A stretch of 64,000 nucleotides of DNA from NCBI GenBank assembly GCA_963705305.1, contig OY970067.1, positions 1,024,001 through 1,088,000 on the forward strand, in the 5' to 3' direction. Under the pieces are notes generated by a model. That model searched no databases, had not been told where the DNA came from, and saw nothing but the letters and a program-made list of their open reading frames with translations. This DNA is from an uncultured Methylomirabilota bacterium (GTDB taxonomy: Bacteria > Methylomirabilota > Methylomirabilia > Methylomirabilales > 2-02-FULL-66-22). A program made the translations under genes and the position numbers. Numbering within the stretch: position 1 is the stretch's first letter; each line of letters starts with the position of its first letter. Shown in pieces: positions 1 through 64,000 of this stretch.

Positions 1-719
1 AACGACCCCAGGGTGCGCGTGACGACGGCCGCCGCCTGGCCGAGATCCGGAAACACCGCTGCGATCGTGGCGCGGGTTGCCGGCATCGGCAGCAGCTTGA
101 AGGTCACCTCCGTGATGAGCCCCAGCGTCCCGAGGCTGCCGATGAACAGTTTATTCATGTCGTAGCCCGAGACGTTCTTGATCACCTTGCCCCCGCAGCG
201 GACCCGCTCCCCGGTCGGCAGGACGACCCGCATGCCCAGCACCCAGTCGCGGGCCGTCCCGTACAGAAGCCGGCTGGGCCCGCTGGCGCTGGTTGCGATC
301 ACCCCTCCCACCGTCCGCCGGGCCATCCCGGGCGGATCCAGCGGGAGAAATTCCCGCTCCGCCGCGAGCGCCCGCTCGAGGTCCCCGAGGCGCACCCCGG
401 CTTCCGCCGCGACAACCAAGTTCGCCGCGTCGAATTCCACGATTCGCGCCAGTCGGTCCAGGCAGATCACGACGTCCAGCCGAGCCGGAGGATTCCCCAG
501 CCCCACGGTCGACCCGCCGCCCCAGGGGGCGACGGCCGCCTCGGCCGACCCGCATGCCGCCACCACGGCCGCCACCTGCTCTTGCGTGCCGGGATGCACC
601 ACGAGCTGCGGCGCGACACCGTCCACGGCATAGGCGGCAGCCTCCGGTCCGGCGGCGAGGTGCTCCCCGCCGGCGATCTCGGATACCTGCCGCTGCAGTC
701 CCTCCAGCTCACGCAGCAT
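1..719 (-). CDS. glcE: Glycolate/lactate oxidase FAD-binding subunit (GlcE-like), runs off the window edge
   Basis: Not in the ORF track. Manual translation from ATG at 719 gives MLRELEGLQRQV...RTVGGVIATSASGPSRLLYGTARDWVLG...GGKVIKNVSGYDMNKLFIGSLGTLG. Overlaps the glcD stop. Confidence 0.85.
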   Translation of the reverse strand, partial: MLRELEGLQRQVSEIAGGEHLAAGPEAAAYAVDGVAPQLVVHPGTQEQVAAVVAACGSAEAAVAPWGGGSTVGLGNPPARLDVVICLDRLARIVEFDAANLVVAAEAGVRLGDLERALAAEREFLPLDPPGMARRTVGGVIATSASGPSRLLYGTARDWVLGMRVVLPTGERVRCGGKVIKNVSGYDMNKLFIGSLGTLGLITEVTFKLLPMPATRATIAAVFPDLGQAAAVVTRTLGS

Positions 720-2109
720 GAGCCACCTCCTGCGGGGCGGGGAACATCTTGCCGGGGTTGGCGAGGTTTCGGGGATCGAAGGCCTGCTTCACCTTCAGCT
801 GAGCCCGGATATCGTCGTCGGTGAAGACGAGGCGCATGGACTCGATCTTCTCCAGGCCGACGCCGTGCTCGCCGCTGATGGTGCCCCCCAGCTCCACGCA
901 CAGCCGGAGGATCTCCATCCCGGCCCGCATGACGCGGCCCTTCTGCTCTGCATCTCGCCAGTCGAAGAGGATCAGCGGGTGCAGGTTGCCGTCCCCGGCG
1001 TGGAACACGTTGGGGATCTGGAGGTCGTACTTCTTGCCGACCTCGGCCACCTTCTTCAGGACCGCGGGCAGGGCCGTGCGGGGGACCGTCCCGTCGCAGA
1101 CCAGGTAGCTGGGGGTGATCCGGGCCACCGCGCCGAACGCGCCGCGCCGGCCGGCCCACAGTGCGGCCCGCTCGGCCTCGTCTTTCGCCACCCGGACCTC
1201 GCGGGCCCCGTGGGCGCGGCACAGGTCGGCGATGGATTGCGCTTGCGCCTCCAGGTCATCCTCAAGCCCGTCCACCTCGATGAGGAGGACGGTCGCACAG
1301 TCCAGGGGAAAGCCGCAGGGCATCGACGCCTCCACCGCCTTGATGACCAGCTGGTCCATCATCTCCAGCGTGGCGGGGACCATGCCGGCGCCCACGATGG
1401 CCGACACCGTCTCGCTGCCCGCCTCGAGGCTATCGTAGATGGCCAGCAGCGTCTTGACCGCTTCCGGCAACCGCACAATGCGGGTCACGATCTCCGTGCA
1501 GATTCCCAGGGTCCCCTCGCTCCCCACGAAGACCCCGGTAAGATCATAGCCGGGGGCGTCCGGCGCCTTGCCGCCGGTCCGGACGATCCGGCCGTCGGGG
1601 AGGACCAGGGTAAGCCCGAGGACATGGTTCGTGGTGACGCCGTACTTGAAGCAGTGGGGGCCGCCGGAGTTTTCGGCCACGTTGCCCCCCAGCGTGGCGG
1701 CCTTCTGGCTGGCGGGATCGGGGAGATACTGGTAGCCGAGCGGTGCGAGGGCGTTGCCGAATTCCAGATTGAAATGACCCGGCTGGACGCGGGCCCGCAA
1801 ATTGGGGAGGTCCACCTCCAGGATGCGGTTCATGCGGATCATCTCCAGGACGACGCCGCCCCGGAACGGAATCGTGCCCCCCGACAGATTCGTGCCCCCG
1901 CCCCGCGGCACGAAGGGAACCCCGTGCTTGTTGCAGGCGGTGACCACCCTGGCGACCTCTTCGGTGGTGCCCACGAAGACGACCGCATCGGGGCGCCGCT
2001 CTTCCAGATAGGCGTCGTACTTGTAGAGGTGGAGATCCACGCCCGAGTCCTTGACATTCGCCTTGCCAACGATTTGTCGGAGCTCGGCCACGAGCGTTCG
2101 TGTTTCCAT
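709..2109 (-). CDS. glcD: FAD-linked oxidase subunit, GlcD / D-lactate dehydrogenase family
   Basis: Motifs PRGGGTNLSGG, PDPASQKAATLGGNVAENSGGPHCFKYG, GSEGTLG, HAGDGNLHP, GEHGVG. Probable start METRTL at 2109. Confidence 0.9.
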   Translation of the reverse strand: METRTLVAELRQIVGKANVKDSGVDLHLYKYDAYLEERRPDAVVFVGTTEEVARVVTACNKHGVPFVPRGGGTNLSGGTIPFRGGVVLEMIRMNRILEVDLPNLRARVQPGHFNLEFGNALAPLGYQYLPDPASQKAATLGGNVAENSGGPHCFKYGVTTNHVLGLTLVLPDGRIVRTGGKAPDAPGYDLTGVFVGSEGTLGICTEIVTRIVRLPEAVKTLLAIYDSLEAGSETVSAIVGAGMVPATLEMMDQLVIKAVEASMPCGFPLDCATVLLIEVDGLEDDLEAQAQSIADLCRAHGAREVRVAKDEAERAALWAGRRGAFGAVARITPSYLVCDGTVPRTALPAVLKKVAEVGKKYDLQIPNVFHAGDGNLHPLILFDWRDAEQKGRVMRAGMEILRLCVELGGTISGEHGVGLEKIESMRLVFTDDDIRAQLKVKQAFDPRNLANPGKMFPAPQEVAHAA

Positions 2110-2161
2110 GGCGTCCCTGTATCCTCCCGCCCCGGCCTCGGGGGCCAGCCGGTTCACTCCT

Positions 2162-2518
2162 TCATCGCAGGCATCTCGGGCGTGGATGTTCGCCTGTCGT
2201 TCCGCTGGCGCATTCCGGATGGCAGGCGGGCCGACCCCCGGCCACGGGAATCAGGATGGAGAGGGCGTCCCCGCTCTGCACTAGCGTCTCCAGGCCCTGC
2301 AAGGCGCGGATGTCCCGCCCGTTCAGCTCGACAAACAGGTAGGCGAGGAGGCCGCCTGTCCCCCCATCGAACAGGCGGCCCTTCAACCCGTCGTGCGCGG
2401 CCACCAGATCCTCCAGCACGGTCCGCACCGTGGCCCCCGGCGCGACGTCGAGCTGCACCGATTGCCGCCCCATGATTCGGGCCAAGTCGAACATCGTGCG
2501 GACCGTCACCGTCGGCAT
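2162..2518 (-). CDS. moaD: MoaD/ThiS-family sulfur carrier with C-terminal extension
   Basis: MPTVTVRTMFDL...VELNGRDI...GDALSILIPVAGG followed by 23 extra residues; directly downstream of AOR, with GAGG RBS. Confidence 0.8.
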   Translation of the reverse strand: MPTVTVRTMFDLARIMGRQSVQLDVAPGATVRTVLEDLVAAHDGLKGRLFDGGTGGLLAYLFVELNGRDIRALQGLETLVQSGDALSILIPVAGGRPACHPECASGTTGEHPRPRCLR

Positions 2519-2541
2519 GCCGCCTCTCCTGTTGCCACCCG

Positions 2542-4410
2542 TCAGGCGCGCGGCAGATCCGCCACCAGGGCCTCCAGGCCCAGGGCCTTCAGCCGCTCCG
2601 GCGTCGGCACCCCCCGGGCGTCCCAGCCGTGCAGGCTGTAGTACTCGTCCAGCATGACGTCCCGGTCCTCCGGTGAGATGCGGTGCCCTTGAGAGGCGCC
2701 TGTCTTCAGCGGCTCCATCAGCAGGCGATCCGGCAGGGTGTCGTCCGCCCGGGTGAGCCCGGCGCGGAGGTTCCAGACCCGGGCCATGTTGGTGAGCCGC
2801 TCGCCCACCCGCACCACCTCTTCGGGGGTCACGTTGTAGCCCTGGGCCGCACGCCAGAGATCGGCGACGACCGTGGGTCCCAGGTTTTTGGGGAGGAGGG
2901 CCAGGCGGACGACGAACGTGCAAAGCATGGCGGAATCCTTGACGGAGGCTCCCACGTCCTGGTTGAAGATGGTGAGGGCGGCCTTCCCCTCGATAGCCAG
3001 GCGATCCACGGCCTGGGGCACGGGGATGCCGAACACCTCCTGCTCCGAGTGGCCGCGGGAATGGTCCGCGCCGGTATAGGCGGTCATGTAGTTGAGGCCC
3101 ATGGCCTTGAGGCCGCGGGGGTCGTAGCCCGGAAACTCCAACCCCTTGACGTGCATGGCGTACTTGGGGGCTTCTCCGCCGATGCGCTCGGCGGCCCGCT
3201 TGCTCCCTTCGGCGAGAAGGTCGCCCACTCCCTCGCGGTAGGCGATCTTCCGCAGGAGCGCGACCGCCGCCTCATGGTTGCCGAACTTGAGGTCGAGGCC
3301 GTCCACATCCCCCCGCGTGAGGATCCCCCGCTCGTACAGCTCCATGGCCATGGCCACCGTCGCCCCGAAGGAGACGGTGTCCAGCCCCAGCTCGTCACAG
3401 AGGCGGTCCATGGCGATGCAGGCGCCCATGTCCGTGATGCCCATGTCACTTCCCAGGGAGTAGAGCGACTCGAACTCGGGCCCTTCGCTGGCATAGCCGG
3501 CATACGGCCCCGAGGAGACCGCCCGCACCTGGGCGGCCAGGACGGGGCACTGGTCGCAGGCGAAGTGGCGAACCCGGAATCCGGTGCCCGCCTGGGCGCC
3601 GATGGTCAGGTACTTTTCGTCCGCCGGCTCCTGGAAGTTCAGGGCCGGCATGTCCCCTTGTTTGACGGTCAGCTCCACGTTGCCGGCCGTGCCGAAGTTC
3701 CGGAAGCGGCTGTACAGCGCCGGGCTCTCCTTCATGGCCGTATGGAGGATCTTCACCGCCTCCTTGAATGCCGCCGAGTCGGCCAGGGGTGGGACCTTCT
3801 GGCTGCCGCGCACCGCGATGGCCTTCAGGTTCTTGGCCCCCATCACCGCGCCCAGGCCCTTCCGCCCGGCGGCCCGGCGCTCGTTGATGATGGCGGCGTA
3901 CCTGACCAGGCGCTCGCCGCCCGGGCCGATGCACGCGATGCGGATGTTACCGTCGTGGAGCGCCTGCTGCATGTAGAACTGGGTATCGATGGTGTTGAGC
4001 CCCCAGTAGTCCTGGGCGTCGCGGATCTCCGCTTTGCCGTCGTCGATCCAGAGGTATGCGGGGGCCTCGGCCTTCCCCTCCACGATGACGGCCTGCACGC
4101 CGGTCGCCCGCAGCTCGTTGGGGAAAAAGCCTCCGGAGTTGGAGTAGCCCACCGTTCCCGACATCGGCGACTTTCCCACGAAGGCCACGCGGCTGGTGAC
4201 CGGCGCCGATGTCCCGGCCAGGAAGCCCAGGCTCGCGATCAGCTTGTTGTCCGGGCCCAGCGCGTCTACGCGGGGGTCCACCTCGTCGTATAGGAGCTTG
4301 ATGGCCGCGGCTGCCCCGCCCATGAACCGCCGGGACAGGGTCTCCGGGTACGGCTCCTCCGTGATCTGTTTGGTGGTAAGGTTCACCCGCAGGATCTTCC
4401 CCATGATCAT
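2542..4410 (-). CDS. aor: Tungsten-dependent aldehyde:ferredoxin oxidoreductase family protein
   Basis: GKILRVNLT, KSPMSG, GRKGLGAVMGAKNLKAI, EGPEFES, CDELGLDTVS, HVKGLEFPGYDPR, DEYYSLHGWD. Confidence 0.92.
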   Translation of the reverse strand: MIMGKILRVNLTTKQITEEPYPETLSRRFMGGAAAAIKLLYDEVDPRVDALGPDNKLIASLGFLAGTSAPVTSRVAFVGKSPMSGTVGYSNSGGFFPNELRATGVQAVIVEGKAEAPAYLWIDDGKAEIRDAQDYWGLNTIDTQFYMQQALHDGNIRIACIGPGGERLVRYAAIINERRAAGRKGLGAVMGAKNLKAIAVRGSQKVPPLADSAAFKEAVKILHTAMKESPALYSRFRNFGTAGNVELTVKQGDMPALNFQEPADEKYLTIGAQAGTGFRVRHFACDQCPVLAAQVRAVSSGPYAGYASEGPEFESLYSLGSDMGITDMGACIAMDRLCDELGLDTVSFGATVAMAMELYERGILTRGDVDGLDLKFGNHEAAVALLRKIAYREGVGDLLAEGSKRAAERIGGEAPKYAMHVKGLEFPGYDPRGLKAMGLNYMTAYTGADHSRGHSEQEVFGIPVPQAVDRLAIEGKAALTIFNQDVGASVKDSAMLCTFVVRLALLPKNLGPTVVADLWRAAQGYNVTPEEVVRVGERLTNMARVWNLRAGLTRADDTLPDRLLMEPLKTGASQGHRISPEDRDVMLDEYYSLHGWDARGVPTPERLKALGLEALVADLPRA

Positions 4411-4844
4411 GGTACGTCCTCCTTTTCTCTCGCCCCCGGCCGCCTTCCCGGCCGCGGGACGCTGCCCTGCCTACTCTCGCGCAGGTTGCGCCTCGGCTCG
4501 TGCTGTTACCGATTCGCACCAGACGCCCGATCGGACACCCCACTGTCTTTTCACGGAGTTATCGCAAAACGCCATCTCCTTCGCCAACGGCAGGCGGAAG
4601 GCAAACATCGTCCCCCGGGACACCCGGGTTGCGCTCCCAATCTACATTCTCTCTCTGCAAGGAGGTATACGTCCCGCAGGTCAAGATCGTCAAGTGAATC
4701 GTTTCGCCCGCATCCCGCCCGAGCGCCCGTGCCGGTGAGGGGGGCAATGCAGGGCCCTCCCGGCTGCACCATATCTGTCAGGACACGATCAGAGCGGTGC
4801 CGGGGGACGGGCGGCCCGTCCCCCGGCTCGGCCGACCTACCAGC

Positions 4845-6656
4845 TCATGGAACAGGCGGGATCGGGATCATGCCCGGGAACACATACGCCTGCAGGAAAC
4901 AGATCAGGCCGATCACCGCGGCACCAGCGACGGAATGCCAGAAGACCGTGCGGAAGATCGGCCCCATGGCGTGCGACCGCTCGTAGGGATCGTCGTAGCA
5001 GGCGGCGCAGGCGACCATGATGGACTGAGGGTCGATCATCTTGCCCATGACCCCGCCGGTGGAGTTCGTGGCGGAGATCAGGACCTCGTTCAGGTGCAGC
5101 TGCTGCGCGGTGATCCGCTGCAGGTTGCCGAACAGCGCGTTCGAGGCGGTGTCGGAGCCGGTGAGGAAGACCCCCAGCCAGCCAAGGTAGGCCGAGAAGA
5201 ACGGATACAGGGGGCCGGCGGCGGTGAAGGCCAGGCCGATCACGGCGTCGGTCCCGGAGTAGCGGGTGAGGAACCCGAGCCCGAGCACCTGCGCGATGAC
5301 CAGAATCGGGATCCCCAAGCGGCGGGCGGTCCGGGTGATGGACTGACCCCACTGGGCTGGGTTCAATTTCAAGACGAGGCCGGAAATGAGGGCGGCAACG
5401 AACACACCCGTACCGGCCGCGGAGAGCCAGTTGATGGCAAACACAGCCGCCTCTGGCTTGGCGTTCAGTGGAGCCACCGGTGGCATTCGCTCGACCAGAT
5501 TATGGAGCGCTGGCATCTGCCACACTGGCAGCGAGAGGGAGCCGGCGAAGGTGGAGCCGAGGAGGGTGGTCTTGAAGGTGATCCCGGAGAAGAGGCCATT
5601 CAGGTACGCCTTCCACTGGGGCATGCCCCAGATGGCACAGCAGACGATGAGGATGCCCCAGGGCACCCAGGCGTAGGCCGTCTGCCCGGCGGTGTATGGA
5701 TATTTCCACTCGCTGCTGTCGGTGGTCACCGTCTCCGTCTTTTTGCCGGCCTTTGCCAGGGCCTCCCGCTCGGACCGCAACAGGAACCGGGTCTTGGGGT
5801 GCCAGACGAAGCGGAGGAACAGCGCCGTGCAGATGACGGAGAAGACGCCCGCGACCACATCCGTCATCAGGTGGAACTCGTTGGTCTGGGACGCAATGAA
5901 CTGCATGACGGCGAAAGAGCAGCCGGACATCAGCGTTCCCGGCCACACCTCCCACGCCTCCTTCCACGTTCCCCCTTCCATCAAGACGAAGGCTGTCACC
6001 AGCCAGAACGGGACCAGGATGGACACCCAGGGGAGCTGCCGGCCCACCATGGAGGACAGGGTGAGCTGGTCGAGGCCGGTCACGGTCGCGAGCATCACGA
6101 TGGGGGTGCCGATGGCCCCGAAGGCGACCGGGGCGGTGTTGGCCAGCAGGTTCAGGACGGCCGACTGGAAGGGCGAGAAGCCGAGGCCCACCATCACGGC
6201 GCCGGCGATGGCCACCGGCGTCCCGAAGCCCGACGTGCCCTCGATGATGGCCCCGAAGGAGAAGGCGATCAGGAGAACCTGGAGGCGCCGGTCGAACGAG
6301 ATGTGAATGATGGACTCCTTCACGATCTCGAACTTCCCGGAGATCAGGGTCATATTGTAGAGAAATATGGCCCCGATGATGATCCAGATGATCGCCAGGA
6401 AGCCCGACAGGGCGCCGTACGAGAAGGCGGAGAAGGCCGACACGAATGGCATCCTGAAGGCCAGGGTGGTTACCACGAAGGCGGCCAGAACGCCGTAGAA
6501 CGCGGCATACGGAGCGCTGATACCGAGATGTCTCCCCCCTTGCTTGTCCCGGTGGGGGTGCAGGGCGATGAAATACAGAAGGGTCAGAATTGGGATGGCG
6601 GCCACAATCGTCGAGAGGAAGGCGTTGCCGAATGGGTTGTAGTTCTGATGATACAT
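4845..6656 (-). CDS. lctP: L-lactate/glycolate permease (LctP/GlcA family)
   Basis: DRRLQVLLIAFSFGAIIEGTSGFGTPVAI, ANTAPVAFGAIGTP, GWLGVFLTGSDTASNALFG, NSTGGVMGKMIDPQSI; GAGGAG RBS. Confidence 0.93.
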   Translation of the reverse strand: MYHQNYNPFGNAFLSTIVAAIPILTLLYFIALHPHRDKQGGRHLGISAPYAAFYGVLAAFVVTTLAFRMPFVSAFSAFSYGALSGFLAIIWIIIGAIFLYNMTLISGKFEIVKESIIHISFDRRLQVLLIAFSFGAIIEGTSGFGTPVAIAGAVMVGLGFSPFQSAVLNLLANTAPVAFGAIGTPIVMLATVTGLDQLTLSSMVGRQLPWVSILVPFWLVTAFVLMEGGTWKEAWEVWPGTLMSGCSFAVMQFIASQTNEFHLMTDVVAGVFSVICTALFLRFVWHPKTRFLLRSEREALAKAGKKTETVTTDSSEWKYPYTAGQTAYAWVPWGILIVCCAIWGMPQWKAYLNGLFSGITFKTTLLGSTFAGSLSLPVWQMPALHNLVERMPPVAPLNAKPEAAVFAINWLSAAGTGVFVAALISGLVLKLNPAQWGQSITRTARRLGIPILVIAQVLGLGFLTRYSGTDAVIGLAFTAAGPLYPFFSAYLGWLGVFLTGSDTASNALFGNLQRITAQQLHLNEVLISATNSTGGVMGKMIDPQSIMVACAACYDDPYERSHAMGPIFRTVFWHSVAGAAVIGLICFLQAYVFPGMIPIPPVP

Positions 6657-6845
6657 CGTGTCTCCTCCTCAGGCTGACGGAACGGGATACTGGGATCGCC
6701 CCTTTCTCGGAGGGCGACTCAGCGTGCCCCGGGGAGCTCTTGCGAGAAGAGCCCTGGCGCAGATCCCTCAGGGGCTTCACGACGACCGGCGAGGTTGCTC
6801 GTAAAAACAGGGTCGGCGTCCCGCTGAACAGGATGGGAGCGGGCT

Positions 6846-7232
6846 CTAGGCGGGATCTTCGGCTGCGAGGCGTGTGGAGAAGGCCATGTGGCGTGCGTGA
6901 GAGCGCAGACGGACCCGCTCAAACCGAGGGGCGATCGGTGCCGGCTTCAACCCGATGCAGATCTTGGAAAAGTTGGTCGGAAGGCTGAGGGTCTGCCAGA
7001 AAGCGTCGAGCCTGATCGGCTCGAGGCGCAAGGGACCCTTGGCAGGCAGAGATTCCCGGTCGACGAGGGATGGGACGGTCGTTACGGCTTCCCTGGACAG
7101 TCCAGCGTACAGTCGTGAGCCATCCACGTCCAGGAGATCGAAGCCAACAAACAGCCCCATCGCCAGGAAGGCCGAATACAGCCCTACCCGCCAGGCCGTT
7201 GAGCCTCGCCGCCACGTGCCCCGGAGCCTCAC
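6846..7232 (-). CDS. Putative membrane-anchored leader peptide, copy 1 (upstream of lctP)
   Basis: 128 aa: basic N-terminus, hydrophobic segment, FDLLDVDGS, ends RSHARH...EDPA. Architecture shared with 20886..21347 and 45886..46266. GAGG upstream of the GTG start. Confidence 0.65.
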   Translation of the reverse strand: MRLRGTWRRGSTAWRVGLYSAFLAMGLFVGFDLLDVDGSRLYAGLSREAVTTVPSLVDRESLPAKGPLRLEPIRLDAFWQTLSLPTNFSKICIGLKPAPIAPRFERVRLRSHARHMAFSTRLAAEDPA

Positions 7233-7269
7233 GACTCACCTCGCGGCTACCAGCGACGTATGCGGGCGG

Positions 7270-7299
7270 ATGCTACTTCGATCGGACTGTTGCTGTCAA
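7270..7299 (-). promoter_or_regulatory. Putative sigma70 promoter for leader ORF 1 / lctP
   Basis: TTGACA-N18-TAGCAT on the minus strand. Confidence 0.4.
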
Positions 7300-7370
7300 T
7301 ATGCTCGTCGCAGCCTATTGCATTGGGATCTAGCTTGTGTTTCCCGGCGAACAACCGTTCTCCCGGGGGC

Positions 7371-8462
7371 TCACGCGGCCCGCTGCTCCCGGCCCATCTT
7401 CCACAGCATCCAGGCCACCGTGAGGAGCCCCAAGAGAAACACAGCCGAGAACACGGCGAGCAGGTCTCCCTGCGTTGCGCTGGGCACCTCCCGCAGCCGG
7501 ACGAACGGGGCCAGGTACAGGCCCCGCACCATGTCGCGGAGGACGATCATCCCGGCCAGCGTGAGGAGGAGGACTCCCGCGGCCAGACGGATGAGAGCGG
7601 GTTGTCCGATCGGATCCATCGTCCGTGAGAGCAGAATCAACAGGAGCACACCCAGACCCACGGCCAGGGCAAAGGTCGGGGTCTCGGGAAATCGCCCTTG
7701 CATGATCCCCTGGAGGACGCCCAGGGGTAGGGCGAACAGGAACCAGAAGCCGTCCGCCACCTGCAGGCCGGTCGCCACCAGCGCCCAGCGCAGGCCGCGC
7801 TGCGCCAGCCATGGATAGAAGGGGTCCGGATCCCGCCGGGCGCGCTCCGTGGCCAGCAGCCCCAGGAACACGCCCCCCACTGCCAGCGACCCCAGGACAA
7901 AGTGGAGGTACCGGGGAAGCAGCGTCGGATCGCGGAGCGCATCGGCCGCCCCCATGCCGACCGCGACCCAGCGTGACGGCGTCAGTTCCAGGACGTTGAC
8001 CAGCACCTGGATCGCCGCCGCGCCCAGGAATGCGAGAGCGGCCACCAGGAGCCAGGCCGCGAGACCGTCCTTTCCGCCCGCCTTGTATTTGAACAGGTAG
8101 GTCGCGTAATAGCCCGCCCCCAGCAGGACCAGCAGGGACAGCCAGACCCATCCCACCAGGATGGTCGCCGGGTAGAAGACCTGACCGTACAAGACCTGGA
8201 CGAAGAGGAGGGGGGCGACCCCCGTGGTGATGGTGAAGGCGATCGTCGTGGGCAGGAATCCCGCCACCAGCCGCCCCAGGCGCCTACCCGGCCCATCGGG
8301 CCAGCCTGCCAGGAGGCGGTGCGCGGCGGCGATAATCGACCCGCCCAACGTGACGCTCAGAAACAGGATGTGGATGAGGAACGTGACGACCAGCAGCAGG
8401 TGAAAGAGCCAGGCCGGCGCCGGCAGCGGCATCGGGTCCAGGGCGGGAAGCGGCAGCGTCAT
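7371..8462 (-). CDS. Polytopic membrane protein, CydA-like partner subunit
   Basis: About 9 TM segments, His in TM1 (FLIHILF), TGVAPLLFVQVLYG, PRYLHF; coupled to the upstream gene by an ATGA overlap. Confidence 0.7.
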   Translation of the reverse strand: MTLPLPALDPMPLPAPAWLFHLLLVVTFLIHILFLSVTLGGSIIAAAHRLLAGWPDGPGRRLGRLVAGFLPTTIAFTITTGVAPLLFVQVLYGQVFYPATILVGWVWLSLLVLLGAGYYATYLFKYKAGGKDGLAAWLLVAALAFLGAAAIQVLVNVLELTPSRWVAVGMGAADALRDPTLLPRYLHFVLGSLAVGGVFLGLLATERARRDPDPFYPWLAQRGLRWALVATGLQVADGFWFLFALPLGVLQGIMQGRFPETPTFALAVGLGVLLLILLSRTMDPIGQPALIRLAAGVLLLTLAGMIVLRDMVRGLYLAPFVRLREVPSATQGDLLAVFSAVFLLGLLTVAWMLWKMGREQRAA

Positions 8463-9775
8463 TTCGCGCCTCCTGGGGCGGCGGCAGAGGCCGATGCAGG
8501 CGCGCCCCCCAGCCCGGCGAGATAGGTGGCCAGGCTCTTGATCTCTTCCTCCGTCCCGACGATCGGCGGCATCCCCGGCTGGCCGCCGCCGCGCAGGGCC
8601 TCGAGGAGCATCGCCAGGCTGGCGGCATCCATCCCACCCACCAAGGGCCGGATGGCCAGGTAGCCGTCCAGGCTATGGCACATCCGGCACTGGGCGCGGA
8701 AGACTTGCTCCCCCAGGCTCGTCGAAGCCTGAGCCAGACCGACCCCGGCCCAGTGCGCTTTCGACAGGATGCCTTGGTGATTCAGGCGATCCACCTCGTC
8801 CACGCGAACCCCGTTGCTGTACATGTACCCGTAAATCACGAACGGCTTCCGGCTCCCTTCCCGGATCCGCTCATACGCGCCGAGGTGCAGACCCGACAGC
8901 AGGATGGCCGCCAGGGCCGCCGCCACCCCGAACGTCCGCGGGAAGAGAAAACCGGCCCAGACCAGCAGGATGGACACGAGCGCCAGGGCCGCCAGACCGA
9001 CCAGGTACGTCTGTCGCAACAGCGCGCCGGCTGGAAAGATCAGGGCCCGGGCGTCGGCCGGAATCCTCGCCTGCCACCACCCGAGACCTGCCAGCGACAG
9101 GGCCGCGCCAGCGATGCCCCAGGCGGCCAGGTACCGGACCAGATCGCGCCGGCCGGACGCATCCGGCATCCAGGCGGCCACGACCCAGCCGTAGGCGCCG
9201 GCCAACAGCAGGGCGACGCCTGTGCGCAGCAGCAGGGACGGCCAGTACGTCGGATTGAAGAAGCCGTCCCAGAAGGCCCGGGTCTCGATCCAGCGGCCCG
9301 GGGTCAGCATGAAGGTGATGATCCCGTTGATGACGACCAGGCTGAGATAGGCCGCCAGAAAGTAGATCCAGCCGACGGCGACGTGGGTCCGGCGCGAGAA
9401 GCGGTCCCAGGTGCCGACGTACACCAGGGCCGCCGCGACCTCGACGAAGAAGAACACCCACTCGATCGCCCACCCCCACACGAAGGTATGGATCAGGGCC
9501 AACGTCGCCGCCGGCTGCACTAGGCCGATGGTGAACCAGATGCCCACCCCCGTGACGGCGCCCAGGACCGTGGAGAGCAGGACGAGGAAGGTGGACTCCT
9601 TGCGGGCGAACTCCAGCCAGAGGGGATTGCCTCGCCGGACGGCGAGTTGCTCCGTCGCCACGATGAGGAGACCGCCGCCCACGGCGAAGTGCGCGAGGAT
9701 TACGTGGAGGATGGCGATCCCCCCGATCAGCCAGCCTCCGTTGATGTACGGGACGAGGAAAAGCGGGTAGTCCAT
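8459..9775 (-). CDS. Cytochrome bd subunit I-like protein fused to a C-terminal cytochrome c
   Basis: ILHVILAHFAVGGG, GAVTGVGIWF, WAIEWVFFFVE, FMLTPG, FFNPTYWP, ERIREGSRKPF; C-terminal CRMCH heme motif and distal Met (GMPP). Confidence 0.8.
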   Translation of the reverse strand: MDYPLFLVPYINGGWLIGGIAILHVILAHFAVGGGLLIVATEQLAVRRGNPLWLEFARKESTFLVLLSTVLGAVTGVGIWFTIGLVQPAATLALIHTFVWGWAIEWVFFFVEVAAALVYVGTWDRFSRRTHVAVGWIYFLAAYLSLVVINGIITFMLTPGRWIETRAFWDGFFNPTYWPSLLLRTGVALLLAGAYGWVVAAWMPDASGRRDLVRYLAAWGIAGAALSLAGLGWWQARIPADARALIFPAGALLRQTYLVGLAALALVSILLVWAGFLFPRTFGVAAALAAILLSGLHLGAYERIREGSRKPFVIYGYMYSNGVRVDEVDRLNHQGILSKAHWAGVGLAQASTSLGEQVFRAQCRMCHSLDGYLAIRPLVGGMDAASLAMLLEALRGGGQPGMPPIVGTEEEIKSLATYLAGLGGAPASASAAAPGGAK

Positions 9776-9997
9776 GGCGGGCCTCCTGCGGCGCCCTGCC
9801 CCTCCCGTCGGGGCGACGGGAGGGGCGGCGAGAACAGGAACGTCACAGCCTCTTGGATGAGGCTCGCAAACCGCGGGATGCGGAAGGCGGACGCATCCGC
9901 GCGAAAATCCGAACAGAGCCGGGGCGCGCCGAAGGTCTCTTTCCCATTCCCGGGAAGCCTCCCGGCGCGCACCGGTCTTGGCGCGGGCAGGGGGCCG

Positions 9998-11002
9998 CTA
10001 GCGGCGCGAGAGAATGTACGACCGCAGCACCCGCATGTAGTTGGCCCGCTCGAAGGCGGCGGGGTTGGCCACCGACCGCTGGCTCATGCTGCCCTGCATC
10101 TGCCGGATGGAGGCGTATTCGTGCTCTTCCATCCAGGAGACGACACCGGCCCGCACCGCCGAGAGGTGCTGGATGCCGTTGGCCAGCAGGGCCGAGGTCA
10201 TCATGGCCGCCTTGGCCCCCGCCATCATGCACTTCAGCACGTCCTGGGCGGTGTGCACCCCCCCGGTGACGGCCAGGTCGGCCTGGATGCGGCCGCACAG
10301 GATGGCCACCCAGCGCACGCGCAGCCGCAGCTCTTCGGACCGGCTGAGGGTCAGGTTGGGAACGACCTCCAGCCTGTCCAGGTCGAAGTCGGGCTGGTAG
10401 AAGCGGTTGAAGAGGACCAGGGCGTTGGCCCCCGCCTGGTCCAGCCGCCTGGCCATGGCGGCCATGGAGCTGAAGTACGGCCCCAGCTTGACGGCCACGG
10501 GGATCTTGACGCTGGCCTTGACGTCCCGCACCAGGTCCACGTACATCTGTTCGACCTGGGCGCTGCTGACGTCGGGATTGGTCGGAATGTAATAGACATT
10601 CAGCTCCAGCGCGTCCGCGCCCGCCTCCTGCATCTTCCGGGCGTAGCCGATCCAGCCGCCGGTGGAGACCCCGTTCAGGCTGGCAATGACCGGGATGCCG
10701 ACTGCTGCCTTGGCCCGCCGCAGGTGCTCCAGGTACCCGTCGGGCCCCAGGTTATACTCCTTCATCTCCGGGAAGTAGGTCAGCGATTCGGCAAAGCTCT
10801 CCGTACCGGCCGAGAGAAATTGATCCAGGTCCTGGCTCTCCAGGCTCAGCTGCTCTTCGAACAGGGAATGCAGCACCACCGCGGCCGCCCCGGCATCCTC
10901 CATGCGCCGCAGGTTCCCCAGATCCTCGCACAGGGGCGACGCCGAGACGACCAGCGGGTTCTTCAGGGTGAGGCCGAGATAGGTTGTCGTGAGGTCGCTC
11001 AT
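9998..11002 (-). CDS. Dihydroorotate dehydrogenase-like flavoprotein (nifJ-associated type)
   Basis: [56 protein letters not shown]-like motif, FERANY. Confidence 0.85.
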
Positions 11003-14000
11003 TGCCCCTTCTCCTCTGTCGCGCCCGGGACCGGCATGGCCGCCCAGTGCTCGTACAGGCGCCAGCGCGCCGCCACCTCCGTCTGGGCCTGCTGCAGCAG
11101 TCGCTTGGCCGCTTCGGGGTCGCTGTGGTTCAGCATGGAGAATCGCGTCTCGTTGTTCTCGAACTTGTCCAGGGTGATGCTGGGGGCCTTGCTGTCCAGC
11201 ACGAGCGGGTTCTTGCCCTGCTTTTCCAGGTCGGGGTTGTAGCGCATCAGTGGCCAGTGGCCGGACTGGACCGCCGCCTTCTGCTGGTCCAACCCGTGCT
11301 TCAGGTCATAGCCGTGGGCAATGCAGTGGCTGTAGGCAATGATGAGGGAGCAGCCGTCGTATGCCTCGGCCTCCAGGAAGGATTTGACCGTGTGCATGTC
11401 GTTCATGCCGAAGGCCACCCGCGCCACGTAGATGTTCCCATAGGTCATGGCGATCATGGCCAGGTCCTTCTTGGGGCGGGGCTTGCCGCCGGCCGCGAAC
11501 TTCGCCACCGCGCCGCGCGGCGTGGCCTTGGACATCTGGCCTCCGGTATTGGAATAGACCTCGGTGTCCAGGACCAGGGCATTCACGTTGTAGCCCGAGG
11601 CTAAGACGTGGTCCAGGCCACCATAGCCGATGTCATAGGCCCAGCCATCGCCTCCGATGATCCACACGCTCTTCTTTACCAGGACCTCGGCCAGGCCCAG
11701 CAGGTCCCGCGCTTCGCGCGTATTGATCCCCTGCAGCTTCTCCTTCAAGGCTTTCACCCGATCGCGCTGGGCCTTGATGCCCGCCTCGCTGGACTGGTCG
11801 GCCTCCAGCAGGCCCTTGACTAGCTCGTCGCCCAGCTGGCCCGCCAGGCGCTCCAACAGCTCTCGGGCGTACTGCGTCTGCTTGTCCAGCGCGAGGCGCA
11901 TCCCCAGTCCGAACTCGGCGTTGTCCTCGAAGAGCGAGTTCGACCAGGTCGGCCCGCGGCCCTGGCGGTTGAAGGTGTAGGGCGTGGTGGGCAGGTTCCC
12001 CCCGTAGATGGAGGAGCAGCCCGTGGCGTTGGCGATCATGGCCCGGTCGCCGAAAAGCTGCGACATCAGCTTGATGTACGGCGTCTCGCCGCAGCCCGCG
12101 CATGCCCCGGAGAACTCGAACAGGGGCTCCAAGAGCTGCACGTCCTTCACCTGGGCCAGGTTCAGCCCGTCCCGGTCAACGTCGGGCAGGCCCAGGAAGA
12201 AGTTCCAGTTGTCCCGCTCCGTCTCGCGGATGGGGGGTTGCGGGGCCATGTTGATGGCCTTGAGGCGCGTCTCCTGCTTGTTCTTGGCCGGGCAGACCTC
12301 CACGCACAGCTCGCAGCCGGTGCAGTCCTCGGGGGCCACCTGGAGCGTGTACTTCATCTCCTTGAACTCGCGCCAGCGCGCGGGGGCCGACTTGAAGGTG
12401 GCCGGCGCATCCTTGAGGAGCTCCGGCGAGTAGAGCTTGGCCCGGATGACCGCATGCGGGCAAACCAGGATGCACTTCCCGCACTGGATGCAGACCTCCG
12501 GATCCCAGACGGGGATCTCCAGGGCGATGTTCCGCTTCTCCCACTGGGTGGTCCCGGTGGGGAACGTCCCGTCCTTGGGGAAGGCGCTCACCGGCAGGTC
12601 ATCCCCTTCGTTGGCGATGATCTTGGCCAGTGTCTTCTGCACGAAGTCCGGCGCCTCCTTGGGAACCGGCAGCCGCAGGTCGAAGGCGCTGGAGACCTTC
12701 CCGGGCACCTTCACCTCGTGCAGGTGGTCCAGGGCGGCATCCACGGCGGCGAAATTCTTCTTCACCACGGCCTCGCCCCGCTTGCCGTAGGTCTTCTCGA
12801 TGGCGTGCTTGATGGCGGCGATGGCCTCGTCCCGGGGCAGGACGCCGCTGATGGCAAAGAAACAGGTCTGCATGATGGTGTTGATGCGCACCCCCATGCC
12901 GGTCTGCTCCGCCACCTTGTAAGCGTCGATGACGTAGAAGCGCAGCTTCTTGTCGATGATCTGCCGCTGGACCGTGCGCGGGAGGTGATCCCAGACATCC
13001 TCCGGCCCGTACAGGCTGTTGAGCAGGAACGTCGCCCCCGGCGCCGCCGCCTTCAGGACGTCCAGCCGCTCCAGGAAGCTGAACTGGTGGCAGGCCACGA
13101 AGCTGACCTGGCTGATGAGATAGGGGGAGTGGATGGGCTTGGGGCCGAAGCGCAGGTGGGAGATGGTCAGGGCGCCCGACTTCTTCGAGTCGTAGACGAA
13201 GTAGCCCTGAGCATAATTGTCGGTATCCTCGCCGATGATCTTGATGGAGTTCTTGTTGGCTCCCACCGTCCCGTCGGCGCCCAGGCCGTAGAACAGCGCG
13301 CGGATCGTCTTGGGATCCTCGGTGGAGAAGGCCGGGTCGTAGTCCAAGCTGGTGTGGGTCACGTCGTCGGCGATGCCGACCGTGAAATGGTTCTTCGGCG
13401 CCGCCTTGGCCGCCTCGTCCAGGACCGCCTTGACCATGGCCGGGGTGAACTCCTTGGAGGACAACCCGTAGCGCCCCCCGATGACCCGCGGCATGGCGGC
13501 GAACGGGGCCGCTCCGGCTGTCACTGCCTCGCTCACCGCCGTCACCACATCCGTGTACAGGGGCTCGCCCGCCGCCCCCGGCTCTTTGGTCCGGTCCAGA
13601 ACGGCCAGCGTCTTGACCGTCTTGGGCAGGGCCTTCACGAAGTGCTCCACCGAGAACGGCCGGTAGAGCCGGACCTTGAGGACACCGATCTTCTCCCCCT
13701 TGGCCGTGAGGTACTCCACCGTCTCCTGCGCCGTCTCGGCGCCGGAGCCCATCAGGACGATCACCCGCTCGGCGTCCGGAGCCCCCAGGTAGTCGAACAG
13801 GTGGTACTGCCGGCCCACGATCTTGGCAAACGTGTCCATGGTGTTCTGCACGATCTGGGGACAGGCCAGGTAGTAGGGGTTGACCGTCTCGCGGGCCTGG
13901 AAGTAGACATCGGGATTCTGGGAGGAGCCGCGCAGCACCGGATGATCCGGAGACATCGCCCGGGCGCGGTGGGCCTGAACCAGCTTCTCGTCCAACATGG

Positions 14001-14577
14001 CCCGCATGTCGTCCAGCGTGATCTGCTCGACCTTCTCGACCCCGTGGCTGGTGCGGAAGCCGTCGAAGAAATGGACCAAGGGGACCCGCGCCTCCAGGGT
14101 GGCCGCCTGGGCGATGAGGGCCAGATCCATCACCTCCTGGACGGAGTTGGAGGCGATCAGGCCGAAGCCGGTCGAGCGGGTGGCCATGACGTCGCTATGG
14201 TCGCCGAAGATGGACAGGGCGTGGGTGGCGACCGTCCGCGCCGACACATGGAAGACCGTGGAGGTCAACTCGCCGGCGATCTTGAACATGTTGGGGATCA
14301 TCAGCAGGAGGCCCTGGGATGCGGTGAAGGTGGTGGTCAGGGCCCCGCCCTGCAGCGCCCCGTGCACCGCGCCGGAGGCCCCGCCCTCGCTCTGCAACTC
14401 CACGACCGTGGGGATCGTCCCCCAGATGTTGGGGATGCCTCGCGCCGAATACTCATCCGCCCATTCCCCCATGTTGGAGGAGGGGGTGATCGGATAGATG
14501 GCGATCACCTCGTTGGTGCGGTGGGCCACGTACGCCGCGGCCTCGTTTCCATCGATGGTCACAATGGCTCTGCTCAT
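10999..14577 (-). CDS. nifJ: Pyruvate:ferredoxin/flavodoxin oxidoreductase (single chain)
   Basis: [19 protein letters not shown], two CxxCxxCxxxCP motifs, [30 protein letters not shown]. Probable start MSRAIV at 14577. Confidence 0.96.
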
Positions 14578-14634
14578 CGAGACTCTCCTTACCCGCGACA
14601 CTTCACGGGCGCGCGATGACGGGTGGAGGGGCGC

Positions 14635-15282
14635 TCAGCTCTTGCTCGCGGCGGAGACCACCGCCTCCACGAATTTCGCTTCAGGCAACGCCCCCTCGAT
14701 GCTTCCGTCCTCGTTGACAAGGGTCCGGGGGACGGCCCGCACCCGGTATCGCTGGGCGAGGTGCGGAAATTCCGTCGCCTCCACCGCATCCGCGGTGACG
14801 AGGTCGCTCTCCACGGCACACTGCTGTGCCAGCCGCACCGCGGCCGGACAGTGCGGTCAGGTCGGCGTGACGAACACCTGCAGATGAACCGGCCGGCCGA
14901 TGGCTGCCAGCGCCGCCTTGGTGTCCGGCTGAAGGTCGGTGCTCCCCCGGGAGACGTCCTGGATCGCCCCCAGCAGCGATGCGAACTCGTATCCCATGGG
15001 AATCCCGTAGAACCGGATCCCGAAATCCTTGGCCCCTTCCACCACCGTGGCCGGGATCTTGTCCACCCCGTACTGTGCGACCTTCTCCTTATCGAGCTGG
15101 AAGTTGTACACCTCCAGGCTGATCTTGTCCGAGAGCCCCGCCACCTCCCGCAGCAGCAACTCGGTCTCCCGGCAGTACTGGCAGCCCAACTCCTGCGTGA
15201 AGTTGACCAGCTTGACCGGTCCAGAGAGGCCAGCCAACTGGGCCTGGACCTCCCGGCGGTCGCGATCACTCAACAGCGCCAT
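14635..15282 (-). CDS. Protein disulfide oxidoreductase (two thioredoxin folds), probable selenoprotein
   Basis: ORFs 14857..15330 and 14635..14838 join in frame across a TGA: CQYC...GIPMGYEF...VFVTPT-U-PHCPAAV...YRVRAVP. The TGA occupies the first Cys position of the second CxxC. Confidence 0.85.
14833..14856 (-). promoter_or_regulatory. Putative bacterial SECIS hairpin
   Basis: CCGCACTG-TCCGGCCG-CGGTGCGG forms an 8-bp stem immediately 3' of the in-frame TGA (14857-14859). Confidence 0.6.
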
Positions 15283-15499
15283 CCTCTTTTCCCCTTCCGG
15301 TCCGTACACACTTCGACCCCGCGGCAGCATACACCGACTGACCTTCCAAGCCTAGTACAGCAGAACCCGAACACCAAGAGAGAAAGGGAGGAAGGGATCG
15401 AAGGCGTGAGAAAACAGACAAAGAACTAGGGGGAACACGGTGAGATTTATCAACGACCGGCGACTTTCGTCGATCGCTCGACAGTAGACCGGGGGGTCC

Positions 15500-16432
15500 T
15501 CAGGCCTTCTCGGTCTGGAGGCGCCGCCAGGTCTTGCGGATCGCCTCCCGAAGCCCATCCCGCACCCCCCAGGGGTCGCGGCTGGGCTTGAATCCGAGCT
15601 CCGCGCGGATGCGCCGGTCGTCCAGCTCCCACCGGTCGGCCAGAAACGCCGCGCCCGTCCACGCCTCCCGGGGAACCGTCTGCACCCCGGCGGCAGAGCC
15701 GGTCACCTCCACGACCATCCCCGCAATCTCCTCCCAGGTGGTGTAGGCGCTGGCCAGGTTGAACACGCGGCCGGCGGCGGGGTGGGCCAGAACCATCTCC
15801 ACCGCCCGGTTGAAATCCTCCTGGCTCAGAAAGCTCCCCCCGCAATCCGCCGGAACGACCAGGGGCCGTCCCGCAGCAGCCGTCCGCAACATCTCCCGGA
15901 GATGGCGGCCCCCGATCTCCTCCCCGAAGGCCCACCAGAATCGCAGGATCGTCGCCGACAGATCCTCCCCCCTGGCTGCCAACAAGGTGAGCTTCTCGGC
16001 AAACTCCTTGGCCATCCCGTAGGCGGGCTTTCGGGCCTCCAGGACCCTCAGAGGATGGTCCTCGCCGACCGGGACGTGTAGGGGCTTCCCGTATACGACG
16101 GCCGTGCTGGTGTAAACAAAATGGCGGACCCGCTCTGCGCGCGCCGCCTCCAAGAGCAGCGCATGCCCCCGCAGGTCGTGTTCCAGAAGGGAACGGGGAT
16201 CGTCGTCGAATGACCAGGCCAGGTGGACGATCGCCTCAGCGCCGCGGACGGCCTCGGCCACCGCCGCCGGATCGTCGACACTTCCCGCCACCGACATGAG
16301 GCCCTGCCGGCCGGTCTGGGCGGCCGGGCCCGGCACCTTGTCCAAGACGACGACGGAGTGCCCGCCGCCGAGCAGCGCAGGCACCAGGCCCTGTCCTACG
16401 CTCCCGTGTCCGCCGGTCACCAAGATCCGCAT
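15500..16432 (-). CDS. NAD-dependent epimerase/dehydratase (extended SDR)
   Basis: ILVTGGHGSVG, IVHLA, YTSTAVVYG, YGMAK. Confidence 0.88.
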   Translation of the reverse strand: MRILVTGGHGSVGQGLVPALLGGGHSVVVLDKVPGPAAQTGRQGLMSVAGSVDDPAAVAEAVRGAEAIVHLAWSFDDDPRSLLEHDLRGHALLLEAARAERVRHFVYTSTAVVYGKPLHVPVGEDHPLRVLEARKPAYGMAKEFAEKLTLLAARGEDLSATILRFWWAFGEEIGGRHLREMLRTAAAGRPLVVPADCGGSFLSQEDFNRAVEMVLAHPAAGRVFNLASAYTTWEEIAGMVVEVTGSAAGVQTVPREAWTGAAFLADRWELDDRRIRAELGFKPSRDPWGVRDGLREAIRKTWRRLQTEKA

Positions 16433-16433
16433 G

Positions 16434-17147
16434 CTATTTCACGGCCGGCTCGGCCGAGACGGCCGCCTTCGCCTCCCGCTGCTCCATGGACCGCTTCTTC
16501 CAGACGGCCAGCAGGACGATCCCCACCGCCAGGCCCCACGCCACCGCCAGCTCGACGGGGTGGGCGGCATGGCCGAGCTGCCGCGAGACAAACGGATCGG
16601 TCACCACCATCTCGCCGGCCACCTTGCCCAGGATGCCCCCGCCCAGCAGGACCAGCCAGGGGTACTTGTTCATCAGGTTGGCGATCAGGGCGCTGCAGCA
16701 CAGGATGATGGGAATGCTCATGACCAGCCCGAAGATGAGCAGCTCCATGCTCCCCTTGGCTGCAGCCGCGACCGCCAGCACGTTGTCCAGGGACATGATC
16801 AGGTCGGCGATGATGATGATCTTGATCGCCTCCCAGAGGTTCGCGCTGGCCTTCACGTGGTCTTCGCCCTGCTCGCCCGTCGGTCGCACCAGCTTCCACG
16901 CGATCCAGACGAGCAGCAGGCCGCCTCCCAGCCGGAGCCCCGGGACCTCCAGGAGGAGCACCGCCACGACGGTGAGGACGATGCGCAGGGCCACGGCCCC
17001 GAACGAGCCCCAGAAGAGCCCCAGCTTCATCTGGCGCGGGGGCAGGGACCGGATGGCCATGGCGATCACCACGGCGTTGTCCCCCGACAGGATGAAATTC
17101 ACATAGATGATGGTGAGGATGCCGACGATCAGCTGCTCCCACGTCAT
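16434..17147 (-). CDS. TerC family (YjbE-like) membrane protein
   Basis: LSGDNAVVIAMA, GAVALRI, IIIADLIMSLDNVLAVAAAA. Confidence 0.9.
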   Translation of the reverse strand: MTWEQLIVGILTIIYVNFILSGDNAVVIAMAIRSLPPRQMKLGLFWGSFGAVALRIVLTVVAVLLLEVPGLRLGGGLLLVWIAWKLVRPTGEQGEDHVKASANLWEAIKIIIIADLIMSLDNVLAVAAAAKGSMELLIFGLVMSIPIILCCSALIANLMNKYPWLVLLGGGILGKVAGEMVVTDPFVSRQLGHAAHPVELAVAWGLAVGIVLLAVWKKRSMEQREAKAAVSAEPAVK

Positions 17148-17320
17148 TGCACAAGACCTCCTCGCTCACCTCGATGCGTTACACCCCCGAAGAGCCGTAA
17201 TTCCGGCGGCGCCCCGAGGTGTGCGATCCCGCCGGGAGCGCTGGTTTTCTCGGACGTCCCTGCGCTGGATCGCGTGCCCTATCTCGGTTCGACCGTGGGC
17301 GAGTCTCTATTGTCTCGCCA

Positions 17321-17349
17321 AGGATACGACCTCCCGTGCCGAATGTAAA
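17321..17349 (-). promoter_or_regulatory. Putative sigma70 promoter for the terC operon
   Basis: TTTACA-N17-TATCCT on the minus strand, giving a ~165-nt leader. Confidence 0.5.
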
Positions 17350-17393
17350 CCCGCCGGGGCTTCGAGATCTGCGGCCCCGACGGGACCGGCGAG

Positions 17394-18911
17394 CTAGTGG
17401 CCGGCAGGCGCTGGCTTCCCCTTCCGCTTGGCCCGGTACGAGCTGATGGCGGGCCAGAAGCATATGATCGCCGCCGCAACGACCAGCGGGAGCGTGATCG
17501 GCGGCTGCAGGAAGATCAACAGCGAGCCCTGGGACATGATCAGGCTCTGCCGCATGGCCGACTCCGCCATGTCCCCCAGGACCAGGGCCAAGAGCATGGG
17601 CGCCATGTTGTAATCCAGCTTTTTGAACGCCCAGCCGATGACCCCGAAGACCATCATGTACCAGATGTCGATCATGCGGTTGTTGACCGCGTAGGCGCCG
17701 ATGGCGCAGATGAAGATGAGCAGGGGCATCAGGATCGCGAAGGGGGTCCTGAGGACCGCCGCGAACAGGGGCGCGAACGCCAGGACGATCAACAGTCCGA
17801 GGAGGGTGCCGTACCAGGTGCTGGCGATGAGGCCCCAGACGAAGTCGGGGCTATCAACAAAGAGCATGGGTCCCGGCTGAAGCCCCCAGATCATGAGGCC
17901 TCCCAGGATGACCGCTGCCGTCGGCGACCCCGGAATCCCCAGGGTGATCATGGGGATCATGGCGGACGTCCCGGCGCCGTGAGCGGCGGCTTCCGGGGCG
18001 AAGATGCCGGCGATATGGCCCTGCCCGAACTGCGCCCTGTCCTCCTCCTTCATGCCTTCCTTGGCGAACCCGTAGGCCATGAAGGAGGCCGGCGTTGCGC
18101 CGCCCGGCTTGAAGCCCATCCAGACTCCGACGATGGAGCCCAGGACGAGGGTTTTCCAGTACCGCTTCATGTCGGCCAGCGTGCTCGTGATGTCGCTCCA
18201 CCGCATCCGGACCTTGACCCCTTCGAAGCGGAGACCCTCCTCCACGGTGAGCAGGATCTCGCCGATGCCGAACAGGCCGATGACGGCGACGATGAAGTTG
18301 AAGCCGCCCATCAGCGGCACCAGGTTGAAGGTCAGGCGCAGCTGTCCGCTCACGACGTCGATGCCCACCGCGGCCATGATGAACCCGAGGGCGGTCGCCA
18401 CCACCGTCTTGATCGGGGACTTCCCCACCAGGCCGACGAAGGCGCTGAAGGTGAGCAGCATGACGCCGAAGACCTCGGGCGGCCCGAACCGCAGGGCAAA
18501 GGCGGCCAGGATGGGCGCGAAGAACGTCAGCATGATCGTGCCCAGGACGCCGCCGCAGAAGTGGGCGAAAAATGCGGCGCTGAGCGCCCTCCCGGCCTGG
18601 CCTTTCTTGGCCATGGGATAGCCGTCGAAGGTTGTGGCGACGGCCCACGGCTCACCCGGAATGTTGAAGAGGATGGAGCAGATGCAGCCTCCGTACAGGG
18701 CCCCCCAGTAGAGGGAGGCGAGCAGGATGACGGCGGCCACCGGAGGCATCACGAACGTGATGGGGATCAGGATGGCGCAGCCGTTGGCCCCGCCCAGCCC
18801 CGGCAACACGCCGACAATGACTCCCAGGATGAGCCCGACGATGGCGGTGATGAGATTGTACGGCTCGGCGGCGACCTTGAGCCCCATCAGCAGGTTGGGG
18901 AGAATTTCCAT
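17394..18911 (-). CDS. tctA: Tripartite tricarboxylate transporter large permease
   Basis: GVIVGVLPGLG, YGG...ILFNIPGEPWAVATTFDGYPMA, PMITLGIPGSPTAAVILGGL, GLQPGP. Confidence 0.93.
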   Translation of the reverse strand: MEILPNLLMGLKVAAEPYNLITAIVGLILGVIVGVLPGLGGANGCAILIPITFVMPPVAAVILLASLYWGALYGGCICSILFNIPGEPWAVATTFDGYPMAKKGQAGRALSAAFFAHFCGGVLGTIMLTFFAPILAAFALRFGPPEVFGVMLLTFSAFVGLVGKSPIKTVVATALGFIMAAVGIDVVSGQLRLTFNLVPLMGGFNFIVAVIGLFGIGEILLTVEEGLRFEGVKVRMRWSDITSTLADMKRYWKTLVLGSIVGVWMGFKPGGATPASFMAYGFAKEGMKEEDRAQFGQGHIAGIFAPEAAAHGAGTSAMIPMITLGIPGSPTAAVILGGLMIWGLQPGPMLFVDSPDFVWGLIASTWYGTLLGLLIVLAFAPLFAAVLRTPFAILMPLLIFICAIGAYAVNNRMIDIWYMMVFGVIGWAFKKLDYNMAPMLLALVLGDMAESAMRQSLIMSQGSLLIFLQPPITLPLVVAAAIICFWPAISSYRAKRKGKPAPAGH

Positions 18912-18945
18912 TTCCGGATGACTCCTTTCCTTTCACCCGCTCAGG

Positions 18946-19428
18946 TCAGAACCGGAGGATCTGAGCCCCGAACATCCCCATGGGCATTGGGATGAGGAAG
19001 ATCTTTTCAAACAGCCACCAGAACACGAGGGGAATGGGAATGCTGACGAGCAACACGGTTCTCCACCGGAATTGGCCGACCCAGCGGATGTATCCTATCA
19101 GGTAGATCATCGCCGCCACGTAGAGTCCGACCACCTCGGTCAGAAGGACCATCCCGCAGGCCGGGATGAAGACCGTGAGGACCGGCTTCATTCCCCCGGG
19201 GGGGACGAAGCGCTTCTCGCCCTTCACCGACGAGGTCCCCTTGGTGGCCTGCCGCATGATGATGAGGCAGCCGCCCACGACCAGGACGGCCATCAGCATC
19301 GGGAAGAACCCGGCCTGGGGTCCGTCGGCCCCCCAGCCGGCCCCCAGCTGGTAGGAATCCCAGCCCACCACCAGGCCGAGGGCTAAGAGGATCGCCGCCA
19401 CCAGAAGATCCGCCGACTTATTAGTCAT
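18946..19428 (-). CDS. tctB: Tripartite tricarboxylate transporter small permease
   Basis: Four TM segments, GPQAGFFP, FEKIFLIPMP; lies between tctC and tctA. Confidence 0.88.
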   Translation of the reverse strand: MTNKSADLLVAAILLALGLVVGWDSYQLGAGWGADGPQAGFFPMLMAVLVVGGCLIIMRQATKGTSSVKGEKRFVPPGGMKPVLTVFIPACGMVLLTEVVGLYVAAMIYLIGYIRWVGQFRWRTVLLVSIPIPLVFWWLFEKIFLIPMPMGMFGAQILRF

Positions 19429-19536
19429 TACTGCTCCTTCCTTGCCGACAAACTCACGATGGGCTGCTCCGATCTCAGAAGGAGTCCCCGGGAAGAAACG
19501 GCCCTCCTCCCCGGGGCTCCAAGCCGCCGCCCTCAG

Positions 19537-20538
19537 CTACTTCTTCAGCAAGCCGCCTTTTGCCATGAGCTCCTTGGTCATGGCATCCTTCTCTTCCAGC
19601 CACTTCACGTACTCGTCCCCGGAGAGGAAGGCGCCCTTGAGCGCATACTTCTCCAGATAGTCCTTCCACGAGGCGGTCTCCGTCACCTTCTTGAACAGGG
19701 AGACATAGCCCTCCTGAACGTCCTTGCCGATCTTGGGGGCAGCAAAGATGCCGCGGAGCATCATGTATTCCAGATCCACGCCTGTTGCCTCCTTCAGGGT
19801 CGGGATCTTATCCCACATCGGCAGGTGGATCCGATCGTGGGCGATCACCGCCAGGGGGCGCAGCTTCCCGGCCCGCCAGTGGCTGACGGCCTCGGCCGGA
19901 TTGTTCACCGTCGAGTCGATGTGCTTCCCCACCAGCTCCACTGCCACCGTTCCGCCCCCCTTGAAGGGCACGTAGGCGAACTTCAGGCCGAAGGCCTGCT
20001 CCAACTGCACGGTGATGATCTGGTCCTCCTGCTTGGTGCCAGTGCCGCCCATCTTGAACTTGCCCGGGGCCTTCTTCACGGCGTCGAAGTATTCCGTCGC
20101 CGTCTTGTACGGAGAATCCGCGTTCACCCACAGCACGAACCAGTCCAGGGCCAGGCGCGCGATCGGGGTCATGTCCTTCCAGCTGAAGGGCACCCCGGTC
20201 GCCAGGGGGGTCGTGAAGAGGTTGTCGAGGGTGATGATGACCATGTTGTCGTCGCCGGGCTTGCCCTTCATGTACATGAACCCTTCCGCCCCGGCGCCGC
20301 CCGCCCGGTTGACCACGATCCACGGCACGTCAGTGATCTTGTCCTTCTGGAAGAGGGGGGAGATGTAGCGGGCCATGATGTCGGCCCCGCCGCCGGTCCC
20401 TGCCGGAACGTTGAATTCCACCGGCTTCGTCGGCTGCCATTCGGCATTCGCCGCACTGCTCCACACGACCGGGATCGCCACGACCAGAGCTGCCACGGCG
20501 ACCCACACCCACACTGTCCGTCTGCACTTTCCTACCAT
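19537..20538 (-). CDS. tctC: Tripartite tricarboxylate transporter substrate-binding protein (Bug family)
   Basis: Signal peptide; PAGTGGGADIMAR, NRAGGAGAEG, YVPFKGGG, RGIFAAP. Confidence 0.93.
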   Translation of the reverse strand: MVGKCRRTVWVWVAVAALVVAIPVVWSSAANAEWQPTKPVEFNVPAGTGGGADIMARYISPLFQKDKITDVPWIVVNRAGGAGAEGFMYMKGKPGDDNMVIITLDNLFTTPLATGVPFSWKDMTPIARLALDWFVLWVNADSPYKTATEYFDAVKKAPGKFKMGGTGTKQEDQIITVQLEQAFGLKFAYVPFKGGGTVAVELVGKHIDSTVNNPAEAVSHWRAGKLRPLAVIAHDRIHLPMWDKIPTLKEATGVDLEYMMLRGIFAAPKIGKDVQEGYVSLFKKVTETASWKDYLEKYALKGAFLSGDEYVKWLEEKDAMTKELMAKGGLLKK

Positions 20539-20885
20539 GTCCTTCCTCCTTATGCCCGCCGCGACTTATGACATTAATTTGGGCGACCGCTCCCGGGCCC
20601 GCGGCGGCGCCCAGGATTTCGAGGGCCCCTCACCATCCCTTATATCTCGACCCTGACACCCGGCATGACCCTCCACGCCGAGCGTACGGGAGGTTGCCGA
20701 TTGTTGCCGCCGGAAGAAGGCATCTTGCTATCCGCCACCAGCGATTCACGATCTTCCGTTGTGAATCCCTCCACCGGCAGCCCCGTTGCCAGGGGGACTG
20801 CGATGAGATTTATGCCCTCAGGGGCCACGAGCCGCCTCGGGGGGTCAAGCAAACACTTGAGGGAATGATTAGGAGGCGGCGCGCC

Positions 20886-21347
20886 CTAGCAGAGCCGAGA
20901 GGAATCCCATGCCGGGTCGGGGACCTCCCGGCCCGCGGAGGATGCTTCCCGGAAGAGACAGGATCGAGATAGGGTTCGAATGTGTTCGGAGGCGAATGGC
21001 TTTGCGGTGCACGCTTGGGTGCATGGCGGTGATTTGGGAGCGGTCGGCAGGCGCAGCGACTGGCGGGCGAGGCGTGGTGAGGTCGGCGGCGGTGGAGGGT
21101 CACCGGGCCGGCCGAGCATCCGGATCTGGGCGAGCTCTGCCTCCCCCCCCGTCGGACTCTCGGCCACAGGGGTGCTGGGATCCGAGTCGTCCAGATCCAG
21201 GAGATCCTGTGGCGTCACGCTGCCCAGCAGAAAGATGGCGAACAGGACGGCGCCCCACAACACCCACGACCGTCGTTTGAGCTCCGCACTGAAATGCACT
21301 GCGACGCTCCAAGACGAGGGGGCCGTGCCCGTCTCGCCCTTCCGCAC
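20886..21347 (-). CDS. Putative membrane-anchored leader peptide, copy 2 (upstream of tctCBA)
   Basis: KRR, hydrophobic segment, DLLDLDDS, Pro-rich linker, RSCLFRE...PDPA plus 7 residues. True start may be downstream of 21347. Confidence 0.6.
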   Translation of the reverse strand: MRKGETGTAPSSWSVAVHFSAELKRRSWVLWGAVLFAIFLLGSVTPQDLLDLDDSDPSTPVAESPTGGEAELAQIRMLGRPGDPPPPPTSPRLARQSLRLPTAPKSPPCTQACTAKPFASEHIRTLSRSCLFREASSAGREVPDPAWDSSRLC

Positions 21348-21428
21348 GGTCCGTCAGCCGGTCGGGCGATCGAGCACGGCGGGAGTTTTCAGGCTTCTCC
21401 GGCCGCTCGGCGCTCTTGCTGCAAAATC

Positions 21429-21458
21429 AGTCTAGCAAACACTGACGCGTGAACGCAA
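21429..21458 (-). promoter_or_regulatory. Putative sigma70 promoter for leader ORF 2 / tct
   Basis: TTGCGT-N18-TAGACT with a TG extended -10. Confidence 0.4.
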
Positions 21459-21471
21459 GGCTCGATGGGGT

Positions 21472-21511
21472 GCGGGGCGGGGGAGAATGTCCGCATCCTC
21501 CCCCGCCCCGC
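21472..21511. terminator. Strong GC hairpin after the oxalate oxidoreductase operon
   Basis: GCGGGGCGGGGGAG...CTCCCCCGCCCCGC inverted repeat; T-run only on the + side. Confidence 0.4.
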
Positions 21512-21571
21512 CGTTTTCTCTTCATGCCGCGCGCTTCGATGCGTGCCGCGCCGCATGTGTGCCGATCGACG

Positions 21572-22597
<1,026 letters not shown>

Positions 22598-22630
22598 TCA
22601 GGCCTTCACGTGATCTGCCATCCTGGCCGG

Positions 22631-23821
22631 CTACTCCTTCTCGAAGCCGACCCAGTGCGTCCGCTTGCAGGCCTTGCCGTCCTTGGCGGCCTTGGCCAGA
22701 TGCTTCGCCATGTACTCGAAGTGCTCGATCTCCACGACCTCGCCGCCCAGGCCGGCCATGAAGGAGGTCACCACCGGCCGCTTCGGCTGGTCGTACAGGG
22801 AGGTGCACACCTCGAACATCAGGCCGCCGCCCATGGTGGCGCCGCCGAACGAGGTCTGGGTCTCGACCACGCCCACTGCCTTCACCTTGCTGAGGGCCGC
22901 GGCCACCGCCTCGGTCGGCCAGGGGCGCACGAACCGGAGCTTGGCCATGCCGATCTTCACCCCCTGCTTCCGCAGCTTCTGGATAGCGGAGCGGGCGGTC
23001 GACGCATGCGCGCCCTGGATGAAGATGGCGTACTCGGCGTCGTCCAGCATGTACTCCTCGACGAAGGGGGAGTACTTCCGGCCGAAGATCCGGCTGAAGT
23101 CATCCAGGGCCTCCTTGATGACGGCCGGGACCGCCATCATGGCCTGTGCCCGCGCCAGCTCCAGGGCGTCGCCCTGGTCGGGGCGGATCTGGGGGCTGTG
23201 CGAGATGGGCTTCTTGGGATCCAGCCGGTGGTCCATCTTGAGGGGGGGCAGGAACTCGTCCACCTGCTTCTGGTCCGGCAGAACCACCTTGCCCGGGATG
23301 TGGGAGACGAAGTAGCCGTCCTGGCAGACGAACTGCGGCAGGTAGATCCGCGGGTCCTCGCCCACCCGGTAGTTGATCAGGTGGTTGTCGAAGGCCTCCT
23401 GCGGGTCCTCGGCCCAGCCCATGAGCCAGCCCATGTCGCGGGCGCAGAAGATGTCCGTGTGCTCCGACCCGAAATCGCCGGGCGGATCCAGGGTCCGGTC
23501 GGCCACCATCATCTGCAACGGCAGGCGGGCGCCGGCGATGGGGGAATAGACCTCGTACGCGTAGGTGCAGCCCACACCGGAGCTTCCGGTGAAGGCCCGG
23601 GCGCCGCAGGCCGAGGCGCCGTACACGACCGAAAGCTGCGCGTGCTCGCCCTCGGCATGCACGAACTCGGCGTCCAGCTCGCCATTCGCCACCAGCTTCG
23701 CCAGCTCCATCATCACCGCCGTGTAGGGGCGGATGGGATAAGAACTGATCACCTCAACCTTGGCGTACTTGGCCGCCTGGGCCGAGGCTGCGCATCCGCT
23801 GATCATCACTTCCTTCGCCAT
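22631..23821 (-). CDS. oorA: Oxalate oxidoreductase alpha subunit
   Basis: SYPIRPYT (Arg where PFOR has YPITP), EGEHAQLSVVYGA, DRTLDPPGDFG. Confidence 0.85.
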   Translation of the reverse strand: MAKEVMISGCAASAQAAKYAKVEVISSYPIRPYTAVMMELAKLVANGELDAEFVHAEGEHAQLSVVYGASACGARAFTGSSGVGCTYAYEVYSPIAGARLPLQMMVADRTLDPPGDFGSEHTDIFCARDMGWLMGWAEDPQEAFDNHLINYRVGEDPRIYLPQFVCQDGYFVSHIPGKVVLPDQKQVDEFLPPLKMDHRLDPKKPISHSPQIRPDQGDALELARAQAMMAVPAVIKEALDDFSRIFGRKYSPFVEEYMLDDAEYAIFIQGAHASTARSAIQKLRKQGVKIGMAKLRFVRPWPTEAVAAALSKVKAVGVVETQTSFGGATMGGGLMFEVCTSLYDQPKRPVVTSFMAGLGGEVVEIEHFEYMAKHLAKAAKDGKACKRTHWVGFEKE

Positions 23822-23832
23822 GGTTTCCCTCC

Positions 23833-24159
23833 TTAGAACGGCTTCTCAAGTCGGACGACGCCATCCTCGAAATCCAGCTCGTGGGCCTTGGAGAGCGCCC
23901 CGTGTGTGCACTCGGCGACGCAGATCAGGCAGCCCTTGCAGTACTCGGCGTTCCACTCAACCTCCGTCCCTTCCTCGTTCAACTGCCAGCAGGCATCGGG
24001 ACAGTAGGCCACGCAGCTCAGGCACAGGTTGCACTCCTCCCGGTTGATGACCGGGCGGTAGATGCGCCAGTTGCCCGTGATCATCATGCGCTGCTCTTTC
24101 ACCGGCGCCGGCGTGCAGCCGGCGAACGGCACCCGCTTTTGCTCCAGAATTACGAACAT
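23833..24159 (-). CDS. 2-oxoacid oxidoreductase delta (2x[4Fe-4S]) subunit
   Basis: TGNWRIYRP, CNLCLSCVAYCP, CKGCLICVAECT; own GGAGG RBS. Confidence 0.9.
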   Translation of the reverse strand: MFVILEQKRVPFAGCTPAPVKEQRMMITGNWRIYRPVINREECNLCLSCVAYCPDACWQLNEEGTEVEWNAEYCKGCLICVAECTHGALSKAHELDFEDGVVRLEKPF

Positions 24160-24189
24160 AACCTATCCTCCTTTGGAAGAACGTGGGCC

Positions 24190-24798
24190 CTAGTTGAGGG
24201 TCTTCACCACGGCCTGCTCGTAGCCGCGCTTCAACGCTTCCTTGTTCGCGACCACCTGCTCCAGGCTGCCCAGCTTCACCAGGCCGGTGCCCTTGGCCAG
24301 GGCGCCCAGGATCGGGGCCGCCACGCCGGCGCCCAGAGAGGTGGCGTCAATGCCGCCCTCGGTTCCGGAGAAGTCGATGGTGCTCGAGCCGGCGATCCCG
24401 TCGGCATCCACGCACACGAGCGCCTTGAGCAAGTTCTTGTTGGGAACGAACTTCAGGATGTCCTCCGGCTTCCGGTTGGTGTTGACCACCAGGACGCCGC
24501 CCTTGGCCATCCCGAGCAGGACGTTCATCCCCTTCACGATGGCGTCGGTGACCAGCACCACCACCTCGGGATGCTTGTTCTCGTACTCGTAGCGCATCTC
24601 GATCTCTGCGTCGCTGATGCGCGCGTATTTCCGGACGGGGACGTTGACGCGGTCCGGAAGGTCCACGTAGTTGTCGAAGGCCTGGACGAATTTCCCTTCC
24701 TTCGCCCCGGCCAGGGCCAAGCCATTGGCGACGTCCCGGCCTTCCTTGTCCTTGACGACCCCCGATGTCCACACCGTAATTTCACGTACCTGAGCCAT
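24190..24798 (-). CDS. 2-oxoacid oxidoreductase gamma subunit (N-terminal part of OorD)
   Basis: EITVW..GVV..K.GRD, KEGKFVQAFDNYVDLPDR, GGVLVVNT. Confidence 0.88.
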   Translation of the reverse strand: MAQVREITVWTSGVVKDKEGRDVANGLALAGAKEGKFVQAFDNYVDLPDRVNVPVRKYARISDAEIEMRYEYENKHPEVVVLVTDAIVKGMNVLLGMAKGGVLVVNTNRKPEDILKFVPNKNLLKALVCVDADGIAGSSTIDFSGTEGGIDATSLGAGVAAPILGALAKGTGLVKLGSLEQVVANKEALKRGYEQAVVKTLN

Positions 24799-24842
24799 AC
24801 TCGCCTCCTTTGGCAGGACTGTAGCGAAAAAGCGCCGGTCCC

Positions 24843-27038
24843 CTACACGACAGAATTCCCGCGCCTCACCTCCCTCTCCAGGGCCCGCGTCCCGGGCCGC
24901 GTGGACTCGACCGTACTTGCCACCTGTGCCTGGGCGTCCTGCATGTGCCGCCAGGCAACGCGGAAGGCCGCAGCCGGCCCGAGCCGTTGTTCCTCCAGTG
25001 CCAGGATGGCCGCCTTCTTACACAAAAGCTCCAGGTCGGCCCCGGTCCACCCCGGCGTAATTTCGGCGATGCGCGCCAAACTGATATCCGTTTCGAGCGG
25101 CATGCCGTCCGTGTAGATCCCGAGGATCTCGCGCCGCTCCGCCTCGGTGGGAAGCGGCAGCTCCAGCACGTAATCGAAACGGCCGGCGCGCAAAAGCGCC
25201 GGCTCCAGCAAATCCGGCCGGTTGGTCGCCCCGATGACCATCAGCCCCAGCGAGCCGTGCAGATCGTCCAGCTCGCGGAAGAGCTGGCTGACCAGGCGCG
25301 GGAAGTGACTCCCGGCCTCGTGCATGGACCGGGCCGGCGCCAGCGCCTCGATCTCGTCGAAGAAGACAATGCAGGGGGAGGCCTGCTTGGCCCGCTTGAA
25401 GACCTCGTGGAGCCCCTTCTCCGACTCGCCCACCCACTTGGAGAGCAGGCTGGGCTGATCCACCGTGATGAGGGTGAGCGCCAGGTCCCCGGCCAGGGCG
25501 CGGGCCAGCATCGTCTTGCCCGTTCCCGACGGGCCGGTCAGCAGGATCCCCTTGGGCGGGTTGAAGCGCGCCTGGGCCGAGATGGCGCCTCCCTGCCGCA
25601 TCAGCTCCAGAATGGTGCGGAGGGTGCGCTTGGTCTCGGCGAGCCCGCCGACGTCCTTCAGGGTGATCCGGGGCCGCTCGGCCAGGAATTCCCGGGTGGC
25701 GGTGGGCTCCACCATCTTGAAGGCCTCCAGGAAATCCTGCTGCGTGATTTGCACGGTCTCGGCGGCCAGCGTCGGCTTTTCCTCGCCCACCTCGAACCGG
25801 ATCTGCGGGATGAGCCGGCGCAGGGCCACCATGCCCGCCTCCTTGCAGAGGACGGCCAGGTCCGCGCCGACGTAGCCGTGGGTGAACTTGGCGATCTCTT
25901 CCAGGTCCACGTCCGCGGCCAGCGGCATGCGCTTGGAATGGATGCCCAGGATCTGGCGCCGGGCGACGAGGTTCGGAACACCGATGCTGATCTCGCGATC
26001 GAAGCGGCCGGGGCGGCGCAGAGCCGGATCCAAAAGCTCGGGCATGTTGGTGGCCCCGATCACGACCACCTCGCCGCGCTCCACCAGGCCGTCCATCAGG
26101 GCCAGGAGCTGGGCCACCACGCGCTTCTCCACGTCCCCGACGACCTGGGAGCGCTTGGGCGCCACCGCGTCCATCTCGTCCAGGAAGATGATGCTGGGGG
26201 CGTTGCGCCGGGCCTCCTCGAACACCTGGCGGAGCTTGGCCTCGCTCTCGCCGTAGTACTTGTGGATGACCTCCGGCCCGCTCACGTGGATGAAGTGTGC
26301 CCGCACCTCGTTGGAAATGGCCCGGGCGATCAGGGTCTTCCCCGTGCCCGGGGGGCCGACCAGGAGCACCCCCTTGGGAGGATCGATCCCCAGCAGGCCG
26401 AAGATCTCCGGCAGCTTCAAGGGCAGCTCGATCATCTCCCGCACCAGCCGGAGCTCGCGATCCAGACCGCCGATGTCCTCGTACGAGACCCGGTAGGCCC
26501 GGTCGCCCGAGACGTCGGGGGCCCGGAAGGAAATAACCGTCTCCTCGTTGATCAGGATCGCGCCGCGGGGCGAGGCCCCCTCGACCGTGAAGGATCGGGG
26601 CCTTGACCCGAGGAATGTCACCTGCAGGTTGTCGCCGAGGACAACGGGGATTCCGGAGAGGAGGTGGCGGAGGTGGGGAACCTCCTCTTCCTTGGGCATC
26701 GGCAGGCCGGCCTGGACGGGGGACAGAAGCAGCGAGGTCGCGGGCTTGAAGGGGACCTTGCGGACGGTGGACCACTCGTCGATGCCGATCTGGGCGTTGG
26801 CCCGCGTGGTCCCGTCGATCATGATGATCTGCTGCCCCCGGTGGGTGGGGGGCAGCTCGGCCGCCCGGGCCACGGTCGAGCGGCGGCCCGTGATCATCAG
26901 GACGTCCCCCGGGAAGGCGTGCAGCCGCACGAGATCGTCCGTGTCCAGGCGGGCCATCCCCTTGCCCACGTCGTCCGTGAAGGCTTCCTGCACGCGGTAC
27001 TGCAGGCCGCTGGCGCTGGTGGTGGCTGGTTCGGTCAC
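24843..27038 (-). CDS. CDC48/VCP-like double AAA+ ATPase
   Basis: N-domain (DVGKGMAR, IDGTTRANA); D1 GPPGTGKT/IIFLDE/RRPGRFDRE; D2 GPSGTGKT/VFFDE/RAGRFD. Confidence 0.92.
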   Translation of the reverse strand: MTEPATTSASGLQYRVQEAFTDDVGKGMARLDTDDLVRLHAFPGDVLMITGRRSTVARAAELPPTHRGQQIIMIDGTTRANAQIGIDEWSTVRKVPFKPATSLLLSPVQAGLPMPKEEEVPHLRHLLSGIPVVLGDNLQVTFLGSRPRSFTVEGASPRGAILINEETVISFRAPDVSGDRAYRVSYEDIGGLDRELRLVREMIELPLKLPEIFGLLGIDPPKGVLLVGPPGTGKTLIARAISNEVRAHFIHVSGPEVIHKYYGESEAKLRQVFEEARRNAPSIIFLDEMDAVAPKRSQVVGDVEKRVVAQLLALMDGLVERGEVVVIGATNMPELLDPALRRPGRFDREISIGVPNLVARRQILGIHSKRMPLAADVDLEEIAKFTHGYVGADLAVLCKEAGMVALRRLIPQIRFEVGEEKPTLAAETVQITQQDFLEAFKMVEPTATREFLAERPRITLKDVGGLAETKRTLRTILELMRQGGAISAQARFNPPKGILLTGPSGTGKTMLARALAGDLALTLITVDQPSLLSKWVGESEKGLHEVFKRAKQASPCIVFFDEIEALAPARSMHEAGSHFPRLVSQLFRELDDLHGSLGLMVIGATNRPDLLEPALLRAGRFDYVLELPLPTEAERREILGIYTDGMPLETDISLARIAEITPGWTGADLELLCKKAAILALEEQRLGPAAAFRVAWRHMQDAQAQVASTVESTRPGTRALEREVRRGNSVV

Positions 27039-27811
27039 GCGCCCACTCCCGCCGCCGGCTGGCCGTCAGCTTTCAGGGCCGGCGCCTCCTTTTCCCGCGA
27101 GGCGAAGACCAGCCGCTCCATCTCTTCCAGATGTTCGTACATCCGCTGCTCGGCCCCCTCGGCATCGCCCTTCTCGATGGCGCGGAGTATGGCCCGGTGG
27201 TTCCGGAGCGACCGGCCCGGCCGGTCGTTCAGCTGCACCGACGCCTCTCGCGTCTCGCGCAGCATATCCATGAGATTGGTCATGATCTGGAACAGCACCT
27301 CGTTCCCGGCGGCCTCTGTCAGCCGGAAATGAAAATCGGTGTCCGCCTTGAGCCCGGTCTTCCCGTCCGCAACGTCGGCCTCCTGCCGGGCCAGGGCCTC
27401 CCGCATGCGCTCTACCTGCTCGGGCGTGGCCCGGAGCGCCGCAAACGCGGCCAGGTCGGGCTCGATCACCCGGCGAACCTCGAAGAGCTTTCGCTGGTTG
27501 CGCCAGAACTGAAGCAGGCTGGCGGCAATGGCACCGTTTGGATGGCTGCCCGTGCCGTCGGCGAGAAAGGTTCCTTCCCCCGGCCGCGTGTCGACCATCC
27601 CGAGGGACTCCATGGACCGAATCGCTTCCCGCACCGTCGATCGGCCCACCCCCAGCGTCTGGGCCAGCTCGCGCTCGGCGGGCAGGCGATCACCCGGCTT
27701 CAGTCCTCCCGAGGTGATCAATTCCCTCACCTGGTCGATGATTTCCTCCGATGCTCTGGTCTTGCGAACGGCGCGGAAGGCCTTGTGACTCACGGATTTG
27801 ATGGTCGCCAT
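27035..27811 (-). CDS. GntR family, FadR subfamily regulator
   Basis: LKPGDRLPAERELAQTLGVGRSTVREA wHTH plus FCD domain (DTDFH, GN, H..I..AI). Probable start MATIKS. Confidence 0.92.
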   Translation of the reverse strand: MATIKSVSHKAFRAVRKTRASEEIIDQVRELITSGGLKPGDRLPAERELAQTLGVGRSTVREAIRSMESLGMVDTRPGEGTFLADGTGSHPNGAIAASLLQFWRNQRKLFEVRRVIEPDLAAFAALRATPEQVERMREALARQEADVADGKTGLKADTDFHFRLTEAAGNEVLFQIMTNLMDMLRETREASVQLNDRPGRSLRNHRAILRAIEKGDAEGAEQRMYEHLEEMERLVFASREKEAPALKADGQPAAGVGA

Positions 27812-27906
27812 CTCATTCACGGCACCCGGCCTGAAAACCCCGGATCCCGGCTCCACAAAAGAGACTCCCCCATCGCCGCGTCATCCGATTGGGAATTCGG
27901 AGTGCG

Positions 27907-27952
27907 TAGGTCAGGAAAGGTTATATGGCCAGATGGTCGGCTGGCCTGACCA
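27907..27952. promoter_or_regulatory. FadR-type operator cluster
   Basis: TGGCCAGA-TGGTCGGC-TGGCCTGACCA; resembles TGGT-N3-ACCA boxes; just downstream of TTGACG-N17-CATATT on the minus strand. Confidence 0.5.
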
Positions 27953-28112
27953 CACCTACAATATGCAACGGACATCGCGCCGCGTCAAGACCAATAATTA
28001 TAGAAACTTATATGACCAGACTAGTCTGAATAGGTGAGCGAAGCGATCTCAGCCTCCCATCACTGGAGGCAGGAACATCGCGCCGGAAGGAAGGAATTTA
28101 GCGCGGCAGACT

Positions 28113-28874
28113 TCACACCACCGGCTGGAGTACCGTCACTCCACAGTCGACCAGCAGGGTGTGCGCCGTGATGCCGGTTGCGTCGCATGCGAGGTACAGG
28201 GCCGCATTAGCGATGTCGTCCACATTGGGGATCCGACCCATGGGGCTCACCTGGATGTTCTTCTCGACCACCTCCCGGGGCCAATCCGTGAAACCCGTAT
28301 CCAGAAAGCCGGGCGCAATGGCGTTCACGCGGATGTTGTCCTTGGCGAACGCGCGGGCCAGGGATTTCGTGATCGTTCCCAGAGCGGCCTTGGAGGCGCC
28401 GTAGATTATCGAGCTCCCGGCCCCCTGGTAGGCCGCAATCGAGGTGATATTCACGATAGCACCGCCGCCCGTCTTGATCAGGTGCGGGATGGCGGCCCGC
28501 GAGCAGTAGATGGGCCCCTTGACGTTGACCGCCCAGGTCCGCTCGAGAACCTCCTCCGTCAGGCCGTCGAGGTCGCGATGGGGGGTAATCTTGCTCCAGC
28601 CCGCGTTGTTCACCAGGATGTCCAGGCGGCCCAGCTTGTCAACCGTCTCCCGCACCAGCCGGCGCGCCTCACTATCCTGGGACACGTCGGCCTTGACGGC
28701 AAACGCCCGGCGGCCGAGCTTGCAGATCGCCTCGGCGGTCTCCTCTCCCGCTTTCTGCCGCCGGGAGTAGTTCACAATCACATTCGCCCCTTCCTGGGCG
28801 AACTTCAGGGAGATCGCGCGGCCCATTCCCGTCCCCCCGCCCGTCACCAATGCCGCCTTGCCCATCAGCTTCAT
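28113..28874 (-). CDS. Short-chain dehydrogenase/reductase (FabG-like)
   Basis: ALVTGGGTGMG, LVNNAG, YGASK, RVNAIAPG. Probable start MKLMGK. Confidence 0.92.
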   Translation of the reverse strand: MKLMGKAALVTGGGTGMGRAISLKFAQEGANVIVNYSRRQKAGEETAEAICKLGRRAFAVKADVSQDSEARRLVRETVDKLGRLDILVNNAGWSKITPHRDLDGLTEEVLERTWAVNVKGPIYCSRAAIPHLIKTGGGAIVNITSIAAYQGAGSSIIYGASKAALGTITKSLARAFAKDNIRVNAIAPGFLDTGFTDWPREVVEKNIQVSPMGRIPNVDDIANAALYLACDATGITAHTLLVDCGVTVLQPVV

Positions 28875-29163
28875 TGCTCGCTCCTGATCCTGGCGTTGAA
28901 CAGTGTTAATCGCCTGGCGGATCTGTCTTCCGGCTGTCGGCAGGAATGGCAATCCCGGCCGAGGCCATTTCGAAATATACCATGACTCGCAGGAGGGCGC
29001 CATGCAAAGCCAGGAGAGGCGAGCGCGATTGCGGGGCTGGACAGCCAGCCGTGTTCGGGCGGGACCCAAAAAGCGTCGCCCCGGGCCCATTCGGCAATGT
29101 GGGTCCGGGGCGACACGAGAGACCGGCCTGCCCCGGAGGGTCTCGGGCGGGCCGGGGAAGAGC

Positions 29164-31341
29164 CTAGAAGTCGTACTTCATCATGAAGCTGAGAATCTGC
29201 GCCTCGTAGTTGGGTGCGGTCGCCCCCAGGAACGGCGTGATTGCGCTCGTGTCGACGTTCCCCATGTACGGCGCCATGGAGTCCATGGCGAAATTCTGCT
29301 CCGTGTACCGCTCGTAGGTGTAGCCCAGCTGGGCCGAGAGCTTCTGGGTGATGAAGTAGCGCGCAGTGATCTTGACGGTCTGGAGCAAGCTGTCGACGTT
29401 CGGCCAGTTCGAGGCGTAGGCGCCCGCGAGGTTGCTGGCGCTTCCCGTGGTTGCCAGGGTCGGTGTCCCCAGGTTGCTGGCGTCAATCCTGGTCTGCCCA
29501 AAGGTGATCGAGTATCCCGCGGTGATCTTCAGCTTCTTCGGGATCACGTCGAGATCAGCGTTCAAACCCACCGTGTGGAAGAAATCCGCGCTGCTGCTCT
29601 TCCAGTCGTTGGCGGCAAAGTTGTACACGGTGTTCGCCCCGACCACCGGGATGTACCGGTTCTGCTGGTTGTACATGTCGCATTCGAAGGTGTAATCGGC
29701 CGACAGCTTCAGCCAGTTCAACGGGGTCCACCCCAGGCTGAAGCCGGCGGAGAGATCGTTGTCGTACGTCAGCCCATACGCTGAATTGTAGTAATTGTCC
29801 TCCGCATAGCTAAACGTGGCGGAAGGCGTCACGGTCTCCCAGGGGGTGAGCTGGAACAGCAGATCTACCTTGTTCTGTCGCCGGTCGGCCTGATCGAACA
29901 TCACGAACTGCGGCAGCTGGCCTGCCGGAGCCACGTAATTGTTGACCGTTCGCTGGCTGTAGCTGTACGTCACCCGGCTCAGGAGCCACTCGATCGGCGT
30001 CAGGTCGAGCGAAAGCTTGCCCGTATGCTGCTCGTCCGAGCTCGAGTCGAAATCCCCCAGGTCCCGGTGCTCGTAGTCGTAGCCGACTTTCAGGGAGGCC
30101 CAGCTGATCGGCCTCCACCCGATGTCCCCGCCGGCGTTCTGCTTCGTGTAGCGCTCTTGCGTCGTTGCGCACGTCGTAATGGAAGCCGCAGTCCCCAAGC
30201 CTTCGGGATCGCAACTGGTGAAGATGTGCTCCGGCGTATCGTTCTGGTACTCGAAGTAGCGGTACCGCACCGTGGTCGTGACGTTGTCGAGCGGACGGCT
30301 GGTCACCTCGATATTGCCCAGGACGTTGTTCGCCTTTGTGTCCGGGCTCGTGCTTCCGGAACTGTCCGCGTTTGTCGGCGCAGCCACGGACGGGTTATTG
30401 AGAGTGAACGTCTGGTCCTGTCGCATCAGGCTGTAGGCAAAGGTCCCACTGATGCGCGACCGCAGGGGCAGGGGCGCCGACCCGGTGAGGTTGAAGGTGT
30501 GCTCGATGTTATTCGGCGGGGCGGCGATCTGCCCCAGGCTGCCTACCCCTGTGGCAGTTGTCGGGTTGGCCCAGGTGTAACTGCTGTAGTCGTTTCGAAA
30601 GATCGAGGCGTTATAGCCGAACTGCAACACATAGCCCTCTCGGGCATACTCCGCGCCGAACTTCACATTCTGCGTCATGTTGTCGATGGGGATGGCCAGC
30701 TCGGTGGGCGAGCCGCCCGGGCTCCCGATCACCGTTCCGAGCGCCTGGTACCCTTGCCTGTGGATGTTTTCGTAGCCCACATCGAAGGTCCATTCCTCCG
30801 TTGGCGTGAACTTGAACCCGGCCTGCCCCGTGTCGGTGTTGAATTTGAGATCCACGGGGCGTGTCAGCGCGTTGATCCTGCTCTGGGCATTGGCGGCCGT
30901 GAACGGCACCAACGTCGAGGGCAGCGTGAAGGTCGAGCCGTTCTGCTGGAAGACCGTCTCCGCGTCATTGCTGATCACGTGCGGGACTCGATTCCAATCC
31001 AAGTCCAATTGGAACAGCCCGTACTGCCCGACGGATCCATCATACTTCTGATCCTCCCGGCCGGGATTGGTCACATCCAGTTTAAAATGGTACGGATTGG
31101 CCGTGTCTTCGCCTTGCAGCGAAAGCCCGCCGATGAATCCGTTATCCATATCCCGGTATTCATCGAACTTCGACGAGTTGCGCTCGCCGAACGAGTACAT
31201 CCCTCCGGCCTCGACCGAGCCCCCGATCCTCCAATCTAAGACATCCTGCTGAGCCCGGGACAGGCCGGGAGCCGCCAGGGAAAGGGAGGCCGCGACGAGA
31301 CCGGCCAGCGCGACGCTCACCCATTTTCGTGCTTGCCCCAT
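29164..31341 (-). CDS. MtrB/PioB-family outer-membrane beta-barrel
   Basis: Signal peptide, SKFDEYRD, FDQADR, alternating beta pattern, terminal Phe (KYDF); directly downstream of a decaheme cytochrome. Confidence 0.88.
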   Translation of the reverse strand: MGQARKWVSVALAGLVAASLSLAAPGLSRAQQDVLDWRIGGSVEAGGMYSFGERNSSKFDEYRDMDNGFIGGLSLQGEDTANPYHFKLDVTNPGREDQKYDGSVGQYGLFQLDLDWNRVPHVISNDAETVFQQNGSTFTLPSTLVPFTAANAQSRINALTRPVDLKFNTDTGQAGFKFTPTEEWTFDVGYENIHRQGYQALGTVIGSPGGSPTELAIPIDNMTQNVKFGAEYAREGYVLQFGYNASIFRNDYSSYTWANPTTATGVGSLGQIAAPPNNIEHTFNLTGSAPLPLRSRISGTFAYSLMRQDQTFTLNNPSVAAPTNADSSGSTSPDTKANNVLGNIEVTSRPLDNVTTTVRYRYFEYQNDTPEHIFTSCDPEGLGTAASITTCATTQERYTKQNAGGDIGWRPISWASLKVGYDYEHRDLGDFDSSSDEQHTGKLSLDLTPIEWLLSRVTYSYSQRTVNNYVAPAGQLPQFVMFDQADRRQNKVDLLFQLTPWETVTPSATFSYAEDNYYNSAYGLTYDNDLSAGFSLGWTPLNWLKLSADYTFECDMYNQQNRYIPVVGANTVYNFAANDWKSSSADFFHTVGLNADLDVIPKKLKITAGYSITFGQTRIDASNLGTPTLATTGSASNLAGAYASNWPNVDSLLQTVKITARYFITQKLSAQLGYTYERYTEQNFAMDSMAPYMGNVDTSAITPFLGATAPNYEAQILSFMMKYDF

Positions 31342-31391
31342 GTTCGCCTCCACAGAAGATTCGCGGTTCCCGAGACTTTCAACCCGAGCCG

Positions 31392-32387
31392 TCACCGGGT
31401 GAAATAGATGCCCGATGGAGAGTTCGACCCGTGGATGTTCGAGTGGCAGTTCAGGCACGCCGCGTTGAACACGTACCGGGACGTCGGCGCGTACGGGTTC
31501 GTCGGATGCCGGTTCGTATCATGACATTGCTGGCAGAGCCGCGGCGGCTTGAGGCGGAGGAGATACCCGTTGTTCGACCCGTGCGGCTGATGGCAGTTCA
31601 TGCAGGTCTCCATCACCGGCGGATGCGTCCAGAGGAACGGACCCCGCTTGTCCGCGTGGCAGCTGGTGCACAGGTCATTAACGGAGATGGCTTTGATCAG
31701 GTGCTCGGTGGTCGAGCCGTGCGGGTTATGGCAGCTGGTGCACACGAGGCTTCCGGCCTCTCCGAGGTCGCTCGCCGGCATGTGAGAGGAGCGCTGGAAC
31801 TGCCTGGTTTTTGCTTGATGGCACTGGGCGCACAGCGCCATTTCGGTTTCCTTCTGGAGCTGAGCCTTCTTACTCTTCGGGGAGTGGACCGAGTGGCAAG
31901 TCTCGCAGACAACGTCGCGGGAGTCGTGCGGGCTTCCCGCCCACAGGATCTGCTTGCCCCGCTCATGGCACTGGAGGCACACCGCGGCCTGCTCGTGCGC
32001 CGGCAGGGGAGACCCCTTGCCCAGAACGATGATGGTGGTGGGCCCGGGATTTTCGATGTGCTTGCTGCCCGGTCCGTGGCACGCCTGGCACCCTTGCGGC
32101 TGGAGCGCGCCCTTGGACAGCTTCGTCCCCAGGAGCTTTCCGTGCAGGGTGTTTTCCATCTCCTTGAACTTGTCCTCGTGACAGCCCTTGCAAACGTCAT
32201 TCGCGACGTAAGTCGCCCCCTGGATCTTGGGGACTTCGGCCTTCGCCGGGGCTGCCAGGAGCGAATCGAGACGGGCACCGCAGCCCGAGACGATCACCAA
32301 GGCGCCGACCAGACCCACCAGCCCCCAGAGCCACCCGGGGCGCATCCGTCGGGAATCTGCCGGTCGTGGCATGCCGCGCAATTCCAT
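31392..32387 (-). CDS. DmsE/MtrA-family decaheme cytochrome c
   Basis: 10 CxxCH motifs counted; CHGPGSKH, KRGPFLWTHPPV, CLNCHSNIHGSNSPSG; possible lipobox VSGC. Confidence 0.92.
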   Translation of the reverse strand: MELRGMPRPADSRRMRPGWLWGLVGLVGALVIVSGCGARLDSLLAAPAKAEVPKIQGATYVANDVCKGCHEDKFKEMENTLHGKLLGTKLSKGALQPQGCQACHGPGSKHIENPGPTTIIVLGKGSPLPAHEQAAVCLQCHERGKQILWAGSPHDSRDVVCETCHSVHSPKSKKAQLQKETEMALCAQCHQAKTRQFQRSSHMPASDLGEAGSLVCTSCHNPHGSTTEHLIKAISVNDLCTSCHADKRGPFLWTHPPVMETCMNCHQPHGSNNGYLLRLKPPRLCQQCHDTNRHPTNPYAPTSRYVFNAACLNCHSNIHGSNSPSGIYFTR

Positions 32388-32487
32388 TTGATCTCCCTCC
32401 GGACCGTGATTATGGAAAACTCGATTCCTCAAGCGAGCAGCCTGCCGATACAAGTGTCGTGACAATCTCCTGCAGGTCTTGTGAGAG

Positions 32488-32503
32488 AGCAACCATGGTG
32501 CCA
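32488..32503 (-). promoter_or_regulatory. Sigma54 -24/-12 promoter for mtrAB-like genes
   Basis: TGGCAC-CATGG-TTGCT, exact consensus. Confidence 0.8.
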
Positions 32504-32620
32504 TTGCAGTGAGGGATCACCAAATCCGACTTACAAACGACCAACCTCAGTATTGTCGACCAGTTACGAGTGAATGGGTTCACAATCCATCCATCGAACC
32601 ATGCTGTTTTCCCCCGACGC

Positions 32621-32671
32621 TGCGAGAAATCGCGCACGATGATTGTCCGGAGGCCTGCGAGATTCCACGCA
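32621..32671. promoter_or_regulatory. Tandem enhancer-like palindromes
   Basis: TGCGAGAAATCGCGCA and TGCGAGATTCCACGCA (TGCG-N8-CGCA), 120-170 bp upstream of the sigma54 site. Confidence 0.55.
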
Positions 32672-32763
32672 GGGCGGGACACTGCTGCAGAAGGCGTCCT
32701 CCGATTGATCACCCCCCCCGCCGCCGGTGCGTGCCAGGTCTCAGGATCCTTTCCGGCAGAAAG

Positions 32764-33141
32764 TTATGAGTATGAGGACGACTGCAAGGCGCGGGAGATG
32801 GCTGCCTCTAGGAGGGATGCATCGCAGGGCTTGTCCAGATGCCCGCTGGCCCCGAGCAGCAGGGCCTGGCGAGCCGTCTCGCTGGTGGCATCCGCAGTCA
32901 TCATGAGGACGGGAAGCTTGGGGTGAGAACGGCGGATGGCGGTGAGCACGGCAAAGCCGTCCGCATCCGGGAGCGAGACATCCAGCAGGACCAGATCGGG
33001 TGCCGCCCGTCGGACGGCGGCGAGTCCCTCTGCCGCCGACGACGCCTCCACCACGCAATAACCGGCACGGCCGAGCACGGCGGACACCGACCAGCGAATG
33101 AGCTTGTCGTCGTCAACGACCAGGACTACAGGCGCCTCCAT
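32764..33141 (-). CDS. Single-domain response regulator
   Basis: VLVVDDD, DLVLLDVSLPDADG, MMTA, KP. Confidence 0.88.
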   Translation of the reverse strand: MEAPVVLVVDDDKLIRWSVSAVLGRAGYCVVEASSAAEGLAAVRRAAPDLVLLDVSLPDADGFAVLTAIRRSHPKLPVLMMTADATSETARQALLLGASGHLDKPCDASLLEAAISRALQSSSYS

Positions 33142-33252
33142 AGACAGTCCCCGGACAAAGGCCCCTCTAATCCCGAATGCTGCAGTTCTAGCGCAGAGCA
33201 CCCCATGACCGCAAAGGAAACCCCACCTTGGCGGTGAAACATCTTGGCTCAT

Positions 33253-33268
33253 AGCAAGAACAGTTCCA
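33253..33268 (-). promoter_or_regulatory. Sigma54 promoter for the single-domain response regulator
   Basis: TGGAAC-TGTTC-TTGCT; enhancer-like sites at 33370-33385 and 33392-33407. Confidence 0.6.
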
Positions 33269-33437
33269 TCCAGGAGCCCGAAGGGGCGGGGTCCCCCGGC
33301 AATCTTTACCAGATGCTGCTTCCGAGAGCCTTGTGTGATGCTGTTCTTCGGGTTTGGGTGGGCTCGGGCTGCGAGAAAACTCTCACGGAGCTGCGGGGAT
33401 TTGCGCAGCCGCTGACGCGCGTGAAAGCGTGGGAGGG

Positions 33438-34841
33438 TTAGGGCGGGGACAGCAACCCGAACTTCTTCATCCGGGTCCGCAGCGCGTCCCGGCTGATCCC
33501 CAGGAGCCGTGCCGCCCGCACCTGATTGCCATCCGTAGCCTCCAGCGCCTGGCGCACCAGATCCCGCTCAACCTCTTCCAGCCGCAGGCCTTCCGCGGGA
33601 AGGGCCGCCGGCGCCGGCTTGGACGGCAGCGAGGGTTTGGCACCCTGCGCCCGGGCAGCCCGGTCGATCTCCGGCGGTAAGTGCTCGGGGCGCAGTGTGC
33701 CGCCGCCGGCCAGGATCATGGCCCGCTCCATGACATTCCGGAGCTCCCGCACGTTGCCGGGCCAGTGGTAGGCCTGCAGGAGGGCCCGGGCCTCCGGCGA
33801 TATCTCCAGGCTGGGGCGCCGCATCTCCCGGCCGAGCCGGGCAACGAAGCACTCGCATAGCGGCAGGATGTCCTCGGGCCGCTCCCGCAGGGGAGCGATG
33901 TAGATGGGAAAGACCTTCAGCCGGTAATACAAATCCTTCCGGAACTCGCCGGTCTCCAGGGCCCGGGTCAGCTCCCGGTTAGTGGCGGCGATGATGCGGA
34001 CGTCTACCTTCAAGTCCCGCGTGCCCCCGACCCGCCGGAAGGTCTTCTCCTCGATCAGCCGCAACAGCTTCGCTTGCAGCCCCAGCTTCATGTCGCCGAT
34101 CTCGTCCAGGTAGACCGTCCCGCCGTCAGCCTGCTCGAACAGCCCCTTCTTGAGGGCCTTGGCATCCGTGAAGGCCCCCCGCTCGTGGCCGAACAGCTCG
34201 CTCTCCAGGAGGTGCTCGGGGAGGGCCACGCAATTGACCGCCAGGAAGGGGGCGCGGGCCCGGGCGCTCTCGTAATGAATGATGCGGGCCACCAGATCCT
34301 TGCCGGTGCCGCTCTCCCCCTCCAGCAGGACCGTGGTGGCGTCGCTCTGCGCGATGCGCGGGATGAGGGCGTGAAGATCCTGGACGATCCGGCTGGTGCC
34401 GATCAGGTCGCAGAGGCACGAGCCGAGCCGCACCTCGGCCTGATAGCGGGCCACATCGCGGCGCAAGGTCCGGGTCTCCAGGGCCTTGCGGACCGTGAGC
34501 TTCAGCTCCTCCATGTCGAAGGGCTTGATGACGTAGTCGTAGGCCCCCAGCTTCATCGCCCGCACGGCCGACTCCACCCCGCCGTGGGCCGTGATCATGA
34601 TCACCAGGCTCTCCGGATCCCCGGCGCGCAGCCGCTCCAGGATCTCCAGGCCGTCGGCGTCGGGGAGCCGGATGTCCAGCAGGACCAGATCGGGGGGCTC
34701 CGCCTGGACTTTTCGCAGCGCCTCCGCCCCGCTGTCCGCCAGAAGGACCGTATACCCTTCCCGCTGCAGCTGCTGCTCCAGCGACCAGCGGATCAGGTGC
34801 TCGTCGTCCACCACCAGGATGGTGCCCGCCCCGTGCGTCAT
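33438..34841 (-). CDS. Sigma54-dependent response regulator (NtrC/AtoC family)
   Basis: REC domain, GESGTGKD, ESELFGHERGAFTDA, WPGNVREL, Fis-type HTH. Confidence 0.95.
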   Translation of the reverse strand: MTHGAGTILVVDDEHLIRWSLEQQLQREGYTVLLADSGAEALRKVQAEPPDLVLLDIRLPDADGLEILERLRAGDPESLVIMITAHGGVESAVRAMKLGAYDYVIKPFDMEELKLTVRKALETRTLRRDVARYQAEVRLGSCLCDLIGTSRIVQDLHALIPRIAQSDATTVLLEGESGTGKDLVARIIHYESARARAPFLAVNCVALPEHLLESELFGHERGAFTDAKALKKGLFEQADGGTVYLDEIGDMKLGLQAKLLRLIEEKTFRRVGGTRDLKVDVRIIAATNRELTRALETGEFRKDLYYRLKVFPIYIAPLRERPEDILPLCECFVARLGREMRRPSLEISPEARALLQAYHWPGNVRELRNVMERAMILAGGGTLRPEHLPPEIDRAARAQGAKPSLPSKPAPAALPAEGLRLEEVERDLVRQALEATDGNQVRAARLLGISRDALRTRMKKFGLLSPP

Positions 34842-36406
34842 CGCGCCAGATCCTCTATCCGATTCCGCGACGGGTCGACCGGCAGGCAGACGCGGAAGGT
34901 CGCCCCCTGTCCCTCCGGACTCTCGACCTCGATCCAGCCGCCGTGATCCTCGACGATGCGGCGGCTCACGGAGAGTCCCAGGCCGGTCCCGCGGTGCTTC
35001 GTGGTGAAGAAGGGTTTGAACAGATCGGGGAGGACGTGGGCCGGGATGCCGGGGCCGCTGTCGGTCACGGCGACTTCCACGACCGAGCCGGTCGTCGCCC
35101 GCCCGTCCCCGTTCCCGCCGCTCCCGTCCCGGAGCCGGGTCTGCAGCCTGGCCTGTCCGCCGCCGGGCATGGCCTGGATGGCGTTCAGGATCAGATTCAG
35201 GAACACCTGGCCGAGCTGTTTCCCGTCCGCTTCGAGCCGGGGCACCTCGGGCTGGTAATCCCGCACAACCCGCACGTGCTTGGCCTCGGGATCCTCGGCC
35301 AAAAGCAGGAGGATGCGGTCCAGAACCTTGTGGATGTCGCAGGGGGCCACATCGGGCTGCCCGGGACGCGCAAAGGCCAGGAGATCCCGTACGGTCTTGT
35401 CCAGCCGCCGCACCTGGGACAAGACCTCGCGCATGATCTCCTTGCGCGGGTTGCTGTCCGGCATCTCTTCGGCCATCACCTGGATGGCCCCGGCGATTCC
35501 GGCCAGCGGGTTCTTGATCTCGTGGGCCAGCGAGGCCGCCAGCTCTCCCAGGGAGGCCAGCCGCTCGGCCCGCTCTAGGCGCCGCTGGTGGTACACCTGG
35601 ATCTCCGCCCGGGCCGCCCGCAGCTTCTGCACCATGGCGTTGAAGCTGCGGGCCAGGTGGCCGAACTCATCCCACCGCCGGCCATCCGCATGCGCCTCCA
35701 AATCGCCGCCCTCTACCCTGGCCATGGCCCGGACGAGGGCCGCCACCGGCCGGTCCACCAGCCGGACCATAAGGAAGGCGCCGCCGCCAGCCAGGACCAC
35801 GGCGGTGAAGAGCATGGTCCAGAGGGCGGACTGCTCCATCTCGGCAATATCCGCATAGGTTTTGGCATAAGAGATGTCCACGTGCAGAATGCCGTTGATG
35901 GCCGCCTGGCTCCCATGGCACGGGTAGCACTCCGGACGGTTTTCAATGCGCTTGACGACCGAGTGGACTTCCTCGCCGTTGTCAAAAAACTCGGCCACCG
36001 TCAGGTCCGGCTGCTCCAGATACCGGGAGAGCCGGTTCCGCTGCAACGTGCGCCCCACCAGCTCCGGCGCGGAGGCCTGGAGGATCTTGCCGTTGCTGTC
36101 GAAGATGACCACCCGCCGGATATCGGGATCCCGCCCTACCTCTTGCAGGATGCGCGGAACGGCTCTGTGGCGCCCCTCGCGCATAGAGATCTGGATTCCC
36201 CGGTCGATGGCCAAGGCGATAGCCTTCGCCTTCTCCTCCGTGGCCTGGAGCATATGCTGCTTCAGGAGGCTCAGATTCCACAGCGTGAGCAGCGCCAGGA
36301 CCACGACCACCAGCAGGATCAGGGCCGCGACGAACTTGAGCTTCAGGCTGGAGAGGAGCAGTCGGGGGCGGCGCCAACCACGGAAGACGGGAAAATCGAG
36401 CGTCAT
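34838..36406 (-). CDS. Sensor histidine kinase with periplasmic heme-c motif and HAMP domain
   Basis: TM, periplasmic CYPCH, TM, HAMP, AHEIKNPL, NAIQA, DSGPGI, GTGLGL. Confidence 0.92.
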   Translation of the reverse strand: MTLDFPVFRGWRRPRLLLSSLKLKFVAALILLVVVVLALLTLWNLSLLKQHMLQATEEKAKAIALAIDRGIQISMREGRHRAVPRILQEVGRDPDIRRVVIFDSNGKILQASAPELVGRTLQRNRLSRYLEQPDLTVAEFFDNGEEVHSVVKRIENRPECYPCHGSQAAINGILHVDISYAKTYADIAEMEQSALWTMLFTAVVLAGGGAFLMVRLVDRPVAALVRAMARVEGGDLEAHADGRRWDEFGHLARSFNAMVQKLRAARAEIQVYHQRRLERAERLASLGELAASLAHEIKNPLAGIAGAIQVMAEEMPDSNPRKEIMREVLSQVRRLDKTVRDLLAFARPGQPDVAPCDIHKVLDRILLLLAEDPEAKHVRVVRDYQPEVPRLEADGKQLGQVFLNLILNAIQAMPGGGQARLQTRLRDGSGGNGDGRATTGSVVEVAVTDSGPGIPAHVLPDLFKPFFTTKHRGTGLGLSVSRRIVEDHGGWIEVESPEGQGATFRVCLPVDPSRNRIEDLAR

Positions 36407-36582
36407 TTCCGCCCTCCCAGCGGAAACCCGGGTTCGAAGTCCGGCGGCATGGAGATTCTGGTGGACGGCTTCCGCCGGAACGACAGAAATGCAGCGGCAG
36501 CCGTCGGAGGCGGACAGCGCGTGCGCTACCACCCCATTTCGTGATGGCAGTCTCTATGGATGAGGTGCCACGGCACAGGGGG

Positions 36583-37974
36583 TCAGTGGCCGCCGCCCGA
36601 CAACTCTTTGACGATGTCCCCCACGAACGCCTTCGCGTCGCCGAAGAGCATCAGCGTCTTGTCCATGTAGTACAGGGGATTGTCGATGCCGGCGAAGCCG
36701 GGGTTCAGGCTCCGCTTGATCACCATCACAGTGCGCCCCCGATCCACCTCGATGATGGGCATGCCGTAGATGGGGCTCCCCTTGTCGGTCTTGGCGGCGG
36801 GGTTCGTGACGTCGTTCGCCCCGATGATGAGCGCCACGTCGGTCTGGCCCATGTCGCCGTTGGCCGTCTGCATGTCCACCAGCTTGTCGTAGGGGATGTC
36901 CGCCTCCGCGAGCAGGACGTTCATGTGCCCCGGCATGCGCCCGGCCACGGGGTGGATGGCAAACTTCACGTCCACCCCCTTCTTGGTGAGCACGTCGAAC
37001 AGCTCGCGCACCCGGTGCTGCGCCTGGGCCACCGCCATCCCGTAGCCCGGCACCACCATCACGGAGTTCGCCGAGCCGAGGATCGCCGCCGCGTCCTCGG
37101 GGGTGGCGCTCCGGACAGTGCGGTCCTCCTGGGCAACCTTGGCCGATGTCTGGATCTGGCCGAAGGCCCCGAAGAGCACGTTGGTGAACGAGCGGTTCAT
37201 CGCTTTGCACATGATGACCGACAGGATGAAGCCCGAGGAGCCGTCGAGCGCCCCGGCCACCACCAGCACGGTGCTGTTCAGGACGAAGCCCAGCAGGGCG
37301 GCCGAGAGCCCCACGTAGGAGTTGAGCAGGGAGATCACCGTCGGCATGTCGGCGCCGCCGATCGGCGTCACGAGCAGCACGCCGAAGAGGAGCGAGACGA
37401 CGACCATCGCCGGAAAGAGCGCGGTGAGCAGCGGGTTGAAGATGAGGACGAGCGCCAGCACCACGGCCGTGCCCAGCACCGCGAAGCTGACGTAGTTCTG
37501 GCCTTTGTAGGTGATGGGCCGCTGCGGCAGGATCTCCTGCAGCTTGCCCGCGGCGATCAGGCTCCCCGTGAAGCTGAGCGAGCCGATGATCACCTCCATG
37601 GCGATCTCGGTCATCCCGAACGCGTTCAGGTGCGGGAGCCGCACGTAGTACTCGGAGATCCCGATGGTCGCGGCGGCCAGGGCGCCGAAGGCGTGGCTCA
37701 TGGCCGTCCGCTGGGGGACCGCGGTCATCTGCACGAGGCCCAGCGGGATGCCGATCATGACGCCCACCAGCAGGGCCACGATGATCCACCGGTACTCCAC
37801 GAGCTCCGGGTGGGCGAAGGTGGTGGCCACCGCCAGGGCCGCGCCGATCTCACCCGCCAGCACGCCGTGCCGCGCGGTCGCCGGGGAACTGAGCCACTTG
37901 AGCGACAGGATGAAGAGCGCGATGGCCAGGATGTACGAAAAATCGAACAAGTGGGCCGTGTGGACGAGGCTCAT
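36583..37974 (-). CDS. pntB: NAD(P) transhydrogenase beta subunit
   Basis: IGGADMPTVISLLNSY, MCKAMNRS, PGYGMAVAQAQH, HPVAGRMPGHMNVLLAE. Confidence 0.96.
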   Translation of the reverse strand: MSLVHTAHLFDFSYILAIALFILSLKWLSSPATARHGVLAGEIGAALAVATTFAHPELVEYRWIIVALLVGVMIGIPLGLVQMTAVPQRTAMSHAFGALAAATIGISEYYVRLPHLNAFGMTEIAMEVIIGSLSFTGSLIAAGKLQEILPQRPITYKGQNYVSFAVLGTAVVLALVLIFNPLLTALFPAMVVVSLLFGVLLVTPIGGADMPTVISLLNSYVGLSAALLGFVLNSTVLVVAGALDGSSGFILSVIMCKAMNRSFTNVLFGAFGQIQTSAKVAQEDRTVRSATPEDAAAILGSANSVMVVPGYGMAVAQAQHRVRELFDVLTKKGVDVKFAIHPVAGRMPGHMNVLLAEADIPYDKLVDMQTANGDMGQTDVALIIGANDVTNPAAKTDKGSPIYGMPIIEVDRGRTVMVIKRSLNPGFAGIDNPLYYMDKTLMLFGDAKAFVGDIVKELSGGGH

Positions 37975-38267
37975 CGTTTCTTCCGCCCGCTCGCCTTGAA
38001 CATCCGGAGCATGCGATCGGTGATCAGGAATCCGCCGATCATGTTGCTGAATGCGGCGGCCACCGCCACCGCCCCCAGCACCACCGACAGCGGCGATTCC
38101 GCGCGGCCGCAGATGATGATGGCGGCCACCACCACGATCGCGTCGAGGGCGTTGGTGAGCGACATCAGGGGCGTGTGCAGGAGCGGGGAAACGCGCCGGA
38201 TGACTTCGAACCCGACGAATCCCGCCAGCACGAACACGTACAGGTTGGTGATAAAGCCTTCAGGCAC
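37971..38267 (-). CDS. pntAb: NAD(P) transhydrogenase alpha-2 (membrane) subunit
   Basis: FVLAGFVGFEVI, LHTPLMSLTNA, GGFLITDRML. Confidence 0.93.
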   Translation of the reverse strand: MPEGFITNLYVFVLAGFVGFEVIRRVSPLLHTPLMSLTNALDAIVVVAAIIICGRAESPLSVVLGAVAVAAAFSNMIGGFLITDRMLRMFKASGRKKR

Positions 38268-39361
38268 GGTGCCGCACCTCCCCTCTGTGGACCAGCGCCA
38301 TGGCGCCGGTGATTTCGTCGTTGAGATCGATCGTCAGGCGGCCCTCGGGAGCCAGGTGCCGAATCAGCGTGAGCAGGTTGCGCGACAACATCTGGCTCGC
38401 GTCCGTCGGCAGGGTGGATGGCAGATTCAGGGGGCCGAGCACCGTGACGCCGCCGGCCGTCACGTCGCGGCCCGCCTCCGTCGCTTCGCAGTTGCCTCCC
38501 GCCTCGGCGGCGAGATCCACCACCACCGCGCCAGGCTTCATGGCGGCGAGCATCGCGCGGGTGATGAGGCGCGGAGCCGGCTTGCCGGGGATGAGCGCGG
38601 TGGTGATCACGAGGTCCATTTCCTTCAGCGTGGCGCCGATCACCTCGAGCTCCCGGCGGTGCTGCTCTTCCGCCAGCTCCTTGGCGTAGCCCCCGGCGCC
38701 CTCGGCCACGATTCCTTCGGCCGCCACGAACTTGGCGCCGAGGCTCTCCACCTGCTCCTTCACCGCCGGCCGGAACGTCGAATGCCGATACGACAGCGCC
38801 CAGCCGCCGCGCGGTGGCGATCGCCTGGAGCCCCGCCACCCCCGCTCCCAGTACGAACACCTTGGCGGGAACGATCGTCCCGGCGGCCGTCGTGAGCATC
38901 GGCATCAGGCGCGGCAGCCGGGCCGCCCCGAGTAGCACCGCTTTGTAGCCCGCCACGGTGCTCTGCGAGGAGAGCACGTCCATCGCCTGGGCCCGCGTGA
39001 TGCGCGGCACCCGCTCGAGGGCGAGCGCCGTCGCCCGCCGCTCGGCGATGCGCGACAGCAGCGCCGCGTCGGGCCGCCCACCGAAGAGCGACACCACCAC
39101 CTGGCCTTCCCGCAGCCGGTCGGCTTCGTCGGCGCTGGGGGGCTGCACCTTCACCACCAGATCCGCTCGCCACACCTCCGCCGCATCGGCCAGCGCCGCG
39201 CCGGCGCCGCTGTAGGCGTCGTCGGGGGCGTAGGCCCCCGCGCCCGCCCCCCGTTCCACCACCACGTCGTTCTTGGCCTGGATGAGCCGGCCCACCGTCT
39301 CGGGCACCAGCGCCACGCGGCGCTCGCCTTCCCGTGTCTCCGTCGGCACTCCGATCTTCAT
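38260..39361 (-). pseudogene. pntAa: NAD(P) transhydrogenase alpha-1 subunit with a one-base frameshift
   Basis: MKIGVPTE...ERRVALVP...GAGVAGLQAIATARRLGA..AFDV, then continues in another frame as RPAVKEQVESLGA...GGNCE. One extra base near 38771-38776. Confidence 0.85.
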
Positions 39362-39754
39362 GCTCGATCCTCTGTGTGATGCAACGCGTGGGTGCGGACG
39401 GGGGCGGTGCCTCGTGAGGCCGCCGCCCCGTCGGGCACACAGCACCTTTCGGCCGAGCTCATCTCACTCGTCGGCCGCCGTCCCGGTCTGGTTTCGCAGA
39501 CGCACGGTGGATTGAGGATTGCGCAATTCCAAAACAGAGTCAAGTGAAAGTCGCCCCGGTCCAGACATCACGGTCAATTCCCTCCCCGCGGGGCGGACCC
39601 GCCGGCGGCCCCGGCATCTCTCCGCCGTCGGCTCTCCGCGCGCGTCAAGGCGCCGGCGGGCGACGCTCGCGGCAGGCCGACCGGGCATGCCGCCGGCATG
39701 GCAGCCTCTCAGGGGGCGTCAGGCGGTCCGCGGCGGTGCCGGAGGGACATCGGA

Positions 39755-40010
39755 GGGCCGCTGCACGACGCGGCCCTCTGCGTCCCGGGTTCAGGGAATG
39801 CCCCAGTGATCGAGCGGCAGGATCTCTCTCGGGATGGTCGTGACGAATCGCCGGACGACATCCTGGTCGGCCAGGAAGTCCGAGCCCTTCACCATGTCCC
39901 AGGCGTGCAGGTCGACGGGGTCCCCCTGCTCCGGGCGCAGCACGGCTGCCGTCCCCCCTTCGGCGCACACGGAGTGGGCCAGCCGCTGCGTCCTGATGTC
40001 CACCTCCACA
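39755..40010 (-). pseudogene. sdhA: Remnant of a succinate dehydrogenase/fumarate reductase flavoprotein gene
   Basis: HSVCAEGGTAAVL...HAWDMVKGSDFLADQDVV...LDHWGIP*TRDAEGRVVQRP; no N-terminal GxGxxG and no continuation. Confidence 0.75.
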
Positions 40011-40029
40011 CATGTCCGGGCCGGCACCC

Positions 40030-40593
40030 CTACAGGAGCTGCTGCAGCCGCTGCCTGGATCGCTCCAGCACCGCGGCGTGCAGGCTGTTGCCGTGCGCGT
40101 CCATGGTGACCACCGCGGGGAAGTCCTGCACACGGAAGGCCCAGATCGCCTCCGGGCTCCCGAACTCCTCCAGGCACACGCCCAGCACCCCGGTCACGCA
40201 TTCGGCCAGCACCTGCGCCGCCCCGCCGATCGCGTGCAGGTAGACGCAGCCGACCGCGGCGCAGGCGGCCAGCGTCTTCGCCCCCATGCCTCCCTTGCCG
40301 ATCACCGCGCGCAGCCGATATCGCTCGATGATCGACGCCTGGTACGGCTCCTCCCGGCCCGAGGTTGTCGGTCCGGCGGCCTTGACCACCCACCGCCCCT
40401 TCTCTTTGATCACGACCGGCCCGCAGTGATAGATCACCCCGTTGTCGAGCGTCACCGGCGGTTGGCCGCCCTCATAGAGGTACTTGTGCACGGCGTCGCG
40501 GCCCGTGTAGATGACGCCGGACAGCCTGACCATGTCCCCCATCTTCAACGCGCGGATTTTCTCCTCCGTGAATGGCTCGACGAGCTGGATCAT
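40030..40593 (-). CDS. Fe-S fumarate/tartrate hydratase beta subunit
   Basis: LSGVIYTGRDAVH, YHCGP, AGPTTS, IGKGGMG, DAHGNSLH. Confidence 0.92.
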   Translation of the reverse strand: MIQLVEPFTEEKIRALKMGDMVRLSGVIYTGRDAVHKYLYEGGQPPVTLDNGVIYHCGPVVIKEKGRWVVKAAGPTTSGREEPYQASIIERYRLRAVIGKGGMGAKTLAACAAVGCVYLHAIGGAAQVLAECVTGVLGVCLEEFGSPEAIWAFRVQDFPAVVTMDAHGNSLHAAVLERSRQRLQQLL

Positions 40594-40792
40594 GATCGCC
40601 CCCTGGGGAGAGATGTCAGCAATCAGCGGTCAGCCGCACCAGCAATGCGACGCGTCGGGAATCTCTTGAGGCTTGCCCGCCCCGGCTGTCGTATCGCCGA
40701 ATGCCGGGACCGGAATCCAGTCGCGCCCGGTCCCTGCCCCGGCGCGCGACGCCCGCGGGGGCTCCCGCAGGCGGGCCAGGTTCCGCCGCCCC

Positions 40793-41671
40793 TCAATACA
40801 ACCACTGCACGATCTTGCCGCCCGCGCTCAAGACGAAGCCGCGCCGGCGATGGGCCCAGCACATGTAAGAGACAGAGACGAAGAAGCTGGCAGGCAAGCG
40901 ATTCAGGCTCCCAATCTTGCAGCCCAGAAGCGTCGTCGCCCCGCCGAAGCCCATCGGCCCGATCTCCAGCTTGTTGGCGGTGGCCACGATATCGTTTTCG
41001 AGGGCCGCCAGCGTCAGGTCCGGGTTAACGTCATCCAGCGGCCGGAGGAGCTGCTCCTTCGAATGCAGGAAGCCGGTCGCCCGGTCCCCGCCGATGCAGA
41101 CGCCCAGGATCCCCGGACCGCACCCCTGTCCCTGCGCCTGCAGGACGGCGTCCAGGATGACCTTTCGGACGCCCCCCAGCTCGCGGCTGGCGCCGACCCG
41201 GGTGTCGGGGAGCGAGTACTGCGCTCCGACGTTCTCACACCCCCCGCCTTTCAGGATCAGACGGACGTCCAGTCGCCGTCCGTGATGCTGGTGGAAGTGA
41301 AAGCAGGGACTCCCGGGCCCGAGATTGTTTCCCGTATTCTTGCCCGTGACCGAATTCACCGAGTTCTGCCGCAGGTAGCCGGCGGCGGTCGCCTTGGCGA
41401 CCGCCCCGCTTGCGGCGCGCTCGAAGGCCAGTTGGTCAAACCCGATCGGCGCCTTGACGAAGAACAGGATGCTGCCGGTGTCCTGGCAGACAGGCGCCGA
41501 CTTCCGCTTGGCCAGTTCGATGTTGTCTTGGATGATGTGCATGGCATACCCGCCTCGGCTGCCGTCTCCCTCCCGCGCGGCGCCTCGCCCAATCGCCGCC
41601 ACGACATCGCCCGGCAATTCCGCCGAAGTCCGGCGGATCAACTCCAACAGGTTGGCACTCAAGTTGCGCAT
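40793..41671 (-). CDS. Fe-S fumarate/tartrate hydratase alpha subunit
   Basis: PVCQDTG, LRQN, KGGGCEN, GCGPG, IGPMGFGG, HRLPAS-like NRLPAS, MCWAHRR. Confidence 0.92.
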   Translation of the reverse strand: MRNLSANLLELIRRTSAELPGDVVAAIGRGAAREGDGSRGGYAMHIIQDNIELAKRKSAPVCQDTGSILFFVKAPIGFDQLAFERAASGAVAKATAAGYLRQNSVNSVTGKNTGNNLGPGSPCFHFHQHHGRRLDVRLILKGGGCENVGAQYSLPDTRVGASRELGGVRKVILDAVLQAQGQGCGPGILGVCIGGDRATGFLHSKEQLLRPLDDVNPDLTLAALENDIVATANKLEIGPMGFGGATTLLGCKIGSLNRLPASFFVSVSYMCWAHRRRGFVLSAGGKIVQWLY

Positions 41672-41833
41672 GGGTCCGTTCCTTTTCGGCGCCGCGGATC
41701 GGCGGCCGCCTGCGTGCGACCTTCCGGCCACCCCCCTGCCCATCCGCGCCGCCAGGAGCCCTGTCCCGAGCGGCGCCGGGGGGCGAGGGGGATGTCGCCA
41801 GCCCGTGGTCCCTGTGGCCGGGCGAGGTCGGGC

Positions 41834-44362
41834 CTACGCCTGGGCGAGCAAGCCGAGCTTTCCCTCGTAGATGAACGTCCGGGCGTTCTCGGCGATCACC
41901 TCGGGATCAACCTGCAGCCGGGCCACACCGGTCTCCATGGCGGCCGTGGCCACCGCCTTGGCGACGGCCACCGGCACGCGGAAGTCCAGCATGTAGGGCA
42001 GGATGTACTCCGGCTTCAGCTCCTTCGCGCTCACCAGGTTCGCGATGGCGTGGGCCGCCGCGATCTTCATGGCGTCGTTGATCTCGCGGGCGCGGACATC
42101 CAGGGCGCCGCGGAAGATGCCCGGGAAGCCCAGGGAGTTGTTCACCTGGTTCTCGAAGTCCGACCGGCCGGTGGCCACCACGGCGGCCCCGCCGGCCTTG
42201 GCCTCCTCCGGAAAGATCTCGGGGACGGGGTTCGCCATGGCGAAAATGATGGGGTCCTTCGCCATCGTCCGCACCATCTCCGGGGTCACCGCCTTGGCCA
42301 CCGAGAGCCCGACGAACACGTCGGCCCCCACCAGGGCGTCGGCCAGCGCGCCGCTGCGGCGCTCCTTGTTCGTGATGCAGGCCATCTCGGCCTTGACCGG
42401 GTTCATCCCCTTGGGCCGCCCTTCGACCACGATCCCCTGGCTGTCGCACAGGATCAGGTCCTTCACGCCGACCTTCAGGAACAGCCGGGCCACGGCGATG
42501 GAGGCGGCCCCGGCCCCGTTCAGGACCACGCGGGCGTCGGCCACGCTCCGCCCGGTGATCTTCAGGGCGTTCAGGAGCGCTGCCAGCACGATGACCGCCG
42601 TCCCGTGCTGGTCGTCGTGCATGACCGGGATATCCAGCTCTTTCTTGAGCCGGTCCTCGACCGCGAAGCAGCGCGGTGCGGCAATGTCCTCCAGATTGAT
42701 GCCGCCGAAGACCGGGGAGATGGCCTTGACCACCGCCACGATCTCCTCAACGTCCTGGGTGGCGATGCAGACCGGGAAGGCCTCCACGCCGCCGAAGGTC
42801 TTGAAGAGCACGGCCTTGCCCTCCATGACGGGCATGGCGGCCCGGGCGCCAATGTTGCCGAGACCAAGGACCGCGCTCCCGTCCGAGACCACCGCCACCA
42901 GGTTCCCCTTGGCGGTGAGGTCGTAGACCTTGGCCGGGTCCTTCAGGATGGCCTCGGCGGGCAGCGTCGAGCCGGGGGGCAGGTACAGCAGGCTCAAGAT
43001 GTTGGCGTCCCGGATGGGCACTTTGCTCACCACCTGGAGCTTCCCGCGGAAGCGGCGATGCAGGTCCAGGGCTTCCTCTTTTTGCGTGAGCGGCTTTCCG
43101 GCGGCTCGGGGCTCGACCGGGAAGCTGCCCTCGTAGATAAAGCGCTGGAGCCGATCCTCGATCTCGGCCGGCTCCATGGTCTTGCGGGCATCGCCCGCGG
43201 CCATGGCCACCTTCGCCACGGCGACGGCGAGGGCGCGGGCGACCCGATATTCGAAGATCGGCGGGATGATCCGCTCGGGACCCATCTGGTCGGCGGGCAC
43301 GCAGTCGGCCAGGGCCTTGGCGGCCGCCAGCAGCATCTGGGTGGTGACGTTGCGGGCTTGGACGTCCAGGAGCCCGCGCAGCACCCCCGGGAAGACCAGC
43401 GCAATGTCGAGCTGGTTCGGGTAATCCGATCGGCCCGTCGCCACGATTGCGGCCCCGGCCTGCTTGGCCTCGGCGGGCGTAATCTCCGGCGTGGGGACCG
43501 CCAGGGCGAACACGATCGCATCCCGCGCCATGGACGAGACGCATGCGGGCGAGACGGCGCCGGCCGCCGACAGGCCAATCAGCACGTCGGCGCCGCGCAC
43601 CGCCTCGGCCAGCGGCCCGCTGAAATCGTGCGGGTTGGTCTGACGCGCGATCTCCGCCTTGGCCCAGTTCATGTTGGTCGGCCGGTACTTGTGAATGGCG
43701 CCGGCCCGGTCGCAGACGACGACGTTCTGGGCCCCCGCGGCCGCCAGGAGGCGCGCCGTGCCGATCCCGGCCGACCCGGCGCCGAGGATGATGATGCGGG
43801 CGTCCTCCAGCCGCTTCCCCACCAGCGGCAGGGCGTTGGTGAGCCCCGCCAGGACCATCACGCCGGCGCCGTGCGCGTGGTTGTGGAAGATTGGGACGTT
43901 CACGGCCCGCTGCAGCCGATCCTCTAGCGAGAAACAGTTCGGGGAGGCGATGTCTTCCAGGCAAAAGGCGCCGAAGGTGGGCGCCAGCATGGTCACGCTC
44001 TGGACCAGTTCGTCGAGGGTGCGCACCTCGAGACACATGGGCAGCGCATCGATCCCGGCGAATGTCTTGAAGATGACCGACTTCCCCTCCATGGCCGGCA
44101 AAGCGGCCCGCGGTCCCGGAGAGCCCATGCCGAAGAGCGCCGAGCCATCGGTGATCAGCGCCACCGTGTTGCCGCGGCAGGTGTACTCGAACGAGGCCTG
44201 GGGGTCCTTGTGGATGGCGAGACACGGCTCGGCGACCCCCGGGGTGTAGACGAGGCTCAGCGTGGCCCGGTCCTTGACCGGGACCTTGCTCTCCACCCCG
44301 ATCAAGCCTCGATGCCGGTAGCGGTAGTCCAATGCCTCCTGGGCGTCGTGCTGATGCGACAT
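41834..44362 (-). CDS. Tandem-duplicated NAD(P)-dependent malic enzyme
   Basis: Two full small-ME repeats, each with GN.VA...DGSA, MEGK..FKTF, LEDIA, ATGRSD, FPG..RG.LDV.AR. Confidence 0.9.
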   Translation of the reverse strand: MSHQHDAQEALDYRYRHRGLIGVESKVPVKDRATLSLVYTPGVAEPCLAIHKDPQASFEYTCRGNTVALITDGSALFGMGSPGPRAALPAMEGKSVIFKTFAGIDALPMCLEVRTLDELVQSVTMLAPTFGAFCLEDIASPNCFSLEDRLQRAVNVPIFHNHAHGAGVMVLAGLTNALPLVGKRLEDARIIILGAGSAGIGTARLLAAAGAQNVVVCDRAGAIHKYRPTNMNWAKAEIARQTNPHDFSGPLAEAVRGADVLIGLSAAGAVSPACVSSMARDAIVFALAVPTPEITPAEAKQAGAAIVATGRSDYPNQLDIALVFPGVLRGLLDVQARNVTTQMLLAAAKALADCVPADQMGPERIIPPIFEYRVARALAVAVAKVAMAAGDARKTMEPAEIEDRLQRFIYEGSFPVEPRAAGKPLTQKEEALDLHRRFRGKLQVVSKVPIRDANILSLLYLPPGSTLPAEAILKDPAKVYDLTAKGNLVAVVSDGSAVLGLGNIGARAAMPVMEGKAVLFKTFGGVEAFPVCIATQDVEEIVAVVKAISPVFGGINLEDIAAPRCFAVEDRLKKELDIPVMHDDQHGTAVIVLAALLNALKITGRSVADARVVLNGAGAASIAVARLFLKVGVKDLILCDSQGIVVEGRPKGMNPVKAEMACITNKERRSGALADALVGADVFVGLSVAKAVTPEMVRTMAKDPIIFAMANPVPEIFPEEAKAGGAAVVATGRSDFENQVNNSLGFPGIFRGALDVRAREINDAMKIAAAHAIANLVSAKELKPEYILPYMLDFRVPVAVAKAVATAAMETGVARLQVDPEVIAENARTFIYEGKLGLLAQA

Positions 44363-44416
44363 GGGCGACTCCTTTCCCGTTGCGAGCTGCGCCACGGCTT
44401 CCTGGCCGGCGAGCCG

Positions 44417-45799
44417 TCAGGCGTGCGCGGGCGCGGTCTTTCGGCTACGGATCTCCTCTTCCTTTCCGACCTCCGACAGCTCGAGGTGCTTCGTCTCGGG
44501 CGAGAACATCAAGCTGACGAAGGTGATCACGGCGCCGACGGTCAGGATCACGGCCGGCGAGAGCCACATGTCCTGCCCCTCGATGGCACTGATGAACGGA
44601 ATCTTGTGGGCCCACCACACATAGATGCTGAACCAGGCGCCGATGAGCGCGCCCGCCGAGTAGCCGAAGCCCACCCCGGCGGCCCGCCGCTGGGTGGGGA
44701 ACCGCTCACAGAGATAGGCGGGGACAATGCCCCAGGCCAGCTTCAGCATGGCTGCCATGGTCGTGCCCAGGACCGCCATCCAGAGGTCCCGCGCGACGGC
44801 GGCATGATACAGGACATAGTAGACGGGGATCCCGAAGACCACCAGAAAGACGCAGTACCACTGGGTCAGGATCTTCCGGCCGGTGAAATCCGACAGCCAG
44901 CCGTACAGGTTGTACCCGAGAAACGCCATGAAGAGGGCAAAGCCGTAGATCAGGCTGTACGTGGTGGTGTCGAAGCCGCGGCCCTGGAGGGTCAGGATGT
45001 TTGGCAGGAATCCATAGACCGAGTAGTCGGTGAGGAACAGCCCGGTCATGAAGGCGAAGACCTGCAGGAAGGTCCACAGCGCGGGCGGCTTGAAGAGGCT
45101 GAAGAACGGGGACTTCTCGATGACCCCCGCCTTCTTGGTCTTCTCGAATTCCGGCGATTCATGCAGGACCCGCCGGATGTACAGCGCCAGGAATACCGGC
45201 ACGACACCCGTGATGAACGTGATCCGCCAGCCGTATGCCGCCATCGCCTCTCGTCCCAGTCCGGCGGCGATCGCGGCGAAGACGAGGGAGGCGAACACGT
45301 AGCCCAGGGCGAAGCCCGACTGGACGAAGCCGCCAATCGCCCCCCGGCGGGCGCGCGGCGCGTGCTCGATGGCGAAGGTGTGTCCGACCGCGTACTCACC
45401 CCCGAAGAAGCAGCCCATCAGGAACCGCAGGACGCAGAAAAGCACATACGCCCACACGCCGATCTCGGCGTAGGTGGGCAAAAGGCCGCCCAGCACCGAC
45501 ATCACGCCGACGCCGCCGATGGTGAGCATCAGCAGGAAGCGGCGGCCGACCTTGTCGCCGTAGTGGCCGAAGAAGGCCGAGCCGACCGGCCGCGCCGCCA
45601 TGGTGATGGAGTAGGTGAAGAGAATGGTGATGTACTGCCACGCAGCGCTGCCTTTGGGTGACGCGAAGACCTTCACCAAGATCGGGGCCATGACGATCAC
45701 GAGCGCCATGTCGTACGCGTCCATCATGAACCCGAGCATCTGCGAGACCATTGCCAGCTTGGCATCCCGTGTGAGTGTGGAACTCGCCTCGTTCGCCAT
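44417..45799 (-). CDS. MFS transporter (metabolite:H+ symporter type)
   Basis: MDAYD, ARPVGSAFFGHYGDKVGRR, RFLMGCFFGGEY, EHAPRARRG, ERFPTQRRA. Confidence 0.92.
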   Translation of the reverse strand: MANEASSTLTRDAKLAMVSQMLGFMMDAYDMALVIVMAPILVKVFASPKGSAAWQYITILFTYSITMAARPVGSAFFGHYGDKVGRRFLLMLTIGGVGVMSVLGGLLPTYAEIGVWAYVLFCVLRFLMGCFFGGEYAVGHTFAIEHAPRARRGAIGGFVQSGFALGYVFASLVFAAIAAGLGREAMAAYGWRITFITGVVPVFLALYIRRVLHESPEFEKTKKAGVIEKSPFFSLFKPPALWTFLQVFAFMTGLFLTDYSVYGFLPNILTLQGRGFDTTTYSLIYGFALFMAFLGYNLYGWLSDFTGRKILTQWYCVFLVVFGIPVYYVLYHAAVARDLWMAVLGTTMAAMLKLAWGIVPAYLCERFPTQRRAAGVGFGYSAGALIGAWFSIYVWWAHKIPFISAIEGQDMWLSPAVILTVGAVITFVSLMFSPETKHLELSEVGKEEEIRSRKTAPAHA

Positions 45800-45885
45800 G
45801 TTGGAGCTCCTTCTGGTCGTGCAGGCCCAATGCGACGCGCCCCAGCCCCTGCGGCGGGGCGGACCCCCTTCCGGCGCGGAGACCT

Positions 45886-46266
45886 TCAAGCAGGCTCGGA
45901 GGCCGATGGGGCGGCCGTGGCGGCCGCCAGCCCCCGCAGGTGGGCCCGCGGGCGAAAGATCGCGCGCTCAGGGTGGGAAGCCGCCCCCAACCGAAGGCGG
46001 CTGGCCGGCTTCCCCGTCTGCGTGGTTGTGCCCAGGTGGAGGGGGGAGAGCGGGCGGCGGGGAGTTTCCGGGGCGAGCAGCGCCGCGTCGATTTGCGCCG
46101 CGTCGGCCGGGCCGTAGACAAGCAAGGCAAACGGGACGACGGTGAGGGAATCGAAATCCGGGAGATCCAGGGCCAGGCAAAAGGCGAGCACCAGAAGCCC
46201 GAGGAACCACACTGTGCCCTCTGCCCCCGATCGTCGCCGGCGGCCGAATTTCGCCGTGTTCTTCAC
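45886..46266 (-). CDS. Putative membrane-anchored leader peptide, copy 3 (upstream of the MFS/malic enzyme operon)
   Basis: RRRR, hydrophobic segment, LDLPDFDS, Pro-rich linker, RPRAHLRG...SEPA. Confidence 0.6.
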   Translation of the reverse strand: MKNTAKFGRRRRSGAEGTVWFLGLLVLAFCLALDLPDFDSLTVVPFALLVYGPADAAQIDAALLAPETPRRPLSPLHLGTTTQTGKPASRLRLGAASHPERAIFRPRAHLRGLAAATAAPSASEPA

Positions 46267-46467
46267 GCGTTAGCCTCCGCCCCGGAAACAAGACCCCCGA
46301 CCGTAGCCTCGTCGGGGAAGGCTTGCACTCGCAATGGCCAACGCGTGGAGAAAACGGTCATGGCCGTTATCCCGTGCCCTGGGCGCCACTCGTGCTTCTG
46401 TACGCGGAAGTATGGACCTCCGGCAGGAACGAGGTATCGGGAGAACACCGGATTTTTCGAGAATTTC

Positions 46468-46507
46468 ATGGGGGAAGCCCCTGCGGTGAGATCAGGGAGA
46501 ACCCTGA
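46468..46507. promoter_or_regulatory. Inverted-repeat boxes, possible NarL-family operator
   Basis: TCAGGG-AGAA-CCCTGA at 46492-46507 and a related ATGGGGGAAGCCCCTG at 46468-46483. Confidence 0.45.
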
Positions 46508-46688
46508 ACGAGGTCTCGCGATCGCGGTTCGGAGGCCCACACAAAGGGCGCCGGGCGCTTGACGGAGGTTGTTGGAACTGCTAGAAGGACGCCGGGAGGA
46601 GGGGTGCGAGCCAAATCGATCGCCGGCTCGCCGCGGCTGCGAAGAGTTGCGGAACAGGTGGTCCGGGCATGTCCTCAAGGGGCCACCC

Positions 46689-48971
46689 ATGAGCAACGAG
46701 GCGAATGGGCGCAATCCCTGCCTCCAGGGTGGGAATGACGGGATGGAATCCCGCCCAGCCCAGGAGGAGGCGCGCCTCTGTATCCGGCGGCTCGAAGCGG
46801 TCTGCGCTTTCTGTCGGGAAATCACCTCCGAGTCCGACCTGCCTGCGCTTCTCGGTCTCATTCCCCGGCGATCCTGCGAACTCTTGGGTGCGGACTCGGC
46901 TGCGCTGTGGGTGTATGACGAGCAAGCCGAAACGCTCTCGCCTTCCGTCTGGCCCCCGGATGACCGGTGGCCGCAGGATCTGCGGCTCCGCCTCGGCGAA
47001 GGAGTCGCGGGAACGGCGGCCGCGCGCCGTGAGGGCCTCACCGTCAATTGCTACCGCACCTCTCCCTGGGCCCTTCCGTTCTTCCTCGATCACACCCGCG
47101 TGAGCGCCCTGATGGCCGAGCCGCTGCTCTCCGGCGATCGGCTGCTGGGCGTCATCGCGCTCGGCACCGACGACCCGGCGCAGGTCTTCACCAGCGACGA
47201 TCGCCGGGCGCTGGCGCTTCTCGCCCCCCACGCCGCCATCGCGCTGGAGGACGCCCGGCTCCAGACCGCCACCCTCCGGCGTTGGAACGAGTCCCAGGCC
47301 CTCCTGCAGGGGGCCCGGGGTCTCATGGGGACCCTGGAGCTGCCGGGTGTGCTGTCCCCCCTGGTCGCCGAAGCCGCCAGGATGACGGGGAGTTCCGTCG
47401 CGGTATACGTGCTGAACGCCGAGGAGGGCGCGCTCGAGCTGGGAGCGCAATCGGAGGAGGGACTACTGTCGGCGGGGCCCTGCTGTCCGATCGGCTCGGG
47501 CCTGTCCGGACTCGTCGCCGAAAGGTGCGCCCCCATCTTCAGCCCCGATGTCACGGCCGATCCCCGCAATCCGACCCGCGCGCGCGACAAGAGGCTGGGG
47601 TTTCGCACCTACCTGGGGCTTCCCTTGATGATCCGAAATGCGCTGGTCGGCGTGCTGGCCCTCTACACGCGGGAAGCTCGCGCATATACCGCCGAGCAGC
47701 TCGCCTACCTCGGCTCCTTCGCCGGCCAGGCCGCGCTCGGCATTGAGAACGCGCGCCTTCACGCCGAGGCGGCACGCCAGCAGCGGGAGGCGGAGCTCTT
47801 CGCCGACCTCACGACCCAGCTCAACGCGTCCCTCGACCTGGACACGGTGCTTTCCCAGGTCGCCGCGGCGGCCCGCGAACTGTGCGCGGCGGACTTGGCC
47901 CAGTTGGCGCTGCGCGACGCCGACTCCGGGGCGCTCGTCTTCCGCTACCTCGCCGGGACCCGGTACGAAGATTACGATCAGGTCCGCATCGAGCCCGGCA
48001 AGGGCGTCGGGGGCCGCGTCCTGGTCAGCGGGGAGCCGTTCCGGACCGCCAACTACGCCGGGGACACCCGCATCACCAAGGATTACCTGGAGCGCATGCT
48101 GGCCGAGGGCATGGTCGCGGTGCTGGCTGTGCCGATCAAGAGCGCCGACCTCCCGGAGGGGGTTCTGTACGCCTATAACCGCACGTCGCGCCCCTTCTCG
48201 GATCGGGACGAGGCCACCCTGCTCCGACTGGCGGCCCAGGCGGCGGTCGCCATTAAGAATGCCCAGCTCTATCAGGAGCTCCGGACACACCGGGATACGC
48301 TTCGGTCGCTCTCGGCCAAGATCGTCACCGTGCGGGAGGAAGAGGCCAAGCGGATGGCCCGCGAACTGCACGACGAAGTGGGCCAGACGTTGACGTCGGT
48401 GCTGCTCGGCCTCCAAGGCCTGCAGACGCTCGATGACGCGGCAGAGGTGGGCGGGCGGGCCCGCGAGATCGCCGGCCTGGTCAAGGCAAGCCTGGAGGAG
48501 GTTCACCGGATCGTCCAGGCGCTCCGGCCCACGGCGCTGGACCATGCCGGGCTGGTGCCCGCGCTGGAGCGCCACATCCAGGTCCAGGCGGCAGCCACGG
48601 GGCTGCGGATCGATTTTTGCGCCCCGGGCGTCGAGGGCCTGCCCCTGCCGGACGAGGTGGCCAGCACACTCTTTCGCATCGTCCAGGAGGCGCTGACCAA
48701 CGTGGCCAAACACGCGGATGCGCGCTCGGTCACCGTGATGCTGGCCCGGCGCGGCAGCCGCCTGGCGCTGACGGTCGAGGACGATGGCCGCGGCTTCGAT
48801 CCCACCGAGCTGCGCCGTGTGGGTGGGGCCGATCCAGGCCTTGGCCTGGTCGGCATCGAGGAGCGGACCCAGCACCTGGGGGGTGAGCTCAAGGTGCAGT
48901 CCGCCCGGGGGAACGGGACCACCCTGGTGGTGGAGATCCCGCTCTCGTCCATGGAGGGTGAATCCCGGTGA
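46689..48971 (+). CDS. Cytoplasmic three-GAF sensor histidine kinase (HisKA_3)
   Basis: Three GAF-like repeats ending A.QAA.A..NA.L; EAKRMARELHDEVGQ, QEALTNVAKH, DDGRGF, GLGL. Start uncertain. Confidence 0.9.
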   Translation: MSNEANGRNPCLQGGNDGMESRPAQEEARLCIRRLEAVCAFCREITSESDLPALLGLIPRRSCELLGADSAALWVYDEQAETLSPSVWPPDDRWPQDLRLRLGEGVAGTAAARREGLTVNCYRTSPWALPFFLDHTRVSALMAEPLLSGDRLLGVIALGTDDPAQVFTSDDRRALALLAPHAAIALEDARLQTATLRRWNESQALLQGARGLMGTLELPGVLSPLVAEAARMTGSSVAVYVLNAEEGALELGAQSEEGLLSAGPCCPIGSGLSGLVAERCAPIFSPDVTADPRNPTRARDKRLGFRTYLGLPLMIRNALVGVLALYTREARAYTAEQLAYLGSFAGQAALGIENARLHAEAARQQREAELFADLTTQLNASLDLDTVLSQVAAAARELCAADLAQLALRDADSGALVFRYLAGTRYEDYDQVRIEPGKGVGGRVLVSGEPFRTANYAGDTRITKDYLERMLAEGMVAVLAVPIKSADLPEGVLYAYNRTSRPFSDRDEATLLRLAAQAAVAIKNAQLYQELRTHRDTLRSLSAKIVTVREEEAKRMARELHDEVGQTLTSVLLGLQGLQTLDDAAEVGGRAREIAGLVKASLEEVHRIVQALRPTALDHAGLVPALERHIQVQAAATGLRIDFCAPGVEGLPLPDEVASTLFRIVQEALTNVAKHADARSVTVMLARRGSRLALTVEDDGRGFDPTELRRVGGADPGLGLVGIEERTQHLGGELKVQSARGNGTTLVVEIPLSSMEGESR

Positions 48972-49639
48972 AGAAGATGCGCATCCTGGTGGTGGACGAC
49001 CACCCCATTGTTCGCAACGGCCTCCGCGGCCTCCTCAACGCCCAGGCCGACATGGAGGTCGTTGGTGAGGCGGGCGACGCAGGCGAGACACTGGCCCTGG
49101 CCGAGCGGCTGCGACCCGACATCGTGCTCCTCGACCTCAACCTGCCGGGGGGCGGTGGCCTGCCGATCATCCGCGTCGTAAAGGAGAAAGTCCCGGGAGC
49201 CCGTGTGCTGGTGCTGACGATGCAGGAAGACTTGGCGGTCGTCCGCGATGCGCTGCGCGCAGGGGGATCCGGGTACCTGGTCAAGAAGGCGGTGGATGCC
49301 GAGTTGCTCCTGGCGCTGCGGGCCGTCCAGCGCGGCGAGATCTACGTCCACTCCTCCCTGACGCAGGCGCTGTGGACCGGCGCGACCCCGGGCTCACCGT
49401 CGGAGACTCCCCCGGCGGACCGCTTCGAGCTGCTGAGCAAGCGGGAGAAGGAAACCTTCCAGTGGCTCGTCCGCGGCTACAGCAACCAGGAGATCGCCGA
49501 CAAGCTCTGCGTCAGCGTGAAGACGGTGGAGAGCCACCGTGCGCACGTGCTCGAGAAGCTCTCCCTCCACTCCCGCGCCGATCTCGTCCGCTACGCTCTG
49601 AGCCACAGCCTCCTGACCTTGGACGAATCCCCCCGGTAG
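48968..49639 (+). CDS. NarL/LuxR-family response regulator
   Basis: VVDDHPIVRNG, DIVLLDL, LSKREKE...GYSNQEIA...SVKTVESHR. Confidence 0.94.
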   Translation: MKKMRILVVDDHPIVRNGLRGLLNAQADMEVVGEAGDAGETLALAERLRPDIVLLDLNLPGGGGLPIIRVVKEKVPGARVLVLTMQEDLAVVRDALRAGGSGYLVKKAVDAELLLALRAVQRGEIYVHSSLTQALWTGATPGSPSETPPADRFELLSKREKETFQWLVRGYSNQEIADKLCVSVKTVESHRAHVLEKLSLHSRADLVRYALSHSLLTLDESPR

Positions 49640-49725
49640 CCGGCTCGCCCGGCGGGCGGCCGCGCTCATCGTCAGGCGAGGCCGGCATGCGTCACCGCCG
49701 ACACGGCGGAAGCGTGCCGCTGCGG

Positions 49726-51915
49726 CTACGGACCGGACGGCGGAGGCGGATCTTCCGGCAGCTCCGAGCCGGGCGCCCCGCTCGAGGAGGCATCCAGCTG
49801 CCCGCTCTCCAAAAGGCGCTCGTACTCGCGGGGGTGTTCGTGCCGCAGCATGTCCTCCGAGATCCTGCCGGTCAGCCAGCTCCAGTTCATGGGATAAACG
49901 TCCGGTTTGAAGATCACGAAGTAGAAGTGCCAGACGAGGATGGCCAGTGTGGCCAGCCAGGCCTCGTAGTAGTGGACCATGGTGATGAGGTCGACCACCC
50001 ACAGCGGAAGGAAGCGGAGGGTGATGTTGACGAACCAGAGCATGAGCCCGGTCGTGATCATGACGCAGGAGCCCCAGATCAACGCCCAGTACTCTCCCTT
50101 CTCCACGTAGCCGAAGCGATCGAAGCGCGGCGGCTCGGCCCGCAGGTGCAGGAGGTACAGGACGTTCAGGACGGCGTCCTTGGCGTCCTGGTAGCGGGGC
50201 CGCATGTCCAGAAAATAGGCGCGCCCCTGGCGGGTGCCCAGGTATCCCAAGTGCCACAGGCCGGTCAGGATCAGGACGACGCCCGCCCCGCGATGGATCC
50301 AGCCGCGGAACAGATAGCCGTTCTCCAGGCGGGTGAACCAGTGGAAGGGCCAGGACTCCGGGAACTTCAAGGCAAAGCCCGTGTACACCAGGACGATGAA
50401 GCTCACGAAAAGCAGTCCGTGCTGCCAGCGCTCGGGGGCGCTCATGCGCGTGAACCACCGCTGGGAGCCCCGCGCGCCCGGCGTCTCGGGCTCGTGGTTG
50501 TACTGGCCGGCCGCCAGGGTCGCGCCGCTCCCGCCGCGCCGGCGATAATCCCGCCGCAGCTTGTTCGCGAAGTCCAGGCCGTTGTGCAACGCCATCCCGC
50601 CGATCGTGAACAGGATCAGCCACAGATAGAACCGGCGGGCATAGTACAGGATGGGATTCTGCCCCTCGGAAGGGGATAGGTGCATCGGCCCCTCGGCGAA
50701 GTTGGCGCTCGCACCGGGATGGCACTTCCCGCACGTCTCGGGCAGGTTGATCTTGTTGATGGAGGAGCGGGGGTCGCTGGACGGGAGGATCAGATGGTTC
50801 CCATGGCAGCTGGCGCAGTTCGCGGCGACCGTGGAACCGCCCTGCACCGCCAGCCCGTGGTAGGTGTTGTAGTACGTCTCCACGCGATTGGTCGGAACAT
50901 TGAACTTGGCGACGATCCGCGCCACGCCGTGGCAACTGGCGCATGTTCTGGACACTTGCCTGGCGCTGACCGGAGACTCGGGATTCTGAGCGGCCAGAAT
51001 CCGGTGCTCGCCGTGACAGCCGGTGCAGTCGGGCGCCTCGCCGACCCCTTGGAGCATGGCCGTTCCGTGGATGCTCTCGAGATAGCGCTTGGCCGGCTCC
51101 TGGTGGCATTTCCCGCACGTCTGGGGAATGTTCTTCCGGGAGATGGACGATCGGGAATCCTCTGGCGGGAGGATGTCATGGGCCCGGTGGCAGTTGTTGC
51201 AGGTGGCCGCCGGCTGTCCCAGCTCCACCGCGCGGCTGTGCACACTCTGCGAGTAGAGCTGGTAGGCCTCGGGAATCGGGATCTGGAAGCGCTCCATCAG
51301 GATCTTGTTGCCATGGCAGTGGCCGCATGTTGCCGCCACGTGCTTCCGATTGATCGGAGAATCGGGATTGTCCTGGCTCAGAATGTCGTGCACCTTGCCG
51401 TGGCAGGAGGTGCAGACCGCCGCCTCCTTGATCCCCTTGGCCACCGCCTTGCCGTGCACGCTGTCGTGATATCGGGCGACGACGTCTTCGTGGCACTGCT
51501 CGCACGGCGCAGACCCCAGGGTGGCGGGTAGTTTGATAGCATGGGTGCCGTGGCAGGTCTGGCAATCGAGCTGAGGGCCGCCGGCCTGCCCGTGAACGCT
51601 GTGGCTGAAGGCCGCCGCGGCGTCCCCGTGGCAGGACTTGCAGGAAACCGGCGGGAGCTTCTCGGGGTGGGGGATTTCCTTGACGCCGGCGTGGCAGGCG
51701 GTGCACTGCAGCCCGCTATGAACCGAGCCCTTCAGCAGGGACTCATCCACATAGAGCGAGACTGTCTTGCCTCCGACCTGGCCCCTCATGTCCTTGTCTG
51801 AATGGCAACCGAGGCAATCCTCGTTGCTCGGACCGGCCGCAGGCGCGATCTTGACACCGGTCACGAGGAGCAGGAGGAGGCCAACGATAGTAATGCCCAG
51901 CAGTCTCCGCATCAC
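49726..51915 (-). CDS. Multiheme cytochrome c fused to a cytochrome b domain (CbcL-like)
   Basis: Signal peptide, 13 CxxCH, then TM region with ERWQH, WIHR, EKGEYWA, MVHYYEA, VWHFY. Confidence 0.88.
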   Translation of the reverse strand: MMRRLLGITIVGLLLLLVTGVKIAPAAGPSNEDCLGCHSDKDMRGQVGGKTVSLYVDESLLKGSVHSGLQCTACHAGVKEIPHPEKLPPVSCKSCHGDAAAAFSHSVHGQAGGPQLDCQTCHGTHAIKLPATLGSAPCEQCHEDVVARYHDSVHGKAVAKGIKEAAVCTSCHGKVHDILSQDNPDSPINRKHVAATCGHCHGNKILMERFQIPIPEAYQLYSQSVHSRAVELGQPAATCNNCHRAHDILPPEDSRSSISRKNIPQTCGKCHQEPAKRYLESIHGTAMLQGVGEAPDCTGCHGEHRILAAQNPESPVSARQVSRTCASCHGVARIVAKFNVPTNRVETYYNTYHGLAVQGGSTVAANCASCHGNHLILPSSDPRSSINKINLPETCGKCHPGASANFAEGPMHLSPSEGQNPILYYARRFYLWLILFTIGGMALHNGLDFANKLRRDYRRRGGSGATLAAGQYNHEPETPGARGSQRWFTRMSAPERWQHGLLFVSFIVLVYTGFALKFPESWPFHWFTRLENGYLFRGWIHRGAGVVLILTGLWHLGYLGTRQGRAYFLDMRPRYQDAKDAVLNVLYLLHLRAEPPRFDRFGYVEKGEYWALIWGSCVMITTGLMLWFVNITLRFLPLWVVDLITMVHYYEAWLATLAILVWHFYFVIFKPDVYPMNWSWLTGRISEDMLRHEHPREYERLLESGQLDASSSGAPGSELPEDPPPPSGP

Positions 51916-51970
51916 CCCTCGCTCCGGTCAATGGCCATAGCCGCAGCTACACGAAGTCTCGGAATCTAAG

Positions 51971-51986
51971 AGCAACTTATATGCCG
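51971..51986 (-). promoter_or_regulatory. Sigma54 promoter for the multiheme c/b cytochrome
   Basis: CGGCAT-ATAAG-TTGCT with an AT-rich tract upstream. Confidence 0.65.
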
Positions 51987-52301
51987 ACCCGGACTTGAAT
52001 CGTACAAGATATAAACGTTCCCCATAGTCTTATCCAGTCGATGTCGAATATTTCAACAGTTACCAATCTGTCTGGGGAGGCTTGTATGAATCGATCGTCT
52101 TCGATCTCCCCGATGTTGTGATGGAAATGTCTCACCCGGGTCTCCGCATGTGTTATTTCCCACTGGTCTTGATCGGAAAGATCGAGGATTTGCGGCCCGA
52201 AGTACCGCCGGAGAACCGAGACGATTCGAGGATCCCGAGGTCCATCTCGAACGCGCCGAGACGGACCTCGGGACGGCGTCAGGCCTCTCGGATGAAAGGC
52301 A

Positions 52302-52655
52302 TCAGCCCTTCTTGTGGCACTTCGCGCAATTGGCCGCCTCGGTCACCGCAAAGGCGGTTTTCCCATTATGGCACGCCCCGCAGGCTTGCCCTTTCTGCAT
52401 GTCGGCCATCTTGAAGGACGACCGCTGCCCCTTGTTCATCTTGAAGATCTTCGTGTGACAGGATGTGCACTTCAGGTCTTTTCCGAGGTGCGCTGCGTGG
52501 CTGAAGACGACTTTGCCCATCGCCCCGTCGGGAAACGCGAAATCCTCGGGGCCCTTGGCCTGCGCCGCCGCCTGATGAACCGCTACGGCCCCCAGGAACA
52601 TCGCCAGCATCAGCACAACAGCAAATGCGAGGAGCGACTTCCAGGTTACGCGCAT
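52302..52655 (-). CDS. Triheme c7-type periplasmic cytochrome
   Basis: Signal peptide (AAAQA), VVFSHAAH, CTSCH, CGACHNGKTAF, CAKCH. Confidence 0.88.
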   Translation of the reverse strand: MRVTWKSLLAFAVVLMLAMFLGAVAVHQAAAQAKGPEDFAFPDGAMGKVVFSHAAHLGKDLKCTSCHTKIFKMNKGQRSSFKMADMQKGQACGACHNGKTAFAVTEAANCAKCHKKG

Positions 52656-52724
52656 GTCTCTCACCTCCTTTCGTCGAGCATTTCTCGTCCTCATGGTGCC
52701 CGCCGGTGCGACACCGGCGAATGC

Positions 52725-54026
52725 TCACGCCACCCGCGAGCTCCCGGCGACTCCGGCCAGCGCCTCGCCCGCCGCCTGTGTGGTAGCCGCCAGATCCTCG
52801 GCGCTGTGGGCCAACGAGACGAACACCGACTCGAACTGGGACGGCGCCAAGCTCACCCCCCGCGCCAGCATCCCCCGGAAAAAGGCCCCATAGCGAACCG
52901 TGTCCGCCGTTTTGACCCCGGCAAAATCCGTCACGGGGCGGGAGGTGAAGAACGCCGTCAGCATGGAGCCGACCCGGTTGATATGGAGCGGAACCCGGAC
53001 GGCGGCAGCCGCTCGACCCAGGCCCTCTTCCAGCTGCCTGCCCTTCTCCTCCAGGGCGGCGTAGACCCCGGGCTGTCGAAGCTGGCTCAAGGTCTCGATC
53101 CCCGCCGCCATGGCCAGGGGATTCCCCGAGAGCGTTCCGGCCTGATAGATGGACCCTGAAGGCGCCACCTGCTCCATGATGTCCGCCCGTCCGCCGTACA
53201 CGCCAACCGGCAGGCCGCCACCCACGATCTTGCCCAGGCAGGTGAGGTCCGGCTGAACACCGTAGAGCTCCTGCGCCCCGCCCGGCGCAACCCGAAATCC
53301 GGTGATCACCTCGTCGAAGATCAGCAGGGCGCCGCAGCGGCGGGTCGCCGCGCGCAGCGCCTCCAGGAACCCCGGTGCCGGCGGTACGACCCCCATGTTC
53401 CCCGCCACCGGCTCGACAACGACGGCCGCGATGTCCCTGCCCCGTCCGGCCAGGACGGCCTCGACCGCCTGGGGATCATTGAATGGAAGCGTCAGCGTGT
53501 GCCGGGCCAGGTCCGCCGGGACTCCCGGGCTGTCGGGGACACCCAGGGTCAGCGCGCCGGATCCGGCCTTGACCAGCATGCTGTCCGCGTGGCCGTGGTA
53601 GCACCCCTCGAACTTGACGATCACGTCCCGCCGCACAAACCCGCGGGCGACCCGGAGCGCGCTCATGCAGGCTTCCGTCCCGGAGCTGACGAACCGCATC
53701 CGCTCCATGCTGGGGAAGGCGGCCTGGACGAGCTGGGCGAGCCGGGTCTCCATCTCGGTGGGGGCACCGTAGCTGGTCCCGGCCTCAGCGGCCTTCTGAA
53801 TGGCGGCCACCACCCGTGGGTGCGCGTGGCCGAGGATCATGGGGCCCCAGGACCCCACGTAGTCGATGTAGACCTGACCGTCGACATCGGTGATCCGGCT
53901 GCCCTTGGCGGACGCGACGAAAAACGGATCGCATCCCACGGCCCGGAAGGCGCGTACCGGACTGTTGACCCCCCCGGGGAAGATCCGGGAGGCTTCTTGG
54001 AACAGCTGACGCGAGCGATCTCCCAT
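52725..54026 (-). CDS. hemL: Glutamate-1-semialdehyde 2,1-aminomutase
   Basis: [51 protein letters not shown]. Confidence 0.97.
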
Positions 54027-54299
54027 GCAGAATCCCCCTCCCCTGCGGTGGGCTGACCGGTGGGCGGCCGTATTAAATGCGACCACGCACCGTCTTGTCA
54101 AGCGGAGCGAACCCTTCCGCCGCGGAAGCGCACAAGTTCCGAGACGCACCCAGGTCTGGAGGGAGGTGGGCAGGCGGAGACACCGCATGCGGAGCGGGAG
54201 GCGGGAGGCCCGCCGTGGGGGGCCGCGGCGGGGATCGGGCACTGCGACACGCGTGCCGCCGGATCGGAGGAGCCGGCTGTTTGGCGTTGGAGCGGCGCC

Positions 54300-55283
54300 T
54301 CAGCGGCCCTGCTCGCGAAGGATGCGGGCGGCTTCGCGGGCAAAGTAGCTGATGATGATATCCGCTCCGGCCCGCCGGATCGCCGTGAGCATCTCCAGCA
54401 TGGCGCGCTCCTCGTCCAGCCAGCCGAGCCGGGCGGCGGCCTTCACCATGGCGAACTCCCCGCTAACGTTGTAGGCAGCCACGGGGACCCCGAACTCGCT
54501 CTTGACGCGCCAGAGGATGTCGAGGTAGGGAAGGGCCGGCTTGATCATCACCATGTCCGCCCCTTCATCCAGGTCCAGTCCCACCTCGCGCATCGCCTCT
54601 TCGGCGTTGGCCGGATCCATCTGATACGACCGGCGGTCGCCGAACTGCGGGGCCGACTCCGCCGCCTCGCGGAACGGCCCGTAGAAGCTGCTGGCGTACT
54701 TGGCGGCATAGGCCAGGATCGGCGTCTCCTCGTACCCGCTCTCGTCCAGCGCCTCGCGGATGGCGGCAACCCGACCGTCCATCATGTCCGAGGGCGCTAC
54801 CACGTCCGCGCCCGCCTCCGCATGCGACAGGGCGGTCCGGGCCAAGAGCTCCACGGTCGGATCGTTCTTGACCCGACCCCGCTCCACAATGCCGCAGTGC
54901 CCGTGGCTGGTGTACTCGCACAGGCAGACATCCGTGATGACCACGAGGTCCGAGACCGAGTCCTTGATGGCGCGGACCGCCCGCTGGACGATGCCGTCCG
55001 GCGCGTAGGCCTCCGTCCCCGCGGCGTCCTTGGCGGCCGGCAGCCCGAAGAGCAGGACCGCCGGGATCCCCAGGGCCGCCGTCTCCTTCACCTCCCGCAC
55101 CAGCTCGTCCACGGACAGCTGGAAATTCCCCGGCATGGACCCGATCTCGCGGCGCACCCCCTGGCCGTGCACCACGAAGAATGGCATGACGAGGGAATCG
55201 ACGGAGAGCCGCGTCTCACGGACCATGCGGCGGAGGGTCTCACTCGCCCGCAGCCGCCGCGGCCGAAAATAGGGGTAATGCAT
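54300..55283 (-). CDS. hemB: Porphobilinogen synthase (Zn-type)
   Basis: [49 protein letters not shown]. Confidence 0.97.
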
Positions 55284-55306
55284 GCTCCGCTCCGTTCCTC
55301 CCGCTG

Positions 55307-56470
55307 TCAGAATGCCGGCGGGATGCGTCCCGGGTGGGCCGCCAGATCAGTCCGGCCCTCGTGCGCGACCGCCTGGGCCAGGATCTCGTCCACGCTGGCG
55401 AGCTCCCGCGAGGCCCGGGGATTGGGCTGGTAGGTGCAGAACGGCTCCTCGTCCAGGTAGTTGCCTGTCGCCCCCAGGGCGCGCGCCCGGCAGCCGCCGC
55501 ACAGGACCCGATACTCGCAGATGCCGCAGCGCCCCTGGAGGAGGTTGGGGTCCCGGATGCTCTTGAACAGGGGCGAATCCCGGTAGATCTCGACCAGGGA
55601 GGTCTCCCGGACATTCCCCGCCAGGAGGGGCAGGTAGCCGCAGCCGCCCACCTCGCCGATATGAGAGACAAAACAGAAGCCGAAGCCGGCCATGCACCCG
55701 CGGCTGAATCCGTGGGCCGCGTGCGGCCGCGCCGCCGCGCCCGGGACACGTCCGCGGCGACGCTCTTGCACCTGGATGCGCTTGTAATGCGGCGCGCAGG
55801 TCATCTTGACCTGAATGGGCGCGGTCAGGGAGGCCTCGTACACAAAGTGCAGGGTCCGCTCGTACTCCTCAGGGGTGATCTCCATCTGGATGCGGCCCCG
55901 GCCCGTAGGAACCAACATGAAGACATCCCAGGTCACGGCCCCCAGCTCCGCCGCCAGCCGCAGCAGGCTGGGAAGGTCGTCGAGATTGTGGCGGGTCACT
56001 GTGGTGTTGATCTGGAACGGAAGTCCGCCTTCCCGGGCATATGCCAGGGATCGCGTCGCCTCCGCAAAGGCGCCCGGCACGCGGCGAAAGCTGTCGTGAA
56101 CCTCCGGCGTGCTGCCGTCCAGGCTCACGGAGATGCGCTGGATGCCCGCCTGTTTCAGGCGCCTCACGCTGCCCGGCGTCACCTGCGTCCCGCTGGGCGA
56201 CATCACGACCCGGAGGCCCGCCCCCCTGGCGCGCTCCGCCACGGCGCAGATGTCTTCCCGCTTCATGGGGTCGCCGCCCGTGAGGATGAGAATCACCGGC
56301 TCCTGGAAGGCGGCGATGTCGTCCACCAGCCGAAAGGCTTCCTCCGTGCTGAGCTGACGTGGGTCAGCGTACGGCTGGGCCACGGCGCGACAGTGCAGGC
56401 AGGCTAGGTCGCACGCCCGGGTGACCTCCCAGGCCACGAGGCGGGGTGCCCGGGCGAAATCCCCTGGCAT
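55307..56470 (-). CDS. ahbD: Radical SAM/SPASM heme synthase (AhbD/NirJ-like)
   Basis: [53 protein letters not shown]; lies in a hem cluster. Confidence 0.75.
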
Positions 56471-56588
56471 AGATCGGTTCCCTCCCCGATTGGATGAAGT
56501 GATGCACATTGTAAACAGGGCCGTCCCGGTCGGTCAACTCCTATCTCATCATGGTGCCAACGATGAGACCGTTGGGGCGGCCGAGGCC

Positions 56589-58790
56589 TCACCGCTCCCC
56601 GGGTTTGGCGGGAGCGTTTTGGGTGGGAATTTTGAGGTCGAATGTGACCTCGACATCGCTCTGGGGACTCTGGCCGGGCCCCTGAATCCGGTACATGTAC
56701 CGGAGGGCTACCTCCCAGCAGCAACTGCTGTAGATGAGCCTCACCGTGTTCTCATGGAATGTGCTGCTGTGAACATCATAGCGGCTCAGCAGCTCCATCC
56801 GGATGGTCTCGGTTGCCTGGAGGCTGAGCTTGGTCACGACCCCGCTTATTTCCTGGTCGCGGATGTAGCTCTGGCCCATGTCCAGTGTCAGCCGATCCCC
56901 CATGGCCAGTCGCAGGCCGGAGTTGATCGCGTCGGTGTGGGCCGTGCTGGTGTTGAGGGCTGCCGTCCCGTACAGGGTCAGATGGGAAAGCGGACTCAGG
57001 GTGCCGTCGAAGACGAGGTCCGACAGCGTCCGCTCGCGGGCCTGGCTGAAGCCGTTGCCCAGCGATTGCACATCGGTCACCGCCTGGTCCACGCGCTCCG
57101 GCGTCAGGCCGGCGAGATAGGCGTCGGAAAACTCTCGCGTGCGGGGCTGGAGGTTCCAGCTCTGCCGCACGGCCAGCGTGGCGACTTCGCGGGTTCGGAT
57201 CTCCCCGTCGGCCCCCTGATAGCGCGCCACCAGCCGGTTCATCACCTGGTAGATCAGGCGATTCTGCGGGCTGATGAAGTCGATGCCGTCGAACTGCGGA
57301 AGAGCCTGCTGGTCGACCGAGGGGACATACTGGTACACAAGGCTGGGCTCGACGATGTGGGTCAGGCGCAGGAGCCCCCAGCCCGGGGCATCGAATCGGC
57401 GCCCAAACCGCGTGCTGACCTGCTCCCCCAGGTCGACCAGGAACCGATTGCGGTCCCCACCCGGCTGCACCGCATCCGTATAGACCGTATCGCGGAGCCG
57501 CAGGCTGCTCGCGGTGTTCAACCACGGGGTCAAGGCCAGCGGCAAATAGGCGCTCGGGTGGAAATCGAGCCGCCCCGCACTCTCCTGCTGGCTCGCCTGC
57601 AGGTACACGGCCGAGCTTTCTGCCTCCACCACCACCGGGAGGTGGGGCACCGCCTGAGGAAGCCACCGGAAACGAACCTCGGGCAACCGGGACAGTCGGG
57701 TGTCCGAGGTCTCGGACAGGTCTTCCGAGGTTTCGAGGTTCCCCAGCAGCATGAACCGCTCGGTCATGTCCGTGAGAAACGTCTGAGAGGACAAAGTGCG
57801 GGCGGACCGATCCGCCAGGCTGGCGTTGGTGAGGTTGCGATTCATGGCGGTATCGTTCAGATAGTGGTCGTTCGCCTTGAAGGTCCAGGTGGGATCCAAG
57901 ACCTGATCGTGCACCCAGTTCAGCTGGATCTCGTCCGACCGCGAGCCCGCGGCGGTGTCGTGCAGGTAGATCCCTGACAGCTCGCCGTGGGATTCCTCGG
58001 ACAGGACGTACCGATAGTCTGAGTCGATTTCGAATCCCTGTTTGGTCCGATACGTTGGGGTGATGGTCAGGTCCTGCGAGCGGGAGATCGCCCAAAAGAA
58101 CGGCAGGGTGAGGCGGAAGCCGTCGCTGCTCCCGTAGCCGACCCGGGGAATCAGGAATCCCGTCCGGCGCGGCCCGATGGGAAGGGCAAGGTAGGGAGAG
58201 TAGAGCGCCGGGAACCCCTTGACCCAGAAGGATGTGTCCTGCGAGACCATGTAGTTGTCTTGATAATAGATCGTGGCGTCCCGCGCCCGGAACTCAAAAT
58301 CCGGAATCTGGGGGGCGGGCTGGCAGACGCGACAGGGGGTGAACCGTCCGTCCCGGACCTCGTACTGCCCTTCGCCTTCGCGGCGAATCTCCGACCCACT
58401 GAAACTGAGTGCGGGGGGCAGGAGCCCTTCGCCGTGGGTGACGACGCCCACGTTCGTCCCGTAGTTGTACTCGATGCGGTCTCCTTCCAGCCGATTCGGA
58501 CCGTCGATCAGGACCGCGTGTCCCACGGCCTCCAGAGTCTTATCGTCCAGGTTCAGCCTGACCTCATCGGCAAACAGCGACCGGCCGCCCGTCACCACGC
58601 GGACTTCGCCCCTGGCGACCAGCTGCCGTCCGTTGGCGGAGTAGTCCAGGCTCTGGGCGTTCACCTCCACCGCCTCGCGCTGGCGCTGGAGATTCTCCAG
58701 ATCCCCGGTGAGATCCGCCTGGGCATGGCCGGATATGGATAGGCACAGGAACAGAAGCCACGCGGCGATGGCGGCAGGATAGCGACGCAT
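56589..58790 (-). CDS. lptD: LPS-assembly protein LptD
   Basis: Signal peptide, FTPC..C, RRTGFLIP, PFFWAISRSQDLT, HIVEP, SSCCW. Confidence 0.85.
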   Translation of the reverse strand: MRRYPAAIAAWLLFLCLSISGHAQADLTGDLENLQRQREAVEVNAQSLDYSANGRQLVARGEVRVVTGGRSLFADEVRLNLDDKTLEAVGHAVLIDGPNRLEGDRIEYNYGTNVGVVTHGEGLLPPALSFSGSEIRREGEGQYEVRDGRFTPCRVCQPAPQIPDFEFRARDATIYYQDNYMVSQDTSFWVKGFPALYSPYLALPIGPRRTGFLIPRVGYGSSDGFRLTLPFFWAISRSQDLTITPTYRTKQGFEIDSDYRYVLSEESHGELSGIYLHDTAAGSRSDEIQLNWVHDQVLDPTWTFKANDHYLNDTAMNRNLTNASLADRSARTLSSQTFLTDMTERFMLLGNLETSEDLSETSDTRLSRLPEVRFRWLPQAVPHLPVVVEAESSAVYLQASQQESAGRLDFHPSAYLPLALTPWLNTASSLRLRDTVYTDAVQPGGDRNRFLVDLGEQVSTRFGRRFDAPGWGLLRLTHIVEPSLVYQYVPSVDQQALPQFDGIDFISPQNRLIYQVMNRLVARYQGADGEIRTREVATLAVRQSWNLQPRTREFSDAYLAGLTPERVDQAVTDVQSLGNGFSQARERTLSDLVFDGTLSPLSHLTLYGTAALNTSTAHTDAINSGLRLAMGDRLTLDMGQSYIRDQEISGVVTKLSLQATETIRMELLSRYDVHSSTFHENTVRLIYSSCCWEVALRYMYRIQGPGQSPQSDVEVTFDLKIPTQNAPAKPGER

Positions 58791-58929
58791 TCGAGCTCCC
58801 AGGGGAGCGTTGGGATGGATGGAAGAAACCGACCTCGCTTATATCAGAGGGCGCAGGGCCAGGCAAGCAAAAGAACGAACGAGGCGGGGCCGACGAGCCA
58901 GTGCCGGGGGCAGGCAGGATGCCGTCCGA

Positions 58930-61383
58930 CTAGATCAGCGCCGATTCCAGGACGATCCCCCGGTCCAGCATCTTGACGGCTTGCCGGAGCGACGTCTGGA
59001 GGCCGGCCGGCAGCTCGGGGCTATCGATCAGCTGCCGGCACAGGTCGATCAGCCGGCGGAAGGCCCGGATGAGATCCCCCTCGTGGCCGCCGAAGGTGTT
59101 CCGGATGAGCAGCATCCAATCGTCCTCGCCGGCCGCCCATTCGTAGGCCGCCGCCAGGAAAGTCGTGTGCATCGAGACCGGCCGGAAGACTCCCACGCGC
59201 TGCTGGACTCGCTCCACGTCCCCGGCCAGGCTCTCCAGCGCTTGGAGGCGGCGCTTGAGGTGCGGCAGCCGCTTGAGGAGCCGACGGGCGTAGAGCGTCT
59301 CCGTCTCACGCGGCTCTTCGACCACACACGAGAGGAGCGCCACGGCCTCGGACGGCGGCAGCCCCTCCAAGAGGCCCGAGAAGGCGACCCGGGCGACGAG
59401 CAGCTCGTTGTCATGACGCAAGGAGGCGATGAGGCGGCCCATGGGCTCCAGGGTGGCGTTCGCCAGGCACCCGTAATGTCGCAGCACCTCGACCACGCGC
59501 AGGCACTGTTCCCAGTAGGATTCCTTCAGGGTTCGCAGCGTCCGCTCCTGCCCCTCGATGACCTGCCGGATCCGATCGGAGCGCTTGAGCTGCCGCTCGC
59601 GGTTGGTCCGCTGGGGGCACCGATGGCACGGAATCTGCGAGAGCTCCAGCGCCAACGCCTCCAGCCGCTGCCGCGCATCGTGCAGGCTCTCCGACCAGGG
59701 CGAGGCGCCGTCAGGTCCTCCGCTCCGCCTGCGACCGCTCCGCCTGCCGCCGAGACCCAGCCGCCGGACCCGCTCCCGCTCCTCCTCGAGGAACGCCCGC
59801 TTCTCCCGGTACGCCAGGAGGTCCGTGAGCGGACAGCAGGGAGACGCGATCCCTTCCGCCCCGGCCAGCCGCTGTAGCAGGTCCGCGCGCTCCTGCTCCA
59901 GCCGCCGGATCTCCCGCCGGTTCTGGAACTGGCCGAAGCTCGACTCGATGACGCGACGGACGGCGGGCGGCTCGCGATAGAGGTCCACCAGCAGGGCCGC
60001 CGAGCTGTAGCTGACCCGGAACCGACTGCGCACCGGCTCCGGCTCGCCGGCCAGGAGTTGGCGCACTTCGGCTTCGGCCTCCGGCGCGTCCAACGCCAGG
60101 ACGCACATGCCTTCCGGGTCGATGCCGCGGCGGCCCGCCCGACCCGCCATCTGGGTCAGCTCGTTCAAGGTGAGCTGCCGAAAGCCGCTCTCGCTTCGCT
60201 TGCGGACCCCCTGGATGACCACGCTCTTGGCCGGCATGTGGATTCCCAGGCTCATGGTCTCGGTGGCGAAGACGACCCGGACCAGACCGCGCTCGAACAG
60301 CACCTCGGTCAGCCGCTTGAGCGCCGGGAGGATGCCGGCGTGGTGGAGGCCGGCCCCCCGCCGCAGCCCGTCCAGCAGCAGGCTGTTCACCTCGGTCTCC
60401 GGGATGATGCTGGGGTAGTCTCGCAGGGTGTTGGCGACGGCCTCGTCCACCTCGGCGCGCCGCTCGGGCGGCAAGAGCGACCCGCCCTCCTCCAGGAACC
60501 GGCGGAGCGCCCGCTCGCACCCCGACCGGCTGAAGATGAAATAGATCGCCGGAAGCCAGCGGCGCTCCTGAAGCTGGGGAATGATCCGATTGGGACTCGC
60601 GGGCCGCCGCCGATCCCGATGGAGCGCCCCTCGGTCCCCGCCGCGATCCCGCTCCCAGCGACCGCGGACGCGCGGCGGCCGCGGGGAGGGGTGGGGGCGC
60701 GGGGGCGCCTCCACCGGGAGGATCTCCCCGTCCGGGAAGCACAGCAGCTGGTGCAGGGGAACCGGCCGAACGGGATGGAAGATCGGCTGGACGGGACGGT
60801 GGACCTGGCTGATCCATTCTGCGATCTCGTGGAGGTTGTTCACGGTGGCCGACAGCGCCACCAGCTGGACGGTCTTGGGGCAATTGATGACGATCTCCTC
60901 CCAGACCGTCCCCCGGCCCTCGTCACCCAGATAGTGGCATTCGTCCAGCACCGCCGTCGCGAGATCCAGGGGCTTCTGGAGAAACAGGAGATTGCGCAGA
61001 ATCTCCGTGGTCATGATGAGGATGGGCGCCCGCGGGTTGACTTTGACGTCCCCCGTGAGGATCCCTACCAGGTCGGACCCGTACTGGCGGACGAAATCGG
61101 CAAACTTCTGGTTGCTGAGCGCCTTCAGGGGAGTCGTATAGACGACCTGTCGCTGGGCGGCCAGCGCTCGGTAAATGGCGAACTCGGCAATCAACGTCTT
61201 CCCGGCGCCCGTCGGGGCTGAGACGAGGACCGATTCGCCCCGCAGGATCCAGCGGATGGCGTCTTCCTGGAATGGGTCGAGGGGGAATGGGTAGCGCCGG
61301 CGGAAAGCGTCCAGGAGGGCCCGACTCTCCGGGCTGAGCTCTCTCGAATCCTCCGCGGGAGGGGTTTCCGAATTCACGGCCAA
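58930..61383 (-). CDS. Ski2/HelY-like DExH RNA helicase
   Basis: APTGAGKT, YTTPLKALSNQK, DECH, LSAT, ATETMSLG, QMAGRAGRRG. Confidence 0.92.
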   Translation of the reverse strand: MAVNSETPPAEDSRELSPESRALLDAFRRRYPFPLDPFQEDAIRWILRGESVLVSAPTGAGKTLIAEFAIYRALAAQRQVVYTTPLKALSNQKFADFVRQYGSDLVGILTGDVKVNPRAPILIMTTEILRNLLFLQKPLDLATAVLDECHYLGDEGRGTVWEEIVINCPKTVQLVALSATVNNLHEIAEWISQVHRPVQPIFHPVRPVPLHQLLCFPDGEILPVEAPPRPHPSPRPPRVRGRWERDRGGDRGALHRDRRRPASPNRIIPQLQERRWLPAIYFIFSRSGCERALRRFLEEGGSLLPPERRAEVDEAVANTLRDYPSIIPETEVNSLLLDGLRRGAGLHHAGILPALKRLTEVLFERGLVRVVFATETMSLGIHMPAKSVVIQGVRKRSESGFRQLTLNELTQMAGRAGRRGIDPEGMCVLALDAPEAEAEVRQLLAGEPEPVRSRFRVSYSSAALLVDLYREPPAVRRVIESSFGQFQNRREIRRLEQERADLLQRLAGAEGIASPCCPLTDLLAYREKRAFLEEERERVRRLGLGGRRSGRRRSGGPDGASPWSESLHDARQRLEALALELSQIPCHRCPQRTNRERQLKRSDRIRQVIEGQERTLRTLKESYWEQCLRVVEVLRHYGCLANATLEPMGRLIASLRHDNELLVARVAFSGLLEGLPPSEAVALLSCVVEEPRETETLYARRLLKRLPHLKRRLQALESLAGDVERVQQRVGVFRPVSMHTTFLAAAYEWAAGEDDWMLLIRNTFGGHEGDLIRAFRRLIDLCRQLIDSPELPAGLQTSLRQAVKMLDRGIVLESALI

Positions 61384-61475
61384 AGCACCCCCCTCTCAGC
61401 GCGGCCGGTTCGGCGGTCGGGGGATCTGCCGCGCGGCAGGAGGCCAGGGGAATTCCCGGGCCGGCGGCGCGGGGC

Positions 61476-62090
61476 TCACTCGGCTGGAAGGTGATGGCGT
61501 CTTCGGAACTCCCAGGGGGGCTCCGGGCTGGGCTGGGCCCAGAGGCCGTACTTGCCCACTTGGGCCTGACGTTCGGCCACCTCCAGCTCGACACGAACCC
61601 TGATCTCCTTCAGCCCCGGGCTCACCCACGCCAGGCCCTCCTTGACCAAGAGGAGATTGACATTGAGGTCTCCCAGCCACACGACTGCCAGGATGTGTCC
61701 GCGCCGATCCTTGCCGTAGGTGTCCATCTGGACCTGCTTGTCCTTCAGCAGGTCATGAAGATATCTTGCCGCTTGCATGCCATAGGGCTGCCCGGGTATC
61801 GCAGACCCCCGGTCGTGCGGGAGGCGTGATTCCTCGGGCGCCTCGATTCCCAGCAGCTTAATGTGGAGCGCCGTTCCGTTCTGGGTCACCACCACCAGCT
61901 CCGCTGTGCCCAGAACGGACACCACCGTTCCCCACGGCCGATGATCGCTCGAAAATTCTCCCATCAGTCCCTGGGTCGTCAGCGTGGCCGGAGCCGCCTC
62001 GGTCCACACCAGGAGGCCCAGCAGCACCCCAAGGCCCCGAATCCCCCAGCGGCCCAGCCAAACCCCCACGGCTCCTCCCTGGTCGAACAT
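61476..62090 (-). CDS. Thermonuclease (SNase-like) family protein
   Basis: IKLLGIEAPE, QPYG, KDRRGHILAVV, NLLLVKEGLAW, AQVGKYGLW. Confidence 0.8.
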   Translation of the reverse strand: MFDQGGAVGVWLGRWGIRGLGVLLGLLVWTEAAPATLTTQGLMGEFSSDHRPWGTVVSVLGTAELVVVTQNGTALHIKLLGIEAPEESRLPHDRGSAIPGQPYGMQAARYLHDLLKDKQVQMDTYGKDRRGHILAVVWLGDLNVNLLLVKEGLAWVSPGLKEIRVRVELEVAERQAQVGKYGLWAQPSPEPPWEFRRRHHLPAE

Positions 62091-62170
62091 CCTCTCGGCC
62101 GCGGCGGATCGCCCCGCCGCGTCCGCGCCGTCCCTTTGTCCCGGACCGCTGCGCGCCCTCGCGACGACGA

Positions 62171-62392
62171 CTACTCAGATCCGTGTGGCCGGATGGCCAG
62201 GACCTGGGTGGTATTGATGGCCAGGAACTCCCGCGGCGTCCCGCTCGGATCCATCACACCCGTCATGGCGATCATGTCAGGTTTGGTATTGAGGTAATCC
62301 ACCAACCGGCCACCGGCAGGCAGGGTCACCTTGCCTCGGTACCACCCCTGGATGGTGAGGACCTCCACGACCATCTCCTGCCGTTGTGCCAT
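62171..62392 (-). CDS. Small hypothetical protein
   Basis: 73 aa with normal composition (YRGKVTLP...RLVDYLN...FLAIN); co-oriented with neighbours. Confidence 0.65.
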   Translation of the reverse strand: MAQRQEMVVEVLTIQGWYRGKVTLPAGGRLVDYLNTKPDMIAMTGVMDPSGTPREFLAINTTQVLAIRPHGSE

Positions 62393-62610
62393 TCCGGCCC
62401 CCTGCCCCACGGTCTCGTGTGGGTCGACCTGTTGCCCGGTCCGCCGGCTCCCCTGTCCGGCTGCCAGCGCCCTTTGGGCCCTGGTGAAGGCTAACGAATG
62501 CTCGGGGGACTGTCAACCGCGAAGGCGGATTTGCGCCGGGACGCCGCGGGCGAGCAGGGCCTGCCGCGTGTCTCCGCCGGATCCGGGAGGCCTGGACGCT
62601 CCGGAGGGGG

Positions 62611-63477
62611 CTACAGGCCGAGGGCCTCCAGGGCGGTCGTGAGCCGGCCATGCTCCGCCGCGGTCAGCGCGCGAAGCGGCGGGCGAACCGCCGGCGAGGC
62701 AATAATCCTGCGCCGGACCAGCACGGCCTTGTACCCGGTGATCGGCGGAAGGCCGGCCGTCAGGGCGTCCAGCTTGGTGGCCAGCGCCTGCTCCGCCGCC
62801 GTGTCGCCTCCCGACCGGATGCGGGCCACCAGGCTGGCAAAGGGGGCGGGAAGGCATGCCGCCGTTCCCGAAACGGTGCCGGCCGCGCCCTGCCGGAGGG
62901 CCTGGGTGATGAGGGAATCACAGCCGATGAAAACGCGGGCCCCCGTCCGGAGGTACTGCCCCAGCTGGACCAGATCGCAAGCGCTGAATTTCAAGCCGCC
63001 GAACCGGGGGTGACGGCATAGCCCCCCTAGCACCTCCTCGGGCACGGACACGCCGGTCAGGCCCGGGATGCTGTACAGGTAGGTGGGGCAGGCGGCGGCG
63101 TCCGCGATGAGGCGGAAGTGCTCCTCCATGGCGGCTGCGTCCACCCGGTAATAGAAGGGAGCCAGCACCGCGACGCCGTCCACCCCGGCCTCACGAAGCT
63201 GGGACGCCACCCGGGCCGCCGGGACCGTCGCCAGGCCGCCGCACAGCGCCACCACGGGCACGCGCCCGGCGGCGAGCCGGACTGCTGTCTTCACCACCGC
63301 CAGCCGCTCCCCGTCGTCCAGGAGGAGGCCCTCTCCGGTGGTCCCGGCCACGAATAGCCCTTCCGCGCCGGCTGCCAGCAGATCGATCACGTGCGCCTCA
63401 TAGGAGGTCAGATCCACCGCGCCGTCCTCATGCATGGGCGTCACCGTGGCGATCACCAGGCCCGCAAGCAGCCGCAT
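62611..63477 (-). CDS. Dihydrodipicolinate synthase/N-acetylneuraminate lyase family aldolase
   Basis: TVTPM, GTTGEG, APFYY, LYSIPG, GLKFS (Schiff-base Lys). Confidence 0.88.
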   Translation of the reverse strand: MRLLAGLVIATVTPMHEDGAVDLTSYEAHVIDLLAAGAEGLFVAGTTGEGLLLDDGERLAVVKTAVRLAAGRVPVVALCGGLATVPAARVASQLREAGVDGVAVLAPFYYRVDAAAMEEHFRLIADAAACPTYLYSIPGLTGVSVPEEVLGGLCRHPRFGGLKFSACDLVQLGQYLRTGARVFIGCDSLITQALRQGAAGTVSGTAACLPAPFASLVARIRSGGDTAAEQALATKLDALTAGLPPITGYKAVLVRRRIIASPAVRPPLRALTAAEHGRLTTALEALGL

Positions 63478-63560
63478 GCCTGCCTCCGTGCTTCTCGCCG
63501 CCTTCCGGACGGCCTCCGGCGGTTCGCCCAGATCGCTCGCCAGGCCGCGATCCTTCCCGG

Positions 63561-63983
63561 CTATGGCCTCTGCCAGAGCAGTTTCCCGTCGCTGCCGAAC
63601 AGGCTGATAACGCCAGCCCCGGTACTGAGCACCCTCAGGATGGCGCGCGGTCTTTCATTCTCATCGGAGATGGCCAGGCCCATTCTTCCATCCGGCAGGA
63701 TGCGGACCTCCACCCGGGGTCGCCGCTCCTGATCGTAGAGCACCAGGGCGGTCTTGCCCTCCGGGAACGCGCCCAGCTCGGCCCGGACCTTTCCCTTCGT
63801 ATCCCGCACCACGAATCGTTCTGCCTCGACGGTCTTCCCGCTTTGTGTCTGTCCCATCATGGTGAGGCAGGCGATCCCCAAGAGCATCACGCTTCCCCAG
63901 CGCTTCAGCCGCCGGTTCTCTCGCTCCACGCGCTCCAGCCGCCGCACCACGGAGTCAGGGGTTCCGTCCATCATGCCCTCCAT
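63561..63983 (-). CDS. Hypothetical membrane-anchored protein
   Basis: Coiled coil (RRLERVERENRRLK), one TM, then repeated D..G..R beta units. Confidence 0.65.
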   Translation of the reverse strand: MEGMMDGTPDSVVRRLERVERENRRLKRWGSVMLLGIACLTMMGQTQSGKTVEAERFVVRDTKGKVRAELGAFPEGKTALVLYDQERRPRVEVRILPDGRMGLAISDENERPRAILRVLSTGAGVISLFGSDGKLLWQRP

Positions 63984-64000
63984 GTGGATTGCCGCCGCCC

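Follow-up and report, generated by a model that had tools for sequence, protein, structure and literature searches.

To our knowledge, few regulatory nascent peptides sense conditions on the far side of a membrane (SecM, MifM, VemP, CutF and CruR), and nearly all of these rely on RAPP-like or proline motifs. TnaC is a Rho-dependent leader that arrests at its stop codon; it has 24 residues, carries no membrane anchor, ends in Pro-UGA and senses a free cytoplasmic ligand within the tunnel. We know of almost no gene regulation described in Methylomirabilota (NC10).

Passages of PMC9426467 describe CruR as a 145-aa exported, unstructured uORF product with a 162-bp spacer; its C>G region holds a rut site, and the distance between its motifs is conserved. 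CutF is called a 'transmembrane Cu sensor' in parts of PMC9973294 and 10.1101/2025.02.05.636593. Excerpts from PMC10987492 give the stop-dependent arrest motifs NSP-stop, NAP-stop and DGMK-stop, and the four criteria of a screen for monitoring substrates: (i) a sec or yidC uORF without annotated function, (ii) an N-terminal signal or transmembrane (TM) segment, (iii) a conserved C-terminal sequence and (iv) a spacer of >30 residues separating signal from C-terminal motif. PMC10987492 has 0 occurrences of 'Tat', and the published monitoring-substrate searches left tat genes out.

The stretch of DNA analysed here (the window) comprises 64,000 nucleotides of contig OY970067.1, from an uncultured Methylomirabilota bacterium. 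An earlier note on it had described three ORFs as related membrane leader peptides, each heading a carboxylate-transporter operon. These ORFs (copy A, 6846..7232; copy B, 20886..21347; copy C, 45886..46266; all on the minus strand) exist and translate as it described. The acidic motifs FDLLDVDGS, QDLLDLDDS and LDLPDFDS can be read in the translations of A, B and C, respectively; RSH, RSC and RAH begin 19, 19 and 20 residues before the end of EDPA, PDPA and SEPA, and the spans from the first Asp to the Ala are 97, 99 and 93 residues.

A protein family of Methylomirabilota

Pairwise BLASTP comparisons among the three window ORFs were not significant (E = 12, 0.065 and 0.83). An HMM of the three was searched against the complete set of 60,196 genomic stop-to-stop ORFs (>=50 aa) and recovered 5 further copies (E values of 1e-6 to 5e-5); a 9-copy profile, searched against 1.84 billion representatives, matched 195 proteins (E <= 1e-3). 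The likeness of the window ORFs is therefore far beyond chance. They do form one family, but the count of three was too low: this genome holds at least 10 intact copies, plus decayed ones. Copies are present in 42 of the 251 Methylomirabilota genomes searched. Checks proposed in the earlier note (a profile search, a Pfam comparison and a tabulation of downstream genes) yielded homologues with coding-type conservation concentrated at both termini, no match to any characterised family (in Pfam, NCBIfam, PHROGs or PDB) and non-random contexts with co-oriented transport genes. The family is real and undescribed, and consists of ~125-residue membrane-anchored disordered proteins of Methylomirabilota.

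From N- to C-terminus, members carry an Arg-rich tail, a TM helix of ~18 residues, the acidic motif F-[DE]-x-L-D-x-D-G-S, E-x-E-R, a disordered linker and a C-terminal motif. The N-terminal part comprises R-R-R-S, W-W and a hydrophobic run at positions -17 to -1 relative to the acidic motif, whose residues are conserved in 134-143 of 146 proteins. AlphaFold (AF2; 138 sequences) predicted a single confident helix (residues 11-33, pLDDT 88-93); everything outside it was coil (pLDDT 55-65), with no domain predicted. The acidic motif lies a median of 96 residues from the C-terminus (IQR 93-97, n=100) and 76 from the Arg of LPR. In diverged pairs, dN/dS was 0.56-0.90 in the linker, vs 0.13-0.64 N-terminally and 0.20-0.60 C-terminally. 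Linker length is thus fixed although linker sequence evolves near-neutrally, and so poorly conserved a linker cannot encode carboxylate specificity.

The C-terminal consensus reads LPR..L…[DE]P[AVLF]-stop, with R at -26, LPR at -21 to -19, L at -16 and DPA at -3 to -1. [DE]P[AVLF] abuts the stop codon in 105 of 155 family proteins. In these DPx ends (n=105), D occupies -3 in 95, a single P -2 in 105 and A -1 in 78, and 102 of them end in Ala, Val, Leu or Phe. The claim that [DE]PA stands at the stop thus holds for copies A and C and, as a class, for these 105 proteins, but not for copy B, which runs on for 7 residues (DPAWDSSRLC). In the DPx-stop class exactly 18 residues follow the LPR Arg (IQR 18-18, n=49); in a sister clade the end is LPRASLxDxxPSA-stop, and exactly 10 residues follow this Arg (IQR 10-10, n=20). 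The motif-to-end distance is constant across classes (95 residues for DPx-stop, 92 for PSA-stop). No conserved Cys pair (CxxC/CxxxC) was detected in the family position counts, and the C-terminal consensus contains neither RAPP nor a proline repeat.

Genomic context of the copies

Copy A (128 aa) starts with GTG preceded by the SD-like GAGGTG, and its TAG stop abuts EDPA. Its orthologues P0007, P0039 and P0032 are 40-48% identical. A sigma-70-like promoter, TTGACA-18-TAGCAT, lies 38 nt 5' of it (7270..7299, minus strand; 1 promoter-like site found vs 0.1 expected). The 189-nt spacer (6657..6845, minus strand), in which a scan found no promoter-like or terminator-like site and no Rfam family, leads to the gene of an LctP-family lactate/glycolate permease (4845..6656, minus strand; PF02652 at 5e-138, TIGR00795 above cut-off).

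The longest ORF of copy B begins at 21347; GTG at 21299, with GGAG 8-11 nt upstream, is its likely start. After PDPA it continues with WDSSRLC and TAG, and this extension (DPAW..C) is kept in the orthologues P0004, P0005, P0008 and P0009. Its 347-nt spacer (20539..20885, minus strand), scanned likewise, has neither a promoter-like nor a terminator-like site and precedes the tripartite tricarboxylate transporter genes tctC (19537-20538), tctB (18946-19401) and tctA (17394-18911), which occupy 17394..20538 on the minus strand (PF03401, PF07331, PF01970). The copy-TctCBA order is repeated at two other loci (L057 and L058). Copy C (126 aa) has a GTG start with GGAGG upstream, and TGA after SEPA. 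An 83-nt spacer (45803..45885, minus strand) separates it from an MFS metabolite/H+ symporter-type transporter gene (44417..45802, minus strand, ATG at 45802; PF07690, PF00083), whose top NCBIfam match, TIGR00883 metabolite/H+ symporter, is below cut-off. The copy C orthologue at L054 precedes the same MFS gene. The co-oriented downstream genes are thus those that the earlier note had named. In all three copies, the annotated frame is the top scorer among six frames; the coding score per codon is -0.14, -0.23 and +0.03 vs ~+0.5 for ordinary genes, and GC3 is 0.75-0.81 vs 0.87-0.95.

Across this genome, 8 of 10 copies head operons of carboxylate secondary transporters (LctP, TctCBA, MFS x4, DASS, TRAP), and in relatives the next gene is co-oriented with the copy in 25 of 27 loci. 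The carboxylate context is, however, confined to this genus. In sister clades, 19 of 22 copies stand at the head of or inside CusA/CzcA-type RND operons (CzcCBA-type, heavy-metal), where the family gene lies 44-53 nt ahead of an outer-membrane (czcC-like) gene, the position of CzcI; four relatives display the order copy-tatA-tatC or copy-tatC. The non-random placement of copies, upstream of and co-oriented with transport genes, is supported.

Likeness to and difference from described leaders

Like CutF, CruR and CzcI (DUF2946), family members are small (~125-145 aa), have an N-terminal export or anchor signal, are predicted to be unstructured and carry a short invariant motif, the putative sensor, whose distance from the conserved C-terminal motif is itself conserved; they are the first gene of the operon, often with a long spacer. 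The C>G (rut-like) region inside the ORF resembles the Rho-loading region of CruR, and the sister-clade copies directly precede czcC-like genes, as CzcI does. DUF2946 itself was not found by hmmscan in the 3 window ORFs (E <= 10) or in 138 family members (E <= 0.01). Moreover, the family has the acidic F-D-x-L-D-x-D-G-S abutting the TM instead of CxxC/CxxxC, LPR..L…DPA-stop instead of RAPP/PPP, and ~95 instead of ~45 residues from sensor to end. Its anchor is predicted to be uncleaved, up to 10-13 paralogues occur per genome, and its putative targets include carboxylate transporters and Tat.

The arrest peptides compared were SecM, MifM, VemP, ApcA/ApdA/ApdP, the RQH family and the NSP-stop, NAP-stop and DGMK-stop classes. 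With monitoring-substrate arrest peptides the family shares an N-terminal signal or TM, a >30-residue spacer, a conserved C-terminal segment of exit-tunnel length and, in 4 loci (tatA/tatC), a downstream protein-localisation gene. Some known arrest classes require the stop codon, at which the family motif stands in most members. Unlike these peptides, members carry no known arrest motif (their arrest being putative), and the putative targets are mostly transporters, and Tat rather than Sec/YidC. Three of the four screen criteria given in the excerpts from PMC10987492 describe the family (TM, conserved C-terminus, >30-residue spacer); as for criterion (i), the copies have no annotated function, but sec or yidC is never the next gene in 59 loci. 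The family resembles TnaC in the rigid spacing from a conserved residue to the stop, the long unstructured spacer and the C-rich, G-poor RNA around the stop, and differs from it by an ORF of ~125 residues with a TM, a D-P-A end and the use of any of three stop codons.

A proposed leader-peptide mechanism and its rivals

SD-like sequences precede the start codons of 8 of 9 copies. Promoter-like sites were found 5' of copies A, F and D, and in none of the copy-to-gene spacers scanned. In 35 ORFs, (C-G)/200 nt averages +0.162 across the final 200 nt, vs -0.005 (sd 0.065) in ordinary coding windows, 0.9% of which reach 0.15. The final 12 codons show a drop in G at fourfold third positions, from 0.38 to 0.166; the controls gave 0.44 (ordinary genes), 0.41 (S/P/T/A-rich windows) and 0.44 (ordinary gene ends). 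The terminal D-P-A codons are GAT in 17/24 (28% in the genome), CCT in 13/33 (4.4%) and GCG in 0/23 (35%). This synonymous-site G depletion and the rare terminal codons indicate selection at the level of RNA or translation. A C-rich, G-poor rut-like region, synonymous sites included, thus covers the 3' ends of the ORFs, as is looked for in a Rho-dependent leader; Rho is encoded in the genome, and termination itself is putative. The Rfam search gave no match, and no conserved RNA structure was found.

We give an even chance to the reading of the family as cis-acting leaders of the uORF type, whose nascent chain would be a sensor by analogy with CutF/CruR and with SecM, MifM and VemP; we infer the arrest, the dependence on Rho and the signal that would be sensed. 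Each copy would be transcribed from its own promoter as the operon's first cistron, which is consistent with copy position, co-orientation and the promoter-like sites at 3 copies. The Arg-rich N-tail and short TM helix would direct the ribosome, still translating, to the membrane, where they would insert N-in, leaving F-D-x-L-D-x-D-G-S and E-x-E-R on the periplasmic face. With the ribosome at the ORF end, ~95 residues on, the R…LPR..L…[DE]P[A]-stop segment would occupy the exit tunnel, and the unconserved middle would lie inside the translocon with both conserved motifs outside. The ribosome would dwell there for a time set by the state of the periplasmic motif, perhaps through divalent cation binding or through translocation of the acidic cluster by the PMF. 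This ribosome, or one queued behind it, would deny Rho access to the spacer and to the C-rich, G-poor 3' portion of the ORF or, alternatively, hold the next start site open, and the expression of downstream transporter, metal-efflux or Tat genes would thereby be tuned. Overall, the interpretation in the earlier note, of an arrest or attenuation peptide tuning transporter expression, is partly supported.

A number of observations count against such leaders. Copies are missing from 11 of 20 genomes of the same genus, just 4 of ~40 MFS genes in this genome have one, and some next genes have cytoplasmic products (response regulators, aminotransferase, HD hydrolase). Known arrest motifs (RAPP, RAGP, poly-Pro) are not present in the family, and we know of no established staller ending in D-P-A-stop. 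The LPR-to-stop distance differs by clade (18 vs 10), about one third of the family, copy B included, extends 4-11 residues past DP, and stop codons are mixed (TAG 13, TGA 10, TAA 5, in 28 loci of which one was later dropped). Spacers in this genome vary from 66 to 347 nt, with no shared structure seen, and the 44-53-nt spacers of 11 sister-clade loci displayed neither an SD-sequestering helix nor covariation. S/P/T/A-rich composition accounts for part of the C>G skew, control windows of this kind having +0.088. Finally, conservation of the juxtamembrane motif above 95% is also compatible with a mature protein that has a binding partner.

Such a mature, free-standing small membrane protein is possible, though doubtful. 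It would combine an N-in anchor with a disordered periplasmic tail of ~95 residues and work in trans on the neighbouring envelope system, as a CzcI-like regulator or an accessory factor; the acidic motif and the [DE]-P-hydrophobic C-terminus would bind a partner such as a cation, an outer-membrane component or a PDZ-type protease. Besides the near-invariant motif, the Ala, Val, Leu or Phe ends of the DPx class, which resemble class III PDZ ligands or C-terminal protease tags, argue for it, as do the SD-like sequences and the sister-clade gene in the CzcI place, at a distance typical of an ordinary operon; a tail of fixed length might serve as a ruler across the periplasm. However, a single fold-less protein would have to serve as partner for LctP, MFS, DASS, TTT, TRAP, RND and Tat, with a near-neutral linker and no predicted domain. 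The free DPA carboxyl end is missing in the extended members, and the synonymous-site G depletion, rare terminal codons and poor codon adaptation also speak against this protein.

It is quite unlikely that the copies are leaders that tether without sensing, in which TM translation and a slow finish draw a polycistronic mRNA to the translocon and the polytopic or exported proteins encoded downstream are consequently made at the membrane; XBP1u is a eukaryotic parallel. Most next genes do encode integral-membrane or exported proteins, and the layout of TM and conserved C-terminus with rare codons at the end would suit tethering, which nevertheless leaves unexplained the near-invariant acidic motif and E-x-E-R, the C>G region, the cytoplasmic next genes and the lack of a copy at most transporters of the same families. 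Chance open frames over a conserved DNA or RNA element are hardly credible. The genome has 66% G+C, with long spurious ORFs in every frame, and the coding scores of the window ORFs are low; this reading is contradicted by the open frame and in-frame C-terminal motif across 195 clusters (110-135 aa), by dN/dS <1 at both ends, by motif residues that survive synonymous change and by the negative RNA searches.

In a narrower form of the leader mechanism, which we consider unlikely, the mRNA would carry its own check on energisation or on cations: D-x-x-D-x-D, on the outer side of the membrane, would be translocated or take up a cation and so release or prolong the DPA-stop pause, and PMF-consuming envelope operons would follow. 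Membrane potential drives acidic residues across membranes, and expression of the machines concerned (secondary carboxylate transporters, CzcCBA pumps, TonB, DedA, Tat) would follow this potential or the periplasmic divalent-cation level. This reading is supported by the next genes, since a PMF-dependent system stands there in 42 of 59 loci and an ABC transporter in 0 of 59. If true, it would be the first 'monitoring substrate' for the Tat pathway and the first single leader family wired to a regulon of unrelated transporters.

As leaders, the family would add a new kind of motif (LPR…DPA-stop, set at a rigid distance from the stop codon), an acidic instead of a thiol sensor, and carboxylate uptake, Tat and Co/Zn/Cd-type efflux as targets; up to 10 paralogues in one genome form a natural variant series, and the proposal is directly testable cell-free, so that the organism need not be grown. 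If the product is instead a mature small protein, it still represents an unannotated family of 195 database clusters. Family members are often missed or truncated by gene callers.

Family members in the genome and beyond

Three minus-strand ORFs of the window, at 6846-7232 (copy A), 20886-21347 (copy B) and 45886-46266 (copy C), had been described in an earlier note as related membrane leader peptides. Their translations bear every feature listed there: an Arg/Lys cluster with a single hydrophobic segment, the acidic motifs FDLLDVDGS (A), QDLLDLDDS (B) and LDLPDFDS (C), and RSH, RSC or RAH beginning 19, 19 and 20 residues ahead of the end of EDPA, PDPA and SEPA, respectively. From the first Asp to that Ala there are 97, 99 and 93 residues. 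The stop codon directly follows the motif in A and C, and B is extended by WDSSRLC.

Pairwise BLASTP among A, B and C gave no significant match, and profiles were therefore needed. Moreover, every frame of the genome (5.65 Mb, 66% G+C) contains long spurious ORFs, and chance therefore had to be ruled out by other means. With an HMM built from A, B and C, all 60,196 stop-to-stop ORFs of the genome that reach 50 aa were searched. This recovered five further copies at E values of 1e-6 to 5e-5 and two weaker ones, indicating that A, B and C are indeed related. With later searches the count rose to ten intact copies, besides two decayed ones. The tenth copy, at L087:3852-4208 (+) (genome 2350851-2351207), is divergent and was missed by the first HMM; it carries YLDVQILGLDGS … SSDPV-stop and lies 66 nt upstream of a dctP-dctQ-dctM TRAP operon. 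The decayed copies stand in tandem behind a Crp-like regulator gene (L004, about 6690-8228; genome 3355690-3357227), one with three stop codons and the other split by a frameshift. Copy H, ahead of an oxalate/formate-type MFS gene (L002:6724-7146 (+); genome 609723-610145), has no in-frame ATG, GTG or TTG before its transmembrane segment, and an ATG occurs just upstream in a different frame. A 5' frameshift, an error in the assembly or an unusual start may account for this.

When 1.84 billion representative proteins were searched with a nine-copy alignment (A2), 195 matched at E <= 1e-3, 73 of them at E <= 1e-10; nearly all were 110-135 aa long and matched end to end. A2 matched in 11 of the 41 related genomes searched, and 9 of these 11 are among the 20 that belong to the same genus; a narrower alignment (A3) yielded 2 loci only. 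With a 138-sequence profile, 42 of 251 genomes of the phylum gave matches: 8/20 in the genome's own family, 9/20 in family f7, 24/159 in family f9 and 0 in the other sampled families. A same-genus match came from 'Candidatus Methylomirabilis sp.' and a partial one from a Binatia MAG. One locus, L063 (E = 4e-4), was judged a false positive and left out.

Comparison with Pfam, which the earlier note had proposed, and with other libraries returned nothing: Pfam gave 0 real matches among 138 members, and NCBIfam and PHROGs none to the family. No usable relatives emerged from a PDB profile search or from the ESM Atlas, where only low-TM look-alikes of a disordered model were retrieved. A full-text literature search on the motif and related concepts found no description of the family.

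The copies were also considered as passengers of mobile elements. This reading was rejected: paralogues are just 21-32% identical and orthologous positions are kept between genomes, despite nearby IS copies. These IS copies, with a DDE_Tnp_1_4 transposase, adjoin leader regions at L066:3-1367, L005:8154-9527 and L053:2689-3909; one lies directly upstream of copy J and one beside a relative's copy.

Conserved ends, linker and distance to the stop codon

The short N-terminal tail contains R-R-R-S, the three Arg being kept in 77, 65 and 83 and the Ser in 92 of about 137 proteins. After it come W-W and a hydrophobic stretch, about 18 residues long, that ends in Y/F-x-x. The acidic motif has the consensus F-[DE]-[VLI]-L-D-[LVI]-D-G-S (F 141, D 143, D 141, G 134 and S 141 of 146). 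About 20 residues beyond it lies E-x-E-R (kept in 73, 62 and 78 of 146), and then come roughly 40 residues without conservation. The C-terminal segment consists of R(-26), L-P-R(-21 to -19), L(-16), a Ser/Thr/Ala/Pro-rich stretch, D(-3), P(-2), A(-1) and the stop. A [DE]-P-x end is present in 105 of 155 proteins, x being A, V, L or F in 102 of them; the others mostly carry 4-11 extra residues, as in copy B.

From the acidic motif to the C-terminal end the median distance is 96 residues (IQR 93-97, n=100). In proteins ending [DE]-P-x-stop (DPx class), exactly 18 residues follow the Arg of LPR (IQR 18-18, n=49), and in the sister clades f9 and f7, which end in LPRASLxDxxPSA-stop (PSA class), exactly 10 (IQR 10-10, n=20). 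Despite these different lengths, the motif-to-end distance is still 95 in the DPx class and 92 in the PSA class. In an AlphaFold2 model from the 138-sequence alignment, the transmembrane helix was the sole confident part, the other 95 residues being predicted as coil (pLDDT 55-65).

Two other readings of the N-terminus were discarded. Processing as a lipoprotein or by signal peptidase was dropped because there is no lipobox and Tyr/Phe occupies position -3 before the motif in 141/146. Against a Tat signal-anchor, just 87/146 proteins have RR, and the S-R-R-x-F-L-K pattern is not conserved.

Selection was assessed on diverged orthologue and paralogue pairs, very close pairs holding too few changes to be informative. 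The dN/dS ratio was 0.13-0.64 over the first 36 codons, 0.56-0.90 in the linker (0.29 for one pair) and 0.20-0.60 over the last 27 codons. These regional values indicate that the frame is translated, that both ends are constrained as protein and that the middle is kept mainly for length.

Over the last 200 nt of 35 family ORFs, (C-G)/200 averaged +0.162 (range 0.085-0.23), against -0.005 +/- 0.065 in ordinary coding windows, 0.9% of which reach 0.15. At fourfold-degenerate third positions, the share of G dropped over the length of the ORF, from 0.38 to 0.166 in its last 12 codons. This is below all controls (ordinary genes 0.44, S/P/T/A-rich windows 0.41, last 12 codons of ordinary genes 0.44), which indicates that the C>G skew is not fully explained by amino-acid composition. 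In the terminal D-P-A codons, GAT was used 17/24 times (genome 28%), CCT 13/33 (4.4%) and GCG 0/23 (35%).

Downstream genes and spacers

As the earlier note had reported, the next co-oriented genes in the window encode transporters, identified here with Pfam and NCBIfam: an LctP permease after A (4845-6656), tctC-tctB-tctA after B (17394-20538) and an MFS transporter after C (44417-45802). The spacers measure 189, 347 and 83 nt, respectively. Eight of the 10 intact copies of this genome head carboxylate-type secondary transporters: LctP, TctCBA, DASS and DctPQM (one copy each), metabolite/H+ symporter-type MFS (two) and oxalate/formate-antiporter-type MFS (two, above the NCBIfam cut-off). Copy D is followed by a co-oriented creatininase gene after about 970 nt devoid of called genes (L001:9309-10276), and one intact copy has no clear downstream gene. 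Seen from the transporter side, just 4 of the roughly 40 MFS genes are preceded by a copy, as is one of the two full tctA genes.

Among 27 relatives' loci, one false positive having been left out, 25 have a co-oriented next gene. It belongs to secondary transporters in 8 (LctP, TctCBA and MFS twice each, DASS, TRAP), to tatA-tatC or tatC in 4, to RND, TonB-C and DedA/VTT in 1 each, to GT2 glycosyltransferases in 3, to response regulators in 2 and to other enzymes in 3, and is of unknown type in 2; the remaining 2 loci have none. In the sister clades (22 copies in 20 loci), 19 copies head or sit within OEP-CzcB-like-CusA/CzcA operons, with a spacer of 44-53 nt in 12 of these 19. The CusA/CzcA-type pump matched TIGR00914 at 1009 bits (cut-off 701). 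In none of the 59 loci from this genome, relatives and sister clades was an ABC transporter the next gene.

Second copies at L072:8427-8789 and L073:11037-11390 lie between two CusA/CzcA-type pump genes, overlapping the end of the upstream gene, with the next gene about 55 nt further; family copies are thus not confined to the head of an operon. At four sister-clade loci that are closely related, the copy heading a CzcCBA-like operon adjoins a divergent gene for an ANTAR (RNA-binding antiterminator) response regulator (L067:1662-2201, L068:3505-4104, L069:2514-3083, L071:1699-2238).

By the prediction criteria of the scan, promoter-like sites occur upstream of copies A, F and D and in none of the spacers scanned. 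Sequences resembling Shine-Dalgarno sites were read by eye ahead of 8/9 starts. The spacer between copy J and the DASS gene contains a terminator-like hairpin 9 nt past the stop of copy J (L005:7522-7534 (-), GGCGG-TAG-CCGCC then CCTTCTTTCA), the scan giving 1 site where 0.5 was expected by chance. At 9/11 sister-clade loci (L067-L084), UGACCG at the stop of the family ORF has its complement, UGGUCA, in codons 1-3 of the outer-membrane gene that lies some 50 nt downstream (columns 67-72 and 124-129 of the A5 alignment); no covariation was seen.

A possible cis-acting leader or small membrane protein

The observation of the earlier note is confirmed and extended, and its interpretation as an arrest or attenuation leader is plausible, partly supported and unproven. 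We favour a cis-acting leader that would act through its dwell time at the ORF end, because the layout, with a ribosome at the stop codon, has the geometry of known co-translational sensors, and because precedents exist. In the published accounts available for these systems, the uORF CruR is exported, unstructured and 145 residues long, has a spacer of 162 bp and a rut site in a C>G region of its own, and keeps the spacing of its motifs to within 1-2 residues (PMC9426467); CutF, a transmembrane sensor according to its authors, opens the start site of the next gene and requires a Sec signal, a metal motif and a C-terminal motif (PMC9973294; preprint 10.1101/2025.02.05.636593); and several arrest classes require the stop codon (PMC10987492). 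The family may work like DUF2946 proteins and monitoring substrates but is a member of neither, since their defining sequence features were looked for and not found.

When the ribosome reaches the stop codon, the exit tunnel would hold about 30-35 conserved residues (R…LPR..L…DPA), and 25-40 unconserved residues would thread the gap and the translocon. Following the positive-inside rule, the two conserved motifs would then lie on the periplasmic side, adjoining the inserted anchor. The state of the acidic motif would set the dwell time of a paused ribosome, which could in turn control Rho access or re-initiation; Rho is encoded in this genome.

However, several observations speak against a leader. 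The family has no known arrest motif, about one member in three (B among them) has an extended C-terminus, the LPR-to-stop distance takes two values, stop codons are mixed, occurrence within the genus is patchy and some next genes are cytoplasmic. Nor was a conserved RNA switch found: the stop-to-start consensus of 11 sister-clade loci had an energy of about 0 and no covariation, single-sequence folds of 7 spacers of this genome shared no SD-sequestering design, and Rfam gave 0 matches over the whole window. The main rival, a small CzcI-type membrane protein acting in mature form, is possible but in our judgement less likely.

As for the signal sensed by such a leader, the earlier note had included a carboxylate among its candidates. 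The transported carboxylate cannot be the signal, because the only variable part of the family is nearly neutral. A divalent cation would be in keeping with the acidic motif and with CzcCBA as the ancestral context, and membrane potential would fit the PMF-dependent target set.

What is new is the motif set, the rigid ruler to the stop codon, the spread of multiple paralogues over unrelated transporter families, and the position ahead of tatA/tatC, a pathway outside published uORF screens; in PMC10987492, 'Tat' occurs 0 times. In this genome, an IS copy lies directly upstream of the sole tatC, where relatives carry a family copy.
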